Of a stretch of DNA of 64,000 bases, positions 1-64,000 are shown in pieces (positions within the stretch are counted from its first letter, which is position 1; every line of letters starts with the position of its first letter). A program made the translations under genes and the position numbers. The notes beneath the pieces are model-generated. The model searched no databases, had not been told where the DNA came from, and saw nothing but the letters and a program-made list of their open reading frames with translations. Source of the DNA: Chloroflexota bacterium (lineage in GTDB: Bacteria; Chloroflexota; Anaerolineae; Aggregatilineales; Phototrophicaceae); assembly GCA_039822165.1 (NCBI GenBank), contig JBCBMS010000017.1:59713-123712 (forward strand). The letters run 5' to 3'.

Positions 1-314
1 CATGTTGGCCACGTTCTGTAGACTGAGAAAATTGATGTACTGGTACGTCAGCCCCTGCGCGGGGTAGGTGCTCATGCCACCCACCGTATGGATTACCATG
101 CGGGAGCCACGAGCGCGGCCCTTCAGGCTGGCCGCGTTCCACACATTGCCGCTCCACCACTCCACCTCATCGGCCATGTGGCCCAGCAGCGGCTCTGCGC
201 CGGGGCGCACCAGCACACGCACATCCGCGCCCTCGGCCAGCAGTGCTGCCGTAATGTGATTGCCGATAAATGTCCCGCCACCGGTGACGAGTATACGGTT
301 GCGTGGTGCGACCA
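1..314 (-). CDS. NAD-dependent epimerase/dehydratase family protein, N-terminal part (gene truncated by window edge)
   Basis: Reverse-complement translation from ATG (312-314) reads MVAPRNRILVTGGGTFIGNHITAALLAEGADVRVLVRPG..., a Rossmann GxGxxG NAD-binding N-terminus. It is absent from the ORF track because the window cuts it. Confidence 0.55.
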
Positions 315-385
315 TCGTGGAAGTTGCCCTCTGTTGCGTTTTATTGCGCGAGGGATTCTAACATACCCGATGCAGAAACGGTCAC

Positions 386-1186
386 TCAGAATGTCCAATC
401 CCGCAGAAGAACCGCTACCAGTGCTGCCCGGTCGCACACGCTGCGGATAATCACGTCTTCGTCGTGGGTGCGTGCCCCGCTGCCATGTGGCCCCAGCCCG
501 CCCACTGCCGGGACGCCGTGCGCCAGCGCAAGGGTGCGCTCACCGGCCATACCCGCCGTTGCCTCAAAATCCGTGAGGCCAATGGACGCGGCAAGCTGTC
601 GTATCTGTGTTGCGGCGGCCTGTGACGGTTCATCAGTGGGCGGCTGCGGGGCGCTATCTTCCACCGGAGAGTCCATCACCAGCACAAGGCCACACTGCGG
701 CGCGAGTATTTCGATCACCGGCAGGGAAGCGTGCCCGCCCGTTTCCATGTCACTGACGAACAGCATCCACAGTGGGCGTTTCGGCAGTTCCTCACGTTCT
801 ATCAACCCCTCCACGGCAGTGATTGCCGCGCAGATGCCGCCTTTCATGCTGATGGCCCCCGGCCCCATGATGCGCTCGGTGTCGTCGTCAATGCCGAAGG
901 GCATATCCTCGCCGATTTTGTGGAGGGGGTGTACCGTGTCCATGTGCATCAGGACCATGATGGGCTTGCCGGGGGCGTTTTCGTGCCATTTGAACAGCAG
1001 CATGTCGCCGATGTTTTCCTGCGGCATCTGCTCGATAGACGACGGTTTAAGCGGGTTTACCTGGTCGGTGATGTATTCGACGATTTCGTCTACATCCTCT
1101 TTTGATGGGGTGTATGTCTGGTGCTCAATGAGCATCAACTGACGGACGATGACGTCCCACTTTTTGCCACGGAAATGTTCAAGCAT
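386..1186 (-). CDS. M20/M28-type zinc metallopeptidase (short form, no obvious dimerisation insert)
   Basis: HMDTVH metal-binding His/Asp, an SMKGG-like acidic/glycine loop, a VSDMETGG Glu pair, and a C-terminal His/Glu ligand region. 266 aa. Confidence 0.6.
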   Translation of the reverse strand: MLEHFRGKKWDVIVRQLMLIEHQTYTPSKEDVDEIVEYITDQVNPLKPSSIEQMPQENIGDMLLFKWHENAPGKPIMVLMHMDTVHPLHKIGEDMPFGIDDDTERIMGPGAISMKGGICAAITAVEGLIEREELPKRPLWMLFVSDMETGGHASLPVIEILAPQCGLVLVMDSPVEDSAPQPPTDEPSQAAATQIRQLAASIGLTDFEATAGMAGERTLALAHGVPAVGGLGPHGSGARTHDEDVIIRSVCDRAALVAVLLRDWTF

Positions 1187-1293
1187 GGGATCGAAACTCT
1201 CTTGTTAACGGGTACCAGCATTTTAGCATGGCAAATTACCATTATTGATTTTTAGTTGCCAATGTGTTTTGTGTTTTGAACAGGAAGGGATTA

Positions 1294-1716
1294 CTACAAT
1301 TCCCATATATCTTTTTGCAAACCAGTAATCACTGAAAGAAGTCTATCAAATGTTCTCTCAATAATGACGCGACGCTCTGCCCTTAATTTGACATGATACT
1401 CTGAGTTGATCTTGCTCAGATGAGTCACTCTGTCAAATACCTTCAGGTAATCTTTTTTCCATACCAGAATTTCGTCGATAGAGACGCGCGGTATGAAGTG
1501 ATACATTTCACACAGCTTCGTAAGAATTTCGACATTAGCGACTATATTCTCACCACGTCCGTCAAAAAGGCTATCACCTGCACGGTCTTCAGACATATCC
1601 TGATTGATCCGATCAATTATGTATTGCAGGAGCATGCCAGGCTCATTTCGCGCCCCATCGTTTTCAAAATTTCCTGCTCCCCATCCTGACACAGTATCAT
1701 CCTCCCGAAAGCTCAA
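1294..1716 (-). CDS. hypothetical protein (DUF4259-like), in a low-GC islet
   Basis: 140-aa ORF in an AT-rich stretch (about 1190-1975) that contrasts with the ~60% GC flanks. No recognisable catalytic motifs. Confidence 0.4.
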   Translation of the reverse strand: MSFREDDTVSGWGAGNFENDGARNEPGMLLQYIIDRINQDMSEDRAGDSLFDGRGENIVANVEILTKLCEMYHFIPRVSIDEILVWKKDYLKVFDRVTHLSKINSEYHVKLRAERRVIIERTFDRLLSVITGLQKDIWEL

Positions 1717-2104
1717 ACCTCAAAACTATTATACCCTTGCCCAGGTTGTGTAATTTCACAAACTGTGCATAATATACACATAAGGAAAATGCAACACATC
1801 TCATGGTTATCTTGCGTTTTCTGGCTGTTTGAGCAAGTGACGAACCAGCGGTTGTCTGTAAAATGAGCTGTGCGCCCGGCTATGACGAGGGGCGCGACGT
1901 TGAAAAAATAGACCCGGCAGTGATCCAGTGATGGCCCATCCGCCACACCATTCTTACGGGGATTTTTAGCACAACATGCATAGTGTGCAGGCACGGTTTC
2001 ACAAATCGGGCTGTGTTGTGCTTCAACAACCAACAGGGACAATACAGACAGCCGTGGACACCCGGTGGGTGATACGCGGCTGTTTTGATTCAGGTAGTGA
2101 GACG

Positions 2105-2767
2105 ATGAGCGGGAAAATTACCGCGCTCGAAATTCAAAAGCGTAACAAAGAGCGCGTCAATGTATACATCGAAGGCGAATTTGCGTTCGGGCTGAACCTG
2201 ATGGATGCGGTTAGCCTGCGCAAGGGGCAGGAACTCACCGAGGCGGACATTACCGCCCTCAAAGACGGTGATGCGATTGTCCGTGCCGTTGATGCTGCCG
2301 CCAACTTCCTCAGCTACCGTCCCCGCAGCAGCCGCGAAGTGCGTGACAACCTCAACAAAAAAGACTACCCGCCCACTGTGATCGATGCCGCGATGGAGCG
2401 GCTGCGCACGATGGGCTACCTGGACGACGAGGCGTTTGCCCGCTTCTGGGTAGAAAATCGGGATACGTTCAAGCCCCGCAGTCCGATGGCCCTGGCCGTG
2501 GAACTGCGCCAGAAAGGCGTACCGGACGACATCATCCAGCGGGTGATTGAAACGGTAGACGCCACAGACGCGGCGTATCGCGCGGCGCAAAAAAAGCTGA
2601 ACAGCTATCGCGGGCACAGCGTTCAGGACTTCAAGAAAAAGCTCGGCAGCTACTTACAGCGGCGCGGCTTTGGCTACGAGGTGGTGAACGATGTGTTTGA
2701 CCGGCTCATCGAAGAACTCAACGAAACCGACCCGGACTATTTTGCAGCCGACGAGCCGCCGTACTGA
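2105..2767 (+). CDS. recX: recombination regulator RecX
   Basis: MSGKITALE...RVNVYIEGEFAFGL...REVRDNL...; three-helix-repeat RecX architecture. The start is chosen at the internal ATG 2105, since the longer ORF from 1976 has a non-RecX N-terminus. Confidence 0.8.
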   Translation: MSGKITALEIQKRNKERVNVYIEGEFAFGLNLMDAVSLRKGQELTEADITALKDGDAIVRAVDAAANFLSYRPRSSREVRDNLNKKDYPPTVIDAAMERLRTMGYLDDEAFARFWVENRDTFKPRSPMALAVELRQKGVPDDIIQRVIETVDATDAAYRAAQKKLNSYRGHSVQDFKKKLGSYLQRRGFGYEVVNDVFDRLIEELNETDPDYFAADEPPY

Positions 2768-2836
2768 AGCAAACTCAACTGCAAACAGGAAAGGAGATGT
2801 ACCGGCCCATAACTGCCGGTGCAGCACAGAACTGAC

Positions 2837-4390
2837 ATGAATTTCGTATTTCTATTCATCGGCTTGCTGGTAGGGGCAGGTATCGGCGTGGCCGCCGGGA
2901 TGCCCTACGCCGTAAACCGATACATGAAACGCCATGAGGAACTTGGCACAGCGCGGGTGAAGCTCGCGGAAGAAGAAGCACGGGCCATCGTTGGTGATGC
3001 CAGTGACGAAGCACGTGAAATCGTAAAGAATGCCCAGGCCGAGGCAAAAGACGCGCTGGAAGAAGTCGAGCAAACATCGCGCCGCCGCCGCCGTGACCTG
3101 GATAACGAGGATGAGCGGCTGCAGCGCCGCCGTGACGAACTTGATAAGCGGTTCGAACGGCTGGAGAACCGCGAACAGAACCTGAACAAACGCCAGAGCC
3201 GCCTGGACAAGAAAGAAAACGAACTGAACAAAATCGAGGCGGAGCGCGAGGCCGAACTGACACGCATCGCCCAGCTTACTGTGGACGAAGCCCGCGATGA
3301 AGTACTGGCAATGGCCGAACACGAGGCCCGTAACGACATGGCGCGCATCATCCGGCAGGTGGAGGCTGAAGCCCGCGAAACCGCTGACGCCCGCGCCCGC
3401 GACCTGATTGCACTGGCGGTGCAGCGCCTGGCCAGTGAACACATCAGCGAGATTTCCGTAAGTGTGGTGCAGTTACCGGCAGATGACATGAAGGGCCGCA
3501 TCATCGGGCGCAACGGACGCAACATCCGTGCGTTTGAGCTGGCCACCGGCGTGGATGTGGTGGTGGATGACACGCCAGAAGCGGTGACCATCAGCAGCTT
3601 TGACCCGGTGCGTCGCGAAGTCGCCCGCCGTGCGATGGAAAAACTCGTCAGCGATGGGCGCATTCACCCCGCCCGCATCGAAAAGCTGGTAGAAGACGCC
3701 GGTGAAGAAGTTGAGAACACCATCCGTGAGGAGGGTGAACACGCTGCGTACATGGCAGGCGTTCACGGCCTGCACCCGGAACTGCTCAAGCTGCTCGGTC
3801 GGCTCAAGTTCCGCACCAGCTATGGCCAGAATATGCATGGCCACTCCATTGAAACAGCGAACATCGCCGGGATGATGGCGGCAGAACTGGGTGCCGATGT
3901 AGAAATCGCAAAAGCCGGTGGCCTGCTGCACGACATCGGCAAGGCGATTGACCACGAGGTAGAGGGCACGCATGCGCTCATCGGTGCAGATGCCGCGAAG
4001 CGCTATGGTGTGAACAAATGGGTTGTGAACTGTGTTGCCGCACATCACCACGAAGTAGAGCAAGAGTGCGTGGAAGCGTACATTGTGGAAGCCGCCGACG
4101 CCATCAGCGGGGCGCGTCCCGGTGCCCGCCGCGAAAGTCTTGAAGCGTACATCAAGCGGGTGAAAATGCTGGAAGAAGTTGCAAACAGCTTCGACGGGGT
4201 TTCGCAGAGCTATGCGTTGCAGGCCGGTCGTGAGGTGCGCATCATCGTACGGCCAGAGACCATCGACGATCTCTCTGCCATGCGTCTCTCACGAGACATC
4301 GCCCGTAAAATCGAGGAAGCGATGCAGTACCCCGGCCAGATCAAAGTCCAGGTCATCCGGGAAACCCGCAGCGTAGAGTACGCGAAGTAG
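2837..4390 (+). CDS. rny: ribonuclease Y
   Basis: N-terminal TM helix (MNFVFLFIGLLVGAGIG), a long coiled-coil, a KH domain (GRIIGRNGRNIRAFE) and an HD domain (LLHDIGKAIDHE...HH). Alternative start at 2819. Confidence 0.9.
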   Translation: MNFVFLFIGLLVGAGIGVAAGMPYAVNRYMKRHEELGTARVKLAEEEARAIVGDASDEAREIVKNAQAEAKDALEEVEQTSRRRRRDLDNEDERLQRRRDELDKRFERLENREQNLNKRQSRLDKKENELNKIEAEREAELTRIAQLTVDEARDEVLAMAEHEARNDMARIIRQVEAEARETADARARDLIALAVQRLASEHISEISVSVVQLPADDMKGRIIGRNGRNIRAFELATGVDVVVDDTPEAVTISSFDPVRREVARRAMEKLVSDGRIHPARIEKLVEDAGEEVENTIREEGEHAAYMAGVHGLHPELLKLLGRLKFRTSYGQNMHGHSIETANIAGMMAAELGADVEIAKAGGLLHDIGKAIDHEVEGTHALIGADAAKRYGVNKWVVNCVAAHHHEVEQECVEAYIVEAADAISGARPGARRESLEAYIKRVKMLEEVANSFDGVSQSYALQAGREVRIIVRPETIDDLSAMRLSRDIARKIEEAMQYPGQIKVQVIRETRSVEYAK

Positions 4391-4404
4391 TCAATTCGTA
4401 CATT

Positions 4405-4434
4405 CGCAGGGGCTTGATTAATCAAGCCCCTGCG
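4405..4434. repeat. REP-like palindrome, CTTGAT subtype
   Basis: CGCAGGGGCTTGATTAATCAAGCCCCTGCG, a perfect palindrome, between the convergent rny and GT-C genes. Confidence 0.75.
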
Positions 4435-5965
4435 GTTGTCCATTTTCAATAGCGGCCATGCAGTCTTCTGCCCATACAATCACTTCAACTATCTGTGTTT
4501 CCCAGATCGTGTTGGTTGCACAAATGCCATAGCCCAGTTCCAGCATTGCAGATTGGAATTCATCCAGGCTGTCTACCTGCGGAATGGTCAGATCCTTTAG
4601 TAGCCACACGCGAGGCGCTCCATCCACGTATTCGGTCACACGCTCGGCATACGTCCCCTCCGGTGACGGTGCAACCGTCAGAATGCCGAGGGTCTGGTCA
4701 TATGTGGTAGGAACGTCGCGCATCAGCCACAGGTTCGCAAAGTCGAAAGGTGGGTCGCCCAGATAGTGCTGCTGGGTGTGCTCGTGCAACCACTCGCGTT
4801 CCAGATCGTCCGTGACGTAAAACACCAGCACATCATCGTCATGGATCTGCGTCTGCGCCAGATCAACCGCTGTTTGCATAATCTCGCCATGGATCAGTTG
4901 CTCATGATTGGGCAGTCGGGTCATCGCGCTCAGGTTGAGGCCACCCCATAACCCGGCCAGCACCCATATGCCCACAAGTGTTGTGGTCACCCATCGCGGC
5001 AGTGTTACCAGCGCGGTTGCGGCGACCAGTGCCAGCAGCGGCACCCACAACATAATGTGACGGATGTGCAGCAGGTAATCCAGCGGAACATTGGCCAGCA
5101 GCGCCACCACAATATACGTCCCGGCAAGGAACATCAGGTAGCGCCCGCCGGGTGTTTTCACACGCAGGGTCGCCAGCAGCACCAGCGTCGGCATCCAGAT
5201 GAACAATCCATTGCCCACACCATAGAGCAGGCCGACGAAAATGTCCGTGGGCGGCAGGCTGCGAGAGGCGGCAAGCTCGGTCGATACCACGCGCACCATC
5301 ACCAGCCCCCACGGCACGAACAACAGCGCCGTCACCACCAGCAGGAAAAACAGCCGGTTCCATGCCGGGTTGCCACGTGCCACCAGCAGGTGATACAAAC
5401 CAATGCCGACCAGCACCAGCGCAACAATATAATGGCTGTAAAGCAGCGCTACTCCACTGAACACCAGCAGCGCCTCATAAGGGCGTCCACCGCGCCCCTG
5501 CAACAGATGCCAGTACATCGTCACGCCCAGCAGCGCGAAAAACACAGCCATTGTGTAGCCGCGCATCTCATGGAAGTAGTAAAGGTAGAAAAATGACGTG
5601 CCCGTGATAACCGCTGCCATCAACCCCACACCGTCACTGCCGCCGATGCTGGCCCCGGCGCGATACACCATCGCCAGACTGAGCACCCCCCACAGCAATG
5701 CCATCGCCCGCATGGCATACGGTGACCACCCCGCAGCATGTCCCCAGCCCATAAACGTCAGATTGTACAGCGGCGGCCATGAATCTGCCGTCAGGATGGT
5801 GTAGTTGAAGATGGCGGAGATGTCGTCGCCCTGGCCATAGCGCCCGCCCTGCACTTTGGCGTAGGTGCGCTCCTCATCCAGCCAGATCGCGTCCGCATTG
5901 ATTTTTGATGCGGTGATTGCTGTGACGACGAGCAGCAGCGGCACCATCCACCACCATGTTTTCAT
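4418..5965 (-). CDS. GT-C family membrane glycosyltransferase (GT39/ArnT/PMT_2-like) with C-terminal soluble domain
   Basis: About 11 TM helices. DE motif in the first extracytoplasmic loop (AIWLDEERTY), as in GT-C enzymes. A ~150-aa C-terminal non-membrane domain. Tandem with the paralog at 5972-7549. Confidence 0.65.
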   Translation of the reverse strand: MKTWWWMVPLLLVVTAITASKINADAIWLDEERTYAKVQGGRYGQGDDISAIFNYTILTADSWPPLYNLTFMGWGHAAGWSPYAMRAMALLWGVLSLAMVYRAGASIGGSDGVGLMAAVITGTSFFYLYYFHEMRGYTMAVFFALLGVTMYWHLLQGRGGRPYEALLVFSGVALLYSHYIVALVLVGIGLYHLLVARGNPAWNRLFFLLVVTALLFVPWGLVMVRVVSTELAASRSLPPTDIFVGLLYGVGNGLFIWMPTLVLLATLRVKTPGGRYLMFLAGTYIVVALLANVPLDYLLHIRHIMLWVPLLALVAATALVTLPRWVTTTLVGIWVLAGLWGGLNLSAMTRLPNHEQLIHGEIMQTAVDLAQTQIHDDDVLVFYVTDDLEREWLHEHTQQHYLGDPPFDFANLWLMRDVPTTYDQTLGILTVAPSPEGTYAERVTEYVDGAPRVWLLKDLTIPQVDSLDEFQSAMLELGYGICATNTIWETQIVEVIVWAEDCMAAIENGQPQGLD

Positions 5966-5971
5966 ATCAGG

Positions 5972-7549
5972 CTATGTCCTTTCGTCGGGCAGGCACGGCT
6001 CCGGGGCCGCTTGATCTGAATAATACACCCATCCGGTAATGTGCGGTGTGTCCATGTGCTGCACAGCTTCGGTGTAGCCTTCGGCGGCCAGCGTTTCGAT
6101 CAGCAGCATCTGCTGTTCAATCTCCGGCAGATGATTCAGCCGCAGCAGCCACACACGCTCCGCATCCGCCACAAACCGTGTTGCCTTCGGCACATAGTCG
6201 GCTATATCTGTGATAGGTGTTTGTGGGTCTTCGCCCATGGGGTCATCGTTAGTGATCGGATCCAGCGTGTTGATGTGCGCAAACCGGAACGGCACCTCTC
6301 GCCAGTAGTAGACCATCACCACATCGTTGATCCACTCCCATGGCAGGCCACGACTCTCGATCTCCCCGATATACAGAATCGCCACGTCATCCTCTGCGAT
6401 GCAGTGCTCTGCTGTGTGAATGAGTGTGTCCATTGCGGCTGTGGGGAGGGTCGGTTCGTGGCCGGGAGTCGCCAGCATGTAACGGAAGTCAAAGCTGTTC
6501 CAGATGCCCGCGACGACCCACACGGCCAGCAACACCCCGGTAATCAATCGATACCGCGCCAGCATAGCTGCCGCCCCCACGCCGACAATCACATAAAACA
6601 CGGGCAAAATCCCCACCAGGTGCCGCATGTGGAACAGGAACGGCGCAGCAACATTCAGCGCCAGGGTAATGGCCATCGTCAGGATGACAAGTGCTGCTGC
6701 ATAGCCAGTGCCAGACGTGCGAGCACGCCACCCCGCCGCGACCAGCGCAAGAACAAGCAATGGCCACACCCGGTTCCCGAACGACGGCAAAAACGCCAGC
6801 AGTGGCAGCCACGGCGACGTCTGCCCGATGGTCTGGCCCTGTCCCAGCTTGAAGTAGATCACCACCAGCCACGGCAGTGTGAGCACACCCACCAGTGCAA
6901 TCAGCACGGTCACCCGCACCCACGCCTCCCGTTTGATGCGCCGCCCCCACACCAGATGATACAGGCCGATGGCGGCGACCATCGGGTAGGTCGCCAGATG
7001 CGAATAGAGTGCCAGCAGCGTGAACAGCACAAATCCAGCGGCACGCCAGCGGGTCACCTTGTGCAGCACCCGCCAGTAAAACAGAAAACTCAGGGTTGTT
7101 AGCAGCGGATAAACCGTGTAGCCACGCAGTTCGTGTAGAAAGTAGATGAAAAACGCCGAACTCGCCAGCACCAGTGCCGAAAGCGCACCACCGCCGCGCT
7201 TCAGTGAGGGCGGAGCCACGTCCATGCCAAGCCGCGCTGCGGCAGCCACCGTGAGCAGGCCCGCGAACCACGATAGCACGCGCCCACTGAACGGTGTGAA
7301 CCCGGCGGCTATGCTCCACGGCGTGAGCAGCGCGTAATAAACCGGCGGCCACCGGTCAACCAGTACCAGCCGCTCTAAAAATGCCGCCGGGGGCAGCAGC
7401 GGTTCGTACTGTGCCGCGCCGATCAGATAATACGAAATGACCTCGTCGTACCAGAGCGCATCACGGTTGAGTTGCAGCCCGCCCAGCATCGCTGCCAGCA
7501 CAACGGGCAATATCGTGAGAAGTGTCCGAAAATCAGATTTCAAACTCAT
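5972..7549 (-). CDS. GT-C family membrane glycosyltransferase (GT39/ArnT/PMT_2-like), tandem paralog
   Basis: Same architecture as the gene at 4418-5965. First-loop motif ALWYDEVISY, multi-TM core, C-terminal soluble domain. Lies 7 bp upstream of its paralog on the same strand. Confidence 0.65.
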   Translation of the reverse strand: MSLKSDFRTLLTILPVVLAAMLGGLQLNRDALWYDEVISYYLIGAAQYEPLLPPAAFLERLVLVDRWPPVYYALLTPWSIAAGFTPFSGRVLSWFAGLLTVAAAARLGMDVAPPSLKRGGGALSALVLASSAFFIYFLHELRGYTVYPLLTTLSFLFYWRVLHKVTRWRAAGFVLFTLLALYSHLATYPMVAAIGLYHLVWGRRIKREAWVRVTVLIALVGVLTLPWLVVIYFKLGQGQTIGQTSPWLPLLAFLPSFGNRVWPLLVLALVAAGWRARTSGTGYAAALVILTMAITLALNVAAPFLFHMRHLVGILPVFYVIVGVGAAAMLARYRLITGVLLAVWVVAGIWNSFDFRYMLATPGHEPTLPTAAMDTLIHTAEHCIAEDDVAILYIGEIESRGLPWEWINDVVMVYYWREVPFRFAHINTLDPITNDDPMGEDPQTPITDIADYVPKATRFVADAERVWLLRLNHLPEIEQQMLLIETLAAEGYTEAVQHMDTPHITGWVYYSDQAAPEPCLPDERT

Positions 7550-7899
7550 GCAGGGTTAACAATCGCTTATAAAAGAATTATGCTAGAATGAGAGTGTTAA
7601 AAAGTTGTCATCAAACTGTCTTTATTGGGAACTATTCGCTACAACCACCAGAAGGGGGTGCAGCACCGGGACACGGCAACGGATCAATGCGATAACGCAA
7701 CGCGAACGGCTAACCAGGGTAGAGCGTCTCGACAGGGCCAATTATACACACTACAGCGCCCAATTCCTTATATCACGCTCATTTTCCCTCACACCCGTTC
7801 CAGCATACTGCCGCGCCACCCTACCGCCAGGGCCTGCAGCAACTCTGAATGCCAGTCATTGAACGTCTCCGTCATCGGGGACATTGGAGAACAGAACAA

Positions 7900-9064
7900 C
7901 GTGATACAAGAACTTCTGAATCGTGCCGATCAGCGCGGTTACATCACCTATGACGATGTAATCGAAGTTTTGGAAGACGATGGGGAGGATGTGAACGCCG
8001 TCGAATCGATCCTCTACGAGCTGGATGAACTGGGCGTCGAAATGCGCCAGGACACCGACGCCAGCGAAGATTCTGACAGCGACGACGATGAATTTTCACG
8101 CAAACAGAATGTCAGCGACCCGAACGTGGGTGATATTAACGCCGTGAGCGCCGACGACCCGGTGGGGCTATATTTCCGGCAGATGGCCCAGGAGCCGCTG
8201 CTCACCGCGCAGGAAGAAATCGATCTCGCGATGCGTATTGAAGATGGCCGCGCTGCGCAGGATCAGCTTGATGAGATGAGCGATGATGAACGCGCCGACG
8301 AACTGATCGTAGCGGCACTCAAAGCACGCTCCTGTGATGGGCAGGCAGCCCGCGAACACCTGGGGCGCGCCAATACACGCCTCGTCGTGAGCATTGCCAA
8401 GCGCTATATGGGCCAGGGCCTCCCGTTCCCGGATTTGATCCAGGAGGGCAATGTAGGCCTGATGCGTGCCGTCGATAAATACGACTACAAGCGCGGCAAT
8501 CGTTTCTCTACCTATGCCACGTGGTGGATTCGCCAGGCGATCACCCGTGCCCTCGCCCAGAAGACCCGCACCATCCGCATTCCGCTCCACATGACCGAGC
8601 GCATTCGCCAGATGTACCGCACCGCACAGAGCCTGGAACAGCACCTGGGCCGCCGCCCCACGCCAGAAGAAATCGCCGCAGAAATGCAAATCCCCACCGA
8701 CGCGATCCGTGGGATGATGGACGCCAGCCAGCATGCCATCGCGCTGGAGCGCCCGGTTGGTGATGACGGCGATAGTGAGTTCGGTGACTTTATTGAAGAC
8801 CAGGACTCGCCCAGCCCGGTAGAAGCCGCAACACAGCACCTCCTCCAGGAAACCATTGAAGAAGTGCTGAGCGAACTGACGCCACGCCAGAGCCATATTT
8901 TGCGCCTGCGGTTCGGCCTGGGCGGTGGCGAACCGCACACGCTGGAAGAAATCGCGAACAAGTTTGGCCTCAGTCGCGAGCGTATCCGCCAGCTCGAAAA
9001 AGAGGCCCTGCGCCGTCTGCGTCACCCACGTCTGGCGCATAACCTGAAGGATTTCCTCGGGTAA
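7900..9064 (+). CDS. rpoD: primary RNA polymerase sigma factor (sigma-70, RpoD/SigA)
   Basis: Acidic region 1.1; region 2 (DLIQEGNVGLMRAVDKYDYKRGNRFSTYATWWIRQAI); region 3; region 4.2 (TLEEIANKFGLSRERIRQLE). GTG start at 7900 preceded by GGAGA. The ORF track's longer N-terminus is probably untranslated. Confidence 0.9.
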
Positions 9065-9097
9065 AACCAGTCATTGCTAGTCTATACGTGTATGTCA

Positions 9098-9128
9098 CAG
9101 GAACGTTGCAAAACGTTCCTGTTTTGTG
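9098..9128 (+). terminator. intrinsic terminator downstream of rpoD
   Basis: CAGGAACGTT-gcaa-AACGTTCCTG, a perfect 10-bp stem, followed by TTTTGTG. Confidence 0.75.
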
Positions 9129-9167
9129 TAGTTAATATGTTTCTCTCCCTTCTTTCCACATTTTATA

Positions 9168-9195
9168 GTAGGGGCGTGGCATGGCATGCCCCTAC
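9168..9195. repeat. REP-like GC-rich palindrome (GTAGGGGC...GCCCCTAC family)
   Basis: GTAGGGGCGTGGCATGGCATGCCCCTAC. Inverted-repeat arms match other copies in the window. Confidence 0.7.
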
Positions 9196-9300
9196 CGTGA
9201 ATTTACGGATAGGCTTTAAGTCCAACCGGGCACGGTTCTGGTCATGATTCAGAAAAACGGGTTATATTGGACATCAAAATAGCTCTGTAAGGAATTTGTG

Positions 9301-10242
9301 ATGCCTGACCAACCCCGTTTTGCATACTTCAACGGTGAAATCGTCCCGATTGCGGACGCAAAGGTAAGCGTGATGACGCACGCGCTCAACTATGGCACGG
9401 CGGTGTTCGGCGGGCTGCGCGGCTACTGGAACCCAGACCACGAACAACTCTATGTCTTTCGCCCGCTGGAACATTTCACGCGGCTGCGCAACTCCGCGTC
9501 GCTGATGCGGATGCACGTGCCACAGACGCCAGAAGCACTGCGTGACATTCTGCACGACCTGCTGCGTGCGGAAGACTACCGCCAGAACGTGTACATTCGT
9601 CCGCTGGCCTACAAATCCGATGAGAAAATCGGGGTACGCCTGCACGATATTGGCGACGCGCTGACCATATTTGCAGTACCGATGGGCGATTACGTCAGCC
9701 TGAAGGGCCTGCACTGCCATATCTCGGCGTGGCGGCGCGTGGACGACAACGCCATCCCCGCACGCGGCAAAGTCACCGGCGCGTATGCCAACTCTGCGCT
9801 CATAAAGAGCGACGCCGTACTGAGCGGCTTTGACGAGGCGCTGGTGCTTAACGAGGACGGGCACGTGTCTGAGGCGAGTGCGGCCAATGTATTCATCGTG
9901 CGCGATGGTGTGGTGATTACCCCGCCGATTAACGCGAATGTGCTGGAGGGCATTGTGCGGCGCAGCCTCATCACACTATTACACGACGAGATGGGCCTTG
10001 AGGTGCTGGAACGCAACATCGACCGGACGGAGCTTTACCTGGCCGATGAAATGTTCCTGTGCGGGACGGGTGTACAGCTTGCCGGTGTGACCCGTGTGGA
10101 TCACAGGCCGATTGGCAGTGGCGAGATTGGCCCGGTGACGGAGGAGATTGGCCGCTGGTTCATGGATGTGATGTATGGCCGCGTGGAAAAGTACCGCGAG
10201 TGGGTGTCCCCGGTGTACGCGACGGAGACAGTGACGGGTTAG
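9301..10242 (+). CDS. ilvE: branched-chain amino acid aminotransferase (class IV PLP fold)
   Basis: FNGEIVPIADAKVS...HALNYGTAVFGGLRGY...; BCAT/D-aminotransferase-family motifs throughout. 314 aa. Confidence 0.85.
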   Translation: MPDQPRFAYFNGEIVPIADAKVSVMTHALNYGTAVFGGLRGYWNPDHEQLYVFRPLEHFTRLRNSASLMRMHVPQTPEALRDILHDLLRAEDYRQNVYIRPLAYKSDEKIGVRLHDIGDALTIFAVPMGDYVSLKGLHCHISAWRRVDDNAIPARGKVTGAYANSALIKSDAVLSGFDEALVLNEDGHVSEASAANVFIVRDGVVITPPINANVLEGIVRRSLITLLHDEMGLEVLERNIDRTELYLADEMFLCGTGVQLAGVTRVDHRPIGSGEIGPVTEEIGRWFMDVMYGRVEKYREWVSPVYATETVTG

Positions 10243-10259
10243 GTTTGTAGATTCCTTAT

Positions 10260-10289
10260 GGTAGGGGCTTGATGCATCAAACCCCTACC
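10260..10289. repeat. REP-like palindrome, CTTGAT subtype
   Basis: GGTAGGGGCTTGATGCATCAAACCCCTACC. 15-bp arms with one mismatch. Between the convergent genes ilvE and 10294-11514. Confidence 0.7.
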
Positions 10290-10293
10290 ACTG

Positions 10294-11514
10294 TCAGTAG
10301 GTGCGATTCCAGTACTCGGCGGTGCGGGTGGGGGATGGCGGAAACGGGATGTAGGGCACTACAAACCCGCAAATCCAATCGAATGTCGCCTGTTCTACCT
10401 CAACATCTGCGAACCCGCCACAGTTTTCGTAATCCCCGATGTCGTCCACACGTTCCACAATCTCGTTCGTGGTGATGTCAAACCGGATGACCCCCATTTT
10501 CTCAATGGGCGGCCCTTTCGGAAAAATAGACACCGTTGCGATTTCAAGCAAACCGTTATCCATCCAGCGCATATGCTGCCACCCTCCATGACGCACAGAA
10601 GTCTCAATTCGGATACGGTGAATTTGGGGCGTGTAAGGCGCCTCCCCCTCAAAGTTCTCACTGTCCCAGACAAAAAGACCCTTATATGACAACCCACGGT
10701 AATTATTAACTACAATATATCTTTCGTCCGGTGATAGTAAGAGTTGAATGTCATCGTTGGATGTCCCCCAGTATTCGATGTTGAAATCAAGCTGGTAACT
10801 CTCGCGGGTGGCAATATTCCACACAGCAATCCCCTGTGGGCGGTTATCTCCGAGGGTTTCTCGATGTGATGTATACAGCACCATCCACCGGCCATCAAAC
10901 TGGTACTGCACCGGCCCTGCACGCTCGCCAATGCCGTAAATAGCCAGTAAATTACCGGAGGTGAGGTCATGCGCATGAACTTCGTTGATCGCCCCCATTT
11001 TGACCAGCAGTAACTGGCCGGGAATGCCGCGCCAGTCCACGCTGTAAAGGCTGCGCCCATAGACATCCACAACGTCAGATAGCAGTGTCTTTTGACCTGT
11101 GGTGATATTCCAGAGGTAGGCGCCGGAAGCGGTTTGCAGGATGAAATGCGTGTGATTCGGGTGCCAGCTCACCCGTGTAATTCGGGTAGGTTGCCCCGGC
11201 AGCGTGCCGATTGCCTCGGACTGCTGTGGGCTATATAACTCGAAAGCGCCAGATGACGGGGAATGTGTCAGAACGTAGGCGCATCCCGGCGACCACTCCA
11301 CTGTCTGTGCAAAGCCAGCGGATTCTTCCAGCACACGAACAACATCGCCCGTTTGCCAGCTTACAATTTCCAGTGCGTCGCTGTTCGGATCGTATCGGAC
11401 GAAGCGTTCATCATCGGCGGTACGGCAGGTTAGCGGAACCTGTGCGGTTGCAATTGTCAACGGTGTGAGCAAGAGCAGAGTGCAGAGCAATATTAATGCG
11501 AATGGGCGTAGCAT
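10294..11514 (-). CDS. secreted beta-propeller-like (WD40-like) repeat protein
   Basis: N-terminal signal peptide (MLRPFALILLCTLLLLTPLTIATAQ). Repeated W/Y-rich blade-like segments. No catalytic motifs recognised. Confidence 0.45.
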   Translation of the reverse strand: MLRPFALILLCTLLLLTPLTIATAQVPLTCRTADDERFVRYDPNSDALEIVSWQTGDVVRVLEESAGFAQTVEWSPGCAYVLTHSPSSGAFELYSPQQSEAIGTLPGQPTRITRVSWHPNHTHFILQTASGAYLWNITTGQKTLLSDVVDVYGRSLYSVDWRGIPGQLLLVKMGAINEVHAHDLTSGNLLAIYGIGERAGPVQYQFDGRWMVLYTSHRETLGDNRPQGIAVWNIATRESYQLDFNIEYWGTSNDDIQLLLSPDERYIVVNNYRGLSYKGLFVWDSENFEGEAPYTPQIHRIRIETSVRHGGWQHMRWMDNGLLEIATVSIFPKGPPIEKMGVIRFDITTNEIVERVDDIGDYENCGGFADVEVEQATFDWICGFVVPYIPFPPSPTRTAEYWNRTY

Positions 11515-11605
11515 GTGTAACCCCTGAATATGAGTTTATTCAGTTCATGGTATCAACCTGACGGCATCTGCTCCACTACGCCCCCTGTACGAGTACTCTA
11601 CGTGT

Positions 11606-12157
11606 CTAGTCGAATAGCACACTCACAGCGATCTTGAAGTCCGGCAGCACATCACCACCATCCAGCGTGTCATCTGCCTCCAGCGTGGTCACCTCATCCG
11701 GTGTGTGAACCTCCACGCGTTGCTTGTCCGGGAAGATGAGCCACACCAGCTTCGCGCCGTTGGTCAGGTAGTAGTTGGCCTTCTCGCGCAGTTCGGCGTA
11801 GCTGTCATCCGGGGATTTAATCTCCACGGCGAGGTCTGGCATGTGTGGCACCGCCCCCTGTTTCGTGAGTGCGTCCCCACTGACGAAGGACACATCCGGG
11901 ATGCGGTAGTTATAGGTGTCATCCGTGGATGTGTGCGCCGTTTCGACAGACACGCGCCCCAGATCACGCGGTTTCACATGGGCGCGGAGTTCCCCACTGA
12001 CGTTGGCGGCGATGTAACCATGTTCCTGTGTGGGAGCCATCTTCTCAACTACCGTCCCGTGGATAAGTTCAATACTGCGGTTATTGTTCTCTGGCTGCCG
12101 GAGCAATGTTTCGAACTCCGGCAGGGTGTACACAAATTCCTGTATGGTCATGGTCAA
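11606..12157 (-). CDS. Uma2 family (DUF820) PD-(D/E)XK-like endonuclease
   Basis: LIHGTVVEKMAP...HGYIAANVSGEL...PDLAVEIKSP...AELREKANYYLTNGAKLVWLI; canonical Uma2 signature. Confidence 0.8.
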   Translation of the reverse strand: MTMTIQEFVYTLPEFETLLRQPENNNRSIELIHGTVVEKMAPTQEHGYIAANVSGELRAHVKPRDLGRVSVETAHTSTDDTYNYRIPDVSFVSGDALTKQGAVPHMPDLAVEIKSPDDSYAELREKANYYLTNGAKLVWLIFPDKQRVEVHTPDEVTTLEADDTLDGGDVLPDFKIAVSVLFD

Positions 12158-12162
12158 TGCAC

Positions 12163-12720
12163 CTAACTATCGAAATACACGACAAGCCGAACCCCATCAT
12201 CTGTGAATAGCTCTGCTAGCAACCCCATCATACTGAATAGTCTCTCCCATTGGCTGGTGCGTGTTTCTATGCGTTTCATTCGTCGCACCTCGTACAGAAT
12301 ATCCCCAACCTGTGTTTTTCCTTCTCTGGTCACGTCAACGGGAGGAGGATTCGGCAGGAGGGATTTTCCATCGAGTATCCACTTGCCATTTTCAGGGTTG
12401 CGCCGATAGCGCGTCACACGTTGATCTGGTTCATCAGCTTCTTCCCAGTCAATTGCGAGTATTTCGCTGTGGGTAATCCATGTATGAGAATGTGACATAT
12501 CTACCCACTCGTCCAGTATCACTTGCTCGGAGACATCATCTGGCAGGCCACGCTTGCCGACAATTGGACGAAAACCAGCGAAATTGTTCAGTCCAAACAA
12601 GTTTGCGAACCCATCATACTGACGCCACATGATATCATCTATTCGAATTACGCCTCTCCATTGCCACGGATCGGTCGGGTAAAGCAAAACTTCTACCCAA
12701 CCGTGAATATCAGTGCCCAT
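12163..12720 (-). CDS. hypothetical protein
   Basis: 185-aa ORF with good coding periodicity and no recognisable domain. It sits 5 bp downstream of the Uma2 gene on the same strand. Confidence 0.4.
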   Translation of the reverse strand: MGTDIHGWVEVLLYPTDPWQWRGVIRIDDIMWRQYDGFANLFGLNNFAGFRPIVGKRGLPDDVSEQVILDEWVDMSHSHTWITHSEILAIDWEEADEPDQRVTRYRRNPENGKWILDGKSLLPNPPPVDVTREGKTQVGDILYEVRRMKRIETRTSQWERLFSMMGLLAELFTDDGVRLVVYFDS

Positions 12721-12728
12721 ACGCTCCC

Positions 12729-13925
12729 CTACGGCATCAAATTCGAGCGAATTTCCTCGATGCGGGTGCGCAGTGACCGCCGGTAGATGGGAATGCGACC
12801 TTTTTCTGCCCAGTGCATGATCTCATCGGCCACCTCAAACGCAGATTCCGGGCGGGCGGCGGCACGCGCCTTTGCCGCACGCGCTTCCAGGCCTTTCGCC
12901 CCCTGGCTCACCCAGTGCGCCACCGTTTCGCCTACCGCCTCCGGAGAGCCAGGGTACAGTCCCGCCCCACTCTTGACCACAAAGTCCACGTTACCGGTTT
13001 CCTGGCCGGGGATCACGTCGCTGATGATGATCGGCAACCCGGCGGTAATGGCTTCTGTGACACTGGCCGCACCCGCTTTTGTGACGATAATGTCTGCCGC
13101 AGACATCAACGTGGGCATCTCACGGGTAAAGGGGTAAATCCACGTGGGCTGGTTCCACAGCGCGGCCTCCAGGCGGCCCTTGAGCGTCTTATTCTTCCCG
13201 GCCAGCACCACCAGTTGAATGTCCAGGTGGTACTTGTTGATCTCACGGGCCATCTGGTACAGCGGCCCCATGCCCTCGCCACCGCCTACCATCAGCACGG
13301 TGATCTTGCCCGGAATCAGGCCCATTTTCGCACGCGCTTCGGCTTTATCCGTCAGGCGCTCTGCAAAGCGCGGGTTTACTGGCAACCCGGTGATCTTCAG
13401 GCGGTCGGCTGGCACACCGGCCCTCAGCCCCCGGTCGAGTGCGGTTTTGGTCGGCACCATCACGCGGTCGGCGCGGTCGTCGTACCACAACATGTGCGTG
13501 GAGGCATAATCCGTCACCACTGTAAGGAACGGCGGGCGCTCTCCATAGGACATCAGCGCATCCAGCGACGGCGATACCAGCAGGCCGTGCGCACTCACGA
13601 TGACATCGGCGGGGTGGTCGCGCAGCATCTGCTTGAAGTAGCGCCCGATGGTGATGTAACTGGCGCGGGTGATGGTGCGGGCGCTGGTTTTCGTATCGGT
13701 GATGTTGTGCGCAAAGCCATAGCTGCGCTTGCTGCGGGCGATCCACGCCGGGTAAATTTCCGGCGCATACTTGATGGGCGCGGGGGCGTACTCTTTAATG
13801 CCGTCAAGAATCTCTACCTCAGCGGCGTCGCCATATTTTATTGCCATTGCATCACGGATGGCGTTTGCAACGGCGCGGTGCCCACCCCCCGTGTCCGACA
13901 TCAAAATGAGAATGCGTTTTGCCAT
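12729..13925 (-). CDS. GT28-family glycosyltransferase (MGDG synthase / UgtP-like diacylglycerol glycosyltransferase)
   Basis: ILILMSDTGGGHRAVANAI N-terminus and C-terminal UDP-sugar binding region (GGGEGMGP...). This is the MurG-like fold typical of MGDG synthases. Confidence 0.75.
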   Translation of the reverse strand: MAKRILILMSDTGGGHRAVANAIRDAMAIKYGDAAEVEILDGIKEYAPAPIKYAPEIYPAWIARSKRSYGFAHNITDTKTSARTITRASYITIGRYFKQMLRDHPADVIVSAHGLLVSPSLDALMSYGERPPFLTVVTDYASTHMLWYDDRADRVMVPTKTALDRGLRAGVPADRLKITGLPVNPRFAERLTDKAEARAKMGLIPGKITVLMVGGGEGMGPLYQMAREINKYHLDIQLVVLAGKNKTLKGRLEAALWNQPTWIYPFTREMPTLMSAADIIVTKAGAASVTEAITAGLPIIISDVIPGQETGNVDFVVKSGAGLYPGSPEAVGETVAHWVSQGAKGLEARAAKARAAARPESAFEVADEIMHWAEKGRIPIYRRSLRTRIEEIRSNLMP

Positions 13926-14178
13926 AGGTTTCCGTGAGCCTCAATTATTCATGAATCACCGCAGAGTATAACGCACGGCGCGGGGTTTCGTTGCGGACGT
14001 TGCGCTTATTATACGCCATATTTCCGATGCATCTGTTACAGGTGATTAAGTAACTTCTCACAGAAAAAATGCTACCCTTTTGTGCAATATAGCAGAGGTT
14101 TCTTTGTGCAGGGTGTTTTAAAATATGTTTAAATATGTTAATATATCCATATTGTCCCGTTTACAAGGAGGTGAAAGC

Positions 14179-14562
14179 GTGTTAAATCCTGCAATGCGGT
14201 TCTTACGAGCGGAGCTGGAGCAGATTGAACTGGAGCTTCGCCGGATTGAGTACACTGTTGACGGCAATCCAGAGAACTACCCGATCTTTCGTGAGTACCA
14301 GCGCCGCTGCGAGGTGGTACGCGACCTGATGGAACAGGCGGTCACATCCGATGTGGCTATGGCTACCGCAGTAGAAAAACTGGATGCTGCACAGATGTTG
14401 CTGAACGAACTTATTGACGCCGGACGCGGCGATGTGATGGACGAGATGGCCGTCGCGCTATATGAAGATGTGGTTTACCTGGAGGGACTGGCACTGCGCT
14501 TACAGGCAGGCATCACCGCAGAGACGTTTGTCTACAGCCTCGCGGATATTGACCGACTGTAA
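14179..14562 (+). CDS. hypothetical protein
   Basis: GTG start 8 nt after AGGAGG (14167-14172). Helical, acidic 127-aa product. No known motif. Confidence 0.4.
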   Translation: MLNPAMRFLRAELEQIELELRRIEYTVDGNPENYPIFREYQRRCEVVRDLMEQAVTSDVAMATAVEKLDAAQMLLNELIDAGRGDVMDEMAVALYEDVVYLEGLALRLQAGITAETFVYSLADIDRL

Positions 14563-14571
14563 CCCGGCATA

Positions 14572-14596
14572 GAGGCGACCGTCCCCCTGTCGCCTC
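14572..14596. terminator. hairpin between convergent genes
   Basis: GAGGCGAC-cgtccccct-GTCGCCTC. An 8-bp GC stem lying between the 14562 (+) end and the 14615 (-) end. Confidence 0.5.
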
Positions 14597-14614
14597 CGAC
14601 ACGCTCCGTGCGTG

Positions 14615-15487
14615 CTACGCTTTATCTGAGTTGAAAAACGCATAAATTGCAGAGAAGTCATCTTCAGACAGGCCCTGCTGCATGGCCATGCGGTAGATTT
14701 CTTTCGTCAGGTTCGCCATTGGCATGGCCGCGCCGGTTTCATAGGCGCTGTCTGTGGCCATCTGTACATCTTTCTGAATCCACTGCAACGGGAACTCTGG
14801 AGCGTAGTCGCCGCTGGTCATTTTGTCACGCTTCCCGGTCATGTACCCCGGCACCACCACACTGCCAATCAGCACATTGAACAGCACTTCCTGCGGTATG
14901 CCGAGCGACTGCCCCAGATGCACGCCCTCCGCAAACGCGACCATCGTCGCGGCAAGCTGGTAATTGACAACGAGCTTGAGCGAAATCCCCATGCCGTGCC
15001 CGCCGACGTGGTTGGTGGCCTTGCCCATTGCATCGAACAGCGGCTGTACCTCGGCCACATCATCGGCGTTGCCACCCACAATGAAAATGAGGTCTGCGGC
15101 TTCTGCCTGGTTCTTAGACCCGGCTACAGGTGCATCCATGAACCGTACGCCGCGCTTTTCCGCCTCGGTGGCCATGCGTCTACTGAACGATGGCTTGACC
15201 GTACTGCAATCGGCCCAGAGTGCGCCGTCTTTCATCGCATCCAGAAAGCCAGTTTCAGCATTCAGTGCCGTTGCTTCTACCGCTTCCGGGTGGGCCAGCA
15301 TGGTAATCACAACGTCAGACTGTGCGGCGAGTGCAGCAGGTGTTTCTACCCACTGTGCGCCGTGGTCAATGACGGGCTGTGCGTTGACTTTTGTTCGGTT
15401 GTGAACCGTCACCGCGAAGTCGTTCTTCAGCAGATTAATGGCCATACGGCTGCCCATGATGCCTGTGCCAATGAACCCGATTTTCAT
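14615..15487 (-). CDS. NAD(P)-dependent oxidoreductase, 3-hydroxyisobutyrate/6-phosphogluconate dehydrogenase family
   Basis: MKIGFIGTGIMGSRMAINL Rossmann N-terminus and the catalytic Lys region (GSVVVPGYMTGKRDK). 290 aa. Confidence 0.8.
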   Translation of the reverse strand: MKIGFIGTGIMGSRMAINLLKNDFAVTVHNRTKVNAQPVIDHGAQWVETPAALAAQSDVVITMLAHPEAVEATALNAETGFLDAMKDGALWADCSTVKPSFSRRMATEAEKRGVRFMDAPVAGSKNQAEAADLIFIVGGNADDVAEVQPLFDAMGKATNHVGGHGMGISLKLVVNYQLAATMVAFAEGVHLGQSLGIPQEVLFNVLIGSVVVPGYMTGKRDKMTSGDYAPEFPLQWIQKDVQMATDSAYETGAAMPMANLTKEIYRMAMQQGLSEDDFSAIYAFFNSDKA

Positions 15488-15552
15488 ATAGTTTTCTCCT
15501 TATGTATGAAAGGTGTTTTTGCAGTGGTGTAAGTAGCGGACGGCATGTATAC

Positions 15553-15618
15553 CGTCCCTACAGCGATGAACGATTTAACGGATTGTAGGGACGCGATACA
15601 TCGCGTCCGTTACACGGA
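15553..15618. repeat. cluster of three consecutive palindromes (10-bp, 8-bp and 5-bp stems)
   Basis: CGTCCCTACA...TGTAGGGACG; GACGCGAT-ac-ATCGCGTC; TCCGT-tac-ACGGA. Located between the SDR 3' end and the start of the upstream dehydrogenase gene. Confidence 0.6.
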
Positions 15619-15621
15619 TTT

Positions 15622-16515
15622 TCAGTCCTCGGCGGGGAGCATGCCGCCCATGCCGAAGCCTTCCAGCAACTGGCGCTGAATCTGCGCGGTGGACGCGTTG
15701 ATCGCTTTCGGTGCATCGCCACCTGTAACGGGATCAACCACGAGGCGCAGCGGACGTTTGCCGGATTCAGCGTCCATCAGGCCCATAACCGCATCGGCAA
15801 TAGCCTGTGGGTCAGCATCTTCAGAGCCGCTGACCATGTTTGCCACACCGTCCCATACCTGGTCAGGCATAGCGGCAGAATCGCCATAGGTCCGTGTGCG
15901 TTCAGCGTCACCGGCCTTCATCATGCTCGACCAGTAGTTCGTCGCGAAGCCTCCCGGCTGCAAAATCGTGATGTCCACGCCGGTTCCGGCCAGTTCGTAG
16001 GCATAGCTTTCTGACAGACCCTCAACGGCGAACTTGGACGCGGTGTATGCACCGGAGAACGGGATCACCATACGGCCCATTGCGCTCGATACGTTGATAA
16101 TCAGGCCACTGCCACGCTTCCGCATGGAGGGCAGGACGGCACGCATCACACGCTGCACGCCGATCACGTTGACATCAAACGTGAGCTGGAACTGATCGGT
16201 GGTGTAAGCTTCGGTAAAGCCGCTGCCTCCCACACCAGCATTGTTCACGAGCACATCTATGTGGCCGACTTCCGCGAGGGCGCTGTCGACAGCAGATTTT
16301 ACAGAGGCTTCGTCGGTTACATCCATGTCATAGACATGGACGGTACCGGAATTGGCGTCGGCGTGCCGACTGAGTTCGGCGGCGGCGGCGGCGTTTTTTG
16401 TGCTTGTGCTGCGCATGGTAGCGATGACGGTGTGGCCCTTTTCCAGCAGGGCGCGGGCAATCTGGTTACCCAGGCCGCTGCTGCTGCCCGTGATGAGAAT
16501 GGTCTGGTTCGTCAT
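15622..16515 (-). CDS. SDR family oxidoreductase
   Basis: ILITGSSSGLGNQIA (TGxxxGxG), NNAG, and a YxxxK-type catalytic region. The merR gene upstream overlaps it by 4 bp (ATGA). Confidence 0.8.
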   Translation of the reverse strand: MTNQTILITGSSSGLGNQIARALLEKGHTVIATMRSTSTKNAAAAAELSRHADANSGTVHVYDMDVTDEASVKSAVDSALAEVGHIDVLVNNAGVGGSGFTEAYTTDQFQLTFDVNVIGVQRVMRAVLPSMRKRGSGLIINVSSAMGRMVIPFSGAYTASKFAVEGLSESYAYELAGTGVDITILQPGGFATNYWSSMMKAGDAERTRTYGDSAAMPDQVWDGVANMVSGSEDADPQAIADAVMGLMDAESGKRPLRLVVDPVTGGDAPKAINASTAQIQRQLLEGFGMGGMLPAED

Positions 16516-16943
16516 GTCTGGTATTCCTTCTTCGGTTCGTAGGTTTCATCTGATTGCTGCGGTTCAGGCGCGGCGAGTTCGGCAAGCTGCCGGTTGTAGC
16601 GCTCAATCTTCATGTCGAGAAAGTCGCGCGTTGCCAGCAGCGCATCAATCTGCTCCTGAACTCGTTGTTTGTGTGCCGTCAGCATGTCCACGCGCTCGGT
16701 CAGGGTGTCATCCCCGGCACGGAACAAATCCACGTAGTACTGCATGTCCGCAATGGACATGCCTGTGGCCCGCAGGCGCTTCAAAAACTCAATGCGCAGC
16801 AGGTCTTTATCGTCGTAGCGGCGGTGGCCGTTGGCAGCACGTGTGACCGGATCGAGCAATCCAATGTCTTCGTAGTAGCGCAGTGTGGGAATGCTGACCC
16901 CGGTTTTCTCGGACATTTCTCCTGTGGTGTACGTGTTTTTCAT
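16512..16943 (-). CDS. MerR family transcriptional regulator
   Basis: MKNTYTTGEMSEKTGVSIPTLRYYEDIGLL HTH and a C-terminal coiled-coil. Start chosen at the internal ATG 16943. Confidence 0.85.
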   Translation of the reverse strand: MKNTYTTGEMSEKTGVSIPTLRYYEDIGLLDPVTRAANGHRRYDDKDLLRIEFLKRLRATGMSIADMQYYVDLFRAGDDTLTERVDMLTAHKQRVQEQIDALLATRDFLDMKIERYNRQLAELAAPEPQQSDETYEPKKEYQT

Positions 16944-16990
16944 TGCAATGCAACCTGTTTTTCCTGAACGCGTTGCAGTCACTCTACAAC

Positions 16991-17020
16991 CTCAAGTGCA
17001 CTTTATGTCAAGCACTTGAG
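16991..17020. promoter_or_regulatory. perfect 9-bp inverted repeat (CTCAAGTGC-N12-GCACTTGAG), candidate MerR-type operator in the merR/marR divergent region
   Basis: Seen directly in the sequence. A TTGACA hexamer lies inside it on the minus strand. Confidence 0.45.
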
Positions 17021-17063
17021 CCGATAAATTTCGCGATGTTGTATCATAGTTGCGTCAGAATGC

Positions 17064-17092
17064 TTGACGTGCCGCGAAAACAGGCATATAAA
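17064..17092 (+). promoter_or_regulatory. sigma-70-like promoter for marR (TTGACG-17 nt-TATAAA)
   Basis: Near-consensus -35 and -10 hexamers with a 17-nt spacer. They lie about 30 nt upstream of the marR ATG at 17122. Confidence 0.5.
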
Positions 17093-17121
17093 AATAGCAG
17101 GCTACGCAATTCAGGGTAGAT

Positions 17122-17544
17122 ATGAACGATATTCCACGACTGCTGCGGCGTGCGCATTTTGCGTTCCGGCAGGCCACAGACAGAATGCTCACCGACTATG
17201 ACCTGACCTCTGCGCAGCTTGATGTATTGCAGCGCGTGGCGCAATGTGAGTGTGCCGAACATCGCACGCTGCTACAGGACATGGAGGTGGCATCCCCCAC
17301 GCTGACGAAACTCGTCAACAGTCTCGTTGATGCCGGGTATCTGGAGCGGCGGATCAGTCCAGAAGATGCGCGGGTCAAACAACTCGTACTTACCGAAACC
17401 GGGCACGCTTTACAGGCAGAGATGATCGAAAAGTATCAGGGTGCGATGGACTGTATACTTGACGGCTTTTCGCCAGCAGAGCGCCTGATGCTATCCGAAA
17501 TGCTGAAGCGAGTAATCGCTAATATCGAGCAGGTGGAATCGTAA
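17122..17544 (+). CDS. MarR family transcriptional regulator
   Basis: LTSAQLDVLQRV...TLTKLVNSLVDAGYLERR winged-helix motifs. 140 aa. Confidence 0.85.
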   Translation: MNDIPRLLRRAHFAFRQATDRMLTDYDLTSAQLDVLQRVAQCECAEHRTLLQDMEVASPTLTKLVNSLVDAGYLERRISPEDARVKQLVLTETGHALQAEMIEKYQGAMDCILDGFSPAERLMLSEMLKRVIANIEQVES

Positions 17545-17606
17545 AAAATTTACCATAATATGTAGCCAGCTAAATTTTTGCAGCAGCACAAACAGGAGAG
17601 ATCAAC

Positions 17607-18488
17607 ATGACCGACATCAAAGAGAAGACCATTCTAATTACCGGCGGCACCAGCGGAATTGGCCGTGAGACGGCTGTAGGACTCGCGAAGATGGGCGCAC
17701 ACGTTGTCGTGACCGGGCGCAACGAAGAGCGCGGCGAGGCGGGCGTCTCGGACATCAAAGCACGCAGCGGCAGCGAAAAAGTCGACCTGCTGCTCGCCGA
17801 TATGTCTTCAATGGCGGAAGTACGCCGCCTCGCCGCCAGGTTCACTGAAAAGTACGACCGGCTGGATGTGCTGATAAATAACGTGGGTCTGGTGGCCACC
17901 GAGCGGTGGGAAACCGTGGACGGCTATGAAGCGATGCTAGCGGTAAATGTCCTCGCTCCCATGCTACTGACGCACGAATTGCTGCCCATTCTCAAACAAA
18001 ACGCTCCCAGCCGTGTGATTTTCGTCACGGGTGGCCAACTCACTGATGGTTCCATCGATTTCGACGATTTGCAGGCAGAGAAATCGTTCCTGTCTCTGGA
18101 TACATACAGCCATGCCAAGCGTGTGATGATGGCGGGGGTTTATGCGTTTGCACAGCGTGTAGAGGGCACTGGCGTGAGCATTAACGCAGCGTACCCCGGC
18201 GCGGCAAACACAAACATGACTGCCGACCTGAAACCTGATTCAGTTCCACAGCCAATCCGGCTGTTATTCCCGTTATTCAAGTGGTTCATGAGTAAGCAGG
18301 ATCCAGCGAACGCCGCCGTATCGTCCATTTACCTCGCGTCATCGCCGGAAGCGGAAGGTGTGAGTGGCGCGTACTATAGCCAGAAGGCAAAGCAGATCGC
18401 ATGGCCCGCAAAGAGCGCCGATCTGTCCGACCGTGTCTGGGAGGTTACCATGCAGATGAGCGGGGTCGAGACACCTATTACTACATAG
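17607..18488 (+). CDS. SDR family oxidoreductase
   Basis: ILITGGTSGIGRETA, NNVG, and a YSHAK catalytic Tyr/Lys region. Confidence 0.8.
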   Translation: MTDIKEKTILITGGTSGIGRETAVGLAKMGAHVVVTGRNEERGEAGVSDIKARSGSEKVDLLLADMSSMAEVRRLAARFTEKYDRLDVLINNVGLVATERWETVDGYEAMLAVNVLAPMLLTHELLPILKQNAPSRVIFVTGGQLTDGSIDFDDLQAEKSFLSLDTYSHAKRVMMAGVYAFAQRVEGTGVSINAAYPGAANTNMTADLKPDSVPQPIRLLFPLFKWFMSKQDPANAAVSSIYLASSPEAEGVSGAYYSQKAKQIAWPAKSADLSDRVWEVTMQMSGVETPITT

Positions 18489-18494
18489 TATATC

Positions 18495-18526
18495 CGGGTG
18501 GGCATGGCAATGTCGCCATGCCCCCG
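18495..18526. repeat. REP-like palindrome variant (GGGCATGGC...GCCATGCCC)
   Basis: CGGGTGGGCATGGCAATGTCGCCATGCCCCCG. Between the convergent SDR and DoxX genes. Confidence 0.55.
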
Positions 18527-18539
18527 CACATTTATCAAC

Positions 18540-19043
18540 TTACTCGTCGTGTGACGGTTCGTTACTGATGTAACCGCCACGCACCACAGCCCCGACGACC
18601 ACGGCGGCACTGACGAGCGTCAGGTTTTTGATGATGTACTGGCCTTCCAGCGTGAGGCCGAACGGAAATACCGTCCACACCGCGTCCGGGTTCAATACCA
18701 GCGGCGAGGCGGTACCGGGCATATGCAGCAGCAGCAGCAGGATGGTGGGACGCAGCAGCTTCCCACCGATGATGAATCCGAGACCGATGACAATTTCCCA
18801 TATGGCGAGGAACGGGTAAAACAGATCCATTGGCACCCATGCGGGCATCGTATCGAAGATAAGACCCTCAGCGGGGCTGAGTCCCGGAAACAGCTTGAGC
18901 GCACCAAACCAGAAAAAGATCACGCCAATGCTCACGCGCAACGCCACCAGCCCATACTTTGCTGCATAGCGGGTTAGCTGGTAGTCGAGGTTTTCAAAGC
19001 GGGCGTTAAGTGGCTCGCGGGGTTGTTCGCGGTTGAGTTCCAT
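18540..19043 (-). CDS. DoxX family membrane protein
   Basis: Four TM helices with a DoxX-type LRVSIGVIFFWFGALK motif. Confidence 0.7.
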   Translation of the reverse strand: MELNREQPREPLNARFENLDYQLTRYAAKYGLVALRVSIGVIFFWFGALKLFPGLSPAEGLIFDTMPAWVPMDLFYPFLAIWEIVIGLGFIIGGKLLRPTILLLLLHMPGTASPLVLNPDAVWTVFPFGLTLEGQYIIKNLTLVSAAVVVGAVVRGGYISNEPSHDE

Positions 19044-19146
19044 ATGTTGTAGCTCCTGATATTGTGAAATCCATCACATTTAATTGTGAATATTTTAACA
19101 ATATCAGGAGGCGCAGTCAATCATATTCAGTATCGAAGTGGCCATA

Positions 19147-21420
19147 TTAACGGGGTTCAAACGTACGGATAAAGTTGACCACATGCCAGCGGTCTGTCTC
19201 GCTCTGCAATGCATTGCAGGCGGGCAAGCCCCGGAAGCCCTCGCGTGTGAAGTTGTACAGTTCCGCGTCGCGGGTGCGCGGCAGGCGCTCTACCAGTGCC
19301 TCAAAATCGCGGCTGTCGCGCTCCCACACGCAGTTCGTTGCATAGAGGTCAGCACCTGCTCTCAGTGAATCTGCATCCGGCAGCACCGTGTTAATCACAT
19401 CCGGTGGTGGGGCCGCCCCCAGCCCGGATTGCTCCTGTACATAACTGATGTAAGCAAAACTGCCCCGGATGATGACGCCCGTACTCACGACGCCGAGCAG
19501 CACCACACTCACCGTGAGCGCGTTCAGGTTCATGCGTTGCATAAAAGCCCGGTATGCCGGGGCCACGGCATAGCACAGTGCGGCGATTACACCTGCCAGG
19601 GCCAGCCAGTGCTGCCAGCGCGGCGGAATCGTCTCCAGCACACTCGCATCATTGGTGATGTTCCACTGATAGGCGAGGCGTGTGCTCTCGCCCTCTGCCG
19701 TCACCACATCCACCAGCGTCAGCCACTCGCCCTCAGTGTCAATCTCATCTCCAGCGGCCACGAACAGCGCATCTTCAACAGCTTCGGCTTCCAGCCACTC
19801 ACCGCGCACGTCCGTGGATGGCTGCACCATACGCACGAACACGGTATCAGGCGCGGCACGCCATGTCCCTACGAGAGCAGCCTCAGTTTCGGTCACCATG
19901 CGCACATCGTAGGTATTCACACCGGGGCCGCCGGGGCTGATGGTCATCTGCGCGGTGAGATTATCGGCGGCTGCGTCTGCACGCGGGGCAGGAACATCAC
20001 TCTCGATAAAATCCGGGGTGGGGGGCGGGGTGCTGCTCACAAACCCGGCACTGATCAGCACCGCAACCACGAATACCGCCTCCAGTGGCAATGTCACGCG
20101 CCAGCTGCCCATGCGCTCAATCAACGCCTGCCACTGTGCGTAACGCTCCGGGCGGGCCGCGATGTGATGTACCGCTCCCACGGCCAGCAGCCCGACGAAC
20201 AGCAGCATCTTGTACACCAGCGCCATTCCATACGACGTGCCCACATCCGCCGGACTGAACAGCCAGTTCAACGAGTTATAGATGCCGCTCGTCACCGTGA
20301 CCAGCAGCGCTGCCACCGCCACACCACTGAACCGCCGCATAGCCGCCAGCAGGGCCACCCGGCGTTTTTCACCCTCATACGGGCGCAGCGCCACCGGCAT
20401 CACCAGCACCAGCGCAACCAGCCCGCCCGTCCACACGCTCACGGCAGTCAGGTGCAGCCAGTGCATGAGCAACCCCACCCACGGCATCACCAGCGACCCC
20501 GCCGCGTGACTGCTCACCGCGAATGTGCCGGTCATCAGCGCGGTACCCCACATCAGCGCCCGCCAGAACGGCGCGATGGTGCGCGGTTTTTCGTCACGCC
20601 AGTAAATCGTGAGTGCCAGCAGCGCCGCCAGGATCAACAGCAGGGCCATGCGCACTGTCCACGTCTCACCAGAACGGGAGCCAATACGCGCCGTGTTCCA
20701 CAGGTTGCTGCCCACCACACGCGGCAGCGACGCATCAAACAGCACCATCGCATTCTGGAAAATCGCCAGCACATTCCCGGCAATCGCGACCGTCAGGGCC
20801 ACGCCTGCAATCCACGTCAGGCGGGTTAGCACGCGGGGGGGCAAAAACCCGGCAATGTACTGTTTGTTGCCCCACGCCGGGAGCAAAACCCGGTCGTACA
20901 GTACAAACACACCCAGCAGCAGCGCCGTGGATGTTAGCACAATCCCGCGCCACACGACTTCCAGCGGCACAGCGGCATCGCTGGCGGCGCTGCCCTCTAC
21001 CCCGGCCACGCGCTCACCGACGAAGAACACGCGCGTTTCGCCCACCACATGGCCATCACTGGCAAATGCCGGACGCAGGCTCACCACGTAAGCGCCGTCC
21101 GGTAGGTCAGTGGGCGGGCGCAGTACCAGCAGGCTATCATCTTCGGGATCCACGCCGCCGCTGGCAATCACCGTGCCGGTGTTATCCAGCAGTTCGATTC
21201 GGCTGAACTGGCGTTCGAGTGGCTCACTGAACCAGTACTGGACGCGCGTCGGTGCCCGTTCGAGTTCGGCGCGGTCTTCGGGAATAGAACGAACAATGTA
21301 GCCGTGTGCGCTCACCGGGCGCACCGCCAGCACTAACATCAGAAGGGTCAGCATTACGGCAGGAACGTAATATATTACGTCCCTGCACAGGCGTGTGCTT
21401 GCGCGGGCATGTCCTGCCAT
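19147..21420 (-). CDS. copper resistance CopC–CopD fusion protein (YcnJ-like) with C-terminal extracytoplasmic domain
   Basis: Signal peptide followed by a His-start CopC domain (HGYIVRSIPED...). Multi-TM CopD region rich in His. A C-terminal soluble domain with cytochrome-like spacing but no CXXCH. The start is ambiguous (ATG 21420 versus ATG 21339). Confidence 0.7.
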   Translation of the reverse strand: MAGHARASTRLCRDVIYYVPAVMLTLLMLVLAVRPVSAHGYIVRSIPEDRAELERAPTRVQYWFSEPLERQFSRIELLDNTGTVIASGGVDPEDDSLLVLRPPTDLPDGAYVVSLRPAFASDGHVVGETRVFFVGERVAGVEGSAASDAAVPLEVVWRGIVLTSTALLLGVFVLYDRVLLPAWGNKQYIAGFLPPRVLTRLTWIAGVALTVAIAGNVLAIFQNAMVLFDASLPRVVGSNLWNTARIGSRSGETWTVRMALLLILAALLALTIYWRDEKPRTIAPFWRALMWGTALMTGTFAVSSHAAGSLVMPWVGLLMHWLHLTAVSVWTGGLVALVLVMPVALRPYEGEKRRVALLAAMRRFSGVAVAALLVTVTSGIYNSLNWLFSPADVGTSYGMALVYKMLLFVGLLAVGAVHHIAARPERYAQWQALIERMGSWRVTLPLEAVFVVAVLISAGFVSSTPPPTPDFIESDVPAPRADAAADNLTAQMTISPGGPGVNTYDVRMVTETEAALVGTWRAAPDTVFVRMVQPSTDVRGEWLEAEAVEDALFVAAGDEIDTEGEWLTLVDVVTAEGESTRLAYQWNITNDASVLETIPPRWQHWLALAGVIAALCYAVAPAYRAFMQRMNLNALTVSVVLLGVVSTGVIIRGSFAYISYVQEQSGLGAAPPPDVINTVLPDADSLRAGADLYATNCVWERDSRDFEALVERLPRTRDAELYNFTREGFRGLPACNALQSETDRWHVVNFIRTFEPR
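21365..21380. promoter_or_regulatory. perfect 16-bp AT-rich palindrome ACGTAATATATTACGT at the 5' end of the copCD gene
   Basis: Seen directly. It extends to 22 bp with one mismatch and lies within otherwise GC-rich DNA. Depending on the start codon it falls in the 5'-UTR or in the first codons. Confidence 0.5.
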
Positions 21421-21428
21421 GCCCCTAC
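21405..21428. repeat. partial REP-like element (GGGCATG...CATGCCCCTAC) overlapping the longest copCD start
   Basis: The right arm CATGCCCCTAC matches the REP family. The left arm has diverged. Confidence 0.4.
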
Positions 21429-21490
21429 CGCTTTGCGTCTTTATGTCTTTGCGCCTTTGCGTTAAAAATGGTTTCACAGGTGCAGAAAAT

Positions 21491-21700
21491 CTAGTCCAGT
21501 TCAAAGCGTTCCATACTCTGTTCGCGTGCATCATCTGCGGGAGCCTGCGGGGTAGCATCGCCGCCTTTGTCATCGTCATATTCCAGCATGCGCGTCTGGA
21601 ACCAGCTTACGATCATCATGGCGACGAAGATCACCGCAATGCCGAGGAATATCAGCTCGTCATACCAGCCGAGTGCGCCATGTGCCAGCGGGAAAACCAT
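21491..21700 (-). CDS. small membrane protein (hypothetical)
   Basis: 69 aa with one TM helix and an acidic tail. It lies between trmD and copCD on the same strand. Confidence 0.3.
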   Translation of the reverse strand: MVFPLAHGALGWYDELIFLGIAVIFVAMMIVSWFQTRMLEYDDDKGGDATPQAPADDAREQSMERFELD

Positions 21701-21834
21701 AATCCACTCCGTTGCGCCCGTGTAAGGGCAGCACTTACTGCGTTTGCACCCATTCTAGCAGAACGCGCGGCAAATGTGCATATTTTCACGATTGAGATTA
21801 TTGCGGTAATCCGGGCGATGCATCGTCTGCGGCC

Positions 21835-22590
21835 CTACGGATTGCCTGAACGGGCTTCCGCATCCTCACTGGCGAACTTTGCCAGCAGATATTTTTCGTC
21901 GTCGGTGAGGTCGGCCTGCATGAGTAAGTCCGGGCGGTTTTGCCACGTGCGCCGCAGCGATTGTTCACGCCGCCACTGCTCAATAGCACCGTGGTTGCCG
22001 TCCTGGAGCACCTGTGGCACTTCGAGGCCCCGGTACACACGCGGACGCGTGTAGTGCGGCCCCTCCAACAACCCGTCCGCGTGCGAGTCGCGGTGCTGCG
22101 CCCCTTCTGCGCCGAGCACTCCCGGCAAAAAGCGCGTCACGGCGTCCACCACCACCATTGCCGCCAGTTCCCCGCCCGTGAGCACGTAGTCCCCGATGCT
22201 GATTTCGTCCGTGATAATCGTCTGGCGGATGCGCTCATCCGGGCCTTCATAGTGGGCGCAGACGATAGCCAATCGTTCTTCCTGCGCCAGTTCCACAGCG
22301 AGATCATGTGAAAAGAGGCGGCCCTGCGGGGTCATCAGCAGCACGCGGGTGGCCGGGAGGTCATCTGCCAGCACGGTTTCCACGGCATCCACCACCGGCG
22401 TGACCTGTAGAATCATGCCGCCGCCGCCGCCGTAGGGCGTGTCATCCACCTTGCGGTGTTTGTTGTCCGCATAATCACGGATGTCATGGGTGTGGAACTG
22501 TAACGCGCCGATGTCCTGTGCTTTGTACATCATGCTGTGGGACATGGGGGCGAACATCTCCGGGAAGAGGGTGAAAACATCAACTCTCAT
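21835..22590 (-). CDS. trmD: tRNA (guanine37-N1)-methyltransferase
   Basis: [13 protein letters not shown]...[10 protein letters not shown]...[11 protein letters not shown]; canonical TrmD SPOUT motifs. Start at ATG 22590. Confidence 0.9.
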
Positions 22591-23620
22591 GCTGTAGCAG
22601 TTCCCAGAATTCACTGTGTTTCATGGATGTAAAGTCGTCTTTCGTGATGATGTAGCCGCGCCGGGAAGTATACGCATAGAGCTTTTCGCCGCGTTCGGTT
22701 TTTAGCATTTCGGCCACTTCTCTCAATAGAAATTTGTCTCGCGCGTCAAACTTGCCTTTGGCCTCAATCCAGCATTTCAGGTCGGGCAGGTGAAAGTCCA
22801 CGAGGTAATTGCCCTCACCGAGCCGTTCTTCTTCGTAAATCCACTTGATGCCGCGTTCTTCGAGTTCTGCTGCCAGCCGGATTTCCAGTTGTGAGCGCAT
22901 CTGCACGCCCTTAAATTTCCCCGGCACCGCGCCAAATGTGCGTCCGGCCCCGGTTTTAGGGTGGGGGGTGCCTTCTTTCTGTGGCTCTTTGGCTTTTTTC
23001 TTTGCCTCGCGTTCATCTTTCTTTTTCGCCTTAGTTTCAGCACTTACCCTGCGATTAAAGGTGTTTACGAGAGTTGTGTCATGCCACAAGGGATGGTAAC
23101 CGGTACATTGCCACATCTGCGCTGAATTTGTATTCAGCAACATCAAAGCCTGTTCTGCAATTTGCTTTATTGTTTCGAAGTAGATTGAATCTTCTTCAGT
23201 TTGTGGCCACGGATGAGTAAGTGGTATCAAATGACGTGTGAGGCTGGTTGACCTGGGATTTCTGTAGGCACGTCGAATATTTGGTGGTGGTTCAACAGGA
23301 TAACAGATCTTTATCTGTGTGCGTTTACGCCCGGTTCTTTTGACTGTATTGTGAAATTGTAGAATTATTGCTTCTGAAAAGGTTCTGCCAACCGGTGTAT
23401 CCATTGTTTTTTTGATACGTGTGTCAATATCGAGTTCTTTGCAGGTAGCATGTAACTTTGCAGTTGTTAGTCGGCCTATGGCTTCACACATGTTTATCAC
23501 ACGCTGATGGCAATCTGCCATATCAAGCGCACGCTCATCGACCTTAAGCTGTGTCTTGAGAATATTGTTTTGAGGCTTTTCAAACTTACCATCACCATCA
23601 AATTGTAGTGTTATTAGCAT
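22580..23620 (-). CDS. hypothetical protein with C-terminal PD-(D/E)XK nuclease-like motif, low-GC
   Basis: The C-terminus carries a D...E-x-K pattern ([18 protein letters not shown]). The N-terminal two-thirds is AT-rich. The 3' end overlaps the trmD start by 11 nt. Confidence 0.4.
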
Positions 23621-23662
23621 AGTTTTTCCCGGCGTCTCTGCGCCTCTGCGTCAAAAAACTGT

Positions 23663-23688
23663 TGGGCGAGGCATGGCCTGCGCCGCTA
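23663..23688. repeat. REP-like element (reverse orientation), near-identical to the copy at 42660-42686
   Basis: GGGCGAGGCATGGCCTGCGCCGCTAC is the reverse complement of GTAGCGGCGCAGGCCATGCCTCGCCC. That is one mismatch from the 42660 copy. Confidence 0.65.
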
Positions 23689-23745
23689 CGGCGGCCACAA
23701 CGTGCTGTACAGACAGAGTAGGCTCTGTCCACCAGACAACCGACG

Positions 23746-24294
23746 CTATAACCATTCACGCCAGTAGGTGTAGACAATCAACGTATGGTTTGCAGGTAAA
23801 TCCTGTAATTCATTCACCAGTTTAATCGGAGCCGCACGAGCTTCGCCCACAACTGGAGTGAACGTTGCGAGATCCACATCAGTGCTGACGAGCGAAATTG
23901 TTGCACAATCAAAATATCCGACTGTTATCGCGCGATTGAAATCGCAATCAACCCGTTCGCCATTGGCCACAGAATAGGAAGTCTCTGACCAGAAATCTGA
24001 CATTATGTCAAACTCAGGACGAAATCCTTCATAGTATTTCTGGACTTCACCCATAGAGTCTGGGGTCAGAAAGTAAACCTTCGTGAAGATATTGTCATAC
24101 CAGTAGCCAGATTCATCGACCAGTTTTTCGGCATTCGGATAGGCTCTGAAAGTACTTTCAATGCGCCACTGTGGTATGAACTCGAAATAAACAAGTGCCC
24201 CAATTCCCCATGTCAGTGGGCAAAACAAAATGGAGACAAACAAAATCATAAGAACACGAAAAATGTTCGAAGTAACTTTACGACGGTTATCCAT
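23746..24294 (-). CDS. hypothetical membrane-anchored protein, low-GC
   Basis: N-terminal TM helix (IFRVLMILFVSILFCPLTWGIGALVYF). AT-rich codon usage. Confidence 0.35.
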   Translation of the reverse strand: MDNRRKVTSNIFRVLMILFVSILFCPLTWGIGALVYFEFIPQWRIESTFRAYPNAEKLVDESGYWYDNIFTKVYFLTPDSMGEVQKYYEGFRPEFDIMSDFWSETSYSVANGERVDCDFNRAITVGYFDCATISLVSTDVDLATFTPVVGEARAAPIKLVNELQDLPANHTLIVYTYWREWL

Positions 24295-24299
24295 CCAGA

Positions 24300-26312
24300 C
24301 TACTCCACGACCTGCACACTCGTCAGATACGCCCATGTGCCGATGACAGTTTCCGGGTCGTCCGGGTAAGCGACAGGCAGCGCGTCGTCCGGCGTCACGG
24401 GATCATACACGATGAACAGAATATCGTAGGTGCCGGGAGGCGCATCACACGGAACCTCAATGTAGCTGTCGTCACTGTAGGCGCGTCCGGGGATCCACTG
24501 CTGCGCCAGCACAAGCGACAGTTGATCGTCCGATGCCCTCAATACCTGCCCGTCCGACTGTGAGACCATCTTCACGCCCAGGCTGTAATTCACCGGGAGC
24601 GCATCGGCACCACGCCACCAGCTCTGCACATGGAGCGTATCACACGCCGCAAGCTCATACGGCGTCACCATCTGCCAGTCCAGCAGGGTGATGTCCGGGC
24701 CATAGACAAAATTCGGGGGCGTGTCCGGCAGGCGCTGCCAGCGGGTGGCGATGAACTTCTCGCCCGGTACATCCGTCTGTGCCACGCCGAACTGCTCCGC
24801 GATGGTGGCATTCACCTCATCGGAGTGGCTCTGGAAGTTCAACTGGAAGTGCCATAGCTGCTGGCGACCCTCCAGATACGCGCGTACCGCGTCCAGTGAT
24901 TCGGGTGAGTTGTCCTGCGCAGCGTGAACAAGCGGCTGCGGGAACACATTCACCATGCGCTCAAACTCAACATCGCGCAGCACATGGTACACGTCCTCCG
25001 GCGGGATGCGCTCACCACTGGCCTGACGCTCACGGGCATAGTACGTTGCGACGATTTGCTCCGCACGCGCAGGAATATCCAGGAAGATGCCGTCTCCGGG
25101 CTGGTACTGCCCTGCCATGTAATCGGGAATCTCCGCGAAGAAGCGGCGATGATCCGGCAGCCAGTGCGTGGTATACCCGGCGACAATCACCAGTACGGCA
25201 ATCACTGCCTGTAAGCGGCGTGGCATATTCGCCAGCCCGGAAGCCGCCACCACGCAAATGAACGGCAATATCACGATCATGTTGCGGTCATTCAGGCTCG
25301 GTGAAACGCTGTGCAGCGCGACGGCGATCACAAAAATGCCGACGATCATCGTCAGCGGGAACCCGCCGCGCCATACCCGCTGAAATCTGAAGCGCGTCAT
25401 GTCACCGGACGTGTATTGCAGCGTATTGAGCGTCAGTACGCCGAACAGAAACGCCATCGCCAGTATGCCGGTGGGCCGGGACTGAAACTGCACGTACAGA
25501 TACGCCAGCACATCGAAGATGCTGCCCTGCACGAACTGCAAATTGCTGCCGCCGCCACCGCCCATCAGTGAGTGCAGCACCACCAGACCCCATCCGGCCA
25601 CAAATCCGGCTCCCACAGCGGCGAACAGGGCCAGTGCCCGTAGCGGATACAGGTCACGCCACCGCACAAAAATCGCCACGGCCACTGCCTGCGCGAGTAT
25701 GGTGACCGTGCCGTAGTAGTGGGTGTACGCGAACATCAACCCCAGTGCGACGTACAGCACAGCAAACGCGCCACGTCCGCTGCGCAGCCACAGCAGCAGC
25801 ACAGCCGTTGTCCCGGCAGCGCCCATCACCAGCAGCCCGTAGGAGTTCCCCTCATAGGCGTAGTGCTGAACCAGCGGCAGCAGCCCCAGCATCAGCGCGG
25901 CCCACACGCCCGTCACCCGGTTGAACAGCATGCGCCCGATCTGATAGGTGAACGCCAGTGCCAGCAGCAAAAACAGCCCCGACAGATAGCGCGTGATGAA
26001 CTCGTGATGGCCGAACACCCGTATCCACTGCGAGGCAATGATGTGGTACATCGGTGGGCTGATGTCCTGGCTGAGCTGCGCGAGTAGATCCGGCAGGGTG
26101 TTCATGGATTGATAGATCCGCCAGCCTTCGTCGCCGCGATAGCCCAGCCCCCGGAACTGCCACATGGGCAGCAGCAGGCAGTAGACGCTCACCACCGCCA
26201 TCGAGAGCCACGCTCCGGCGCGTGCCACCTGCGCGGATGTAACATTTGACGTGACTGTTACGGGTTGATCTGTCGCAGTGGATGATGTGATGGTGGTCTG
26301 TTTGACGGTCAT
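24300..26312 (-). CDS. GT-C family membrane glycosyltransferase (GT39/GT83 ArnT-like) with large C-terminal soluble domain
   Basis: Multi-TM core. First-loop acidic motif (YRGDEGWRIY). A ~230-aa C-terminal extracytoplasmic domain. This is the third paralog in the window. Confidence 0.65.
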   Translation of the reverse strand: MTVKQTTITSSTATDQPVTVTSNVTSAQVARAGAWLSMAVVSVYCLLLPMWQFRGLGYRGDEGWRIYQSMNTLPDLLAQLSQDISPPMYHIIASQWIRVFGHHEFITRYLSGLFLLLALAFTYQIGRMLFNRVTGVWAALMLGLLPLVQHYAYEGNSYGLLVMGAAGTTAVLLLWLRSGRGAFAVLYVALGLMFAYTHYYGTVTILAQAVAVAIFVRWRDLYPLRALALFAAVGAGFVAGWGLVVLHSLMGGGGGSNLQFVQGSIFDVLAYLYVQFQSRPTGILAMAFLFGVLTLNTLQYTSGDMTRFRFQRVWRGGFPLTMIVGIFVIAVALHSVSPSLNDRNMIVILPFICVVAASGLANMPRRLQAVIAVLVIVAGYTTHWLPDHRRFFAEIPDYMAGQYQPGDGIFLDIPARAEQIVATYYARERQASGERIPPEDVYHVLRDVEFERMVNVFPQPLVHAAQDNSPESLDAVRAYLEGRQQLWHFQLNFQSHSDEVNATIAEQFGVAQTDVPGEKFIATRWQRLPDTPPNFVYGPDITLLDWQMVTPYELAACDTLHVQSWWRGADALPVNYSLGVKMVSQSDGQVLRASDDQLSLVLAQQWIPGRAYSDDSYIEVPCDAPPGTYDILFIVYDPVTPDDALPVAYPDDPETVIGTWAYLTSVQVVE

Positions 26313-26579
26313 GGGCGGTCACCCTGCAAGGCTATGGACAACGACGGCACATCATAGTCGGCGTGAAGTTGGGGCGTCAAGCGTGGGGGGCCTGGTTACA
26401 AACGAGGCTTCCAAAAATTATCTGCGTCAGAAAAAAGGTATGCATTTTTCGTATGTCACGCATCAATGTATTACATGTGTAACTGTGCAGGATCACCTGT
26501 GATTTATGTCACTTATGCACGAATACCCGCACAGATCATAATACAGGCATAAAGACGGATTAATCTAACGGAGGCTACC

Positions 26580-27788
26580 ATGACCAGAAAACAGATCGTA
26601 ATCGTTGGGGCCAGCTTTGCCGGATACACAGCCGCACTGGAACTGTACGAGAAGCTCGGTAATCGCCACGACATTACCGTGATTGATCGCAAGACCCACT
26701 TTTTGTTTATGCCATCCCTCATCTGGTATCCGTTTGGCCTGCGCGAAGAAGAAGACATCAGCTACGATGTGCGCCCCGCTTTCGAGCAACGTGGCATCAA
26801 CTTCATTCAAACGGAAGCCACCCGTTTTGACCTCGAAAATAAGCGCGTTGAGACGCTGGACGGCGACGTAGCCTATGACTTCCTCGTCGTGGCCACTGGC
26901 CCGAAGCCAGACTACGACTACATCCCCGGCGTGAAGCAGTTCTCACAGTCGATCCTGGGGATTGGCGCGGCAGAGAAGGCCCGCGAAGCCTGGGAAAACC
27001 TGCTCGAAGACCCCGGCCCGGTGGTGGTTGTGGCTCCGCAGGGCGCAGCGTGCTTTGGCGCGGCCTATGAGTTCCTGTTCAATGCACGGCACCAGGCCGG
27101 TAAGAACAAACTGGCCAATGAGATTAAGTTCACCTATATCAGTGCAGAGCCATTCCCCAGCCACTTTGGCATCGGTGGATTTGCGAATGGAGAGTTCCTG
27201 ACGAAGGCGTTCTTCAAGCTGTTCGACATCGACAGCCGCTTTAATACAGGCGTGCAGGAAGTCTGCCCGGATGGTGTCCGCCTCAGCGACGGGGAGTTCC
27301 TGCCATCGAAATACACGATGGTGATGCCCCGCTTCCTCGGCGTGGATGCGGTTCGCAATAGCCCCGGCCTTGCTAATGCAGGTGGCTGGATTGAGGTAGA
27401 CGATGGTTATCGCCACCCGGTTTACCCCGAAGTATTCGCTGCTGGTGTTGCCGTTCAGGTAGACCCACCGGAGGAAACAGAAGTCGCGTGTGGCGTTCCG
27501 AAGACGGGCTTCCCATCTGAGGAGATGGCAAAGGTTGTCGCAAATAACATCGCTGCCGACATTGAAGGCGGCAAGTACAAAGAACTGGCCTACGGCGACA
27601 TCCCGGCTTTATGTGTGATGGACGCCGGTAACATGGGCATGATGATCCTTGGCGATAAGATGCTCCCGAATCGAAATATCCAGATGATTATTCCGGGGCC
27701 GCAGGCACACTGGGCCAAGCTGGCATTCGAAAAGTACTTCATGAACATGCTGGAGCGCAGTACAACGCCGAAGAAGGTTCGTGCATAG
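26580..27788 (+). CDS. FAD-dependent pyridine nucleotide-disulfide oxidoreductase, sulfide:quinone oxidoreductase/NDH-2-like
   Basis: IVIVGASFAGYTAALEL FAD-binding Rossmann fold. Conserved Cys contexts (GAACFGAAYEF; PALCVMDAGN) resemble SQR catalytic cysteines. Confidence 0.55.
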   Translation: MTRKQIVIVGASFAGYTAALELYEKLGNRHDITVIDRKTHFLFMPSLIWYPFGLREEEDISYDVRPAFEQRGINFIQTEATRFDLENKRVETLDGDVAYDFLVVATGPKPDYDYIPGVKQFSQSILGIGAAEKAREAWENLLEDPGPVVVVAPQGAACFGAAYEFLFNARHQAGKNKLANEIKFTYISAEPFPSHFGIGGFANGEFLTKAFFKLFDIDSRFNTGVQEVCPDGVRLSDGEFLPSKYTMVMPRFLGVDAVRNSPGLANAGGWIEVDDGYRHPVYPEVFAAGVAVQVDPPEETEVACGVPKTGFPSEEMAKVVANNIAADIEGGKYKELAYGDIPALCVMDAGNMGMMILGDKMLPNRNIQMIIPGPQAHWAKLAFEKYFMNMLERSTTPKKVRA

Positions 27789-27857
27789 GTCTGCATCGCA
27801 ATTACACACCATGCGGGCGTGGCCGCTACGACCACGCCCCTGCGGTGTACAGTGTGC

Positions 27858-29840
27858 TCAGTCGCCCGGAGCCGGTTCCAATGCACTGTCACCGTCCGGT
27901 TTCTTTTCCCCGAACTGCGTATCGTGCAGTTCCGCGTACAGGCCGCCCTCTGCCAGCAGATCATCGTGGGTGCCGCGCTCCACAATCTGGCCGCGATCCA
28001 TCACCAGAATCTCGTCCGCGCTGCGAACCGTGCTCAGGCGGTGCGCAATGACGATGCTGGTGCGGTTCACCATCACGCGACTGAGCGCATCCTGAATCAA
28101 CGCCTCGCTCTCACTGTCCAGATGGCTCGTCGCCTCGTCCAGCACCAGAATACGCGGGTCTTTGAGGATCACACGGGCAATGGCAATGCGCTGCTTTTCA
28201 CCGCCAGAGAGCCTGTAGCCGCGCTCACCGGCGATAGTGTCGTAGCCCTCATCCAGCCCCATGATGAAGTCATGGATGTTGGCGGCTTTCGCGGCCTCGT
28301 GGACTTCTTCGGTTGTTGCGTCCGGCTTTGCGTAAAGCAGGTTGTTGAGAATCGTGTCGTTGAACAGGTAGGTTTCCTGCGTCACCATGCCTATATTCTC
28401 TGCCAGCGCGTCCAGTTGCAGGTCGCGCAGGTCGTGCCCGTCCAGCGTAATGCGGCCCTCGGTCGGGTCGTACAGGCGCGGGATGAGATAGGTCATCGTT
28501 GTTTTACCAGCGCCACTCGGCCCCACCAGCGCTACCAGTTCACCCGGCTCAATCTTGAACGAGATGTCCGTGAGCGCGGTTTCACGTGCCTGGTGCTTCA
28601 CGCTATCTTCGCTGTCATCTTCCTGCTTATCCTCGTCGTTGCTACTTTTCGGCTTTCTGCCAGATTTTGTGTGCTCCCCGGCAGCGCCCACACGCTCCAC
28701 GTCACTGAGCAGACCGCCCGTAATCGCGGCATAGTTAAACGTCACGTTCTCGAACACAATTGCGCCGCGTGCGTCCTCAATTTTGACAGCGTTCTCTTTT
28801 TCTTCGATGTCCAGCGGCAGGTCAATCACCTCGAACACGCGCTCAAAGCTGACAATGCTCGTCACAAATGCCACGGGAGCCGTTGCCAGTGCCTGCAATG
28901 GCCCGTAAAGCTGCGCCAGGTACGTGCCGAATGCCACGACCGTGCCGATTTCCAGATCGTCGTTGATGACCATGTAGCCGCCAATCCAGAACACAATCGC
29001 CGTGCCAATCGCGCCAATCTGCGCGATGAAAGCAAATAGCTGCGTACCCACAATCGCCCGCTGGATGCCAATATCACGCACTTCGGCGGCGTCTTTGCCA
29101 AACTGCGAGACTTCATCGCCGCGCCGCCCGAACAATTTCACCAGCAGCACACCGCTCACATTGAGCGTTTCGTTCATGCGGGCGTTCATATCCGCGTTGT
29201 ATTCCATCGCCTCCCGGACGAGTGCCCGCAGGCGTTTACCCACACGCTGCGCCGCATAAATGAACCCCGGCAGCACCAGCAGCCCGATAATCGTCAGTCG
29301 CCACTCCAGGTAGAGCATCACACCGAGTGTGGCCGCGACGGTTAGCGCATTGGTGATAATGTCCACAGTCGTATTGCTGATGGCGTCCTGGGCGTTTACC
29401 ACGTCGTTGTTCAGGCGGCTCATGAGTTCGCCGGTACGTGTGTTGGTAAAAAAGCGCAGGCTCATACGCTGCATGTGTTTATACAGCGCCACACGCAGGT
29501 CATAAATCACGCCTTCGCCCACGCTGGCGTTCAGCCAGCGCTGCACAATCCGCAGTAGCGCACTGAAGATCGGGATAATCAACAGGGCCAGCGCCAGCAT
29601 ATTTAACTGCGACAGGTTCTGGTTTGGCAGCGTTCGGTCAATCAACTGCCGGATAATCAACGGGGAAATCAACCCCAGCCCGGTCGAAACCAGAATCAGC
29701 GCCAGCATAGCAGCGATTTTGCCCACATAGGGGCGGGCATACGTCAGCACGCGCCGCACCAGTGCCCATGTGACCTTCTGCCTGTCGTTATCGTCTGCAC
29801 TGTTGTTAAACACATAGCGGTACATGCCACTCATGCCCAT
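27858..29840 (-). CDS. ABC transporter, fused permease/ATP-binding protein (exporter, MsbA-like)
   Basis: Six-TM transmembrane domain followed by Walker A GPSGAGKTT, LSGGEKQR signature, and Walker B ILVLDEATS. An unusual ~60-aa acidic insertion sits in the nucleotide-binding domain. Confidence 0.9.
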   Translation of the reverse strand: MGMSGMYRYVFNNSADDNDRQKVTWALVRRVLTYARPYVGKIAAMLALILVSTGLGLISPLIIRQLIDRTLPNQNLSQLNMLALALLIIPIFSALLRIVQRWLNASVGEGVIYDLRVALYKHMQRMSLRFFTNTRTGELMSRLNNDVVNAQDAISNTTVDIITNALTVAATLGVMLYLEWRLTIIGLLVLPGFIYAAQRVGKRLRALVREAMEYNADMNARMNETLNVSGVLLVKLFGRRGDEVSQFGKDAAEVRDIGIQRAIVGTQLFAFIAQIGAIGTAIVFWIGGYMVINDDLEIGTVVAFGTYLAQLYGPLQALATAPVAFVTSIVSFERVFEVIDLPLDIEEKENAVKIEDARGAIVFENVTFNYAAITGGLLSDVERVGAAGEHTKSGRKPKSSNDEDKQEDDSEDSVKHQARETALTDISFKIEPGELVALVGPSGAGKTTMTYLIPRLYDPTEGRITLDGHDLRDLQLDALAENIGMVTQETYLFNDTILNNLLYAKPDATTEEVHEAAKAANIHDFIMGLDEGYDTIAGERGYRLSGGEKQRIAIARVILKDPRILVLDEATSHLDSESEALIQDALSRVMVNRTSIVIAHRLSTVRSADEILVMDRGQIVERGTHDDLLAEGGLYAELHDTQFGEKKPDGDSALEPAPGD

Positions 29841-29971
29841 AGCGTTCCTCTTTTTTCTCTAATTCGAGATTTAACTATTCTATGTTAGTATCTCGTTCGC
29901 AAAGATGCACTCGATAATCCGGTCAGCATTCTAACAGACGCACCTGACCGAATGTGTGGGATGAGCATACT

Positions 29972-30424
29972 ATGGTTAAAGACCTCGAAGACAGCCCCGA
30001 GGCGCTGGTTAATGGCGTCTACCGGCAGGTAAGCGATGCGGGAGCTATTGTCGTGTACGGCGTCCGGGTAAAGGCCCGCCGTGCCACTAACCGGTGGGGA
30101 CAGATGGTGATGCAGGATGCAGAAACCTGGCCCGACGATGCGCCTTACCTCACCATGCATTACTTCACTGAAGGGGCTGTGGAGCAAACGCCATACAACC
30201 GGGCAGCGGCAACCCGCATGGCCCGCACCATCCCGCGCAGTTTGCAGGGGCGTATGGCCGTTGTCATCGAGGATATTCCGCTGGCCCACATGGCCCGGAC
30301 GTTTACCGGTTATATGCTGGGGCTGCTGCTGCCGCGTGGCGTGCAATCTGCCGTGTTTACCGACTATGACGAAGGGCTGGCGTGGCTACAGGAAGCCCTG
30401 CCAGACTCACCCGTCCTGCGGTAG
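29972..30424 (+). CDS. hypothetical protein
   Basis: ORF with no recognisable motif. Its 3' end overlaps the convergent kinase gene by 18 nt. Confidence 0.3.
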   Translation: MVKDLEDSPEALVNGVYRQVSDAGAIVVYGVRVKARRATNRWGQMVMQDAETWPDDAPYLTMHYFTEGAVEQTPYNRAAATRMARTIPRSLQGRMAVVIEDIPLAHMARTFTGYMLGLLLPRGVQSAVFTDYDEGLAWLQEALPDSPVLR

Positions 30425-31504
30425 GCTGATGCGAACGACAGTGCCCTTACCCACCTCGCTTTTAATCTGCATATAGCCATCGTGCATGCGCACAAGCTGC
30501 CGCACAATGGCCAGCCCCAGCCCGGAACCCTGCTGCTCGTGAATTGCCCGGTCGAACTGCATGTAGGCACCGATGTTGTCTAGCTGTTCGGTAGCCATGC
30601 CCCGGCCAAAGTCCTGGACTTGCAGCATGAAGATACGGTCTTTGACGCCGGTCTTCAGGTAAACCGGGGTGCCGGGGTCTGAAAATTTGAAGGCGTTATC
30701 CACTACCTCATACACAATCTTGCGCAGGTTCTCAGCGGTCATGCGGATGGCGGTAGATTCCTGATCTGTTTTCAGATCACCAGCCCGTTCATAGTGCTGT
30801 GCGCGTTCCTCGGCAACCACTTCGATGTTACGCTGTGTTTTGATGATGGTATTCCGCAGGCCGGCCCGCTGGGTGGGGTTGGCTTCTATCAGTTGTAGCT
30901 GGGCATAGGCCAGGTAGTTTTCAATGAGGTGGTACAGCCGGTCGGCGGCTTTGAGGATGCTCCCGGCATACTCCTGTATGTCGTCCATGCCGTTGTCTTC
31001 GGCTTCCATCTCAATGATTTCTGCAAACCCGCGCATGTGGGAAAGCGGCGTGCGTAGTTCGTGGGGGAGTGCATAGGCGATGTTGGTACGCAGGACCGTG
31101 AGTGTGGAGCCGAATTTTTCCTCCATACGGCGGGCGCGGTTCAACTGGGCGGCAATGGCCTGTTCCAGTTCGTGCATGGTGAAAGGTTTCACCAGGTAGG
31201 CATCCACACCGGCCAACCCTGCCTCCTGCCTGTACTCGCCAGAGATCAAAATGGTGGGGACGGAGCGCGTGTACATTTTACGCTGAAGCTGACGAAATAC
31301 ATCGAGGCCGTTCTGGTCGGGCAACTGTACGTCGCACACCACCACATCGGGCACGGCTTCCTCAATCCGCTGGAAGCCCTCGCCGGCATCCTCGGCGTGC
31401 ATAAAGTGGTAATTCGACTGTGCAAAATGAATGTTAACCTGCCGGTGCAGCGATGGATCGTCGTCAATCAACAGAATAGTAGAACGTGTGGCGGTGAGGT
31501 TCAT
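30407..31504 (-). CDS. hybrid response-regulator/histidine kinase (REC–HisKA–HATPase_c)
   Basis: N-terminal receiver domain (ILLIDDD...DVVVCDVQLPDQNGLDV...LVKPF). H-box HELRTPLSHMRGF. G-boxes DFGRGM and GSGLGL. No sensor domain. Confidence 0.85.
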   Translation of the reverse strand: MNLTATRSTILLIDDDPSLHRQVNIHFAQSNYHFMHAEDAGEGFQRIEEAVPDVVVCDVQLPDQNGLDVFRQLQRKMYTRSVPTILISGEYRQEAGLAGVDAYLVKPFTMHELEQAIAAQLNRARRMEEKFGSTLTVLRTNIAYALPHELRTPLSHMRGFAEIIEMEAEDNGMDDIQEYAGSILKAADRLYHLIENYLAYAQLQLIEANPTQRAGLRNTIIKTQRNIEVVAEERAQHYERAGDLKTDQESTAIRMTAENLRKIVYEVVDNAFKFSDPGTPVYLKTGVKDRIFMLQVQDFGRGMATEQLDNIGAYMQFDRAIHEQQGSGLGLAIVRQLVRMHDGYMQIKSEVGKGTVVRISLPQDG

Positions 31505-31602
31505 TGGACTGCTTCCCGTAGCGCAACAATAAACGTTCTATAACTATAGCATAAAACAGGTGTTTGTTAAGTAAATTAAATTAATGTTCTGGTTGAATCA
31601 GA

Positions 31603-32124
31603 CTACTGCTTCTCAGTGCGTTCTACCAGCGCACTCAGCACGTTATAAATAATGGGGCACAGTCCCGCGCCCTCTATCGTATCGTCCAGTGTCCAGCGAA
31701 AATCGGGCGTGAACATGGGGTAGGTGCGGCAGGTTTCCGGTCGATGCTCATATACACTGCACAGCTTGCCCTTCAAAAACGCGCACGGGCTGGTGCTGAA
31801 CTTGCCCCACTCGCCCACCTGCTGCGCCTCGTCATGATCGACATAATGCACGCTGATCTCGTCCAGCGGAATGTGCAGCCCATCGGAGAGGCGCTGTGCA
31901 TCCTCCGGCACCAGGTACACATTCAGGCTGCGGCAGCAGTTGGCACACTGCGTGCAGTCAACAGCAGCGACAATCGGCGCGGCAATCTCATCGACCATCG
32001 CGTCAATCTCCGCGTCGGTCAGGTCATCACGGAACTCCAGATAGTGGCGCAGCACATCAAATTCGTCGTGGCGCTGTGCCGCCAGCCGTTTAATCTCGTC
32101 CAGGTCGGTGATAAGCGGTTTCAC
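31603..32124 (-). CDS. YkgJ/UPF0153 family cysteine-cluster protein
   Basis: CTQCANCC plus a second CxxxxC/CP cluster; YkgJ-type Fe-S/Zn motif. Confidence 0.55.
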   Translation of the reverse strand: MKPLITDLDEIKRLAAQRHDEFDVLRHYLEFRDDLTDAEIDAMVDEIAAPIVAAVDCTQCANCCRSLNVYLVPEDAQRLSDGLHIPLDEISVHYVDHDEAQQVGEWGKFSTSPCAFLKGKLCSVYEHRPETCRTYPMFTPDFRWTLDDTIEGAGLCPIIYNVLSALVERTEKQ

Positions 32125-32386
32125 AGGTTGTCCCCGGAACTCTGTTGTCGGTTAAGTGTATTGTAGGGGAGTGCGGGGGCGTGCGCAAAAATGGGCTGTC
32201 ACGATGACAGAAACAACCGCCGTGGGCTGAATGACCACACACATTACCGCTTGCTGAATCCACACCCGGCCCGAAACCGTTCTGGTATATAATGCAAAGT
32301 CCGACGACACCGAGATGCCCCCTATCATGTCGCATCCCGGTGACTTTGCGTGCCATCCAACTGAGTGACAGGTATAAAACAGACGA

Positions 32387-35300
32387 ATGCAATTAACCGG
32401 ACTGCTGGACGTACTGCGACAGACCCCCGCCTACCGTAATCTGCTGGATCACCTGCGCGGCGACGCCGTGGTAGATGACCTCGCGCTGGGTATCATCCGT
32501 GCGGCGCGGCCCTATGTGCTGGCCACCCTCGCCGGGGACTGGAATGGCCCGATCATCTTCGTGACTGCCCGCCCGGAGAATGCCTACAACGCCGCCGAGC
32601 AACTCCCGGTGTGGCTACCCACAGAGCGCGTCACGCGCTTTAACGAGCCGACACCGGCGTTTTATGAGCGCAGCGCATGGGGAGAGAGCGCCGTCAGCGG
32701 GCGCATTGCCGCGCTGGCCGCCCTGATGGACGACACGCCAGAAACCCCGCACCCGGTCGTGGTGGTATCAGCGCGGGCACTGATGCAGCGCACCCTACCA
32801 GCAAACCTGTTCCGCAAAGAGACGATCACGCTGCGCGAGGCCGGACAGCAGGATCCGCTGCACCTGCTGGAAAAACTCAACGGCATTGGCTATACGTCGG
32901 TTTCGCTGGTGGTGGAACCCGGCACCTACAGCAAACGCGGCGGCATCGTGGATGTGTACCCGGTTACAGCGACGGAACCGGTGCGCGTTGACTTTTTCGA
33001 CGACGAAATCGATAGCATCCGCACGTTTGATCCCGACTCACAGCGGTCACTGGCGCGGCTGAACGAGGTACGCATTACCCCGGCCCGTGAGGCGCTGCCA
33101 ACGCTCACGCCGCCGCTGGCCACCCACCTGAAGGACTGGTTCGGCACGCTGGCCGATACCGAAGACGATTCGGCCAGCCCGGTGAATGACGCGGCCCTGC
33201 TGGAAACTGGAGCCGGGTTCACATTCGTGGAGCATTACCTGCCCTACCTGTACACACATCCGGTCAGTCTGCTGGATTATGCCTCCGGCGATGCCCTGGT
33301 GGTGGTGGATGACTGGGACGCGCTCCACGACACGATAGAAGAACTGGAAGCCGAAGCCGAAACCAACCGCGAAGACAAACTCAGCATCAACGAACTGCCG
33401 CCAGACTACCCCATGCCCTACCTGACGTGGGGAGAAATTGAAGCGGCACTCAACGAGCGCAACACCGTGCGGCTGGGGTCGTCGGCGTATATGGACATGG
33501 ATGTGGAAAGTGCCGTGGGCGCTGGCCCGACGTTGTTTGGCGGGTTATTTACGCCGGGGGAGCGGTTTGGCGGCATGCTCAAGCCGATGCTGCGCCGCGT
33601 GCGCGAACTGAAAGACAACAACGAGCGCATTGTCATGGTTACAGAGCAGGCCAATCGCATCGCGGAGTTGTGGCGCGAACAGGACACCTACGCGCCGCTG
33701 GTCGATTCGCTGGCGGAGACGCCGAACCCCGGTGCGCCGGTGTTTATGCACGGTGTGCTGCGTGAGGGATGGCGTTTGCAGACCGGGGAGACGCACCTGC
33801 ACCTGTTCACAGACGCGGAGGTGTTCGGATGGCGACGGGCAGAGCCGCGCCGCCGCAAAGTGGCCCGCCGCGCGAAAACCCGCGCCCGCATGGAATATGC
33901 CGACTGGGCCGAGGGTGATTATGTGGTGCATCAGGACTATGGCGTGGGGCAGTTCGCCGGGACGAAACGCCGCACTATTGAGGACGTAGAGCGTGAGTAC
34001 CTGATGGTGACGTACAATCGCGGCTCTCAGTTATTTGTGCCTATCCACCAGGCCGACCGACTGACGCGCTACGTTGGCCCGGACGAAACGCCGCCACCAC
34101 TCACCACACTCGGTGGCCAGGAGTGGGAAAAGGCGAAGTCGAAAACGCAGAAGAACGTCGAGGAAGAAGCCCGCGAACTGCTTGACCTGTACGCAAAGCG
34201 GGCAAAAGCCCCCGGCTACGCCTTCGCGCAGGATACCCCGTGGCAGAACGAACTGGAGGCATCTTTCCCATATATCGAAACGGATGACCAGCTACGCGCC
34301 GTGCGAGAGGTCAAGCACGATATGGAAGCCCCACACCCGATGGACAGGCTTATCTGTGGTGATGCCGGGTATGGTAAAACCGAGGTGGCAGTACGCGCCG
34401 CGTTCAAGGCGTTGCAGGATGGCAAACAGGTGGCCGTTCTGGTTCCGACGACCGTGCTGGCGCAGCAGCACTACGAGACATTCAAAGAACGCATGGCCGC
34501 CTTCCCCGTAGAGGTAGAGCAGTTGAGCCGGTTCCGCACCCAGGACGAGCAGAACAAAACCGTCGATAAGATTGGCACGGGTGAGGCTGACGTGATTGTG
34601 GGCACACATCGCCTGCTGAGTAAGGACATCCGGTTCAAAGAACTCGGTCTGGTCATCATTGATGAGGAGCAGCGATTCGGTGTAAAGCAAAAAGAACATT
34701 TCAAGAAGCTGCGCTCACAGGTGGATGTCATCACCCTGACCGCGACACCGATCCCGCGCACCATGCAGATGGCACTCTCTGGTGTGCGTGACATCAGCAT
34801 GATCCAGACACCGCCGGAAGAACGCCTGCCGGTCATCACGCACGTCGGCCCGTTTGACCGCAAGCTGGTACGTGCGGCAGTGAATCGCGAGTTAGAGCGC
34901 GGCGGGCAGATTTTCTTTGTGCATAATCGCGTGCGCACGATCCATAACGTGCGTGAACAGTTGGAGGAGATTGTGCCGGAAGCGCGAATTGTTGTCGCGC
35001 ACGGCCAGATGGACGGGCGCACACTGGGTGCGATCATGCGGGCGTTTGCACGCGGCGAGTACGATATTCTGCTGGCCACGTCGATTATCGAGAGCGGCAT
35101 CGACATCCCGAACGCCAACACACTGATTATTGACCGGGCGGACTGGTTCGGCCTGTCGCAGTTGTATCAGATTCGTGGACGTGTGGGGCGCGGCGCACAG
35201 CAGGCCTATGCGTATATTTTCCATCCTCCGGCCAGTAAACTGACCGGCGAGGCCCGCGCCCGTCTGGAAACTATCGCGGAGAACACGCAGCTTGGCGCGG

Positions 35301-35938
35301 GCTTCCAGATTGCGCTGCGTGACCTCGAAATTCGAGGCGCAGGTAACATCCTCTCCACAAAACAGAGCGGTCACGTGGCGGCAGTGGGGCTGTTCCTCTA
35401 CACGCAGATGCTGGCAACCGCCGTGGAGAAAATCAAGCAGGAAGAAAACTTCGACCTGAGCAATGCCAGCCAGAAACCACAGTCATCCGAGAGCGTGATC
35501 CTTGACCTGCCAACACCGGCCTACATCCCCACAGACTGGATCCCGGAGATGGCGCTGCGCCTGCAAATATATCGTCGCATTGCCGCGCTGGAAACCCGCG
35601 ACCAGGTGGAATACATGCGCGAGGAGTTGCAGGATCGCTTCGGGGTGCTGCCCCCGGCAGTGCTGGGCCTGCTCTATCAGATTGACGTGAAAATTCTGGC
35701 GCTCACGGCGGGTGCAACTGCCGTGCAGCACCGCGACGAGTTTGTACGTATACGGCTGCCGTACCTGCCGAACATCGACCGCAAAGCCCTCGCCCAAACA
35801 CTGGGCGCGGATGTGAAGGTGACGCGCACGGCAGTCGAAATGCCGCTGTATAAGGATGACATGGGCGCGTGGCAGGGGAACCTGCTGTCTCTGCTGGAAA
35901 AACTGGCGCTGGGTGTGGAAGAAGGTGTGATGGCGTAG
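32387..35938 (+). CDS. mfd: transcription-repair coupling factor
   Basis: 1183 aa. UvrB-homology N-terminus, RNAP-interaction domain, superfamily-2 helicase motifs (GDAGYGKTEVA, DEEQRFG), and a TRG/CarD region. Confidence 0.95.
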   Translation: MQLTGLLDVLRQTPAYRNLLDHLRGDAVVDDLALGIIRAARPYVLATLAGDWNGPIIFVTARPENAYNAAEQLPVWLPTERVTRFNEPTPAFYERSAWGESAVSGRIAALAALMDDTPETPHPVVVVSARALMQRTLPANLFRKETITLREAGQQDPLHLLEKLNGIGYTSVSLVVEPGTYSKRGGIVDVYPVTATEPVRVDFFDDEIDSIRTFDPDSQRSLARLNEVRITPAREALPTLTPPLATHLKDWFGTLADTEDDSASPVNDAALLETGAGFTFVEHYLPYLYTHPVSLLDYASGDALVVVDDWDALHDTIEELEAEAETNREDKLSINELPPDYPMPYLTWGEIEAALNERNTVRLGSSAYMDMDVESAVGAGPTLFGGLFTPGERFGGMLKPMLRRVRELKDNNERIVMVTEQANRIAELWREQDTYAPLVDSLAETPNPGAPVFMHGVLREGWRLQTGETHLHLFTDAEVFGWRRAEPRRRKVARRAKTRARMEYADWAEGDYVVHQDYGVGQFAGTKRRTIEDVEREYLMVTYNRGSQLFVPIHQADRLTRYVGPDETPPPLTTLGGQEWEKAKSKTQKNVEEEARELLDLYAKRAKAPGYAFAQDTPWQNELEASFPYIETDDQLRAVREVKHDMEAPHPMDRLICGDAGYGKTEVAVRAAFKALQDGKQVAVLVPTTVLAQQHYETFKERMAAFPVEVEQLSRFRTQDEQNKTVDKIGTGEADVIVGTHRLLSKDIRFKELGLVIIDEEQRFGVKQKEHFKKLRSQVDVITLTATPIPRTMQMALSGVRDISMIQTPPEERLPVITHVGPFDRKLVRAAVNRELERGGQIFFVHNRVRTIHNVREQLEEIVPEARIVVAHGQMDGRTLGAIMRAFARGEYDILLATSIIESGIDIPNANTLIIDRADWFGLSQLYQIRGRVGRGAQQAYAYIFHPPASKLTGEARARLETIAENTQLGAGFQIALRDLEIRGAGNILSTKQSGHVAAVGLFLYTQMLATAVEKIKQEENFDLSNASQKPQSSESVILDLPTPAYIPTDWIPEMALRLQIYRRIAALETRDQVEYMREELQDRFGVLPPAVLGLLYQIDVKILALTAGATAVQHRDEFVRIRLPYLPNIDRKALAQTLGADVKVTRTAVEMPLYKDDMGAWQGNLLSLLEKLALGVEEGVMA

Positions 35939-35946
35939 GCACAGAT

Positions 35947-35976
35947 CAGGGGGCGGCACGTTGCGCCGCTCCCCTG
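35947..35976. repeat. degenerate GC-rich hairpin (REP-like) between mfd and the convergent gene
   Basis: CAGGGGGCGGCACGTTGCGCCGCTCCCCTG. Confidence 0.45.
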
Positions 35977-36366
35977 TCATGTTGCAACGGTAGCAGTATG
36001 TCCCACATGTGGTGTTGTGCGGGCAATTTGAATCATCACAACAGCAATGGGCAATACAATCCAGAACCCGGAGCCAGGCATCATCACCACGCCCACTATG
36101 GACAGAATCAGCAGCGTCAGGCCCATGAATACAGGCAGTGTACCCGTTCTGTCCAGCATCCATTGTGCGGCCAGTCCGGTCAGCAGGATAAAGACACCGG
36201 AGATGAAGAACCAGAACGCCGCATCCCGGTCCCACTCATACGGGACGATTGAGTTAATGATGCCCGCCTGCCCGATTTCCTCCAGAATGTCGAAGTAGAA
36301 ATAGATTCCGACAATCTGGTGAATGAAAGACACGCCGACCAGAATGCTGCCGATGTTTTTACGCAT
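35977..36366 (-). CDS. hypothetical membrane protein
   Basis: Four predicted TM helices. Start chosen at MRKNIGS (36366). Overlaps the upstream gene by 8 nt. Confidence 0.4.
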   Translation of the reverse strand: MRKNIGSILVGVSFIHQIVGIYFYFDILEEIGQAGIINSIVPYEWDRDAAFWFFISGVFILLTGLAAQWMLDRTGTLPVFMGLTLLILSIVGVVMMPGSGFWIVLPIAVVMIQIARTTPHVGHTATVAT

Positions 36367-36886
36367 GTTGAAACCCTCCCCGGTTGCGCTGGTAGGCCGC
36401 ACCAGCATGCATCATGCTGCGCACGACCATGTGATGAAATGGACGTATCACGTTGAAGTAGACCGGGCCAGACCAGGCGTGGTAGTACACGGTGGTGCCC
36501 ACATGAAAGCGATTACGCCCGTCTGTCAAAGGTTCCAGCGCAATCAGGACATTTGCCGTCAGGTGCTTATCGGTTGCGCCTGCCACCCAGTAGGCATGTT
36601 CCTGTGCAGCTTTCACCACGAAAATTGTGCCATCGCCGCCCACAGAAAAATCAATTTCTTCCGGTGACAGATTCGGGAGTTGTGGCAGGTTTTCCTGCTT
36701 CATCCCCAGTACACGTACAAAAACCGCACGCACGCCGTACAACCCGCGTATCCACCACGGGTAAAACGACAGAAACCCGGCAAGAAATTCTCTCAGTGAA
36801 ACATCACTCTCGATGGTTTTGACATCGAAATGGTCAGGGGCGTCCAGATAAGGTCGCAACGCTTCGACTGTATGCAGGTAGCTCAT
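36359..36886 (-). CDS. DUF2867-like protein
   Basis: Weak recollection of the DUF2867 signature (SPEEIDFSVGGDGTIF). Overlaps the tetR gene stop by 4 nt. Confidence 0.45.
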   Translation of the reverse strand: MSYLHTVEALRPYLDAPDHFDVKTIESDVSLREFLAGFLSFYPWWIRGLYGVRAVFVRVLGMKQENLPQLPNLSPEEIDFSVGGDGTIFVVKAAQEHAYWVAGATDKHLTANVLIALEPLTDGRNRFHVGTTVYYHAWSGPVYFNVIRPFHHMVVRSMMHAGAAYQRNRGGFQHA

Positions 36887-37440
36887 TCGGCTTCCATCTC
36901 CTTGATCTTTCGTAGTGTAAGTTGCCCGATCAGGTCATACATACGGGCGAGTTCGGTCTTGCTGGCGGGTGGCATCATTTGCGCACTGCCAATGAGAATC
37001 GCGTAAACCATCTGCGCCATTGTCCGGGCCAGTACGGCATCACCATGCAGCTTCACCTGAAGCTCGACCAGAAAATCGAGCCGCCGCTGGTCTACCCGTT
37101 CCTGAAATTCGTGTGCCATCGGGTCGGTCTGTGCCCATGCACGGATAGCCACTTCAGACGTATCGTGGGTTTCGACCACGAGACCATTGAGGCGCTGGAT
37201 TTGCTCAACCGGTGTCTCGCCTTCCAGGCTGAATGCAATGAACTTTCCGGTGTATTCGTCCTCCCAGTACTGGAGCAACGCCTCCAGATAGGCATGGCGA
37301 CTTTTGAAGTGATGGTAGAAAGAGCCTTTCGTCACGCCGAGCAGGTTGCACATCGCGTCAATCGTAACGGCTTCTACCCCCTCGCGCACGAGGAAGGTCA
37401 ATCCTTCTGCTAGCCAATCTTCACGGGTTCGTCGGGTCAT
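36883..37440 (-). CDS. TetR/AcrR family transcriptional regulator
   Basis: HTH TIDAMCNLLGVTKGSFYHHFKSR. Start at ATG 37440. Confidence 0.8.
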   Translation of the reverse strand: MTRRTREDWLAEGLTFLVREGVEAVTIDAMCNLLGVTKGSFYHHFKSRHAYLEALLQYWEDEYTGKFIAFSLEGETPVEQIQRLNGLVVETHDTSEVAIRAWAQTDPMAHEFQERVDQRRLDFLVELQVKLHGDAVLARTMAQMVYAILIGSAQMMPPASKTELARMYDLIGQLTLRKIKEMEAE

Positions 37441-37536
37441 TGGGTCTCCCTGATCTCCATAAAACATACCATACGGTATGGTATGGTGTCAAGTTAAATA
37501 AAACCCGCTTCGGCAGCGGGTAGAGAATTGTTTAAT

Positions 37537-38694
37537 TTATAGCCCCATGATATGCGTAACCACGGTTGCCCCTGTGCCGCCGATGTTCTGTGACATGCCG
37601 ATTGTGGCGTCTTTCACCTGATTGTCCCCGGCTTCACCGCGCAGTTGCGTCACCAGGTCCACGAGTTCATACACGCCGGTTGCACCCACCGGGTGCCCAC
37701 GCCCCTTGAGGCCGCCCATTGTGCTGATCGGGATGTTGCCGTCCAGCGCAATGTCGCCGTTCTGTGCCAGGTCGGTACCCTTACCGCACGCTGCGAAACC
37801 GGCGGCTTCCAGGCTCATCGTAGCGATAATGGTGAACGCATCATGCAGTTCGAACACGTCGATGTCTGCCGGGGAGAGTCCTGCCTGTTTATACGCCTTG
37901 TTCGCGCTGATCTTCGCGCCGTCCAGTTCAACCAGGCTGCGCCGGTCACCGGTGGCGATGCTATCGGTGCCGGTGGCGCTGGCCAGCACACGCACAGGCT
38001 CTCGTATAGAAAGATCTTTCACCATCTCCATCGGGCACAGAATCATAGCCGCTGCGCCGTCACAGATCGGGGAGCTATCGTGGCGGGTGATGGGATCGGA
38101 GATCACCGGGGAACGGTTATAAGACGCTTCGGTGATGGCCTTGCGGAACATCGCGTTCGGGTTGGCCACGGCGTTGCGGTGCGCATTCACGCTGAAGGGG
38201 GCGAATGCACTGTGCGGCACATTGAACTCGTGCATATAGCGGCGCATCATCATCGCATTCAATCCAACGAACGTTGCCCCATGCACACCTTCAAAGTCGG
38301 CGTCGGCAGCCATCGCCAGCCCTGCGATGATGTCACTGACGGTTGCGTCAGTCATTTTTTCCACGCCGCACACCGCTGCCACGTCAATCATGCCGCTGGC
38401 CACGGCTCTCACGCCCGCCTGGAACGCTGCCCCGCCAGAGGCACATGCGGCCTCAATGGTAGTAGCCTCAATGCCACGCCACCCGACGAAATCTGCGACA
38501 AGTGCGCCCAGATGCGATTGACTGCTGAGGCGTGGGGCCAGCATATTCGCCACATAGAGTGCGTCTGGCATCTGCTCCAGGCCGGCATCAGCCACAGCGG
38601 CATTCAACGCCTCTGCTGCCAGATCACGCAGGCTCCTGTCCCACAGCTCGCCAATGGCCGTCTGCCCGATTCCAATGACTGCGACTTCGCGCAT
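37537..38694 (-). CDS. thiolase-fold protein (SCP-x/archaeal-type acetyl-CoA C-acyltransferase)
   Basis: VAVIGIGQT..., active-site Cys context (EAACASGGAAF), C-terminal GHPVGATG/His region. No adjacent DUF35 OB-fold partner is present. Confidence 0.75.
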   Translation of the reverse strand: MREVAVIGIGQTAIGELWDRSLRDLAAEALNAAVADAGLEQMPDALYVANMLAPRLSSQSHLGALVADFVGWRGIEATTIEAACASGGAAFQAGVRAVASGMIDVAAVCGVEKMTDATVSDIIAGLAMAADADFEGVHGATFVGLNAMMMRRYMHEFNVPHSAFAPFSVNAHRNAVANPNAMFRKAITEASYNRSPVISDPITRHDSSPICDGAAAMILCPMEMVKDLSIREPVRVLASATGTDSIATGDRRSLVELDGAKISANKAYKQAGLSPADIDVFELHDAFTIIATMSLEAAGFAACGKGTDLAQNGDIALDGNIPISTMGGLKGRGHPVGATGVYELVDLVTQLRGEAGDNQVKDATIGMSQNIGGTGATVVTHIMGL

Positions 38695-38765
38695 AGATAG
38701 TGTCCTCGTTGTTTTCACAATGCGTCTACCGTATCATGCACGGGCTATCATTTGCTATCTGATAG

Positions 38766-47641: not shown

Positions 47642-48697
47642 ATGTACACGTCGTTTCGCATTCAAAACTTCAAAGGCTTCAAAGACCTCGCGTTTAATGA
47701 GGGAGACCTCGCACGGGTGAATTTGATTGCGGGGAAGAACAACACTGGCAAAACGAGTGTACTTGAGGCGATGCTGATTCATAGTGGCAATGATTCACTC
47801 AAAGCAACTCTGAGAGCTACAGAGGGGCAAGCTGACTGGCAATCTTTGTTTCATAAATTCAACAGCGAGTCGTCAATTGACTTCTCTGCACGATTCAGGG
47901 TTGAGCAAAGCCCGGACTTAAAAAATGATCGTTATCGGCGAATTGAGAGTGAATTCTGGACGTTATCTATATTGCTTGAAGGAACAGTCGTAAAAGCTTA
48001 TCTCAATTACTCTGAACAGGCTGACCAAGAACACAATTATATTGACGTTACCAGTCGAACCGCCAGTAGTTCCAGCCTAGACATTAAGTCATATAGATTT
48101 ACAACTTTTGGTCTGATTTCTTTAGACTTCGTTTCATCAACTGAACACACAGAACTTCAACCAACAATACAACGATACAGCCGTCTTGTACGTCGAAAAG
48201 GTGGCAGTAAATTATTGACTTCAGTTCTCAAAAACCTTGATTCTAGAATTGAAAAGACCGAAATACTTGCACCGTTTGGTGAGACGATGATCTTTGTAGA
48301 TATTGGCTTAGATCAATCATTTTCTCTGTCCAGCATGGGAGAAGGTATGATAAAGATCACTAATATTGTATCTGCAATGGGCAATGCTCAGAATGGTGTA
48401 CTTCTCATAGACGAAATCGAGAACGGCCTCCACTACTCCGTGCTGCCGGATGTGTGGCGGGCCATCGACGAGGCATCGAAGCTGTTCAATGTGCAGGTGT
48501 TCGCCACCACCCACAGCTATGAGGTGATCCGTGCCGCGCATGAGGTTTTCTCGCAGGACAAAGATCTGGACGAAGAAGACTACGATTTCCGCTATCATCG
48601 CCTGGATCGACGTGTAGACAACGGTGAAATCGTACTCACTACCTATAAGCCAGACACGCTTGATTTTGCAGTGACTAAAGCGTGGGAGGTTCGGTAG
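47642..48697 (+). CDS. ABC/SMC-type ATPase (AAA_21/AAA_15-like), low-GC
   Basis: Walker A GKNNTGKTS near the N-terminus. Walker B VLLIDEIENGLH and H-loop ATTHS near the C-terminus, with a long insert between them. AT-rich codons. Confidence 0.75.
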   Translation: MYTSFRIQNFKGFKDLAFNEGDLARVNLIAGKNNTGKTSVLEAMLIHSGNDSLKATLRATEGQADWQSLFHKFNSESSIDFSARFRVEQSPDLKNDRYRRIESEFWTLSILLEGTVVKAYLNYSEQADQEHNYIDVTSRTASSSSLDIKSYRFTTFGLISLDFVSSTEHTELQPTIQRYSRLVRRKGGSKLLTSVLKNLDSRIEKTEILAPFGETMIFVDIGLDQSFSLSSMGEGMIKITNIVSAMGNAQNGVLLIDEIENGLHYSVLPDVWRAIDEASKLFNVQVFATTHSYEVIRAAHEVFSQDKDLDEEDYDFRYHRLDRRVDNGEIVLTTYKPDTLDFAVTKAWEVR

Positions 48698-49377
48698 TGG
48701 TTGTACCGGAGCGACGTCCACTCACAGATGAACCAGTAGCTTTACTTGTAGAAGGTGAACTTGACCAGAAATTTCTAATCAAACTCACCAATCAGTTGAA
48801 CCTGCCTGCCAAATTATGGATTGAGTATGTTGATGGTGTTAAAAATTTTGGTAAGGGTGTAGCAAATGTAGTAAATAACCCCGCCTACCGCAACCGATCT
48901 CTAAAGATTCTTGTCATCCTGGGTGATGCTGATGATGACCCAACCAATGCGCTTGATGTGGCACGAAACGCGCTGATAGGCAACGGATTCAAACCACACG
49001 AAAACGCAGGTGCGCTGGGTGAAGCAAATCGTTATGGCGTTCGCTCCGGCGTCTATATTTTTCCGAGTGCAACCGATCAGGGTTATGTGGAAGACCTGTT
49101 CATCAAGGGGTTGATGACAGAACCAGACGACGTAATGGCCTGTGTTGAGGATGTCCAACAAACGCTGCTGGATTGTCTATTCGGTGCTGGTCGGCCCATC
49201 AAGCCACATGAAGTCTCGAAATTTAAGATGGAGCTATTTGTGCTGGCTCGCCGGGGAAAGTTACCAACAAGGGCACTGCATGAGATCATGTTCAATGAAG
49301 ACTGGTTTCCCTGGGATAGTGGCGCATTTGATGATATAAAGCAGTTTTTACACATGCTTGCAAATGCGGTGAAATAA
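48697..49377 (+). CDS. Toprim-like (DUF4276-like) protein, translationally coupled to the ATPase
   Basis: Conserved Glu in LLVEGELD and a DxD cluster in ILGDADDDP (Toprim hallmarks). GTG start overlaps the ATPase stop (TAGTG), with GGGAGGT 7 nt upstream. Confidence 0.55.
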   Translation: MVVPERRPLTDEPVALLVEGELDQKFLIKLTNQLNLPAKLWIEYVDGVKNFGKGVANVVNNPAYRNRSLKILVILGDADDDPTNALDVARNALIGNGFKPHENAGALGEANRYGVRSGVYIFPSATDQGYVEDLFIKGLMTEPDDVMACVEDVQQTLLDCLFGAGRPIKPHEVSKFKMELFVLARRGKLPTRALHEIMFNEDWFPWDSGAFDDIKQFLHMLANAVK

Positions 49378-49381
49378 TATT

Positions 49382-50581
49382 ATGAGCCTGACACACCACA
49401 ACTCCGACACGCACACAGACGCCCCCACACGCCCCCACGACCCGACATCGGTTGGCGTGGTGAAGCTGCAAACGGCGTTCTTTGACGAAACGCTGGTACT
49501 CAGCAGCGGCAGCGAACTGAAACACTTCACGCTGGCGTATGAGACGTATGGGCGCCTGAATATTGACCGCACCAACGCGATTCTCATCTGCCATGCTCTC
49601 AGTGGCGATGCCCATGTGGCCGGTTACTACACGGATAACCCGGAGGAAAAACCGGGCTGGTGGGATGACGCGGTGGGGCCGGGGAAGCTGTTCGATACAA
49701 ATAAGTTTTTTGTGGTGTGCAGCAATGTGCTGGGCGGTTGCATGGGCAGCACCGGCCCCACCTCCCTGCACCCGGACGACGGCAAGCCCTATGGCATGCG
49801 CTTCCCGGTAGTGACCATCCAGGACATGGTGAAGGCACAGACGCGCCTGATGGATCGTATGGGCATCAAGAAACTGTTCGCAGTCGCCGGTGGCAGTATG
49901 GGCGGCATGCAGGCGCTGGAGTGGACGGTCGCGCACCCGCAGCGGGTGGCCAACTGCCTGTTCATCGCCTCCACGCCAATTGCGTCTGCACAGCAGATTG
50001 CGTTCAACGAGATCGGGCGACAGGCCATCTACGCTGACCCGAACTGGAACAACGGCGATTACTACGGCAGGGCCACACCCGATGGGGGTCTGGGTGTCGC
50101 GCGGATGGTAGGGCATATCACCTACATGAGCGAAACGTCTCTGGATCACAAGTTCGGGCGGCGCTTGCAGGATCGGCAGCAGCTTGGCTACAACTTCCAG
50201 ACGGACTTCGCGATAGAGAGCTACCTGAGCTACCAGGGCAAAAAGTTCGTGCAGCGCTTTGACGCCAACAGCTACCTGTTCGTGACGAAAGCACTGGATT
50301 ACTACGATGTGAGCGAGCATTACGGCGGCATCGAGGAAGCCGTAATGCGGGCCAGAGCGTCTTTCCTGATCGTCAGCTTCAGCAGTGACTGGCTCTACCC
50401 GAAGCATCACCATGACGAACTGGCCGGGGCGCTGCGCGGTGCAGGCAAAGAAGTTGAGCAGCATCACATCGAAGCCGAGTTCGGCCACGACAGCTTTCTG
50501 GTAGAGGTAGAGACGATGGCACGGCTGGTCGGCGGGTATTTAAACCAGAAGTGGGAGGATTTCACGCAGCACCGCCGGTAG
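49382..50581 (+). CDS. metX: homoserine O-acetyltransferase
   Basis: Alpha/beta hydrolase fold with GGSMGGMQALEW nucleophile elbow and C-terminal His. Carries a ~25-aa His/Thr-rich N-terminal extension if the first ATG is used. Confidence 0.9.
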   Translation: MSLTHHNSDTHTDAPTRPHDPTSVGVVKLQTAFFDETLVLSSGSELKHFTLAYETYGRLNIDRTNAILICHALSGDAHVAGYYTDNPEEKPGWWDDAVGPGKLFDTNKFFVVCSNVLGGCMGSTGPTSLHPDDGKPYGMRFPVVTIQDMVKAQTRLMDRMGIKKLFAVAGGSMGGMQALEWTVAHPQRVANCLFIASTPIASAQQIAFNEIGRQAIYADPNWNNGDYYGRATPDGGLGVARMVGHITYMSETSLDHKFGRRLQDRQQLGYNFQTDFAIESYLSYQGKKFVQRFDANSYLFVTKALDYYDVSEHYGGIEEAVMRARASFLIVSFSSDWLYPKHHHDELAGALRGAGKEVEQHHIEAEFGHDSFLVEVETMARLVGGYLNQKWEDFTQHRR

Positions 50582-50714
50582 CGCCACAAAACTAACACAA
50601 CTCATAAAAAGATTTTTACAGATGCGGGTAAGTTTTATTTGAGGACACCGCGTCAATTTAGTCCAGACGATGAATTGCAGGCAACAGACCTGCCACACAG
50701 GGAGAAACAAGAAG

Positions 50715-50987
50715 ATGGCAAGTATTAAAATTCCAACCCCGCTGCGCCAGTACACCGGCGGCGAAGCAAAAATCGAAGTGCAGGGCACAACCGTGGGTGC
50801 CGCGCTGGATAGCCTGGTGGAGCAGTACCCGGATCTGAAGCAGCACATCTACGAAGATGACAGGCTGCGCTCATTCGTGAACGTCTTCCTCGGCGAAGAG
50901 GATGTGCGCTTCCTCGACGGCGTGAACACAGAAATCGACCCGGATGACAAACTGCGCATTATTCCGAGCATTGCGGGCGGTCGCTAA
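50715..50987 (+). CDS. MoaD/ThiS-family sulfur-carrier protein (HcyS/CysO/QbsE-like) ending ...SIAGGR
   Basis: 90-aa beta-grasp-sized protein. C-terminal Gly-Gly is followed by a single Arg. GGGAGA SD upstream. Confidence 0.7.
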   Translation: MASIKIPTPLRQYTGGEAKIEVQGTTVGAALDSLVEQYPDLKQHIYEDDRLRSFVNVFLGEEDVRFLDGVNTEIDPDDKLRIIPSIAGGR

Positions 50988-50989
50988 CG

Positions 50990-51451
50990 ATGACTGAAGC
51001 ACAGCATGTCATTGACCAGACCGGACTCAAAACCGGGCAGGCGACCACCATCATCCTGCTGCTGGCGGCCTTCGTGATGGGCGAGAGCGCATGGTGGCTG
51101 GTGGCATTTGTCGCACTGGCCCAATTGCTGGGCGCACTCGGATTGCCGTTCGCACCGTTCCGCCTGCTGTACATGGCGCTCAAGCGCACTGGCTTATTGA
51201 AGCCGAACCCGCAGCCCGATCATCACGAGCCGCACCGCTTTGCACTCGCCGTTGGCACCGTCTTTAATGCAGTTGGCGCGTTCGCGCTGGTGAGCGGCGC
51301 AGTTATGTTCGGGTGGGTGCTGGTCTGGATTGTGATTGTGCTGGCCAACCTGAACTTCTGGATCAGCTTCTGCCTCGGCTGCTGGTTCTACTATCGCCTG
51401 AGCAGCCTCGGTGTACCGGGGTTCACGCAATCACCCATTCAAAACGCATAA
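50990..51451 (+). CDS. DUF4395-like integral membrane protein
   Basis: Four TM helices. Start overlaps the carrier stop region. Confidence 0.5.
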   Translation: MTEAQHVIDQTGLKTGQATTIILLLAAFVMGESAWWLVAFVALAQLLGALGLPFAPFRLLYMALKRTGLLKPNPQPDHHEPHRFALAVGTVFNAVGAFALVSGAVMFGWVLVWIVIVLANLNFWISFCLGCWFYYRLSSLGVPGFTQSPIQNA

Positions 51452-51453
51452 CC

Positions 51454-51478
51454 GTAGGGGCGAGGCCATGCCTCGCCC
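51454..51478. repeat. REP-like palindrome
   Basis: GTAGGGGCGAGGCCATGCCTCGCCC (GGGCGAGGC-CAT-GCCTCGCCC). Confidence 0.75.
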
Positions 51479-51519
51479 GATAAACGTAAAATAATGTATC
51501 CCATCAGGAGGTAACACAC

Positions 51520-51924
51520 ATGCTGGAACGTCTGGGAATCGCAGTTGCAGTGCTGGCCATGATCTACTTCGGGTATCAGCTTGTGCGATGTTACAGCCTG
51601 TGGCGTGCGGCGAAGCAGGCTCCGGCAGACCCGCTGCTGAAAAACCTGCGCCGGGGCATCCCGGCAGTGCTGTACTTCACCACGCCGACCTGTGCGCCGT
51701 GTAAATATGCGCAGCGTCCGGCACTGCACAAACTGCAAACCCAACTGGGCGACAGCGTGCAGGTGATCCAGATAGATGCGACCGAAGACCCGGACGCCGC
51801 CTCCCGGTGGAATGTGCAAACCGTCCCGACGACGTACATTCTGAACGGCGACGGCAAACCCGAACACGTCAATCATGGCGTGGCAGATATTAACAAGCTG
51901 ATGCAGCAAATCAAAATCGCGTAG
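51520..51924 (+). CDS. membrane-anchored thioredoxin-family protein
   Basis: N-terminal TM helix and a CxxC active site (TCAPCK). AGGAGG SD upstream. Confidence 0.75.
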   Translation: MLERLGIAVAVLAMIYFGYQLVRCYSLWRAAKQAPADPLLKNLRRGIPAVLYFTTPTCAPCKYAQRPALHKLQTQLGDSVQVIQIDATEDPDAASRWNVQTVPTTYILNGDGKPEHVNHGVADINKLMQQIKIA

Positions 51925-51950
51925 AAATTCAGATGACTCCATGACTGCCT

Positions 51951-51979
51951 GTAGGGGCGCAAACACGCTGTGCCCCTAC
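51951..51979. repeat. REP-like palindrome
   Basis: GTAGGGGCGCAAACACGCTGTGCCCCTAC. Confidence 0.7.
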
Positions 51980-52024
51980 CAATATGGAGACAACACCGTA
52001 AACAACAATCAACAGGAAACACAC

Positions 52025-53281
52025 ATGGAACCGTTAGTAAAAGAACGCGCAGAACTCAGCAAAGAGGAAATCGAGCGCTTTAGCCGTCACCTCATCCTGC
52101 CAAGCGTGGGCCGTGAAGGCCAGGAACGCCTGAAGGCATCTTCCGTGCTGATTATCGGCACTGGCGGACTCGGCAGCCCGCTGGCCCTGTATCTGGCCGC
52201 CGCCGGAGTCGGGCGCATCGGCCTGGTGGACTATGACGTGGTGGACGAGAGCAACCTGCAACGCCAGGTGATCCATGGGCAGAGTACCGTGGGCATGTCC
52301 AAGCTGGATAGCGCCGAGAAGCGCCTGAAAGACCTGAACCCGAATGTTCAGATCGACAAGTACAACGTGCCGCTCGTGAGCGACAACGCACTGGAAATCA
52401 TGGAGCCGTACGATGTCATCGTGGACGGTACGGACAACTTTCCGACGCGCTATCTGGTAAACGACGCCAGCGTAAAGCTCGGTAAACCGAACGTCTACGG
52501 CAGCATCTTCCGCTTTGAAGGCCAGGTGAGCGTCTTCTGGGGTGAGCATGGCCCATGCTACCGCTGTATGTTCCCCTCCCCGCCACCGCCGGGGCTGGTT
52601 CCCAACTGTGCCGAGGGTGGTGTACTGGGCATTCTGCCGGGAACCGTGGGCACCATGCAGGCCACCGAAGTGATTAAGCTGATCGTAGGCACTGGCGAAC
52701 CGCTCATCGGCAAGATGCTGCTCTACGATGCGCAGGACATGGACTTCACGAAGATCAACGTGCGCAAAGACCCGAACTGCCCGGTTTGCAGCATCCCGGC
52801 AGAAGAAGTTGAACTTATCGACTACGAGCAGTTCTGTGGTATGCCGGCCCACGATAAGAGCGATTTTAACAGCCTGGAAGAACTGACGGGCGTGCTGAAT
52901 AGCTTCGATACGTCTGACGGTGAGATCACTGTAAAGGAACTGAAGGCCCGCCTGGATGCTGGCGAAGACCTGTACGTGCTGGATGTGCGCAACCCGGTTG
53001 AGTGGGAAATTGCCGCGCTGGATGGCACCGTTCGCATTCCAAAGCCGGACATCGAAAGGGCACGGCTTGCCATTGAGCAGGGCCGCGCCGACCTGGCCGA
53101 TACGGTCATTGCAGAAATCCCGAACGACCGCGAGGTTATCGTCCACTGCCGCAGTGGTGTGCGCAGTGCAGATACCATCGAGATCCTGAAGGCGCTGGGC
53201 TACACCAACAAACTCGTCAACCTCAAGGGGGGCATCCTCGCCTGGGCAGACGAGATCGACAACGCGATGCCGACATACTAG
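52025..53281 (+). CDS. ThiF/MoeB-family E1-like adenylyltransferase fused to C-terminal rhodanese (MoeZ/HcyF-like)
   Basis: Nucleotide-binding GTGGLGS. Zn-binding CYRC...CPVC. C-terminal rhodanese with active-site Cys (HCRSGVRS). Confidence 0.85.
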   Translation: MEPLVKERAELSKEEIERFSRHLILPSVGREGQERLKASSVLIIGTGGLGSPLALYLAAAGVGRIGLVDYDVVDESNLQRQVIHGQSTVGMSKLDSAEKRLKDLNPNVQIDKYNVPLVSDNALEIMEPYDVIVDGTDNFPTRYLVNDASVKLGKPNVYGSIFRFEGQVSVFWGEHGPCYRCMFPSPPPPGLVPNCAEGGVLGILPGTVGTMQATEVIKLIVGTGEPLIGKMLLYDAQDMDFTKINVRKDPNCPVCSIPAEEVELIDYEQFCGMPAHDKSDFNSLEELTGVLNSFDTSDGEITVKELKARLDAGEDLYVLDVRNPVEWEIAALDGTVRIPKPDIERARLAIEQGRADLADTVIAEIPNDREVIVHCRSGVRSADTIEILKALGYTNKLVNLKGGILAWADEIDNAMPTY

Positions 53282-53300
53282 CAGCGCACTGTAGTGGCTG

Positions 53301-53330
53301 GCGGAGTGTGAAAGCTCACACTCCGCTTTT
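53301..53330 (+). terminator. intrinsic terminator after the MoeZ-like gene
   Basis: GCGGAGTGTGA-aagc-TCACACTCCGC followed by TTTT. Confidence 0.8.
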
Positions 53331-53455
53331 GGTACTGTAGGGTTATTGTTAATAAGTAGTTCCGAATTACGTAAAATTTAGCCTGTTTTTGCGGCTCTGC
53401 TGGTAAAATAGAATGAGAAGCATTTTACACTGACGATACAGAGGCACAAACAGCC

Positions 53456-54178
53456 ATGCCTGTACTCTTACTGGCACGCGGCGACAAAGACGCCCGTGAA
53501 CTCTTAAAACGAGCAATTGAAGCACGCTATGGGCACCGCCCCCCGGCGTTCGATACGCTGCGCATTGACTTCAACGGGCGGGCCAACACAAAAATCGGGC
53601 CGCTTTCTACATGGGTACCGGTAGAACTGACCACACAGTTTTTGCTGCCCAACGCCATGCGCTGGGATTTCGTGGCGAAGCCGGTAGGTGTGCCGCTGCG
53701 GCGTGGGACTGAAAGCTATGATGGCAAGGTGCTGCGGTCACTGCGGGGCACGGGCAAACCCGATGTCATCAGCGAACAGGAACGGGTAGACAGCGCCCGC
53801 CGCAGGCTCTGGGCCATTGCCGCGCTGCTGCTAACCCCGCTGGGTGACCACTTTGTGGAGCTTTCTACTGTAGATGACCTGGTGTTCAAAGCGAAGAACA
53901 CACAGATTGACACCGACGTAGAGATTCACCTGAAGCCCAATTTCTGGATTGATTTCGTCACGGTGACGTGCCTGAACCCGGATAATAACCGCGTGGAACA
54001 GTTGAAGATCACCGCACAGCAAAAGCTGATTGAAAAAGACGACCTGCTGCTGCCAGAGAAAATCACCATGCTCTGGAACGACAAACCGAGCGTGGAACTG
54101 GAACCGCAGGAAGCCCGCAACAATCCCGAAATCCCCATGACGGTGTTCACGCTGAACGCCGGGGCCGCCACAGAATAA
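53456..54178 (+). CDS. hypothetical protein
   Basis: 240-aa ORF followed by a hairpin plus T-tract (54184-54210). No motif recognised. Confidence 0.4.
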   Translation: MPVLLLARGDKDARELLKRAIEARYGHRPPAFDTLRIDFNGRANTKIGPLSTWVPVELTTQFLLPNAMRWDFVAKPVGVPLRRGTESYDGKVLRSLRGTGKPDVISEQERVDSARRRLWAIAALLLTPLGDHFVELSTVDDLVFKAKNTQIDTDVEIHLKPNFWIDFVTVTCLNPDNNRVEQLKITAQQKLIEKDDLLLPEKITMLWNDKPSVELEPQEARNNPEIPMTVFTLNAGAATE

Positions 54179-54234
54179 AAAACACCGGGTACATTGCCCG
54201 GTGCTTTACTCAGCTCTCGTCTGAACCAGGGTAT

Positions 54235-54786
54235 TTAATACATACCCTGCTGCTGTGCCGTCAGCTTGATGTATTCCTTGTCCGGCATCGGCTTCTGTGT
54301 CTCGTCATACACATGGAAGCCGCGCTTCTGGTAGTTTTCCAGCGCGTGGGGGCCATCCAGGTTACAGGTGTTCAAAATCACCTCCGACGCACCATCCACA
54401 AAAGACTGTTCGACGCCAAAACTCAGCAGATGCTTGCCCAGGCCCATGCCCCAGTACTCTTCACGCAGGCCAAAGTAAACGATCTCAGTGGCTTCTTCGC
54501 TGCGCACGGCCAGTTCAATGTAACCGGCGGGAGCGCCCTCGAAGTACAGCACATACATGCTCATGCCAGGTTCATCCAATATAGCGCGAAGTTCGTCGTC
54601 GTCCAGCAGCAGGCGATCCGTCCAGTTCCACCTTGCACCCACGGTGTTGTACATAAAACGGTAGTAGCGCACGTCAGAAACGTGAAGCTGCTCGATGGTC
54701 ATACGGTCGTCAGTGACATAGCCGGGTTTGAAGTCTTCCGGGTACAGCCGTAAATACTTCGTGATGAGAATGTCTGGCAGAGCCAT
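54235..54786 (-). CDS. GNAT family N-acetyltransferase
   Basis: Acetyl-CoA-binding motif (GMGLGKHLL). GNAT fold length. Confidence 0.7.
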   Translation of the reverse strand: MALPDILITKYLRLYPEDFKPGYVTDDRMTIEQLHVSDVRYYRFMYNTVGARWNWTDRLLLDDDELRAILDEPGMSMYVLYFEGAPAGYIELAVRSEEATEIVYFGLREEYWGMGLGKHLLSFGVEQSFVDGASEVILNTCNLDGPHALENYQKRGFHVYDETQKPMPDKEYIKLTAQQQGMY

Positions 54787-55010
54787 TGGCAAGGTTTACC
54801 TGAATTATTTTGCACAGTTACACGATAGTATAATCATATCAGAGGGGATGATACCCTTGCTTTGTACAGACCCTCTAAAAATTTGCCCGCTCTCAGGGTC
54901 AATCTATACAGGGGCAGGTGTTTTAAGATTTCTACAGAATCTTGCGTAGGCGTGGCGATGTTCCGGGTTATAATGAACATCAGTGGTGGAAAGTAGAAAG
55001 CCTTCCTGTT

Positions 55011-55412
55011 ATGCCTGACGTGCCAGATAACAAACCCGAACAGCCAGAAAATCCCGGTAGTGACGACAATACAGAAAACTCCTTCGAGACCGACATCCTC
55101 AGCCGCCTGCGCGACATCCCACGCTCAAAATCGCCGTTCCAGGCCCGCCAGGAAGACCCCGACCCCGAACCCGACGAGGAGTTCTGGGCGATCTTCTCGA
55201 TGATTACACACACGGGGGAACGTTTCGTAATTAATGCGTGCTTCCGTAACACGCAGCACTACAACGCAGAAATGCACAAGTTCGAAACCGCCAAGAACGT
55301 GCATGTCGTGTTGAAGGATGTAAATGGTGAAAGCATCGTCATCAAGCGCGATATGCTGCTGCATGTGCTGCCCAGCGGCCAGCAGGAAGTACCAGACAAG
55401 AAAAGCTGGTAA
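55011..55412 (+). CDS. hypothetical protein with acidic N-terminus
   Basis: ORF (alternative start 54942). No motif recognised. Confidence 0.3.
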   Translation: MPDVPDNKPEQPENPGSDDNTENSFETDILSRLRDIPRSKSPFQARQEDPDPEPDEEFWAIFSMITHTGERFVINACFRNTQHYNAEMHKFETAKNVHVVLKDVNGESIVIKRDMLLHVLPSGQQEVPDKKSW

Positions 55413-55414
55413 TG

Positions 55415-56020
55415 CTATGGGGCCACGCTGCGCCGGAACATTTCCGGCAGAAGATCGATGATGTCTTCGGTACTGACACTCCAATCGTGAATCACGTCTG
55501 GCCCCTTTAAGACATCCAGAACCGCAAACATCGAACTCAAAACCACGACGCGCGGCAGTTCAAGACGGATGCTGCCTTCCTCTTTGGCGGTGTCGATTAG
55601 ATTGTACATCTGATCCTTGATACGAATCATGATCTCACGCATTTCGAGGTTGTTGTCTGTTAGATGCTGCAACGTGGTGGCCGCGTCCTGCACGATGGAA
55701 AGTGAAAACCGCTCCGGGTCGGCCTGCCCCTTCAGCATATAGCGCAAAATCTGCACCAGCCCGTCTATGGCGCTTTCGGTTTGCAGGTCTTTAATGTACT
55801 GCTCCATCTCCAGCATCGTCTGGATCATGGTTTTTGCAACCATGTCGTCTTTACCTTTGAAGTGCTGGTAGAGTGTCGGCTTGGAAATCCCGACTTCTTC
55901 CGCAAGGTCATCCATATTGAGGTTCACATACCCGTGATCGCGGATCATGCGGGCGGCAGTACGAAGGATTTCCTGCTCACGACGCAGGCGGGCACGCTCT
56001 TTGTAGGAGAGTTTTGACAT
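55415..56020 (-). CDS. TetR/AcrR family transcriptional regulator
   Basis: HTH MDDLAEEVGISKPTLYQHFKGKD. Confidence 0.8.
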   Translation of the reverse strand: MSKLSYKERARLRREQEILRTAARMIRDHGYVNLNMDDLAEEVGISKPTLYQHFKGKDDMVAKTMIQTMLEMEQYIKDLQTESAIDGLVQILRYMLKGQADPERFSLSIVQDAATTLQHLTDNNLEMREIMIRIKDQMYNLIDTAKEEGSIRLELPRVVVLSSMFAVLDVLKGPDVIHDWSVSTEDIIDLLPEMFRRSVAP

Positions 56021-56163
56021 GGGTGGGAGTGGCTACCTGTACGATAAGAAAATTACTGACGCGTTCAGGAAGTATACTTCAGGTGTAGCCACTTCCGTGC
56101 CGCGCCAGGGCCTCTTCTATAATGATGCTCATCCTCGAGGCGCTGGCGGGCACGTTCTGCCAG

Positions 56164-56964
56164 TTATTTGCCGTATCTGCCTACATACGCCGGAGATTCC
56201 TGCATTTCTGAGCGCCAGAACTGTGGGTGCTGCGGGTTGGTAAAACGATCCAGGTCTGCGCCGTGCGACCAGTAAGACTTATCCGGGAGCTGGGTTTGCT
56301 CATTGAACTTGGCCTGCTCCAGTTTGGCATAGGCCAGGTCAACTTCGGAGAGCAACGCCCCGCGCAGGTCTGCCGCCACGAGGTCAGTTCCGCTCAGGTT
56401 GGCACCTGTCAGCACAGCACCGCTCAAATCCACGCCAGACATATCCGCGTTTTCCATGTTCGCGAAGAACAGGTGCGCCTTCTTCAAATTCGAGAAGTCC
56501 ATCCGCGCCTGGCGCATATCCACACGACCCAGACGCACATCTTCCAGGTTTGCTTCTTCCAAGTTGGCAGCCCGCAGCGTGCCGTCCTTCAGTGCGCCCA
56601 ATGCACGCAGTTCCTCAACGGCCTGGAGCGCCAGGCCGTTCTCTTTGCTGCCCATCTGGCGCAGCAGGCGCTGCTTTTCTTCCTCACGCTGGCGGCGCTG
56701 GTTGAGCGAGTCGATAATCAGCACAGTGATGGCCACGCTGCCGAACTCTGCACTGATATTGGCATAATAGTCCTGCCAGAAGTTCTGCCACGTGAAGCCA
56801 TCATGAACCTGCCAGTAACCGATCGCCCCCACACTCAGTGAGATAATCAGAAGCGCCAGACCAACATTGAATACCGTGAACACTTCCGAAAAAAAGCGAG
56901 ATGCCCGTGCGCGATAGACATCGAAGCGGGTTTCTGCGGATTTTTGAGACGTAATCTGTGGCAT
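56164..56964 (-). CDS. pentapeptide-repeat protein with N-terminal TM anchor
   Basis: Tandem A(D/N)LxX pentapeptides (ANLEEANLEDVRL...ADLRGALLSEVDL). Confidence 0.7.
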   Translation of the reverse strand: MPQITSQKSAETRFDVYRARASRFFSEVFTVFNVGLALLIISLSVGAIGYWQVHDGFTWQNFWQDYYANISAEFGSVAITVLIIDSLNQRRQREEEKQRLLRQMGSKENGLALQAVEELRALGALKDGTLRAANLEEANLEDVRLGRVDMRQARMDFSNLKKAHLFFANMENADMSGVDLSGAVLTGANLSGTDLVAADLRGALLSEVDLAYAKLEQAKFNEQTQLPDKSYWSHGADLDRFTNPQHPQFWRSEMQESPAYVGRYGK

Positions 56965-57083
56965 ATGGATATTCCCCTGAACATTTACCGGACTGTGATA
57001 GTGCAATGCTAGTCCCTTCCCACAGAATTGTCAAAGGTCACAACGGCTCACAACAGGGGCGTCACGGAAATCCAATGAAAACA

Positions 57084-57761
57084 TCACAGTTCCATAAACG
57101 TGATAATCAACTGCGCAGCTTCGGCGGCGGCTCTCGGCGTCCAGTGAACGCCATCGAAGGTATAGGCATAGCCATGCGTTTCCTGCTCACCATACCAGTC
57201 AGAAAAACCCGTGCGTTCACGGTCACCAATCTGCTGGATGAACCGTGTAGTGATGGGTTTGCGCTCCGGGATGGCATCCGGCACAAAATGCGCAAACAGA
57301 TCCAGGACCGGCACGTTATGCGCTTCGGCTTCTGCACGGGCCAGTGCGTTGAACTGCTTCATCGCGGCAGTGACGGTGGGGTTGGCCTCCATCGGTTCCA
57401 GCCCGATGAACGTGTGGATGTAGTGCCCCTGTAACCGGTTAATCACGTCGCGGTAGGCACTGCGGAAGTCATCCGGCGAGACGGTGCCCTCCGGAATTTG
57501 CATGGACTTGCGATAGTACGGGCGGCTATCCGGCTGGCTGTTACTCACGGCATCGTTGCCGCCCACCATAACGAACACGGCGTCGGGTTCATGGGCCAGC
57601 ACGTCATCCTCAAGGCGGCGGGCCAGGTTGATGACCGTGTTACCGCCCACCCCCGCGTTGATGATCTCGTGCCTGTCGCCCACACGCTGCCGGATCTCGC
57701 CAACATAGTCGCCACCATAGCCACCCCATGTGAGGCTGTCCCCGAAGAAAACGACTTTCAT
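57084..57761 (-). CDS. SGNH/GDSL hydrolase family protein
   Basis: MKVVFFGDSLTWGG (GDS(L) block I), GGND block, and a DGVHW-like block V. Confidence 0.75.
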   Translation of the reverse strand: MKVVFFGDSLTWGGYGGDYVGEIRQRVGDRHEIINAGVGGNTVINLARRLEDDVLAHEPDAVFVMVGGNDAVSNSQPDSRPYYRKSMQIPEGTVSPDDFRSAYRDVINRLQGHYIHTFIGLEPMEANPTVTAAMKQFNALARAEAEAHNVPVLDLFAHFVPDAIPERKPITTRFIQQIGDRERTGFSDWYGEQETHGYAYTFDGVHWTPRAAAEAAQLIITFMEL

Positions 57762-57841
57762 TAATGCGCTCCGTAATCTAAGATGATTCACAGTCATGAT
57801 TATATGCGTAACCTGTCCACGATACTGTAATGGTTCCAACG

Positions 57842-58705
57842 ATGAATATTGCAATTTTTGCCGACCTGCATGGGCGCATCCGCCTGTGCTTCAAATTGTG
57901 TGCCCGATGGGAAAGAGAAACTGGCGAAAAACTCGACCTTGTGTTGCAGGCCGGTGACTTTGGCGTGTACCCGCGCATGGGTGAGCTTGATCGGGCAACC
58001 ATTCAACATGCCCGCAAAGACCCGACCGAACTCGGTTTTTCAACAGATTTCGCAGAGTACCGGGAGGAAATTGCCACCGAACTGTCTGCCACACAGTTTC
58101 CGGTGGTGTTTGTGCGTGGCAACCACGAGGATCATGCGTGGCTGGATGCACTGGAACAACAGCATAGCACCCCCACGTTTCCTGTTGATGCCTATGGACG
58201 TATTCACTGCATGAAAACTGGCGAACTCTACACGTTCACGAGTGGCAGCGAAACAATCAATATCCTCGGAATCGGGCGGGTGGGGCCGCTGGTTGGCGAA
58301 ACCGACATTGAGCAACCGAAGCTCATTCAGGCATACGAACGGGAGCGTGTAAACCAGCTTGACACAGATCAGATTGACGTGCTGCTCACGCATGACACCG
58401 CTATTGATTTTGTGTCACCGGGCTACGGGATGGAGGAGATTCGGCTGGTGCTGGATGTATATAGACCACCGTACCACTTTCACGGTCACACCGAGGAACT
58501 ATACGTCGAACGCCCTGACACCAATGGTTTGACACGCTCCATCAAAATGAGTGATTGCAACTGGGATCGCAGCACACACGATATGCCGCTGTTGCAAGGA
58601 GTAATGGGCATACTCCGCTGGCAGGGCATGGCCCACCATGCATTTGAGGTGGTTGACGCAGGCTGGATGGACGAGTACAACGGACGCAACTGGCAAAATG
58701 TGTAG
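57842..58705 (+). CDS. metallophosphoesterase (calcineurin-like)
   Basis: IAIFADLHG, GDFG and GNHED motifs. Confidence 0.7.
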   Translation: MNIAIFADLHGRIRLCFKLCARWERETGEKLDLVLQAGDFGVYPRMGELDRATIQHARKDPTELGFSTDFAEYREEIATELSATQFPVVFVRGNHEDHAWLDALEQQHSTPTFPVDAYGRIHCMKTGELYTFTSGSETINILGIGRVGPLVGETDIEQPKLIQAYERERVNQLDTDQIDVLLTHDTAIDFVSPGYGMEEIRLVLDVYRPPYHFHGHTEELYVERPDTNGLTRSIKMSDCNWDRSTHDMPLLQGVMGILRWQGMAHHAFEVVDAGWMDEYNGRNWQNV

Positions 58706-58740
58706 CCGGATATAAAGTACCCGGCATGAAACACAACGGT

Positions 58741-59067
58741 CTAGATGAGGCCCAGAATATCAAAAATGCCGGTGTTCTTCGGCAGCACATGATCGACGCG
58801 GCAGGTTACCTCGTTAGCGTGGCCGGTCGCGATAATCACCCGAACGTTGGGCGAAACGCTCTCCACCGCGTGAACCAGTTCATCGGCAGAGCCGCCCACC
58901 AGTTTCCAGTCCGTGATAAGTACATCTGGCACCAGGCCACCTTTCAGCAGTTCAAATGCCTGTGTGATACTGGTTGCCTCATGAACGTGATAACCAAAAC
59001 CGGATAACCCGGCGGCATAGGTGGTGCGCAGCATGCGGTTGTGTTCAACCAGAAGAACAGTTGTCAT
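58741..59067 (-). CDS. single-domain response regulator (CheY-like receiver)
   Basis: MTTVLLVEHN...DVLITDWKL...VIIATGH. 108 aa. AGAGGG SD. Divergent from the kinase gene. Confidence 0.65.
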   Translation of the reverse strand: MTTVLLVEHNRMLRTTYAAGLSGFGYHVHEATSITQAFELLKGGLVPDVLITDWKLVGGSADELVHAVESVSPNVRVIIATGHANEVTCRVDHVLPKNTGIFDILGLI

Positions 59068-59259
59068 CTTAATACCCTCTACAAATAAGCTCCATGAATG
59101 ATGTCCCAACATCATACCGTGTAAACGACGTGATGTAATATAAAGAAATGCAAAAATGGGATCAAAAACGTAAAGCGCCAGATGATCGCGGGTTCGCCAA
59201 TCACGCGGTTTTCTGCCAGAATAGCGGTAGATTTCTGCACAGGACGGGATGGAGTACAC

Positions 59260-61584
59260 ATGGACTATGCACAGCTAGCAGGGCGCACACTCGGGCAGTA
59301 CGAACTGAAGTCACTCATCGGCAAAGGTGGCATGAGCGCGGTCTACCGGGCACATCAACCGAGCCTGAACCGCAACGTGGCCGTAAAAGTGCTGAGCAAA
59401 GACCTGGCCACAGACCCGACCTATGCCGTCCGCTTCGACAACGAAGCGAAAACGGTCGCCACACTGGAGCACAACAACATCATCCCGGTGTATGACTATG
59501 GACGCGAGGACGACCTGAGCTTCATTGTGATGCGCCTGCTGACGGGCGGCACCCTGGGTGAGCGGGTGGAGCGTCGTGTGGACACCGGTGCGCCGCTGCC
59601 GTCTTTCGGGGAGTGTGTCACGCTGCTGCGCGAGATGACGAAAGCCCTCAGTTATGCACATGGGCGCGGCGTCATCCACCGTGACATTAAGGCCAGCAAC
59701 GTCATGTTCGACGGACAGGGCGACCCTTACCTTGTGGACTTCGGTATTGCGCAGGTGATGAAAGCCAACCTGTCGCTGACAATGGACAATCAAACGATCG
59801 GCACGCCAACGTATATGGCACCCGAACAGTGGCGCGATGAAGATCTCACCCCCGCTACAGATCAATATGCGCTGGCGATCCTGATGTACTACATGCTCAC
59901 GTCACACCTGCCGTTTTATGGCACGAATTCACCGGCCCTGATGCAAAAGCACCTCAACGAAGAAATACCCGCCCCGCAGCGCTACCGGGCCGACATCCCG
60001 GAGGAGGCCGGAACAGTGCTGGCCCGTGGTATGGCGAAACAATCCGACGACCGCTTTGTGAACGTAACCGCCTTTACCGATTCGTTTGAGGTGGCATTTA
60101 AGGGGATGTCTGGTGAGAAAACCGGGTTCTTCACGTTCGCGCTGGGTAACCTGAGCCTGAAGACCGACCCGAACCTGCAAACCCCGACGGTCACAGAGGG
60201 CCGGGAAGACCCCGCCGCCTACAACGCGCCCACCGCAGACCTGCCGCCCATCTCCACAGAGGAACTCCCCCCGCCAGAGTCCTACATGCAGGGCGTGGGG
60301 AAGCCCACCGTGCAATCTATGCAGGCCGCAGCCCCACAGCCGCCACAACCTCAGCAGCCCGCCCCGGTGCCCGTAGCAAATCCTGTGCCTGCCTCACAAC
60401 CGCGCCCACAGCAGCAGGCATCTGCGCCACCACAGCAGTCGTCAGCGGGGCGCAGCCTCTTCACCGGCGTGGCAATCGGGCTGGCGATTGTTGCGGTCAT
60501 CGGGATCGTTCTCCTGTTCGCACTGAACGCATTGTTCGCGCCGGAACCCGCGCCTGTTCCAGTGCCGGCCACCTCTGCACAGAGCGCCGCCAGCGCCACG
60601 AATACCCGCCCATCGGGCAGCATCAGCATTGACCCGTCACCGGGCGCAACAGCCATTACACCTGTTCGCGGGGGTACATCGGTTGCCGCCGGGCCGGTGG
60701 ATGTAAGCGGGAGCGGGGTGCTGTACAACGGCTCTGCCAGTAATGTTGTCCGGGATGTGGATGTTTCACCGACAGGTGTGATTGCCTCCGCCCATGCAGA
60801 CGGTACGATTCGCATGTGGCTGAGTGGTACGTCCGGCTCTCCCACGGTGTTGAACCGCCACAGCGACGTGGTGAACGACATCGACATCAGCGGGGACGGC
60901 GGCACGCTCATCAGTGGCAGCAACGATAACGCCGTGCTGGTCTGGAACGGCCTCTCCGGCGAATATCGCGGGGCACTGCTGGGGCACACAGCGGCGGTAC
61001 GAGGCGTGGCCGTCAGTCCCGATGGTGCGCTGGCCGTCTCTGCGGCAGAAGACCGCACCGTGCGCCTGTGGGACGTGAACAGCGGGTCACAGGCCGCCAC
61101 CCTGCGCGAGGGCGACTCACGCTTCCTCGATGTAGACTTCAGTCCCGACGGGCATCTTGTCGCCGCCGGTGACGAAAGTGGCTTAATCTACCTGATTGAT
61201 GTGGAATCGCTTTCCACGCGGACGCTACGCGGCCATACAGAGTCCGTGCGCAGCCTGATGTTCAGTGCCGATGGCACGCGGCTGGTCAGCAGCAGCACAG
61301 ATAACACGATCCGGGTGTGGTCAGTTGCCAGCGGCTCGATCCAGGCGACACTGCGCGGCCACGACAACGATGTATGGCGCGTCGCCATCAGCCCCGATGG
61401 GCAAACCCTCGCCAGCGGTGGACGCGACAATAACCTCCGTCTGTGGAGCCTGGACGACAATGCCGAGTTCGCCTCATTTAACGACCATGCGGCGTGGGTA
61501 CTGGGTGTCGCGTTCAGTCCCGATGGGCGTGTGGTGGTCAGTGGCGGCGGAGATGGCACCATCCGCACATGGGAAATCGAATAG
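59260..61584 (+). CDS. Ser/Thr protein kinase with TM segment and C-terminal 7-bladed WD40 domain
   Basis: Hanks motifs (GKGGMSAVY, AVK, HRDIKASN, DFG, APE). Pro/Gln-rich linker. One TM helix. Repeated WD40 blades (...VRLWD, IRVWS, LRLWS, IRTWE). Confidence 0.85.
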   Translation: MDYAQLAGRTLGQYELKSLIGKGGMSAVYRAHQPSLNRNVAVKVLSKDLATDPTYAVRFDNEAKTVATLEHNNIIPVYDYGREDDLSFIVMRLLTGGTLGERVERRVDTGAPLPSFGECVTLLREMTKALSYAHGRGVIHRDIKASNVMFDGQGDPYLVDFGIAQVMKANLSLTMDNQTIGTPTYMAPEQWRDEDLTPATDQYALAILMYYMLTSHLPFYGTNSPALMQKHLNEEIPAPQRYRADIPEEAGTVLARGMAKQSDDRFVNVTAFTDSFEVAFKGMSGEKTGFFTFALGNLSLKTDPNLQTPTVTEGREDPAAYNAPTADLPPISTEELPPPESYMQGVGKPTVQSMQAAAPQPPQPQQPAPVPVANPVPASQPRPQQQASAPPQQSSAGRSLFTGVAIGLAIVAVIGIVLLFALNALFAPEPAPVPVPATSAQSAASATNTRPSGSISIDPSPGATAITPVRGGTSVAAGPVDVSGSGVLYNGSASNVVRDVDVSPTGVIASAHADGTIRMWLSGTSGSPTVLNRHSDVVNDIDISGDGGTLISGSNDNAVLVWNGLSGEYRGALLGHTAAVRGVAVSPDGALAVSAAEDRTVRLWDVNSGSQAATLREGDSRFLDVDFSPDGHLVAAGDESGLIYLIDVESLSTRTLRGHTESVRSLMFSADGTRLVSSSTDNTIRVWSVASGSIQATLRGHDNDVWRVAISPDGQTLASGGRDNNLRLWSLDDNAEFASFNDHAAWVLGVAFSPDGRVVVSGGGDGTIRTWEIE

Positions 61585-61590
61585 CGCACG

Positions 61591-61619
61591 GTAGGGGCGC
61601 AGCGGCGCTGCGCCCTTAC
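61591..61619. repeat. REP-like palindrome
   Basis: GTAGGGGCGCAGCGGCGCTGCGCCCTTAC. Between convergent genes. Confidence 0.7.
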
Positions 61620-61633
61620 TTGAGTCGTGTTGT

Positions 61634-62917
61634 TTAGCCCCGGCAGATGCGCCGCCCCGGTTCGTCAATCGGGCCGAACCCGGCGGGCAGGTCAACGTCA
61701 ACGTCACTTGGCTGGTCGAAGTGATTATAGAAGAAGTGATCTTCCAGAATCGTCTGGCCTTCGACTCCGCGTACAAAGCGCAGGAAGTCCTGTGCCAGTT
61801 GTTGCTGCTCATCGGAGATGTTCTCGCTGTCCAGTACATACATGAACAGTGGGCGCTGCAAATACGGCGGGTACTCATCCAGATCCACCTCGTCGCGCAG
61901 CGGGTTCTGGGATGCTTCGTCACCGCTGAGTACGGAAAGCACCTTGAGGTACTGCGGCGGCTGCGTACGCACCCACGATGTGCTGACCCAGTACAGGCTG
62001 CCGTTCGTCGTCAGTGTGCGATCCAGGCAGGAGCCGTTGGTATCGCACGTTTCATAATCCGCATCAGGCGGGAAGCGCGTCGCTCCCTGGCTATCGTAGT
62101 TCGCGAACTCACGCAGCAGCACGTCTGTGGTACCGCTGCCCTCGCGTACAAAAATCGTCACCGGGTAGTTAAATCCCGTGCTCAGCCGGTTCCAGTTGGT
62201 GATGTTACCCAGCAGCATCCCGTTCAGGTCACGGTCGGGCGCAATGCTGATCGGGTTGTTCACGTCCGTAACAAACACAATGATGTCGTAGCCAATCTCG
62301 GCGGCACACTGTAAATCCACACCGTTCTGGTCAAGCTCCAGGCGCTGCTCGCTCGTCATCGGCTCAGACATCGCCAGCACATGCGCACAACCGCCAGTTT
62401 CCGCCAGTTCGATGCCCGCCGTAGAACCAACCGGGTTGATGGTCACACGTACCTGGTTCTGCGCCTCGAACGCGGCTTCCCAGTCTGCGGCCATGCCCAG
62501 CCCCTCACCGAGGATGGTGTTACTGCCCACCACGCACAGTTCCGGGTAGAACCGGCTCTGGAAGCGATCCCACGTATCGATCGCGCCACCAAAGTCTGCT
62601 GCCGCACCGATGAGTGACCCGAGCAGCGTCCCCAGAAAAATAAAAACAGCCGAGTTTACTCGCACTGCCCGCTCAAATGTCGTTTGCTGCTCTTGATAGT
62701 CTTCTTCTGCGCTTTCAAGTTCTTGCTGCACGTGGCGCAGGTCTTCTTTTGCTTCTTCCAGCGTTTGCGGCTCCGGGTCAATCTCCTCCAGCTTCTCTAA
62801 ATAGACCCGCGCTGCTTTGTTATCTGGAATGCGGCGCAGCAGCACCCGTGCCCGGTCATACTGCCGCTCCTGGATGAGCGCTTTCGCCCGTTGCAAAATC
62901 TCGCGTTCGTCTGACAT
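61634..62917 (-). CDS. membrane-anchored PstS-like periplasmic-binding-fold protein with N-terminal cytoplasmic coiled-coil
   Basis: Roughly 100-aa helical cytoplasmic N-terminus. TM helix (AVFIFLGTLLGSLIGAAA). The rest is a PBP type II (phosphate-binding-like) domain. Confidence 0.55.
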   Translation of the reverse strand: MSDEREILQRAKALIQERQYDRARVLLRRIPDNKAARVYLEKLEEIDPEPQTLEEAKEDLRHVQQELESAEEDYQEQQTTFERAVRVNSAVFIFLGTLLGSLIGAAADFGGAIDTWDRFQSRFYPELCVVGSNTILGEGLGMAADWEAAFEAQNQVRVTINPVGSTAGIELAETGGCAHVLAMSEPMTSEQRLELDQNGVDLQCAAEIGYDIIVFVTDVNNPISIAPDRDLNGMLLGNITNWNRLSTGFNYPVTIFVREGSGTTDVLLREFANYDSQGATRFPPDADYETCDTNGSCLDRTLTTNGSLYWVSTSWVRTQPPQYLKVLSVLSGDEASQNPLRDEVDLDEYPPYLQRPLFMYVLDSENISDEQQQLAQDFLRFVRGVEGQTILEDHFFYNHFDQPSDVDVDLPAGFGPIDEPGRRICRG

Positions 62918-63020
62918 ATTTTCAATCCTCCGCTAAATAGCCCACATCTGTATTATAATTTCATCTTCCATCATGAAGCGTTATGGATTGCAAACTACCC
63001 CACTTTTGAGGGCTATTGTC

Positions 63021-63980
63021 ATGCAGGTTCTGGTATACACTCCACAGTTAAATGTCTCGCTCGTTAGAACGGTTCAAACCGTATTCAAATCGGCCACCCT
63101 CGCACAGCGGATGCCCCCACCAGATGAGCGGGCGCTGGTGTTCTGCCAGCAGCACGATTACCACACACTGGCTGCACTACTACCCGGCTATACCCATTTC
63201 CCCCGCGTCACGGAACTTGCCAGCACAGATGGCGATATAGTGCGCGTATGGCAGCGCACGCACACAGCCCACCGTTTCATCACGTTCCAGCCGCCCGCAC
63301 TCGTCGGCCTGCTGCCCACCGCACTGCTACCCGCCCCCATTGGTCTGCACACCTTCACACCGGACATTCCACAGATACCGGAGCGCGAATGTATAATGTT
63401 CACCGGCGCGCCAGAACAGATTGCGGCTCAATTTGTGGCAATGCTGATCGACGAGCGCATTTTCCACACGCCGCAGGAAGGTATCGCCACGCATGAAACT
63501 GCCCCGCTCACCGAACCGCCGACGCTCATGGAATCTCCCATTATTGTGGCCGGGGGCAGGGGCATTGCCTTTCCGCCAGATTACACAGGCACCTTCGCAC
63601 AGCGGGCACAGCGCGGCATGGACACGCTCATCTATCCACTGGCAGGGGCTATGGGTGGGGCAGTCGCCGCCTCCCGTGCGTTGATTGACAGTGCAGGGAT
63701 GGACACGGCACTCCAGGTCGGGCAGAGTGGCCGCGCCGTTTCCCCGGAGTTGTATGTGGCTGTGGGCATCAGTGGAGCCGTGCAGCACATGCAGGGGGTC
63801 GCCCATGCCCGTGTGATCTTCGCCGTCAACAAAGACCCGGACGCACCGATTTTCCGGGTGGCGCACTACGGCGCAGTGGGTGATGTGTACGACATCGTCC
63901 CGGCACTGGTTGCCGCCGCATGGAACCGTAACTACTCAGGTATAGCAGGGATGAAGGGAACACCAACAAAAGCCGAGTAA
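63021..63980 (+). CDS. etfA: electron transfer flavoprotein alpha subunit / FixB family
   Basis: C-terminal FAD-binding domain (IVAGGRG...YVAVGISGAVQHMQG...NKDPDAPIF). Confidence 0.8.
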   Translation: MQVLVYTPQLNVSLVRTVQTVFKSATLAQRMPPPDERALVFCQQHDYHTLAALLPGYTHFPRVTELASTDGDIVRVWQRTHTAHRFITFQPPALVGLLPTALLPAPIGLHTFTPDIPQIPERECIMFTGAPEQIAAQFVAMLIDERIFHTPQEGIATHETAPLTEPPTLMESPIIVAGGRGIAFPPDYTGTFAQRAQRGMDTLIYPLAGAMGGAVAASRALIDSAGMDTALQVGQSGRAVSPELYVAVGISGAVQHMQGVAHARVIFAVNKDPDAPIFRVAHYGAVGDVYDIVPALVAAAWNRNYSGIAGMKGTPTKAE

Positions 63981-64000
63981 GCAGCAAGCAACATGGAAAT

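Follow-up and report, generated by a model that had tools for sequence, protein, structure and literature searches.

Short GC-rich hairpin repeats, probably REPs of the GTAG-tagged superfamily, at gene 3' ends in a Chloroflexota genome

Introduction

The closest described counterparts of the repeats analysed here are the REPs of TnpA_REP subclass 2.4 (Quentin, Siguier, Chandler and Fichant 2018, PMC6006769). In these REPs, a 5' GT[AG]G foot directly adjoins a long hairpin whose stem bottom holds at least three consecutive G-C pairs. They occur in single-foot and double-foot (GTAG…CTAC) forms, and they are scattered over multiple phyla; all of these features recur in the elements studied here. 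The partner enzymes are RAYTs with NH[IFV]H, WQ and YIxNNP motifs, and RAYT group 4 is common in Cyanobacteria, Chlorobia and Caldilineae (PMC5581495). The nearest set of named families is GTAG-1 to GTAG-24 (Di Nocera, De Gregorio and Rocco 2013, PMC3733652), which includes the cyanobacterial GTAG-12/15/16 and GTAG-23 of Thermomicrobium roseum and to which we liken our elements by described anatomy, not by consensus sequences. According to that source, GTAG REPs are known from 8 phyla, including Chloroflexi, and share with our elements a GTAG tag (GYAG variants allowed), a GC-rich stem of 6-13 bp closed by a short loop, a division into sub-families that differ by alternative pairs of complementary stem residues, and a preference for spacers between convergent or unidirectional ORFs, with some copies overlapping ORF ends.

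Two further systems also bear comparison. The REP/BIME elements of E. coli and their TnpA_REP (RayT/YafM) share the GTAG head followed by an imperfect palindrome and the extragenic location 3' of genes; head and hairpin are the recognition target of a monomeric Y1 HUH enzyme (PMC6006769, PMC3479197). Their stems, however, are bulged, they form BIME clusters of alternating orientation, and the partner RAYT is of subclass 2.2. The REPINs of Pseudomonas fluorescens likewise form a short palindromic family, for which mobilisation in trans by a single-copy RAYT has been proposed (Bertels and Rainey 2011, PMC3116915), but there the mobile unit is an inverted doublet. Here we describe a repeat family in a 64-kb stretch (the window) of the genome of an uncultured Anaerolineae-like Chloroflexota MAG, a host outside the genomes described for subclass 2.4.

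Results

A family of 17 hairpins in the window

Enrichment and folding analyses confirmed that the short GC-rich hairpin repeats of the window form a genuine family, of which we counted 17 related members. The motifs were strongly enriched: GTAGGGGC occurred 13 times against 1.47 expected (maximum of 5 in 100 shuffles); GTAGGGG-N8-38-CCCCTAC was found 4 times against 0.00 expected; and there were 7 cases, against 0.3 in shuffles, of GTAG immediately adjoined by a perfect hairpin of 7 bp or more. All 15 copies tested folded into hairpins, with energies from -13.5 to -43.4 kcal/mol. A sequence-only reading of the window had listed 14 copies, every one of which was recovered at coordinates exact or off by 1-2 nt; the remaining 3 (15533-15561, 15585-15610 and 27815-27843) were absent from its list. 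The GTAGGGGC at 2870 was rejected as a family copy, being a chance match inside the RNase Y gene with no hairpin.

The unit is 24-30 nt long and begins with a 5' GTAG foot (GCAG at times), directly followed by a hairpin base GGG(G)C…G(C)CCC with three or four G-C pairs and by variable inner arms. It occurs with a single foot or as a double foot with GTAG…CTAC. Double-foot members include GTAGGGGCGTGGCATGGCATGCCCCTAC (9168..9195), which lies 103 nt 3' of a sigma-70 gene; GGTAGGGGCTTGATGCATCAAACCCCTACC (10260..10289), of the TTGAT subtype, in a convergent spacer; GTAGGGGCGCAAACACGCTGTGCCCCTAC (51951..51979), in the spacer between the thioredoxin and ThiF-rhodanese genes; and GTAGGGGCATGGCACGCCATGCCCCTAC (40634..40673), the latter folding with a dG of -43.4 and being nested within an outer GGCGGG/CCCGCC palindrome, which gives a 19-bp stem. 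Some GTAG-family insertions similarly lie in small pre-existing palindromes (PMC3733652). A near double-foot copy, GTAGGGGCGCAGCGGCGCTGCGCCCTTAC (61591..61619, plus strand), occupies a convergent spacer 3' of a Ser/Thr kinase-WD40 gene. The only pair in the window consists of two GGACG-type copies with a GTAGGGACG-type foot, separated by 23 nt: the double-foot GTAGCGGACGG…CCGTCCCTAC (15533..15561) and GTAGGGACGCGAT-AC-ATCGCGTCC(GTTAC) (15585..15610, plus strand), which is separated by 11 nt from the stop codon of gene 15622-16515 (minus strand) and whose GTAGGGACG type was also found in a Phototrophicaceae MAG.

Single-foot REPs were identified on the plus strand at 42660..42686 (GTAGGGGCGCAGGCCATGCCTCGCCCC, 5 nt past the stop codon of pth), 43111..43134 (GTAGGGGCATAGCATGCTATGCCC) and 51454..51478 (GTAGGGGCGAGGC-CAT-GCCTCGCCC, 2 nt past the stop codon of the DUF4395 gene), and on the minus strand at 21405..21428 (reading GTAGGGGCATGGCAGGACATGCCC, with a CTTTGCGY tandem motif coming next) and 23664..23690 (reading GTAGCGGCGCAGGCCATGCCTCGCCCA). 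Five of the 17 copies lack a proper GTAG foot and may be decayed. Three of them carry GCAG instead, a difference from subclass 2.4 REPs, from which the window elements otherwise do not differ in kind: a double-foot variant of the TTGAT subtype with GCAG/CTGC feet, CGCAGGGGCTTGAT-TA-ATCAAGCCCCTGCG (4405..4434; 15-bp perfect palindrome, dG -29.4, z -7.95), in the convergent spacer between the RNase Y gene (+) and a minus-strand ORF whose TAA stop lies inside the loop; a single-foot copy reading GCAGGGGCGTGGTCGTAGCGGCCACGCCC on the minus strand of a convergent spacer (27815..27843); and GCAGGGGCATGGCACGCCATGCCCCATAC (47571..47599, plus strand), between metY and an AbiL-like cassette. The other two have degenerate feet, namely CGGGTGGGCATGGC-AATGTC-GCCATGCCCCCGC (18495..18527), in a convergent spacer, and the double-foot CAGGGGGCGGCACGTTGCGCCGCTCCCCTG (35947..35976), between mfd (+) and a DUF6463 gene (-).

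The copies lie 3' of genes and most lack a T-tract

All 17 copies fall in non-coding DNA, which makes up 10.4% of the window. They occupy 8 of the 12 convergent spacers, 7 of the 37 unidirectional ones (8 copies) and none of the 13 divergent ones; every copy is 3' of a gene, often 2-17 nt from the stop codon. Moreover, two reading frames take their TAG stop from a foot: the 42707-43114 gene ends in the GTAG of the copy at 43111, as the sequence-only reading had proposed, and ORF 40664-41833, on the minus strand, in the CTAC foot of the copy at 40634. Taken with the stability of the hairpins, this placement is what would be expected of non-mobile terminators or 3' stabiliser hairpins that evolved independently, with GTAGGGGC as a host-specific terminator consensus. 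Nevertheless, most copies have no T-tract, a terminator scan made no terminator-like call for the 5 copies within 1-20000, and the window does contain canonical hairpin-plus-T-tract terminators at other places, such as 9097 and 53301. Such an origin is very improbable, and the cross-phylum identity and RAYT association reported below already largely refute it.

The same distribution bears on the proposal that the repeats are operator sites of a regulon, bound by a sequence-specific protein, or palindromic DNA-uptake-type signals. Constant outer half-sites GTAGGGGC/GCCCCTAC about a variable centre resemble some operators, and the uptake sequences of Neisseria and Haemophilus also occur as inverted pairs after genes. 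However, none of the divergent, promoter-bearing spacers holds a copy, single-foot copies keep the hairpin and not the second half-site, and the spread over unrelated phyla tracks one transposase family; we therefore give this proposal hardly any credence.

Copies are related to one another and absent from orthologous spacers

The dispersed copies at 23664 and 42660 share an imperfect left arm with the same defect; they had been described as reverse complements with one mismatch, and the near-match stands, with 2 of 27 positions differing (one of them terminal). An identical 22-mer, GGGGCATGGCACGCCATGCCCC, is common to the cores at 40634 and 47571; it starts at 47574, as previously noted, and at 40643 rather than 40641. 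The common arm defect and the identical 22-mer argue for copying rather than independent origin.

Furthermore, the copies at 42660, 47571, 51454 and 51951 are missing at the orthologous spacers of relatives (MetY identity 82-84%). The spacer orthologous to the 42660 site is just 6 nt long in locus L125; the 47571 copy is missing in L125, L126, L127 and L129, and the copies at 51454 and 51951 in L125, L126 and L129. That the 47571 copy marks a low-GC cassette junction was borne out, and the cassette itself is missing at three related loci. These empty sites show turnover, absence alone not amounting to a demonstration of transposition. Contigs of same-strain assemblies break at the repeats, one Logan contig terminating inside the 40634 copy.

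The same element occurs in many phyla and in RAYT genes

The repeats had been taken for a genome-specific family, a view that is contradicted by the finding of the exact 28-29-mer element at more than 117 loci spread over about 12 phyla, base-identical throughout and with unrelated flanks up to GTAG and CTAC. Such identity amid unrelated flanks is difficult to reconcile with independently evolved terminators. No conserved sequence was detected outside GTAG/CTAC across 176 flanks, and no neighbouring gene recurred except the RAYT itself. In a Nostoc locus (L104), an Abditibacteriaceae locus (L009) and a Peribacteria locus (L013), the element lies in frame within a Y1/HUH gene, directly past the HUH motif, and in the first two it additionally flanks the gene, as for subclass 2.4 RAYTs and their REPs. 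The RAYTs with which the element is associated in other genomes show the NH[IFV]H, WQ and YIxNNP motifs. The three proteins have NCBIfam REP_Tyr_transpos as their best and sole NCBIfam match, and those from Nostoc and Peribacteria exceed the Pfam Y1_Tnp cut-off.

Among 80 metagenomic RAYT loci, 67 had a RAYT gene with a GTAGGGGC-foot REP inside it, and 72 had such a REP either there or at most 300 nt away. The combination of variable arms with a constant outer GTAGGGG/CCCCTAC, first noted in the window, also held across these 80 loci, and embedded and outside copies had an arm core in common at 26 of 35 loci, compared with 2.7 expected by permutation (maximum 10). This co-variation, which together with the in-frame position inside RAYT genes also speaks against terminators, points towards a requirement for pairing of the variable arms, and so away from operator sites or uptake signals.

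The Y1 HUH superfamily includes both the RAYTs and the IS200/IS605 transposases (Pfam Y1_Tnp match; PMC6006769), and IS ends bear subterminal hairpins, so that the repeats could be envisaged as what remains of IS200/IS605-type elements or as their miniature derivatives (MITE/PATE). That origin is extremely doubtful: the conserved unit is the 24-30-nt palindrome alone, nothing is conserved beyond it in the 176 flanks, the RAYT is the sole recurrent neighbour, and the window showed neither tnpB nor an IS-like ORF.

Discussion

We consider it very likely that the elements are REPs of the GTAG-tagged superfamily, of the type paired with the Y1 HUH transposases of TnpA_REP subclass 2.4 / RAYT group 4. 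The REP-like character recognised in the sequence-only reading is upheld both by anatomy (a GTAG foot with a GC-rich hairpin, in many dispersed extragenic copies 3' of genes) and by the tie of the identical sequence to REP-associated tyrosine transposases in other genomes. Its BIME-like label does not apply, since the window holds singletons and one pair (15533/15585) rather than clusters of alternating copies. In these respects the window elements, with their mostly perfect stems and many double feet, differ from the E. coli REPs, the single pair sets them apart from the P. fluorescens doublets, and their dispersal contrasts with the blocks of T. roseum elements (PMC3733652). Double-foot units could be collapsed doublets, as suggested by Quentin et al. 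(PMC6006769).

A possible but rather unlikely variant of this assignment is that the copies are fossil REPs left without an active RAYT, either decaying as relics or kept as useful hairpins at gene 3' ends. No Y1/RAYT gene was found within the 64-kb window, the five improper feet and the highly heterogeneous arms across 64 kb would suit decay, and REPtrons can disappear while REPs stay (PMC3733652). On the other hand, the palindrome is perfect in several copies, two copies have an identical 22-mer, and the orthologous sites are empty in relatives whose protein identity is about 82%, an absence that indicates fairly recent gain or loss. In addition, a RAYT is usually present in one or few copies per genome, for which 64 kb is a small sample.

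For REPs served by a RAYT, the following course can be proposed. A RAYT whose gene lies elsewhere in the genome would recognise and cut the hairpin plus foot on single-stranded DNA, and this would copy or move the unit to new sites. Insertions would survive solely at harmless places, just 3' of genes, so that convergent and unidirectional spacers would fill and promoter-bearing divergent ones would be avoided. The inserted hairpin would join the 3' end of the transcript, where a stable stem-loop would probably protect against exonucleases or promote pausing.

Since the repeat is present in about 12 bacterial phyla and its class has already been described, it is neither new nor genome-specific. 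We infer that a RAYT, present now or formerly in this Chloroflexota genome, has moved these copies.

GTAG-footed hairpins in the window

The window carries 17 GC-rich hairpin units, or ~0.27 per kb over its 64 kb, each named here by its start position and typically marked by a GTAG tetranucleotide, the foot, at the base of the stem. The sites listed by the sequence-only reading were all present, with small corrections only, and three units had been missed: a pair with a GTAGGGACG-type foot (15533–15561 and 15585–15610) and a minus-strand copy at 27815–27843. A 22-mer reported at two sites is indeed shared by them, one position (47574) being confirmed and the other moving from 40641 to 40643. 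The 23663 copy is, as described, a near-match to the reverse complement of the 42660 copy, with two mismatches instead of one, and an imperfect left arm is common to both. An occurrence of GTAGGGGC at 2870 was rejected as a copy, as it lies within the RNase Y gene and matches by chance.

Comparison with dinucleotide-preserving shuffles of the window revealed a marked enrichment. The octamer GTAGGGGC occurs 13 times against 1.47 expected (maximum 5 in any shuffle), the pattern GTAGGGG-N8-38-CCCCTAC four times against an expectation of 0.00, and a GTAG that leads straight into a perfect hairpin with 7 bp or more seven times against 0.3. The units measure 24–40 nt, with stems of 7–19 bp, and the 15 copies that were folded gave stable hairpins, with ΔG values ranging from -13.5 to -43.4 kcal/mol. 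An exact GTAG foot is present in 12/17 copies, a GCAG foot in 3/17 and a degenerate one in 2/17, while the stem base reads GGG(G)C...G(C)CCC in 15/17 copies and GGAC...GTCC in both members of the 15533/15585 pair. Copies 9168, 10260, 40640 and 51951 have an exact foot on both sides (the double-foot form, GTAG...CTAC), and 15533, 61591 and 4405 are near-exact variants of it.

Two further kinds of short sequence were noted in the window. Palindromes ending in CAGG...CCTG lie at 9097–9122 (ACAGGAACGTTGCAAAACGTTCCTGT), 21359–21386 (GCAGGAACGTAATATATTACGTCCCTGC) and 54227–54249 (CAGGGTATTTAATACATACCCTG), and may represent either a separate small family or units with diverged feet; behind the 9097 palindrome there is a T-rich tail, and this one was classed as terminator-like. 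A tandem CTTTGCGY repeat (TGCGYCTYTGCGT, often followed by TAAAAA) occupies 21430–21465 and 23636–23655, adjoining the hairpin copies 21405 and 23664. Its two window copies are not significant alone, as 12/100 shuffles reach that count; it recurs in Chloroflexota loci only (L028, L033, L045, L050, L067 and L080, from other genomes), and in L033, L045, L050 and L080 it lies within ~150 nt of a hairpin of the GTAG type.

Location relative to genes

The genes of the window were mapped by combining ORFs and Pfam hits with gene calls from public contigs that overlap it. Coding sequence takes up 89.6% of the window, and all 17 units fall in the non-coding remainder. Copies are found in 8 of the 12 convergent spacers and in 7 of the 37 unidirectional ones (8 copies), yet none of the 13 divergent spacers carries one, even though these are the longest class. 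Many copies begin 2–17 nt past a stop codon, and two feet provide one: the GTAG foot at 43111 supplies the TAG stop of the 42707–43114 gene, as the sequence-only reading had noticed, and the CTAC at 40664 gives a TAG stop to the minus-strand ORF 40664–41833. The loop of the 4405 copy contains the TAA stop of a minus-strand ORF. In all eight single-foot copies of the window the foot is read on the same strand as the gene upstream of it. This orientation rule was dropped as a general one because the split in other genomes is 14 to 10.

The position of the hairpins behind genes would also suit intrinsic (Rho-independent) terminators, an interpretation that does not fit because most of the hairpins lack a T-tract. 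No T run was found in the 3' flanks inspected except for a short TTTT after the 43111 copy, and a terminator scan reported none of the five copies within 1–20000. Any role of the window hairpins in terminating or stabilizing transcripts, as initially proposed, would be a putative one.

Two other regions of the window are recorded here in their own right. The stretch 22580–24336 has a low GC content (0.52; GC3 0.45–0.46) and two minus-strand ORFs with no Pfam or PADLOC match; public gene calls divide it otherwise, into 187 and 182 aa with a 600-nt gap in which copy 23664 lies, and it may be another acquired island. At 11606–12157 there is a gene for a putative endonuclease of the Uma2 family (Pfam PF05685; PADLOC PDC-S03), a family expanded in Cyanobacteria and Chloroflexota, phyla that are also rich in this GTAG-foot type of repeat. 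No physical association of the Uma2 gene with the palindromes was seen in the window.

The same palindrome in about 12 phyla

A scan of one genome per species with the pattern GTAGGGGCRTGGC-N0-12-GCCAYGCCCC, whose chance expectation we estimate at ~0.2 (23 specified positions against roughly 1.2 × 10^12 strand positions), identified the palindrome in at least 117 loci from ~12 phyla. The family is therefore not genome-specific, as it had been called from the window. Among the matches listed, and going by their record titles, 40 loci belong to Chloroflexota, 33 to Cyanobacteria (including the isolates Nostoc flagelliforme FACHB-838 and Calothrix brevissima NIES-22) and 15 to Nitrospirota; five each come from the groups KSB1 MAG, CPR Peribacteria and Armatimonadota/Capsulimonadaceae, three each from Abditibacteriota, Rhodothermales/Salinibacteraceae and Delta- and Lambdaproteobacteria MAGs, and one each from Chlorobiota, Gemmatimonadales (Gemmatimonadota) and a Micromonosporaceae MAG, with two unclassified. 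The commonest form among these matches is the perfect 28-mer GTAGGGGCATGGCGCGCCATGCCCCTAC. Related Chloroflexota MAGs show the mixture of types seen in the window, with GAGGC, GCAA and GTAGGGACG among them.

Outside the palindrome, the loci from other genomes share no related sequence from GTAG and CTAC onwards, and no target-site or flank motif was detected in 176 flanks, where only a mild depletion of T at +1 was apparent; the repeated unit is therefore exactly the palindrome. A MITE or an IS200/IS605-derived PATE, which would measure roughly 100 bp or more and have conserved ends and target-site features, was rejected on the same flanks, in which nothing is conserved beyond the 24–30-nt palindrome. 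Rfam returned no family match anywhere in the window. A search of 2.9 million viral contigs yielded a single match, and phage carriage is a negligible route between phyla.

Association with RAYT genes in other genomes

Proteins of the REP-associated tyrosine transposase (RAYT, or TnpA_REP) family, which are Y1/HUH enzymes, were sought around these loci. All-against-all BLAST of 2006 ORFs from the 117 loci revealed no recurrent neighbour gene except RAYT itself, and a crude HUH/Y regular expression gave no match. Three of the loci, L013 (Peribacteria), L104 (Nostoc) and L009 (Abditibacteriaceae), proved to have a Y1/HUH gene when phmmer was run with RAYT sequences that Di Nocera et al. (2013) give as supplementary data. 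Each of these genes contains the palindrome, in frame and just behind the HUH motif MPNH[VF]H, where it is translated as GRGMARHAPT or VRAWQCHAPT. The Nostoc locus has extra copies upstream of the RAYT gene and directly past its stop, and in L009 a copy abuts the gene start. The motifs read MPNHVH, WQRNFYEH and YILDNP in L104 and MPNHVH, WQRNFHEH and YILNNP in L013, and the invariant columns of the RAYT protein alignment include N80, H81, H83, W141, Q142, Y162, I163, N166 and P167. In Pfam, the proteins of L104 and L013 match Y1_Tnp with scores above its cut-off, and the truncated L009 ORF has no match; for all three the best NCBIfam match is REP_Tyr_transpos, below its equivalog cut-off.

A protein search returned 5674 relatives, many of them named "REP element-mobilizing transposase RayT". 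Among these relatives the stretch that follows the HUH motif is hypervariable and can be read as a REP translated in any of the three frames. When metagenome contigs were scanned with the alignment of RAYT proteins, 80 loci were obtained, of which 67 have a hairpin with the GTAGGGGC foot embedded in the RAYT gene and 72 have one either embedded or no more than 300 nt away. Across these 80 loci the foot and stem base are constant and the inner arms vary from locus to locus. Furthermore, embedded and outside copies have an arm core in common in 26 of 35 loci, against 2.7 expected (2000 permutations, maximum 10). No RAYT gene was found within the 64-kb window.

Several RAYT genes, namely those of L013 (4036–4200), P0076, P0109 and P0112, have long low-complexity or tandem peptide insertions after the embedded REP, for example repeated TTAIGGSPSALRKPT-like units in L013 and, in a protein from Thermosynechococcus, (PPHGM)n. 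Large expansions are therefore tolerated in the variable loop of RAYT. In L009 (4846–6096) the RAYT frame does not stop at the embedded REP but adds ~300 aa of unrelated C-terminal sequence and ends at another REP (GTAGGGGCGAGGCATGCCTCGCCCCTAC); judging from the reading frame, this RAYT appears to have been truncated, or fused, where the repeat is embedded.

Turnover in this lineage

The best named relatives of the MetY protein encoded in the window come from Chloroflexota, Phototrophicaceae, Aggregatilinea and Anaerolineae. The organism itself, an uncultured member of the Chloroflexota, is represented by nearly identical sequence in three NCBI MAGs and two Logan assemblies, and contigs from these assemblies terminate at or in REP repeats. 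No strain polymorphism was detected at the REP sites, the other assemblies showing no difference at the elements and being 99.7–100% identical. In related genomes, in which MetY is 82–84% identical, the JAB-metY-metX-thiS-DUF4395-trx-thiF cluster is syntenic, and the spacers orthologous to those of the 47571, 51454 and 51951 copies are short and contain no element. Likewise, the spacer between pth and the gene for a 135-aa protein, which holds the 42660 copy in the window, is only 6 nt long in the related locus L125. Within the window, the defect shared by 23664 and 42660 and the identical core of 40634 and 47571 argue for descent of copies from other copies.

The cluster itself (45702–53281) encodes a JAB/MPN protease, MetY (O-acetylhomoserine sulfhydrylase), a MetX-like hydrolase, a ThiS-like carrier, DUF4395, a thioredoxin and a ThiF-rhodanese protein; it is syntenic in four related metagenomic loci, and its gene content resembles that of a pathway in which a sulfur-carrier protein (thiocarboxylate) serves the formation of homocysteine or methionine. 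Between metY and metX, the window has a two-gene low-GC cassette at 47642–49377 (GC3 ~0.45 vs ~0.70 elsewhere). Its first gene encodes an AbiLi-like AAA_15/AAA_21 ATPase (PADLOC AbiLi 3e-57, also PDC-M38A) and its second a DUF3226 protein (PDC-M38B), by which it looks like a candidate anti-phage system of the AbiL type. The cassette is absent from the orthologous clusters of L125, L126 and L127; L129 has it in the same position, with another palindrome, ACAGGGGAACA...TGTTCCCCTGT, at the junction.

Classification and proposed mechanism

GTAG-tagged REPs have been described in eight phyla, including Cyanobacteria and Chloroflexi, with GYAG variants and complementary stem sub-families; they predominate between convergent or unidirectional ORFs, some overlap ORF ends, and small palindromes are among their insertion sites (Di Nocera et al., PMC3733652). 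The window family resembles them in its short GC-rich stem-loop (the 20–40 bp class), its GTAG/GYAG foot and its extragenic location. TnpA_REP subclass 2.4, equivalent to RAYT group 4 of Bertels et al., is defined by the motifs NH[IFV]H, WQ and YIxNNP, and its REPs are either long, the lowest three pairs of the stem being G-C, or of the "double foot" form GT[AG]G...C[TC]AC (Quentin et al., PMC6006769). The window copies share both the G-C stem bottom and the double-foot forms, and the RAYT genes of other genomes with the same REP match the transposase motifs and the in-gene REP of this subclass. Group 4 is common in Cyanobacteria, Chlorobia and Caldilineae, and occurs in 17 classes (Bertels et al., PMC5581495).

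The designation "REP-like" was thus appropriate, as the stem-loop, foot and extragenic location of the GTAG superfamily and the stem base and double-foot forms of subclass 2.4 are all present; consequently, the copy number per genome and a cognate RAYT in the same genome aside, the window family qualifies as a member. The accompanying label "BIME-like" does not apply: instead of clusters of regularly spaced alternating REPs, there are singletons and the one pair 15533/15585. With 15/17 copies as single units, inverted doublets are not the main arrangement, and a REPIN was rejected; the view of double-foot units as collapsed doublets is a published suggestion. In summary, the family is an ordinary, already described kind of element, and this organism is a new host for a known REP/RAYT system.

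In the best-supported reading, a Y1 HUH RAYT would recognize the GTAG foot and the G-C stem base on single-stranded DNA and would then disseminate the REP unit, selection removing all copies except those at the 3' ends of genes. For the E. coli enzyme, it is established how the DNA is cleaved and how the foot is recognized (PMC3479197, PMC6006769). The association with RAYT and the co-variation of the arms are observed in other genomes; RAYT activity in this one is putative.

Searching the literature by sequence gave no match for GCCATGCCCCTAC and chance matches only for GTAGGGGC. The reach of one identical 28-mer across phyla goes slightly beyond the published accounts consulted and is mildly new. 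The identity of this 28-mer (GTAGGGGCATGGC-GCGC-GCCATGCCCCTAC) in ~12 phyla could reflect an ongoing spread between phyla of a self-contained unit, a subclass 2.4 RAYT gene with its in-frame REP as a "seed", rather than slow vertical co-evolution, a proposal that we regard as unlikely. The accounts consulted see embedded REP copies as tolerated insertions and not as master copies, and the co-variation of embedded and dispersed arms is compatible with either direction of copying. If the seed proposal were true, ~600 bp of transferred DNA would suffice to start a REP family in a genome that is naive to it.

For this poorly studied Chloroflexota lineage, the hairpins mark the 3' ends of genes, account for the contig breaks in the assemblies of the organism, and explain unusual C-terminal extensions as well as the stop codons that GTAG provides. 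Beyond it, the cross-phylum identity of the 28-mer could be used to study the conservation or transfer of RAYT specificity.
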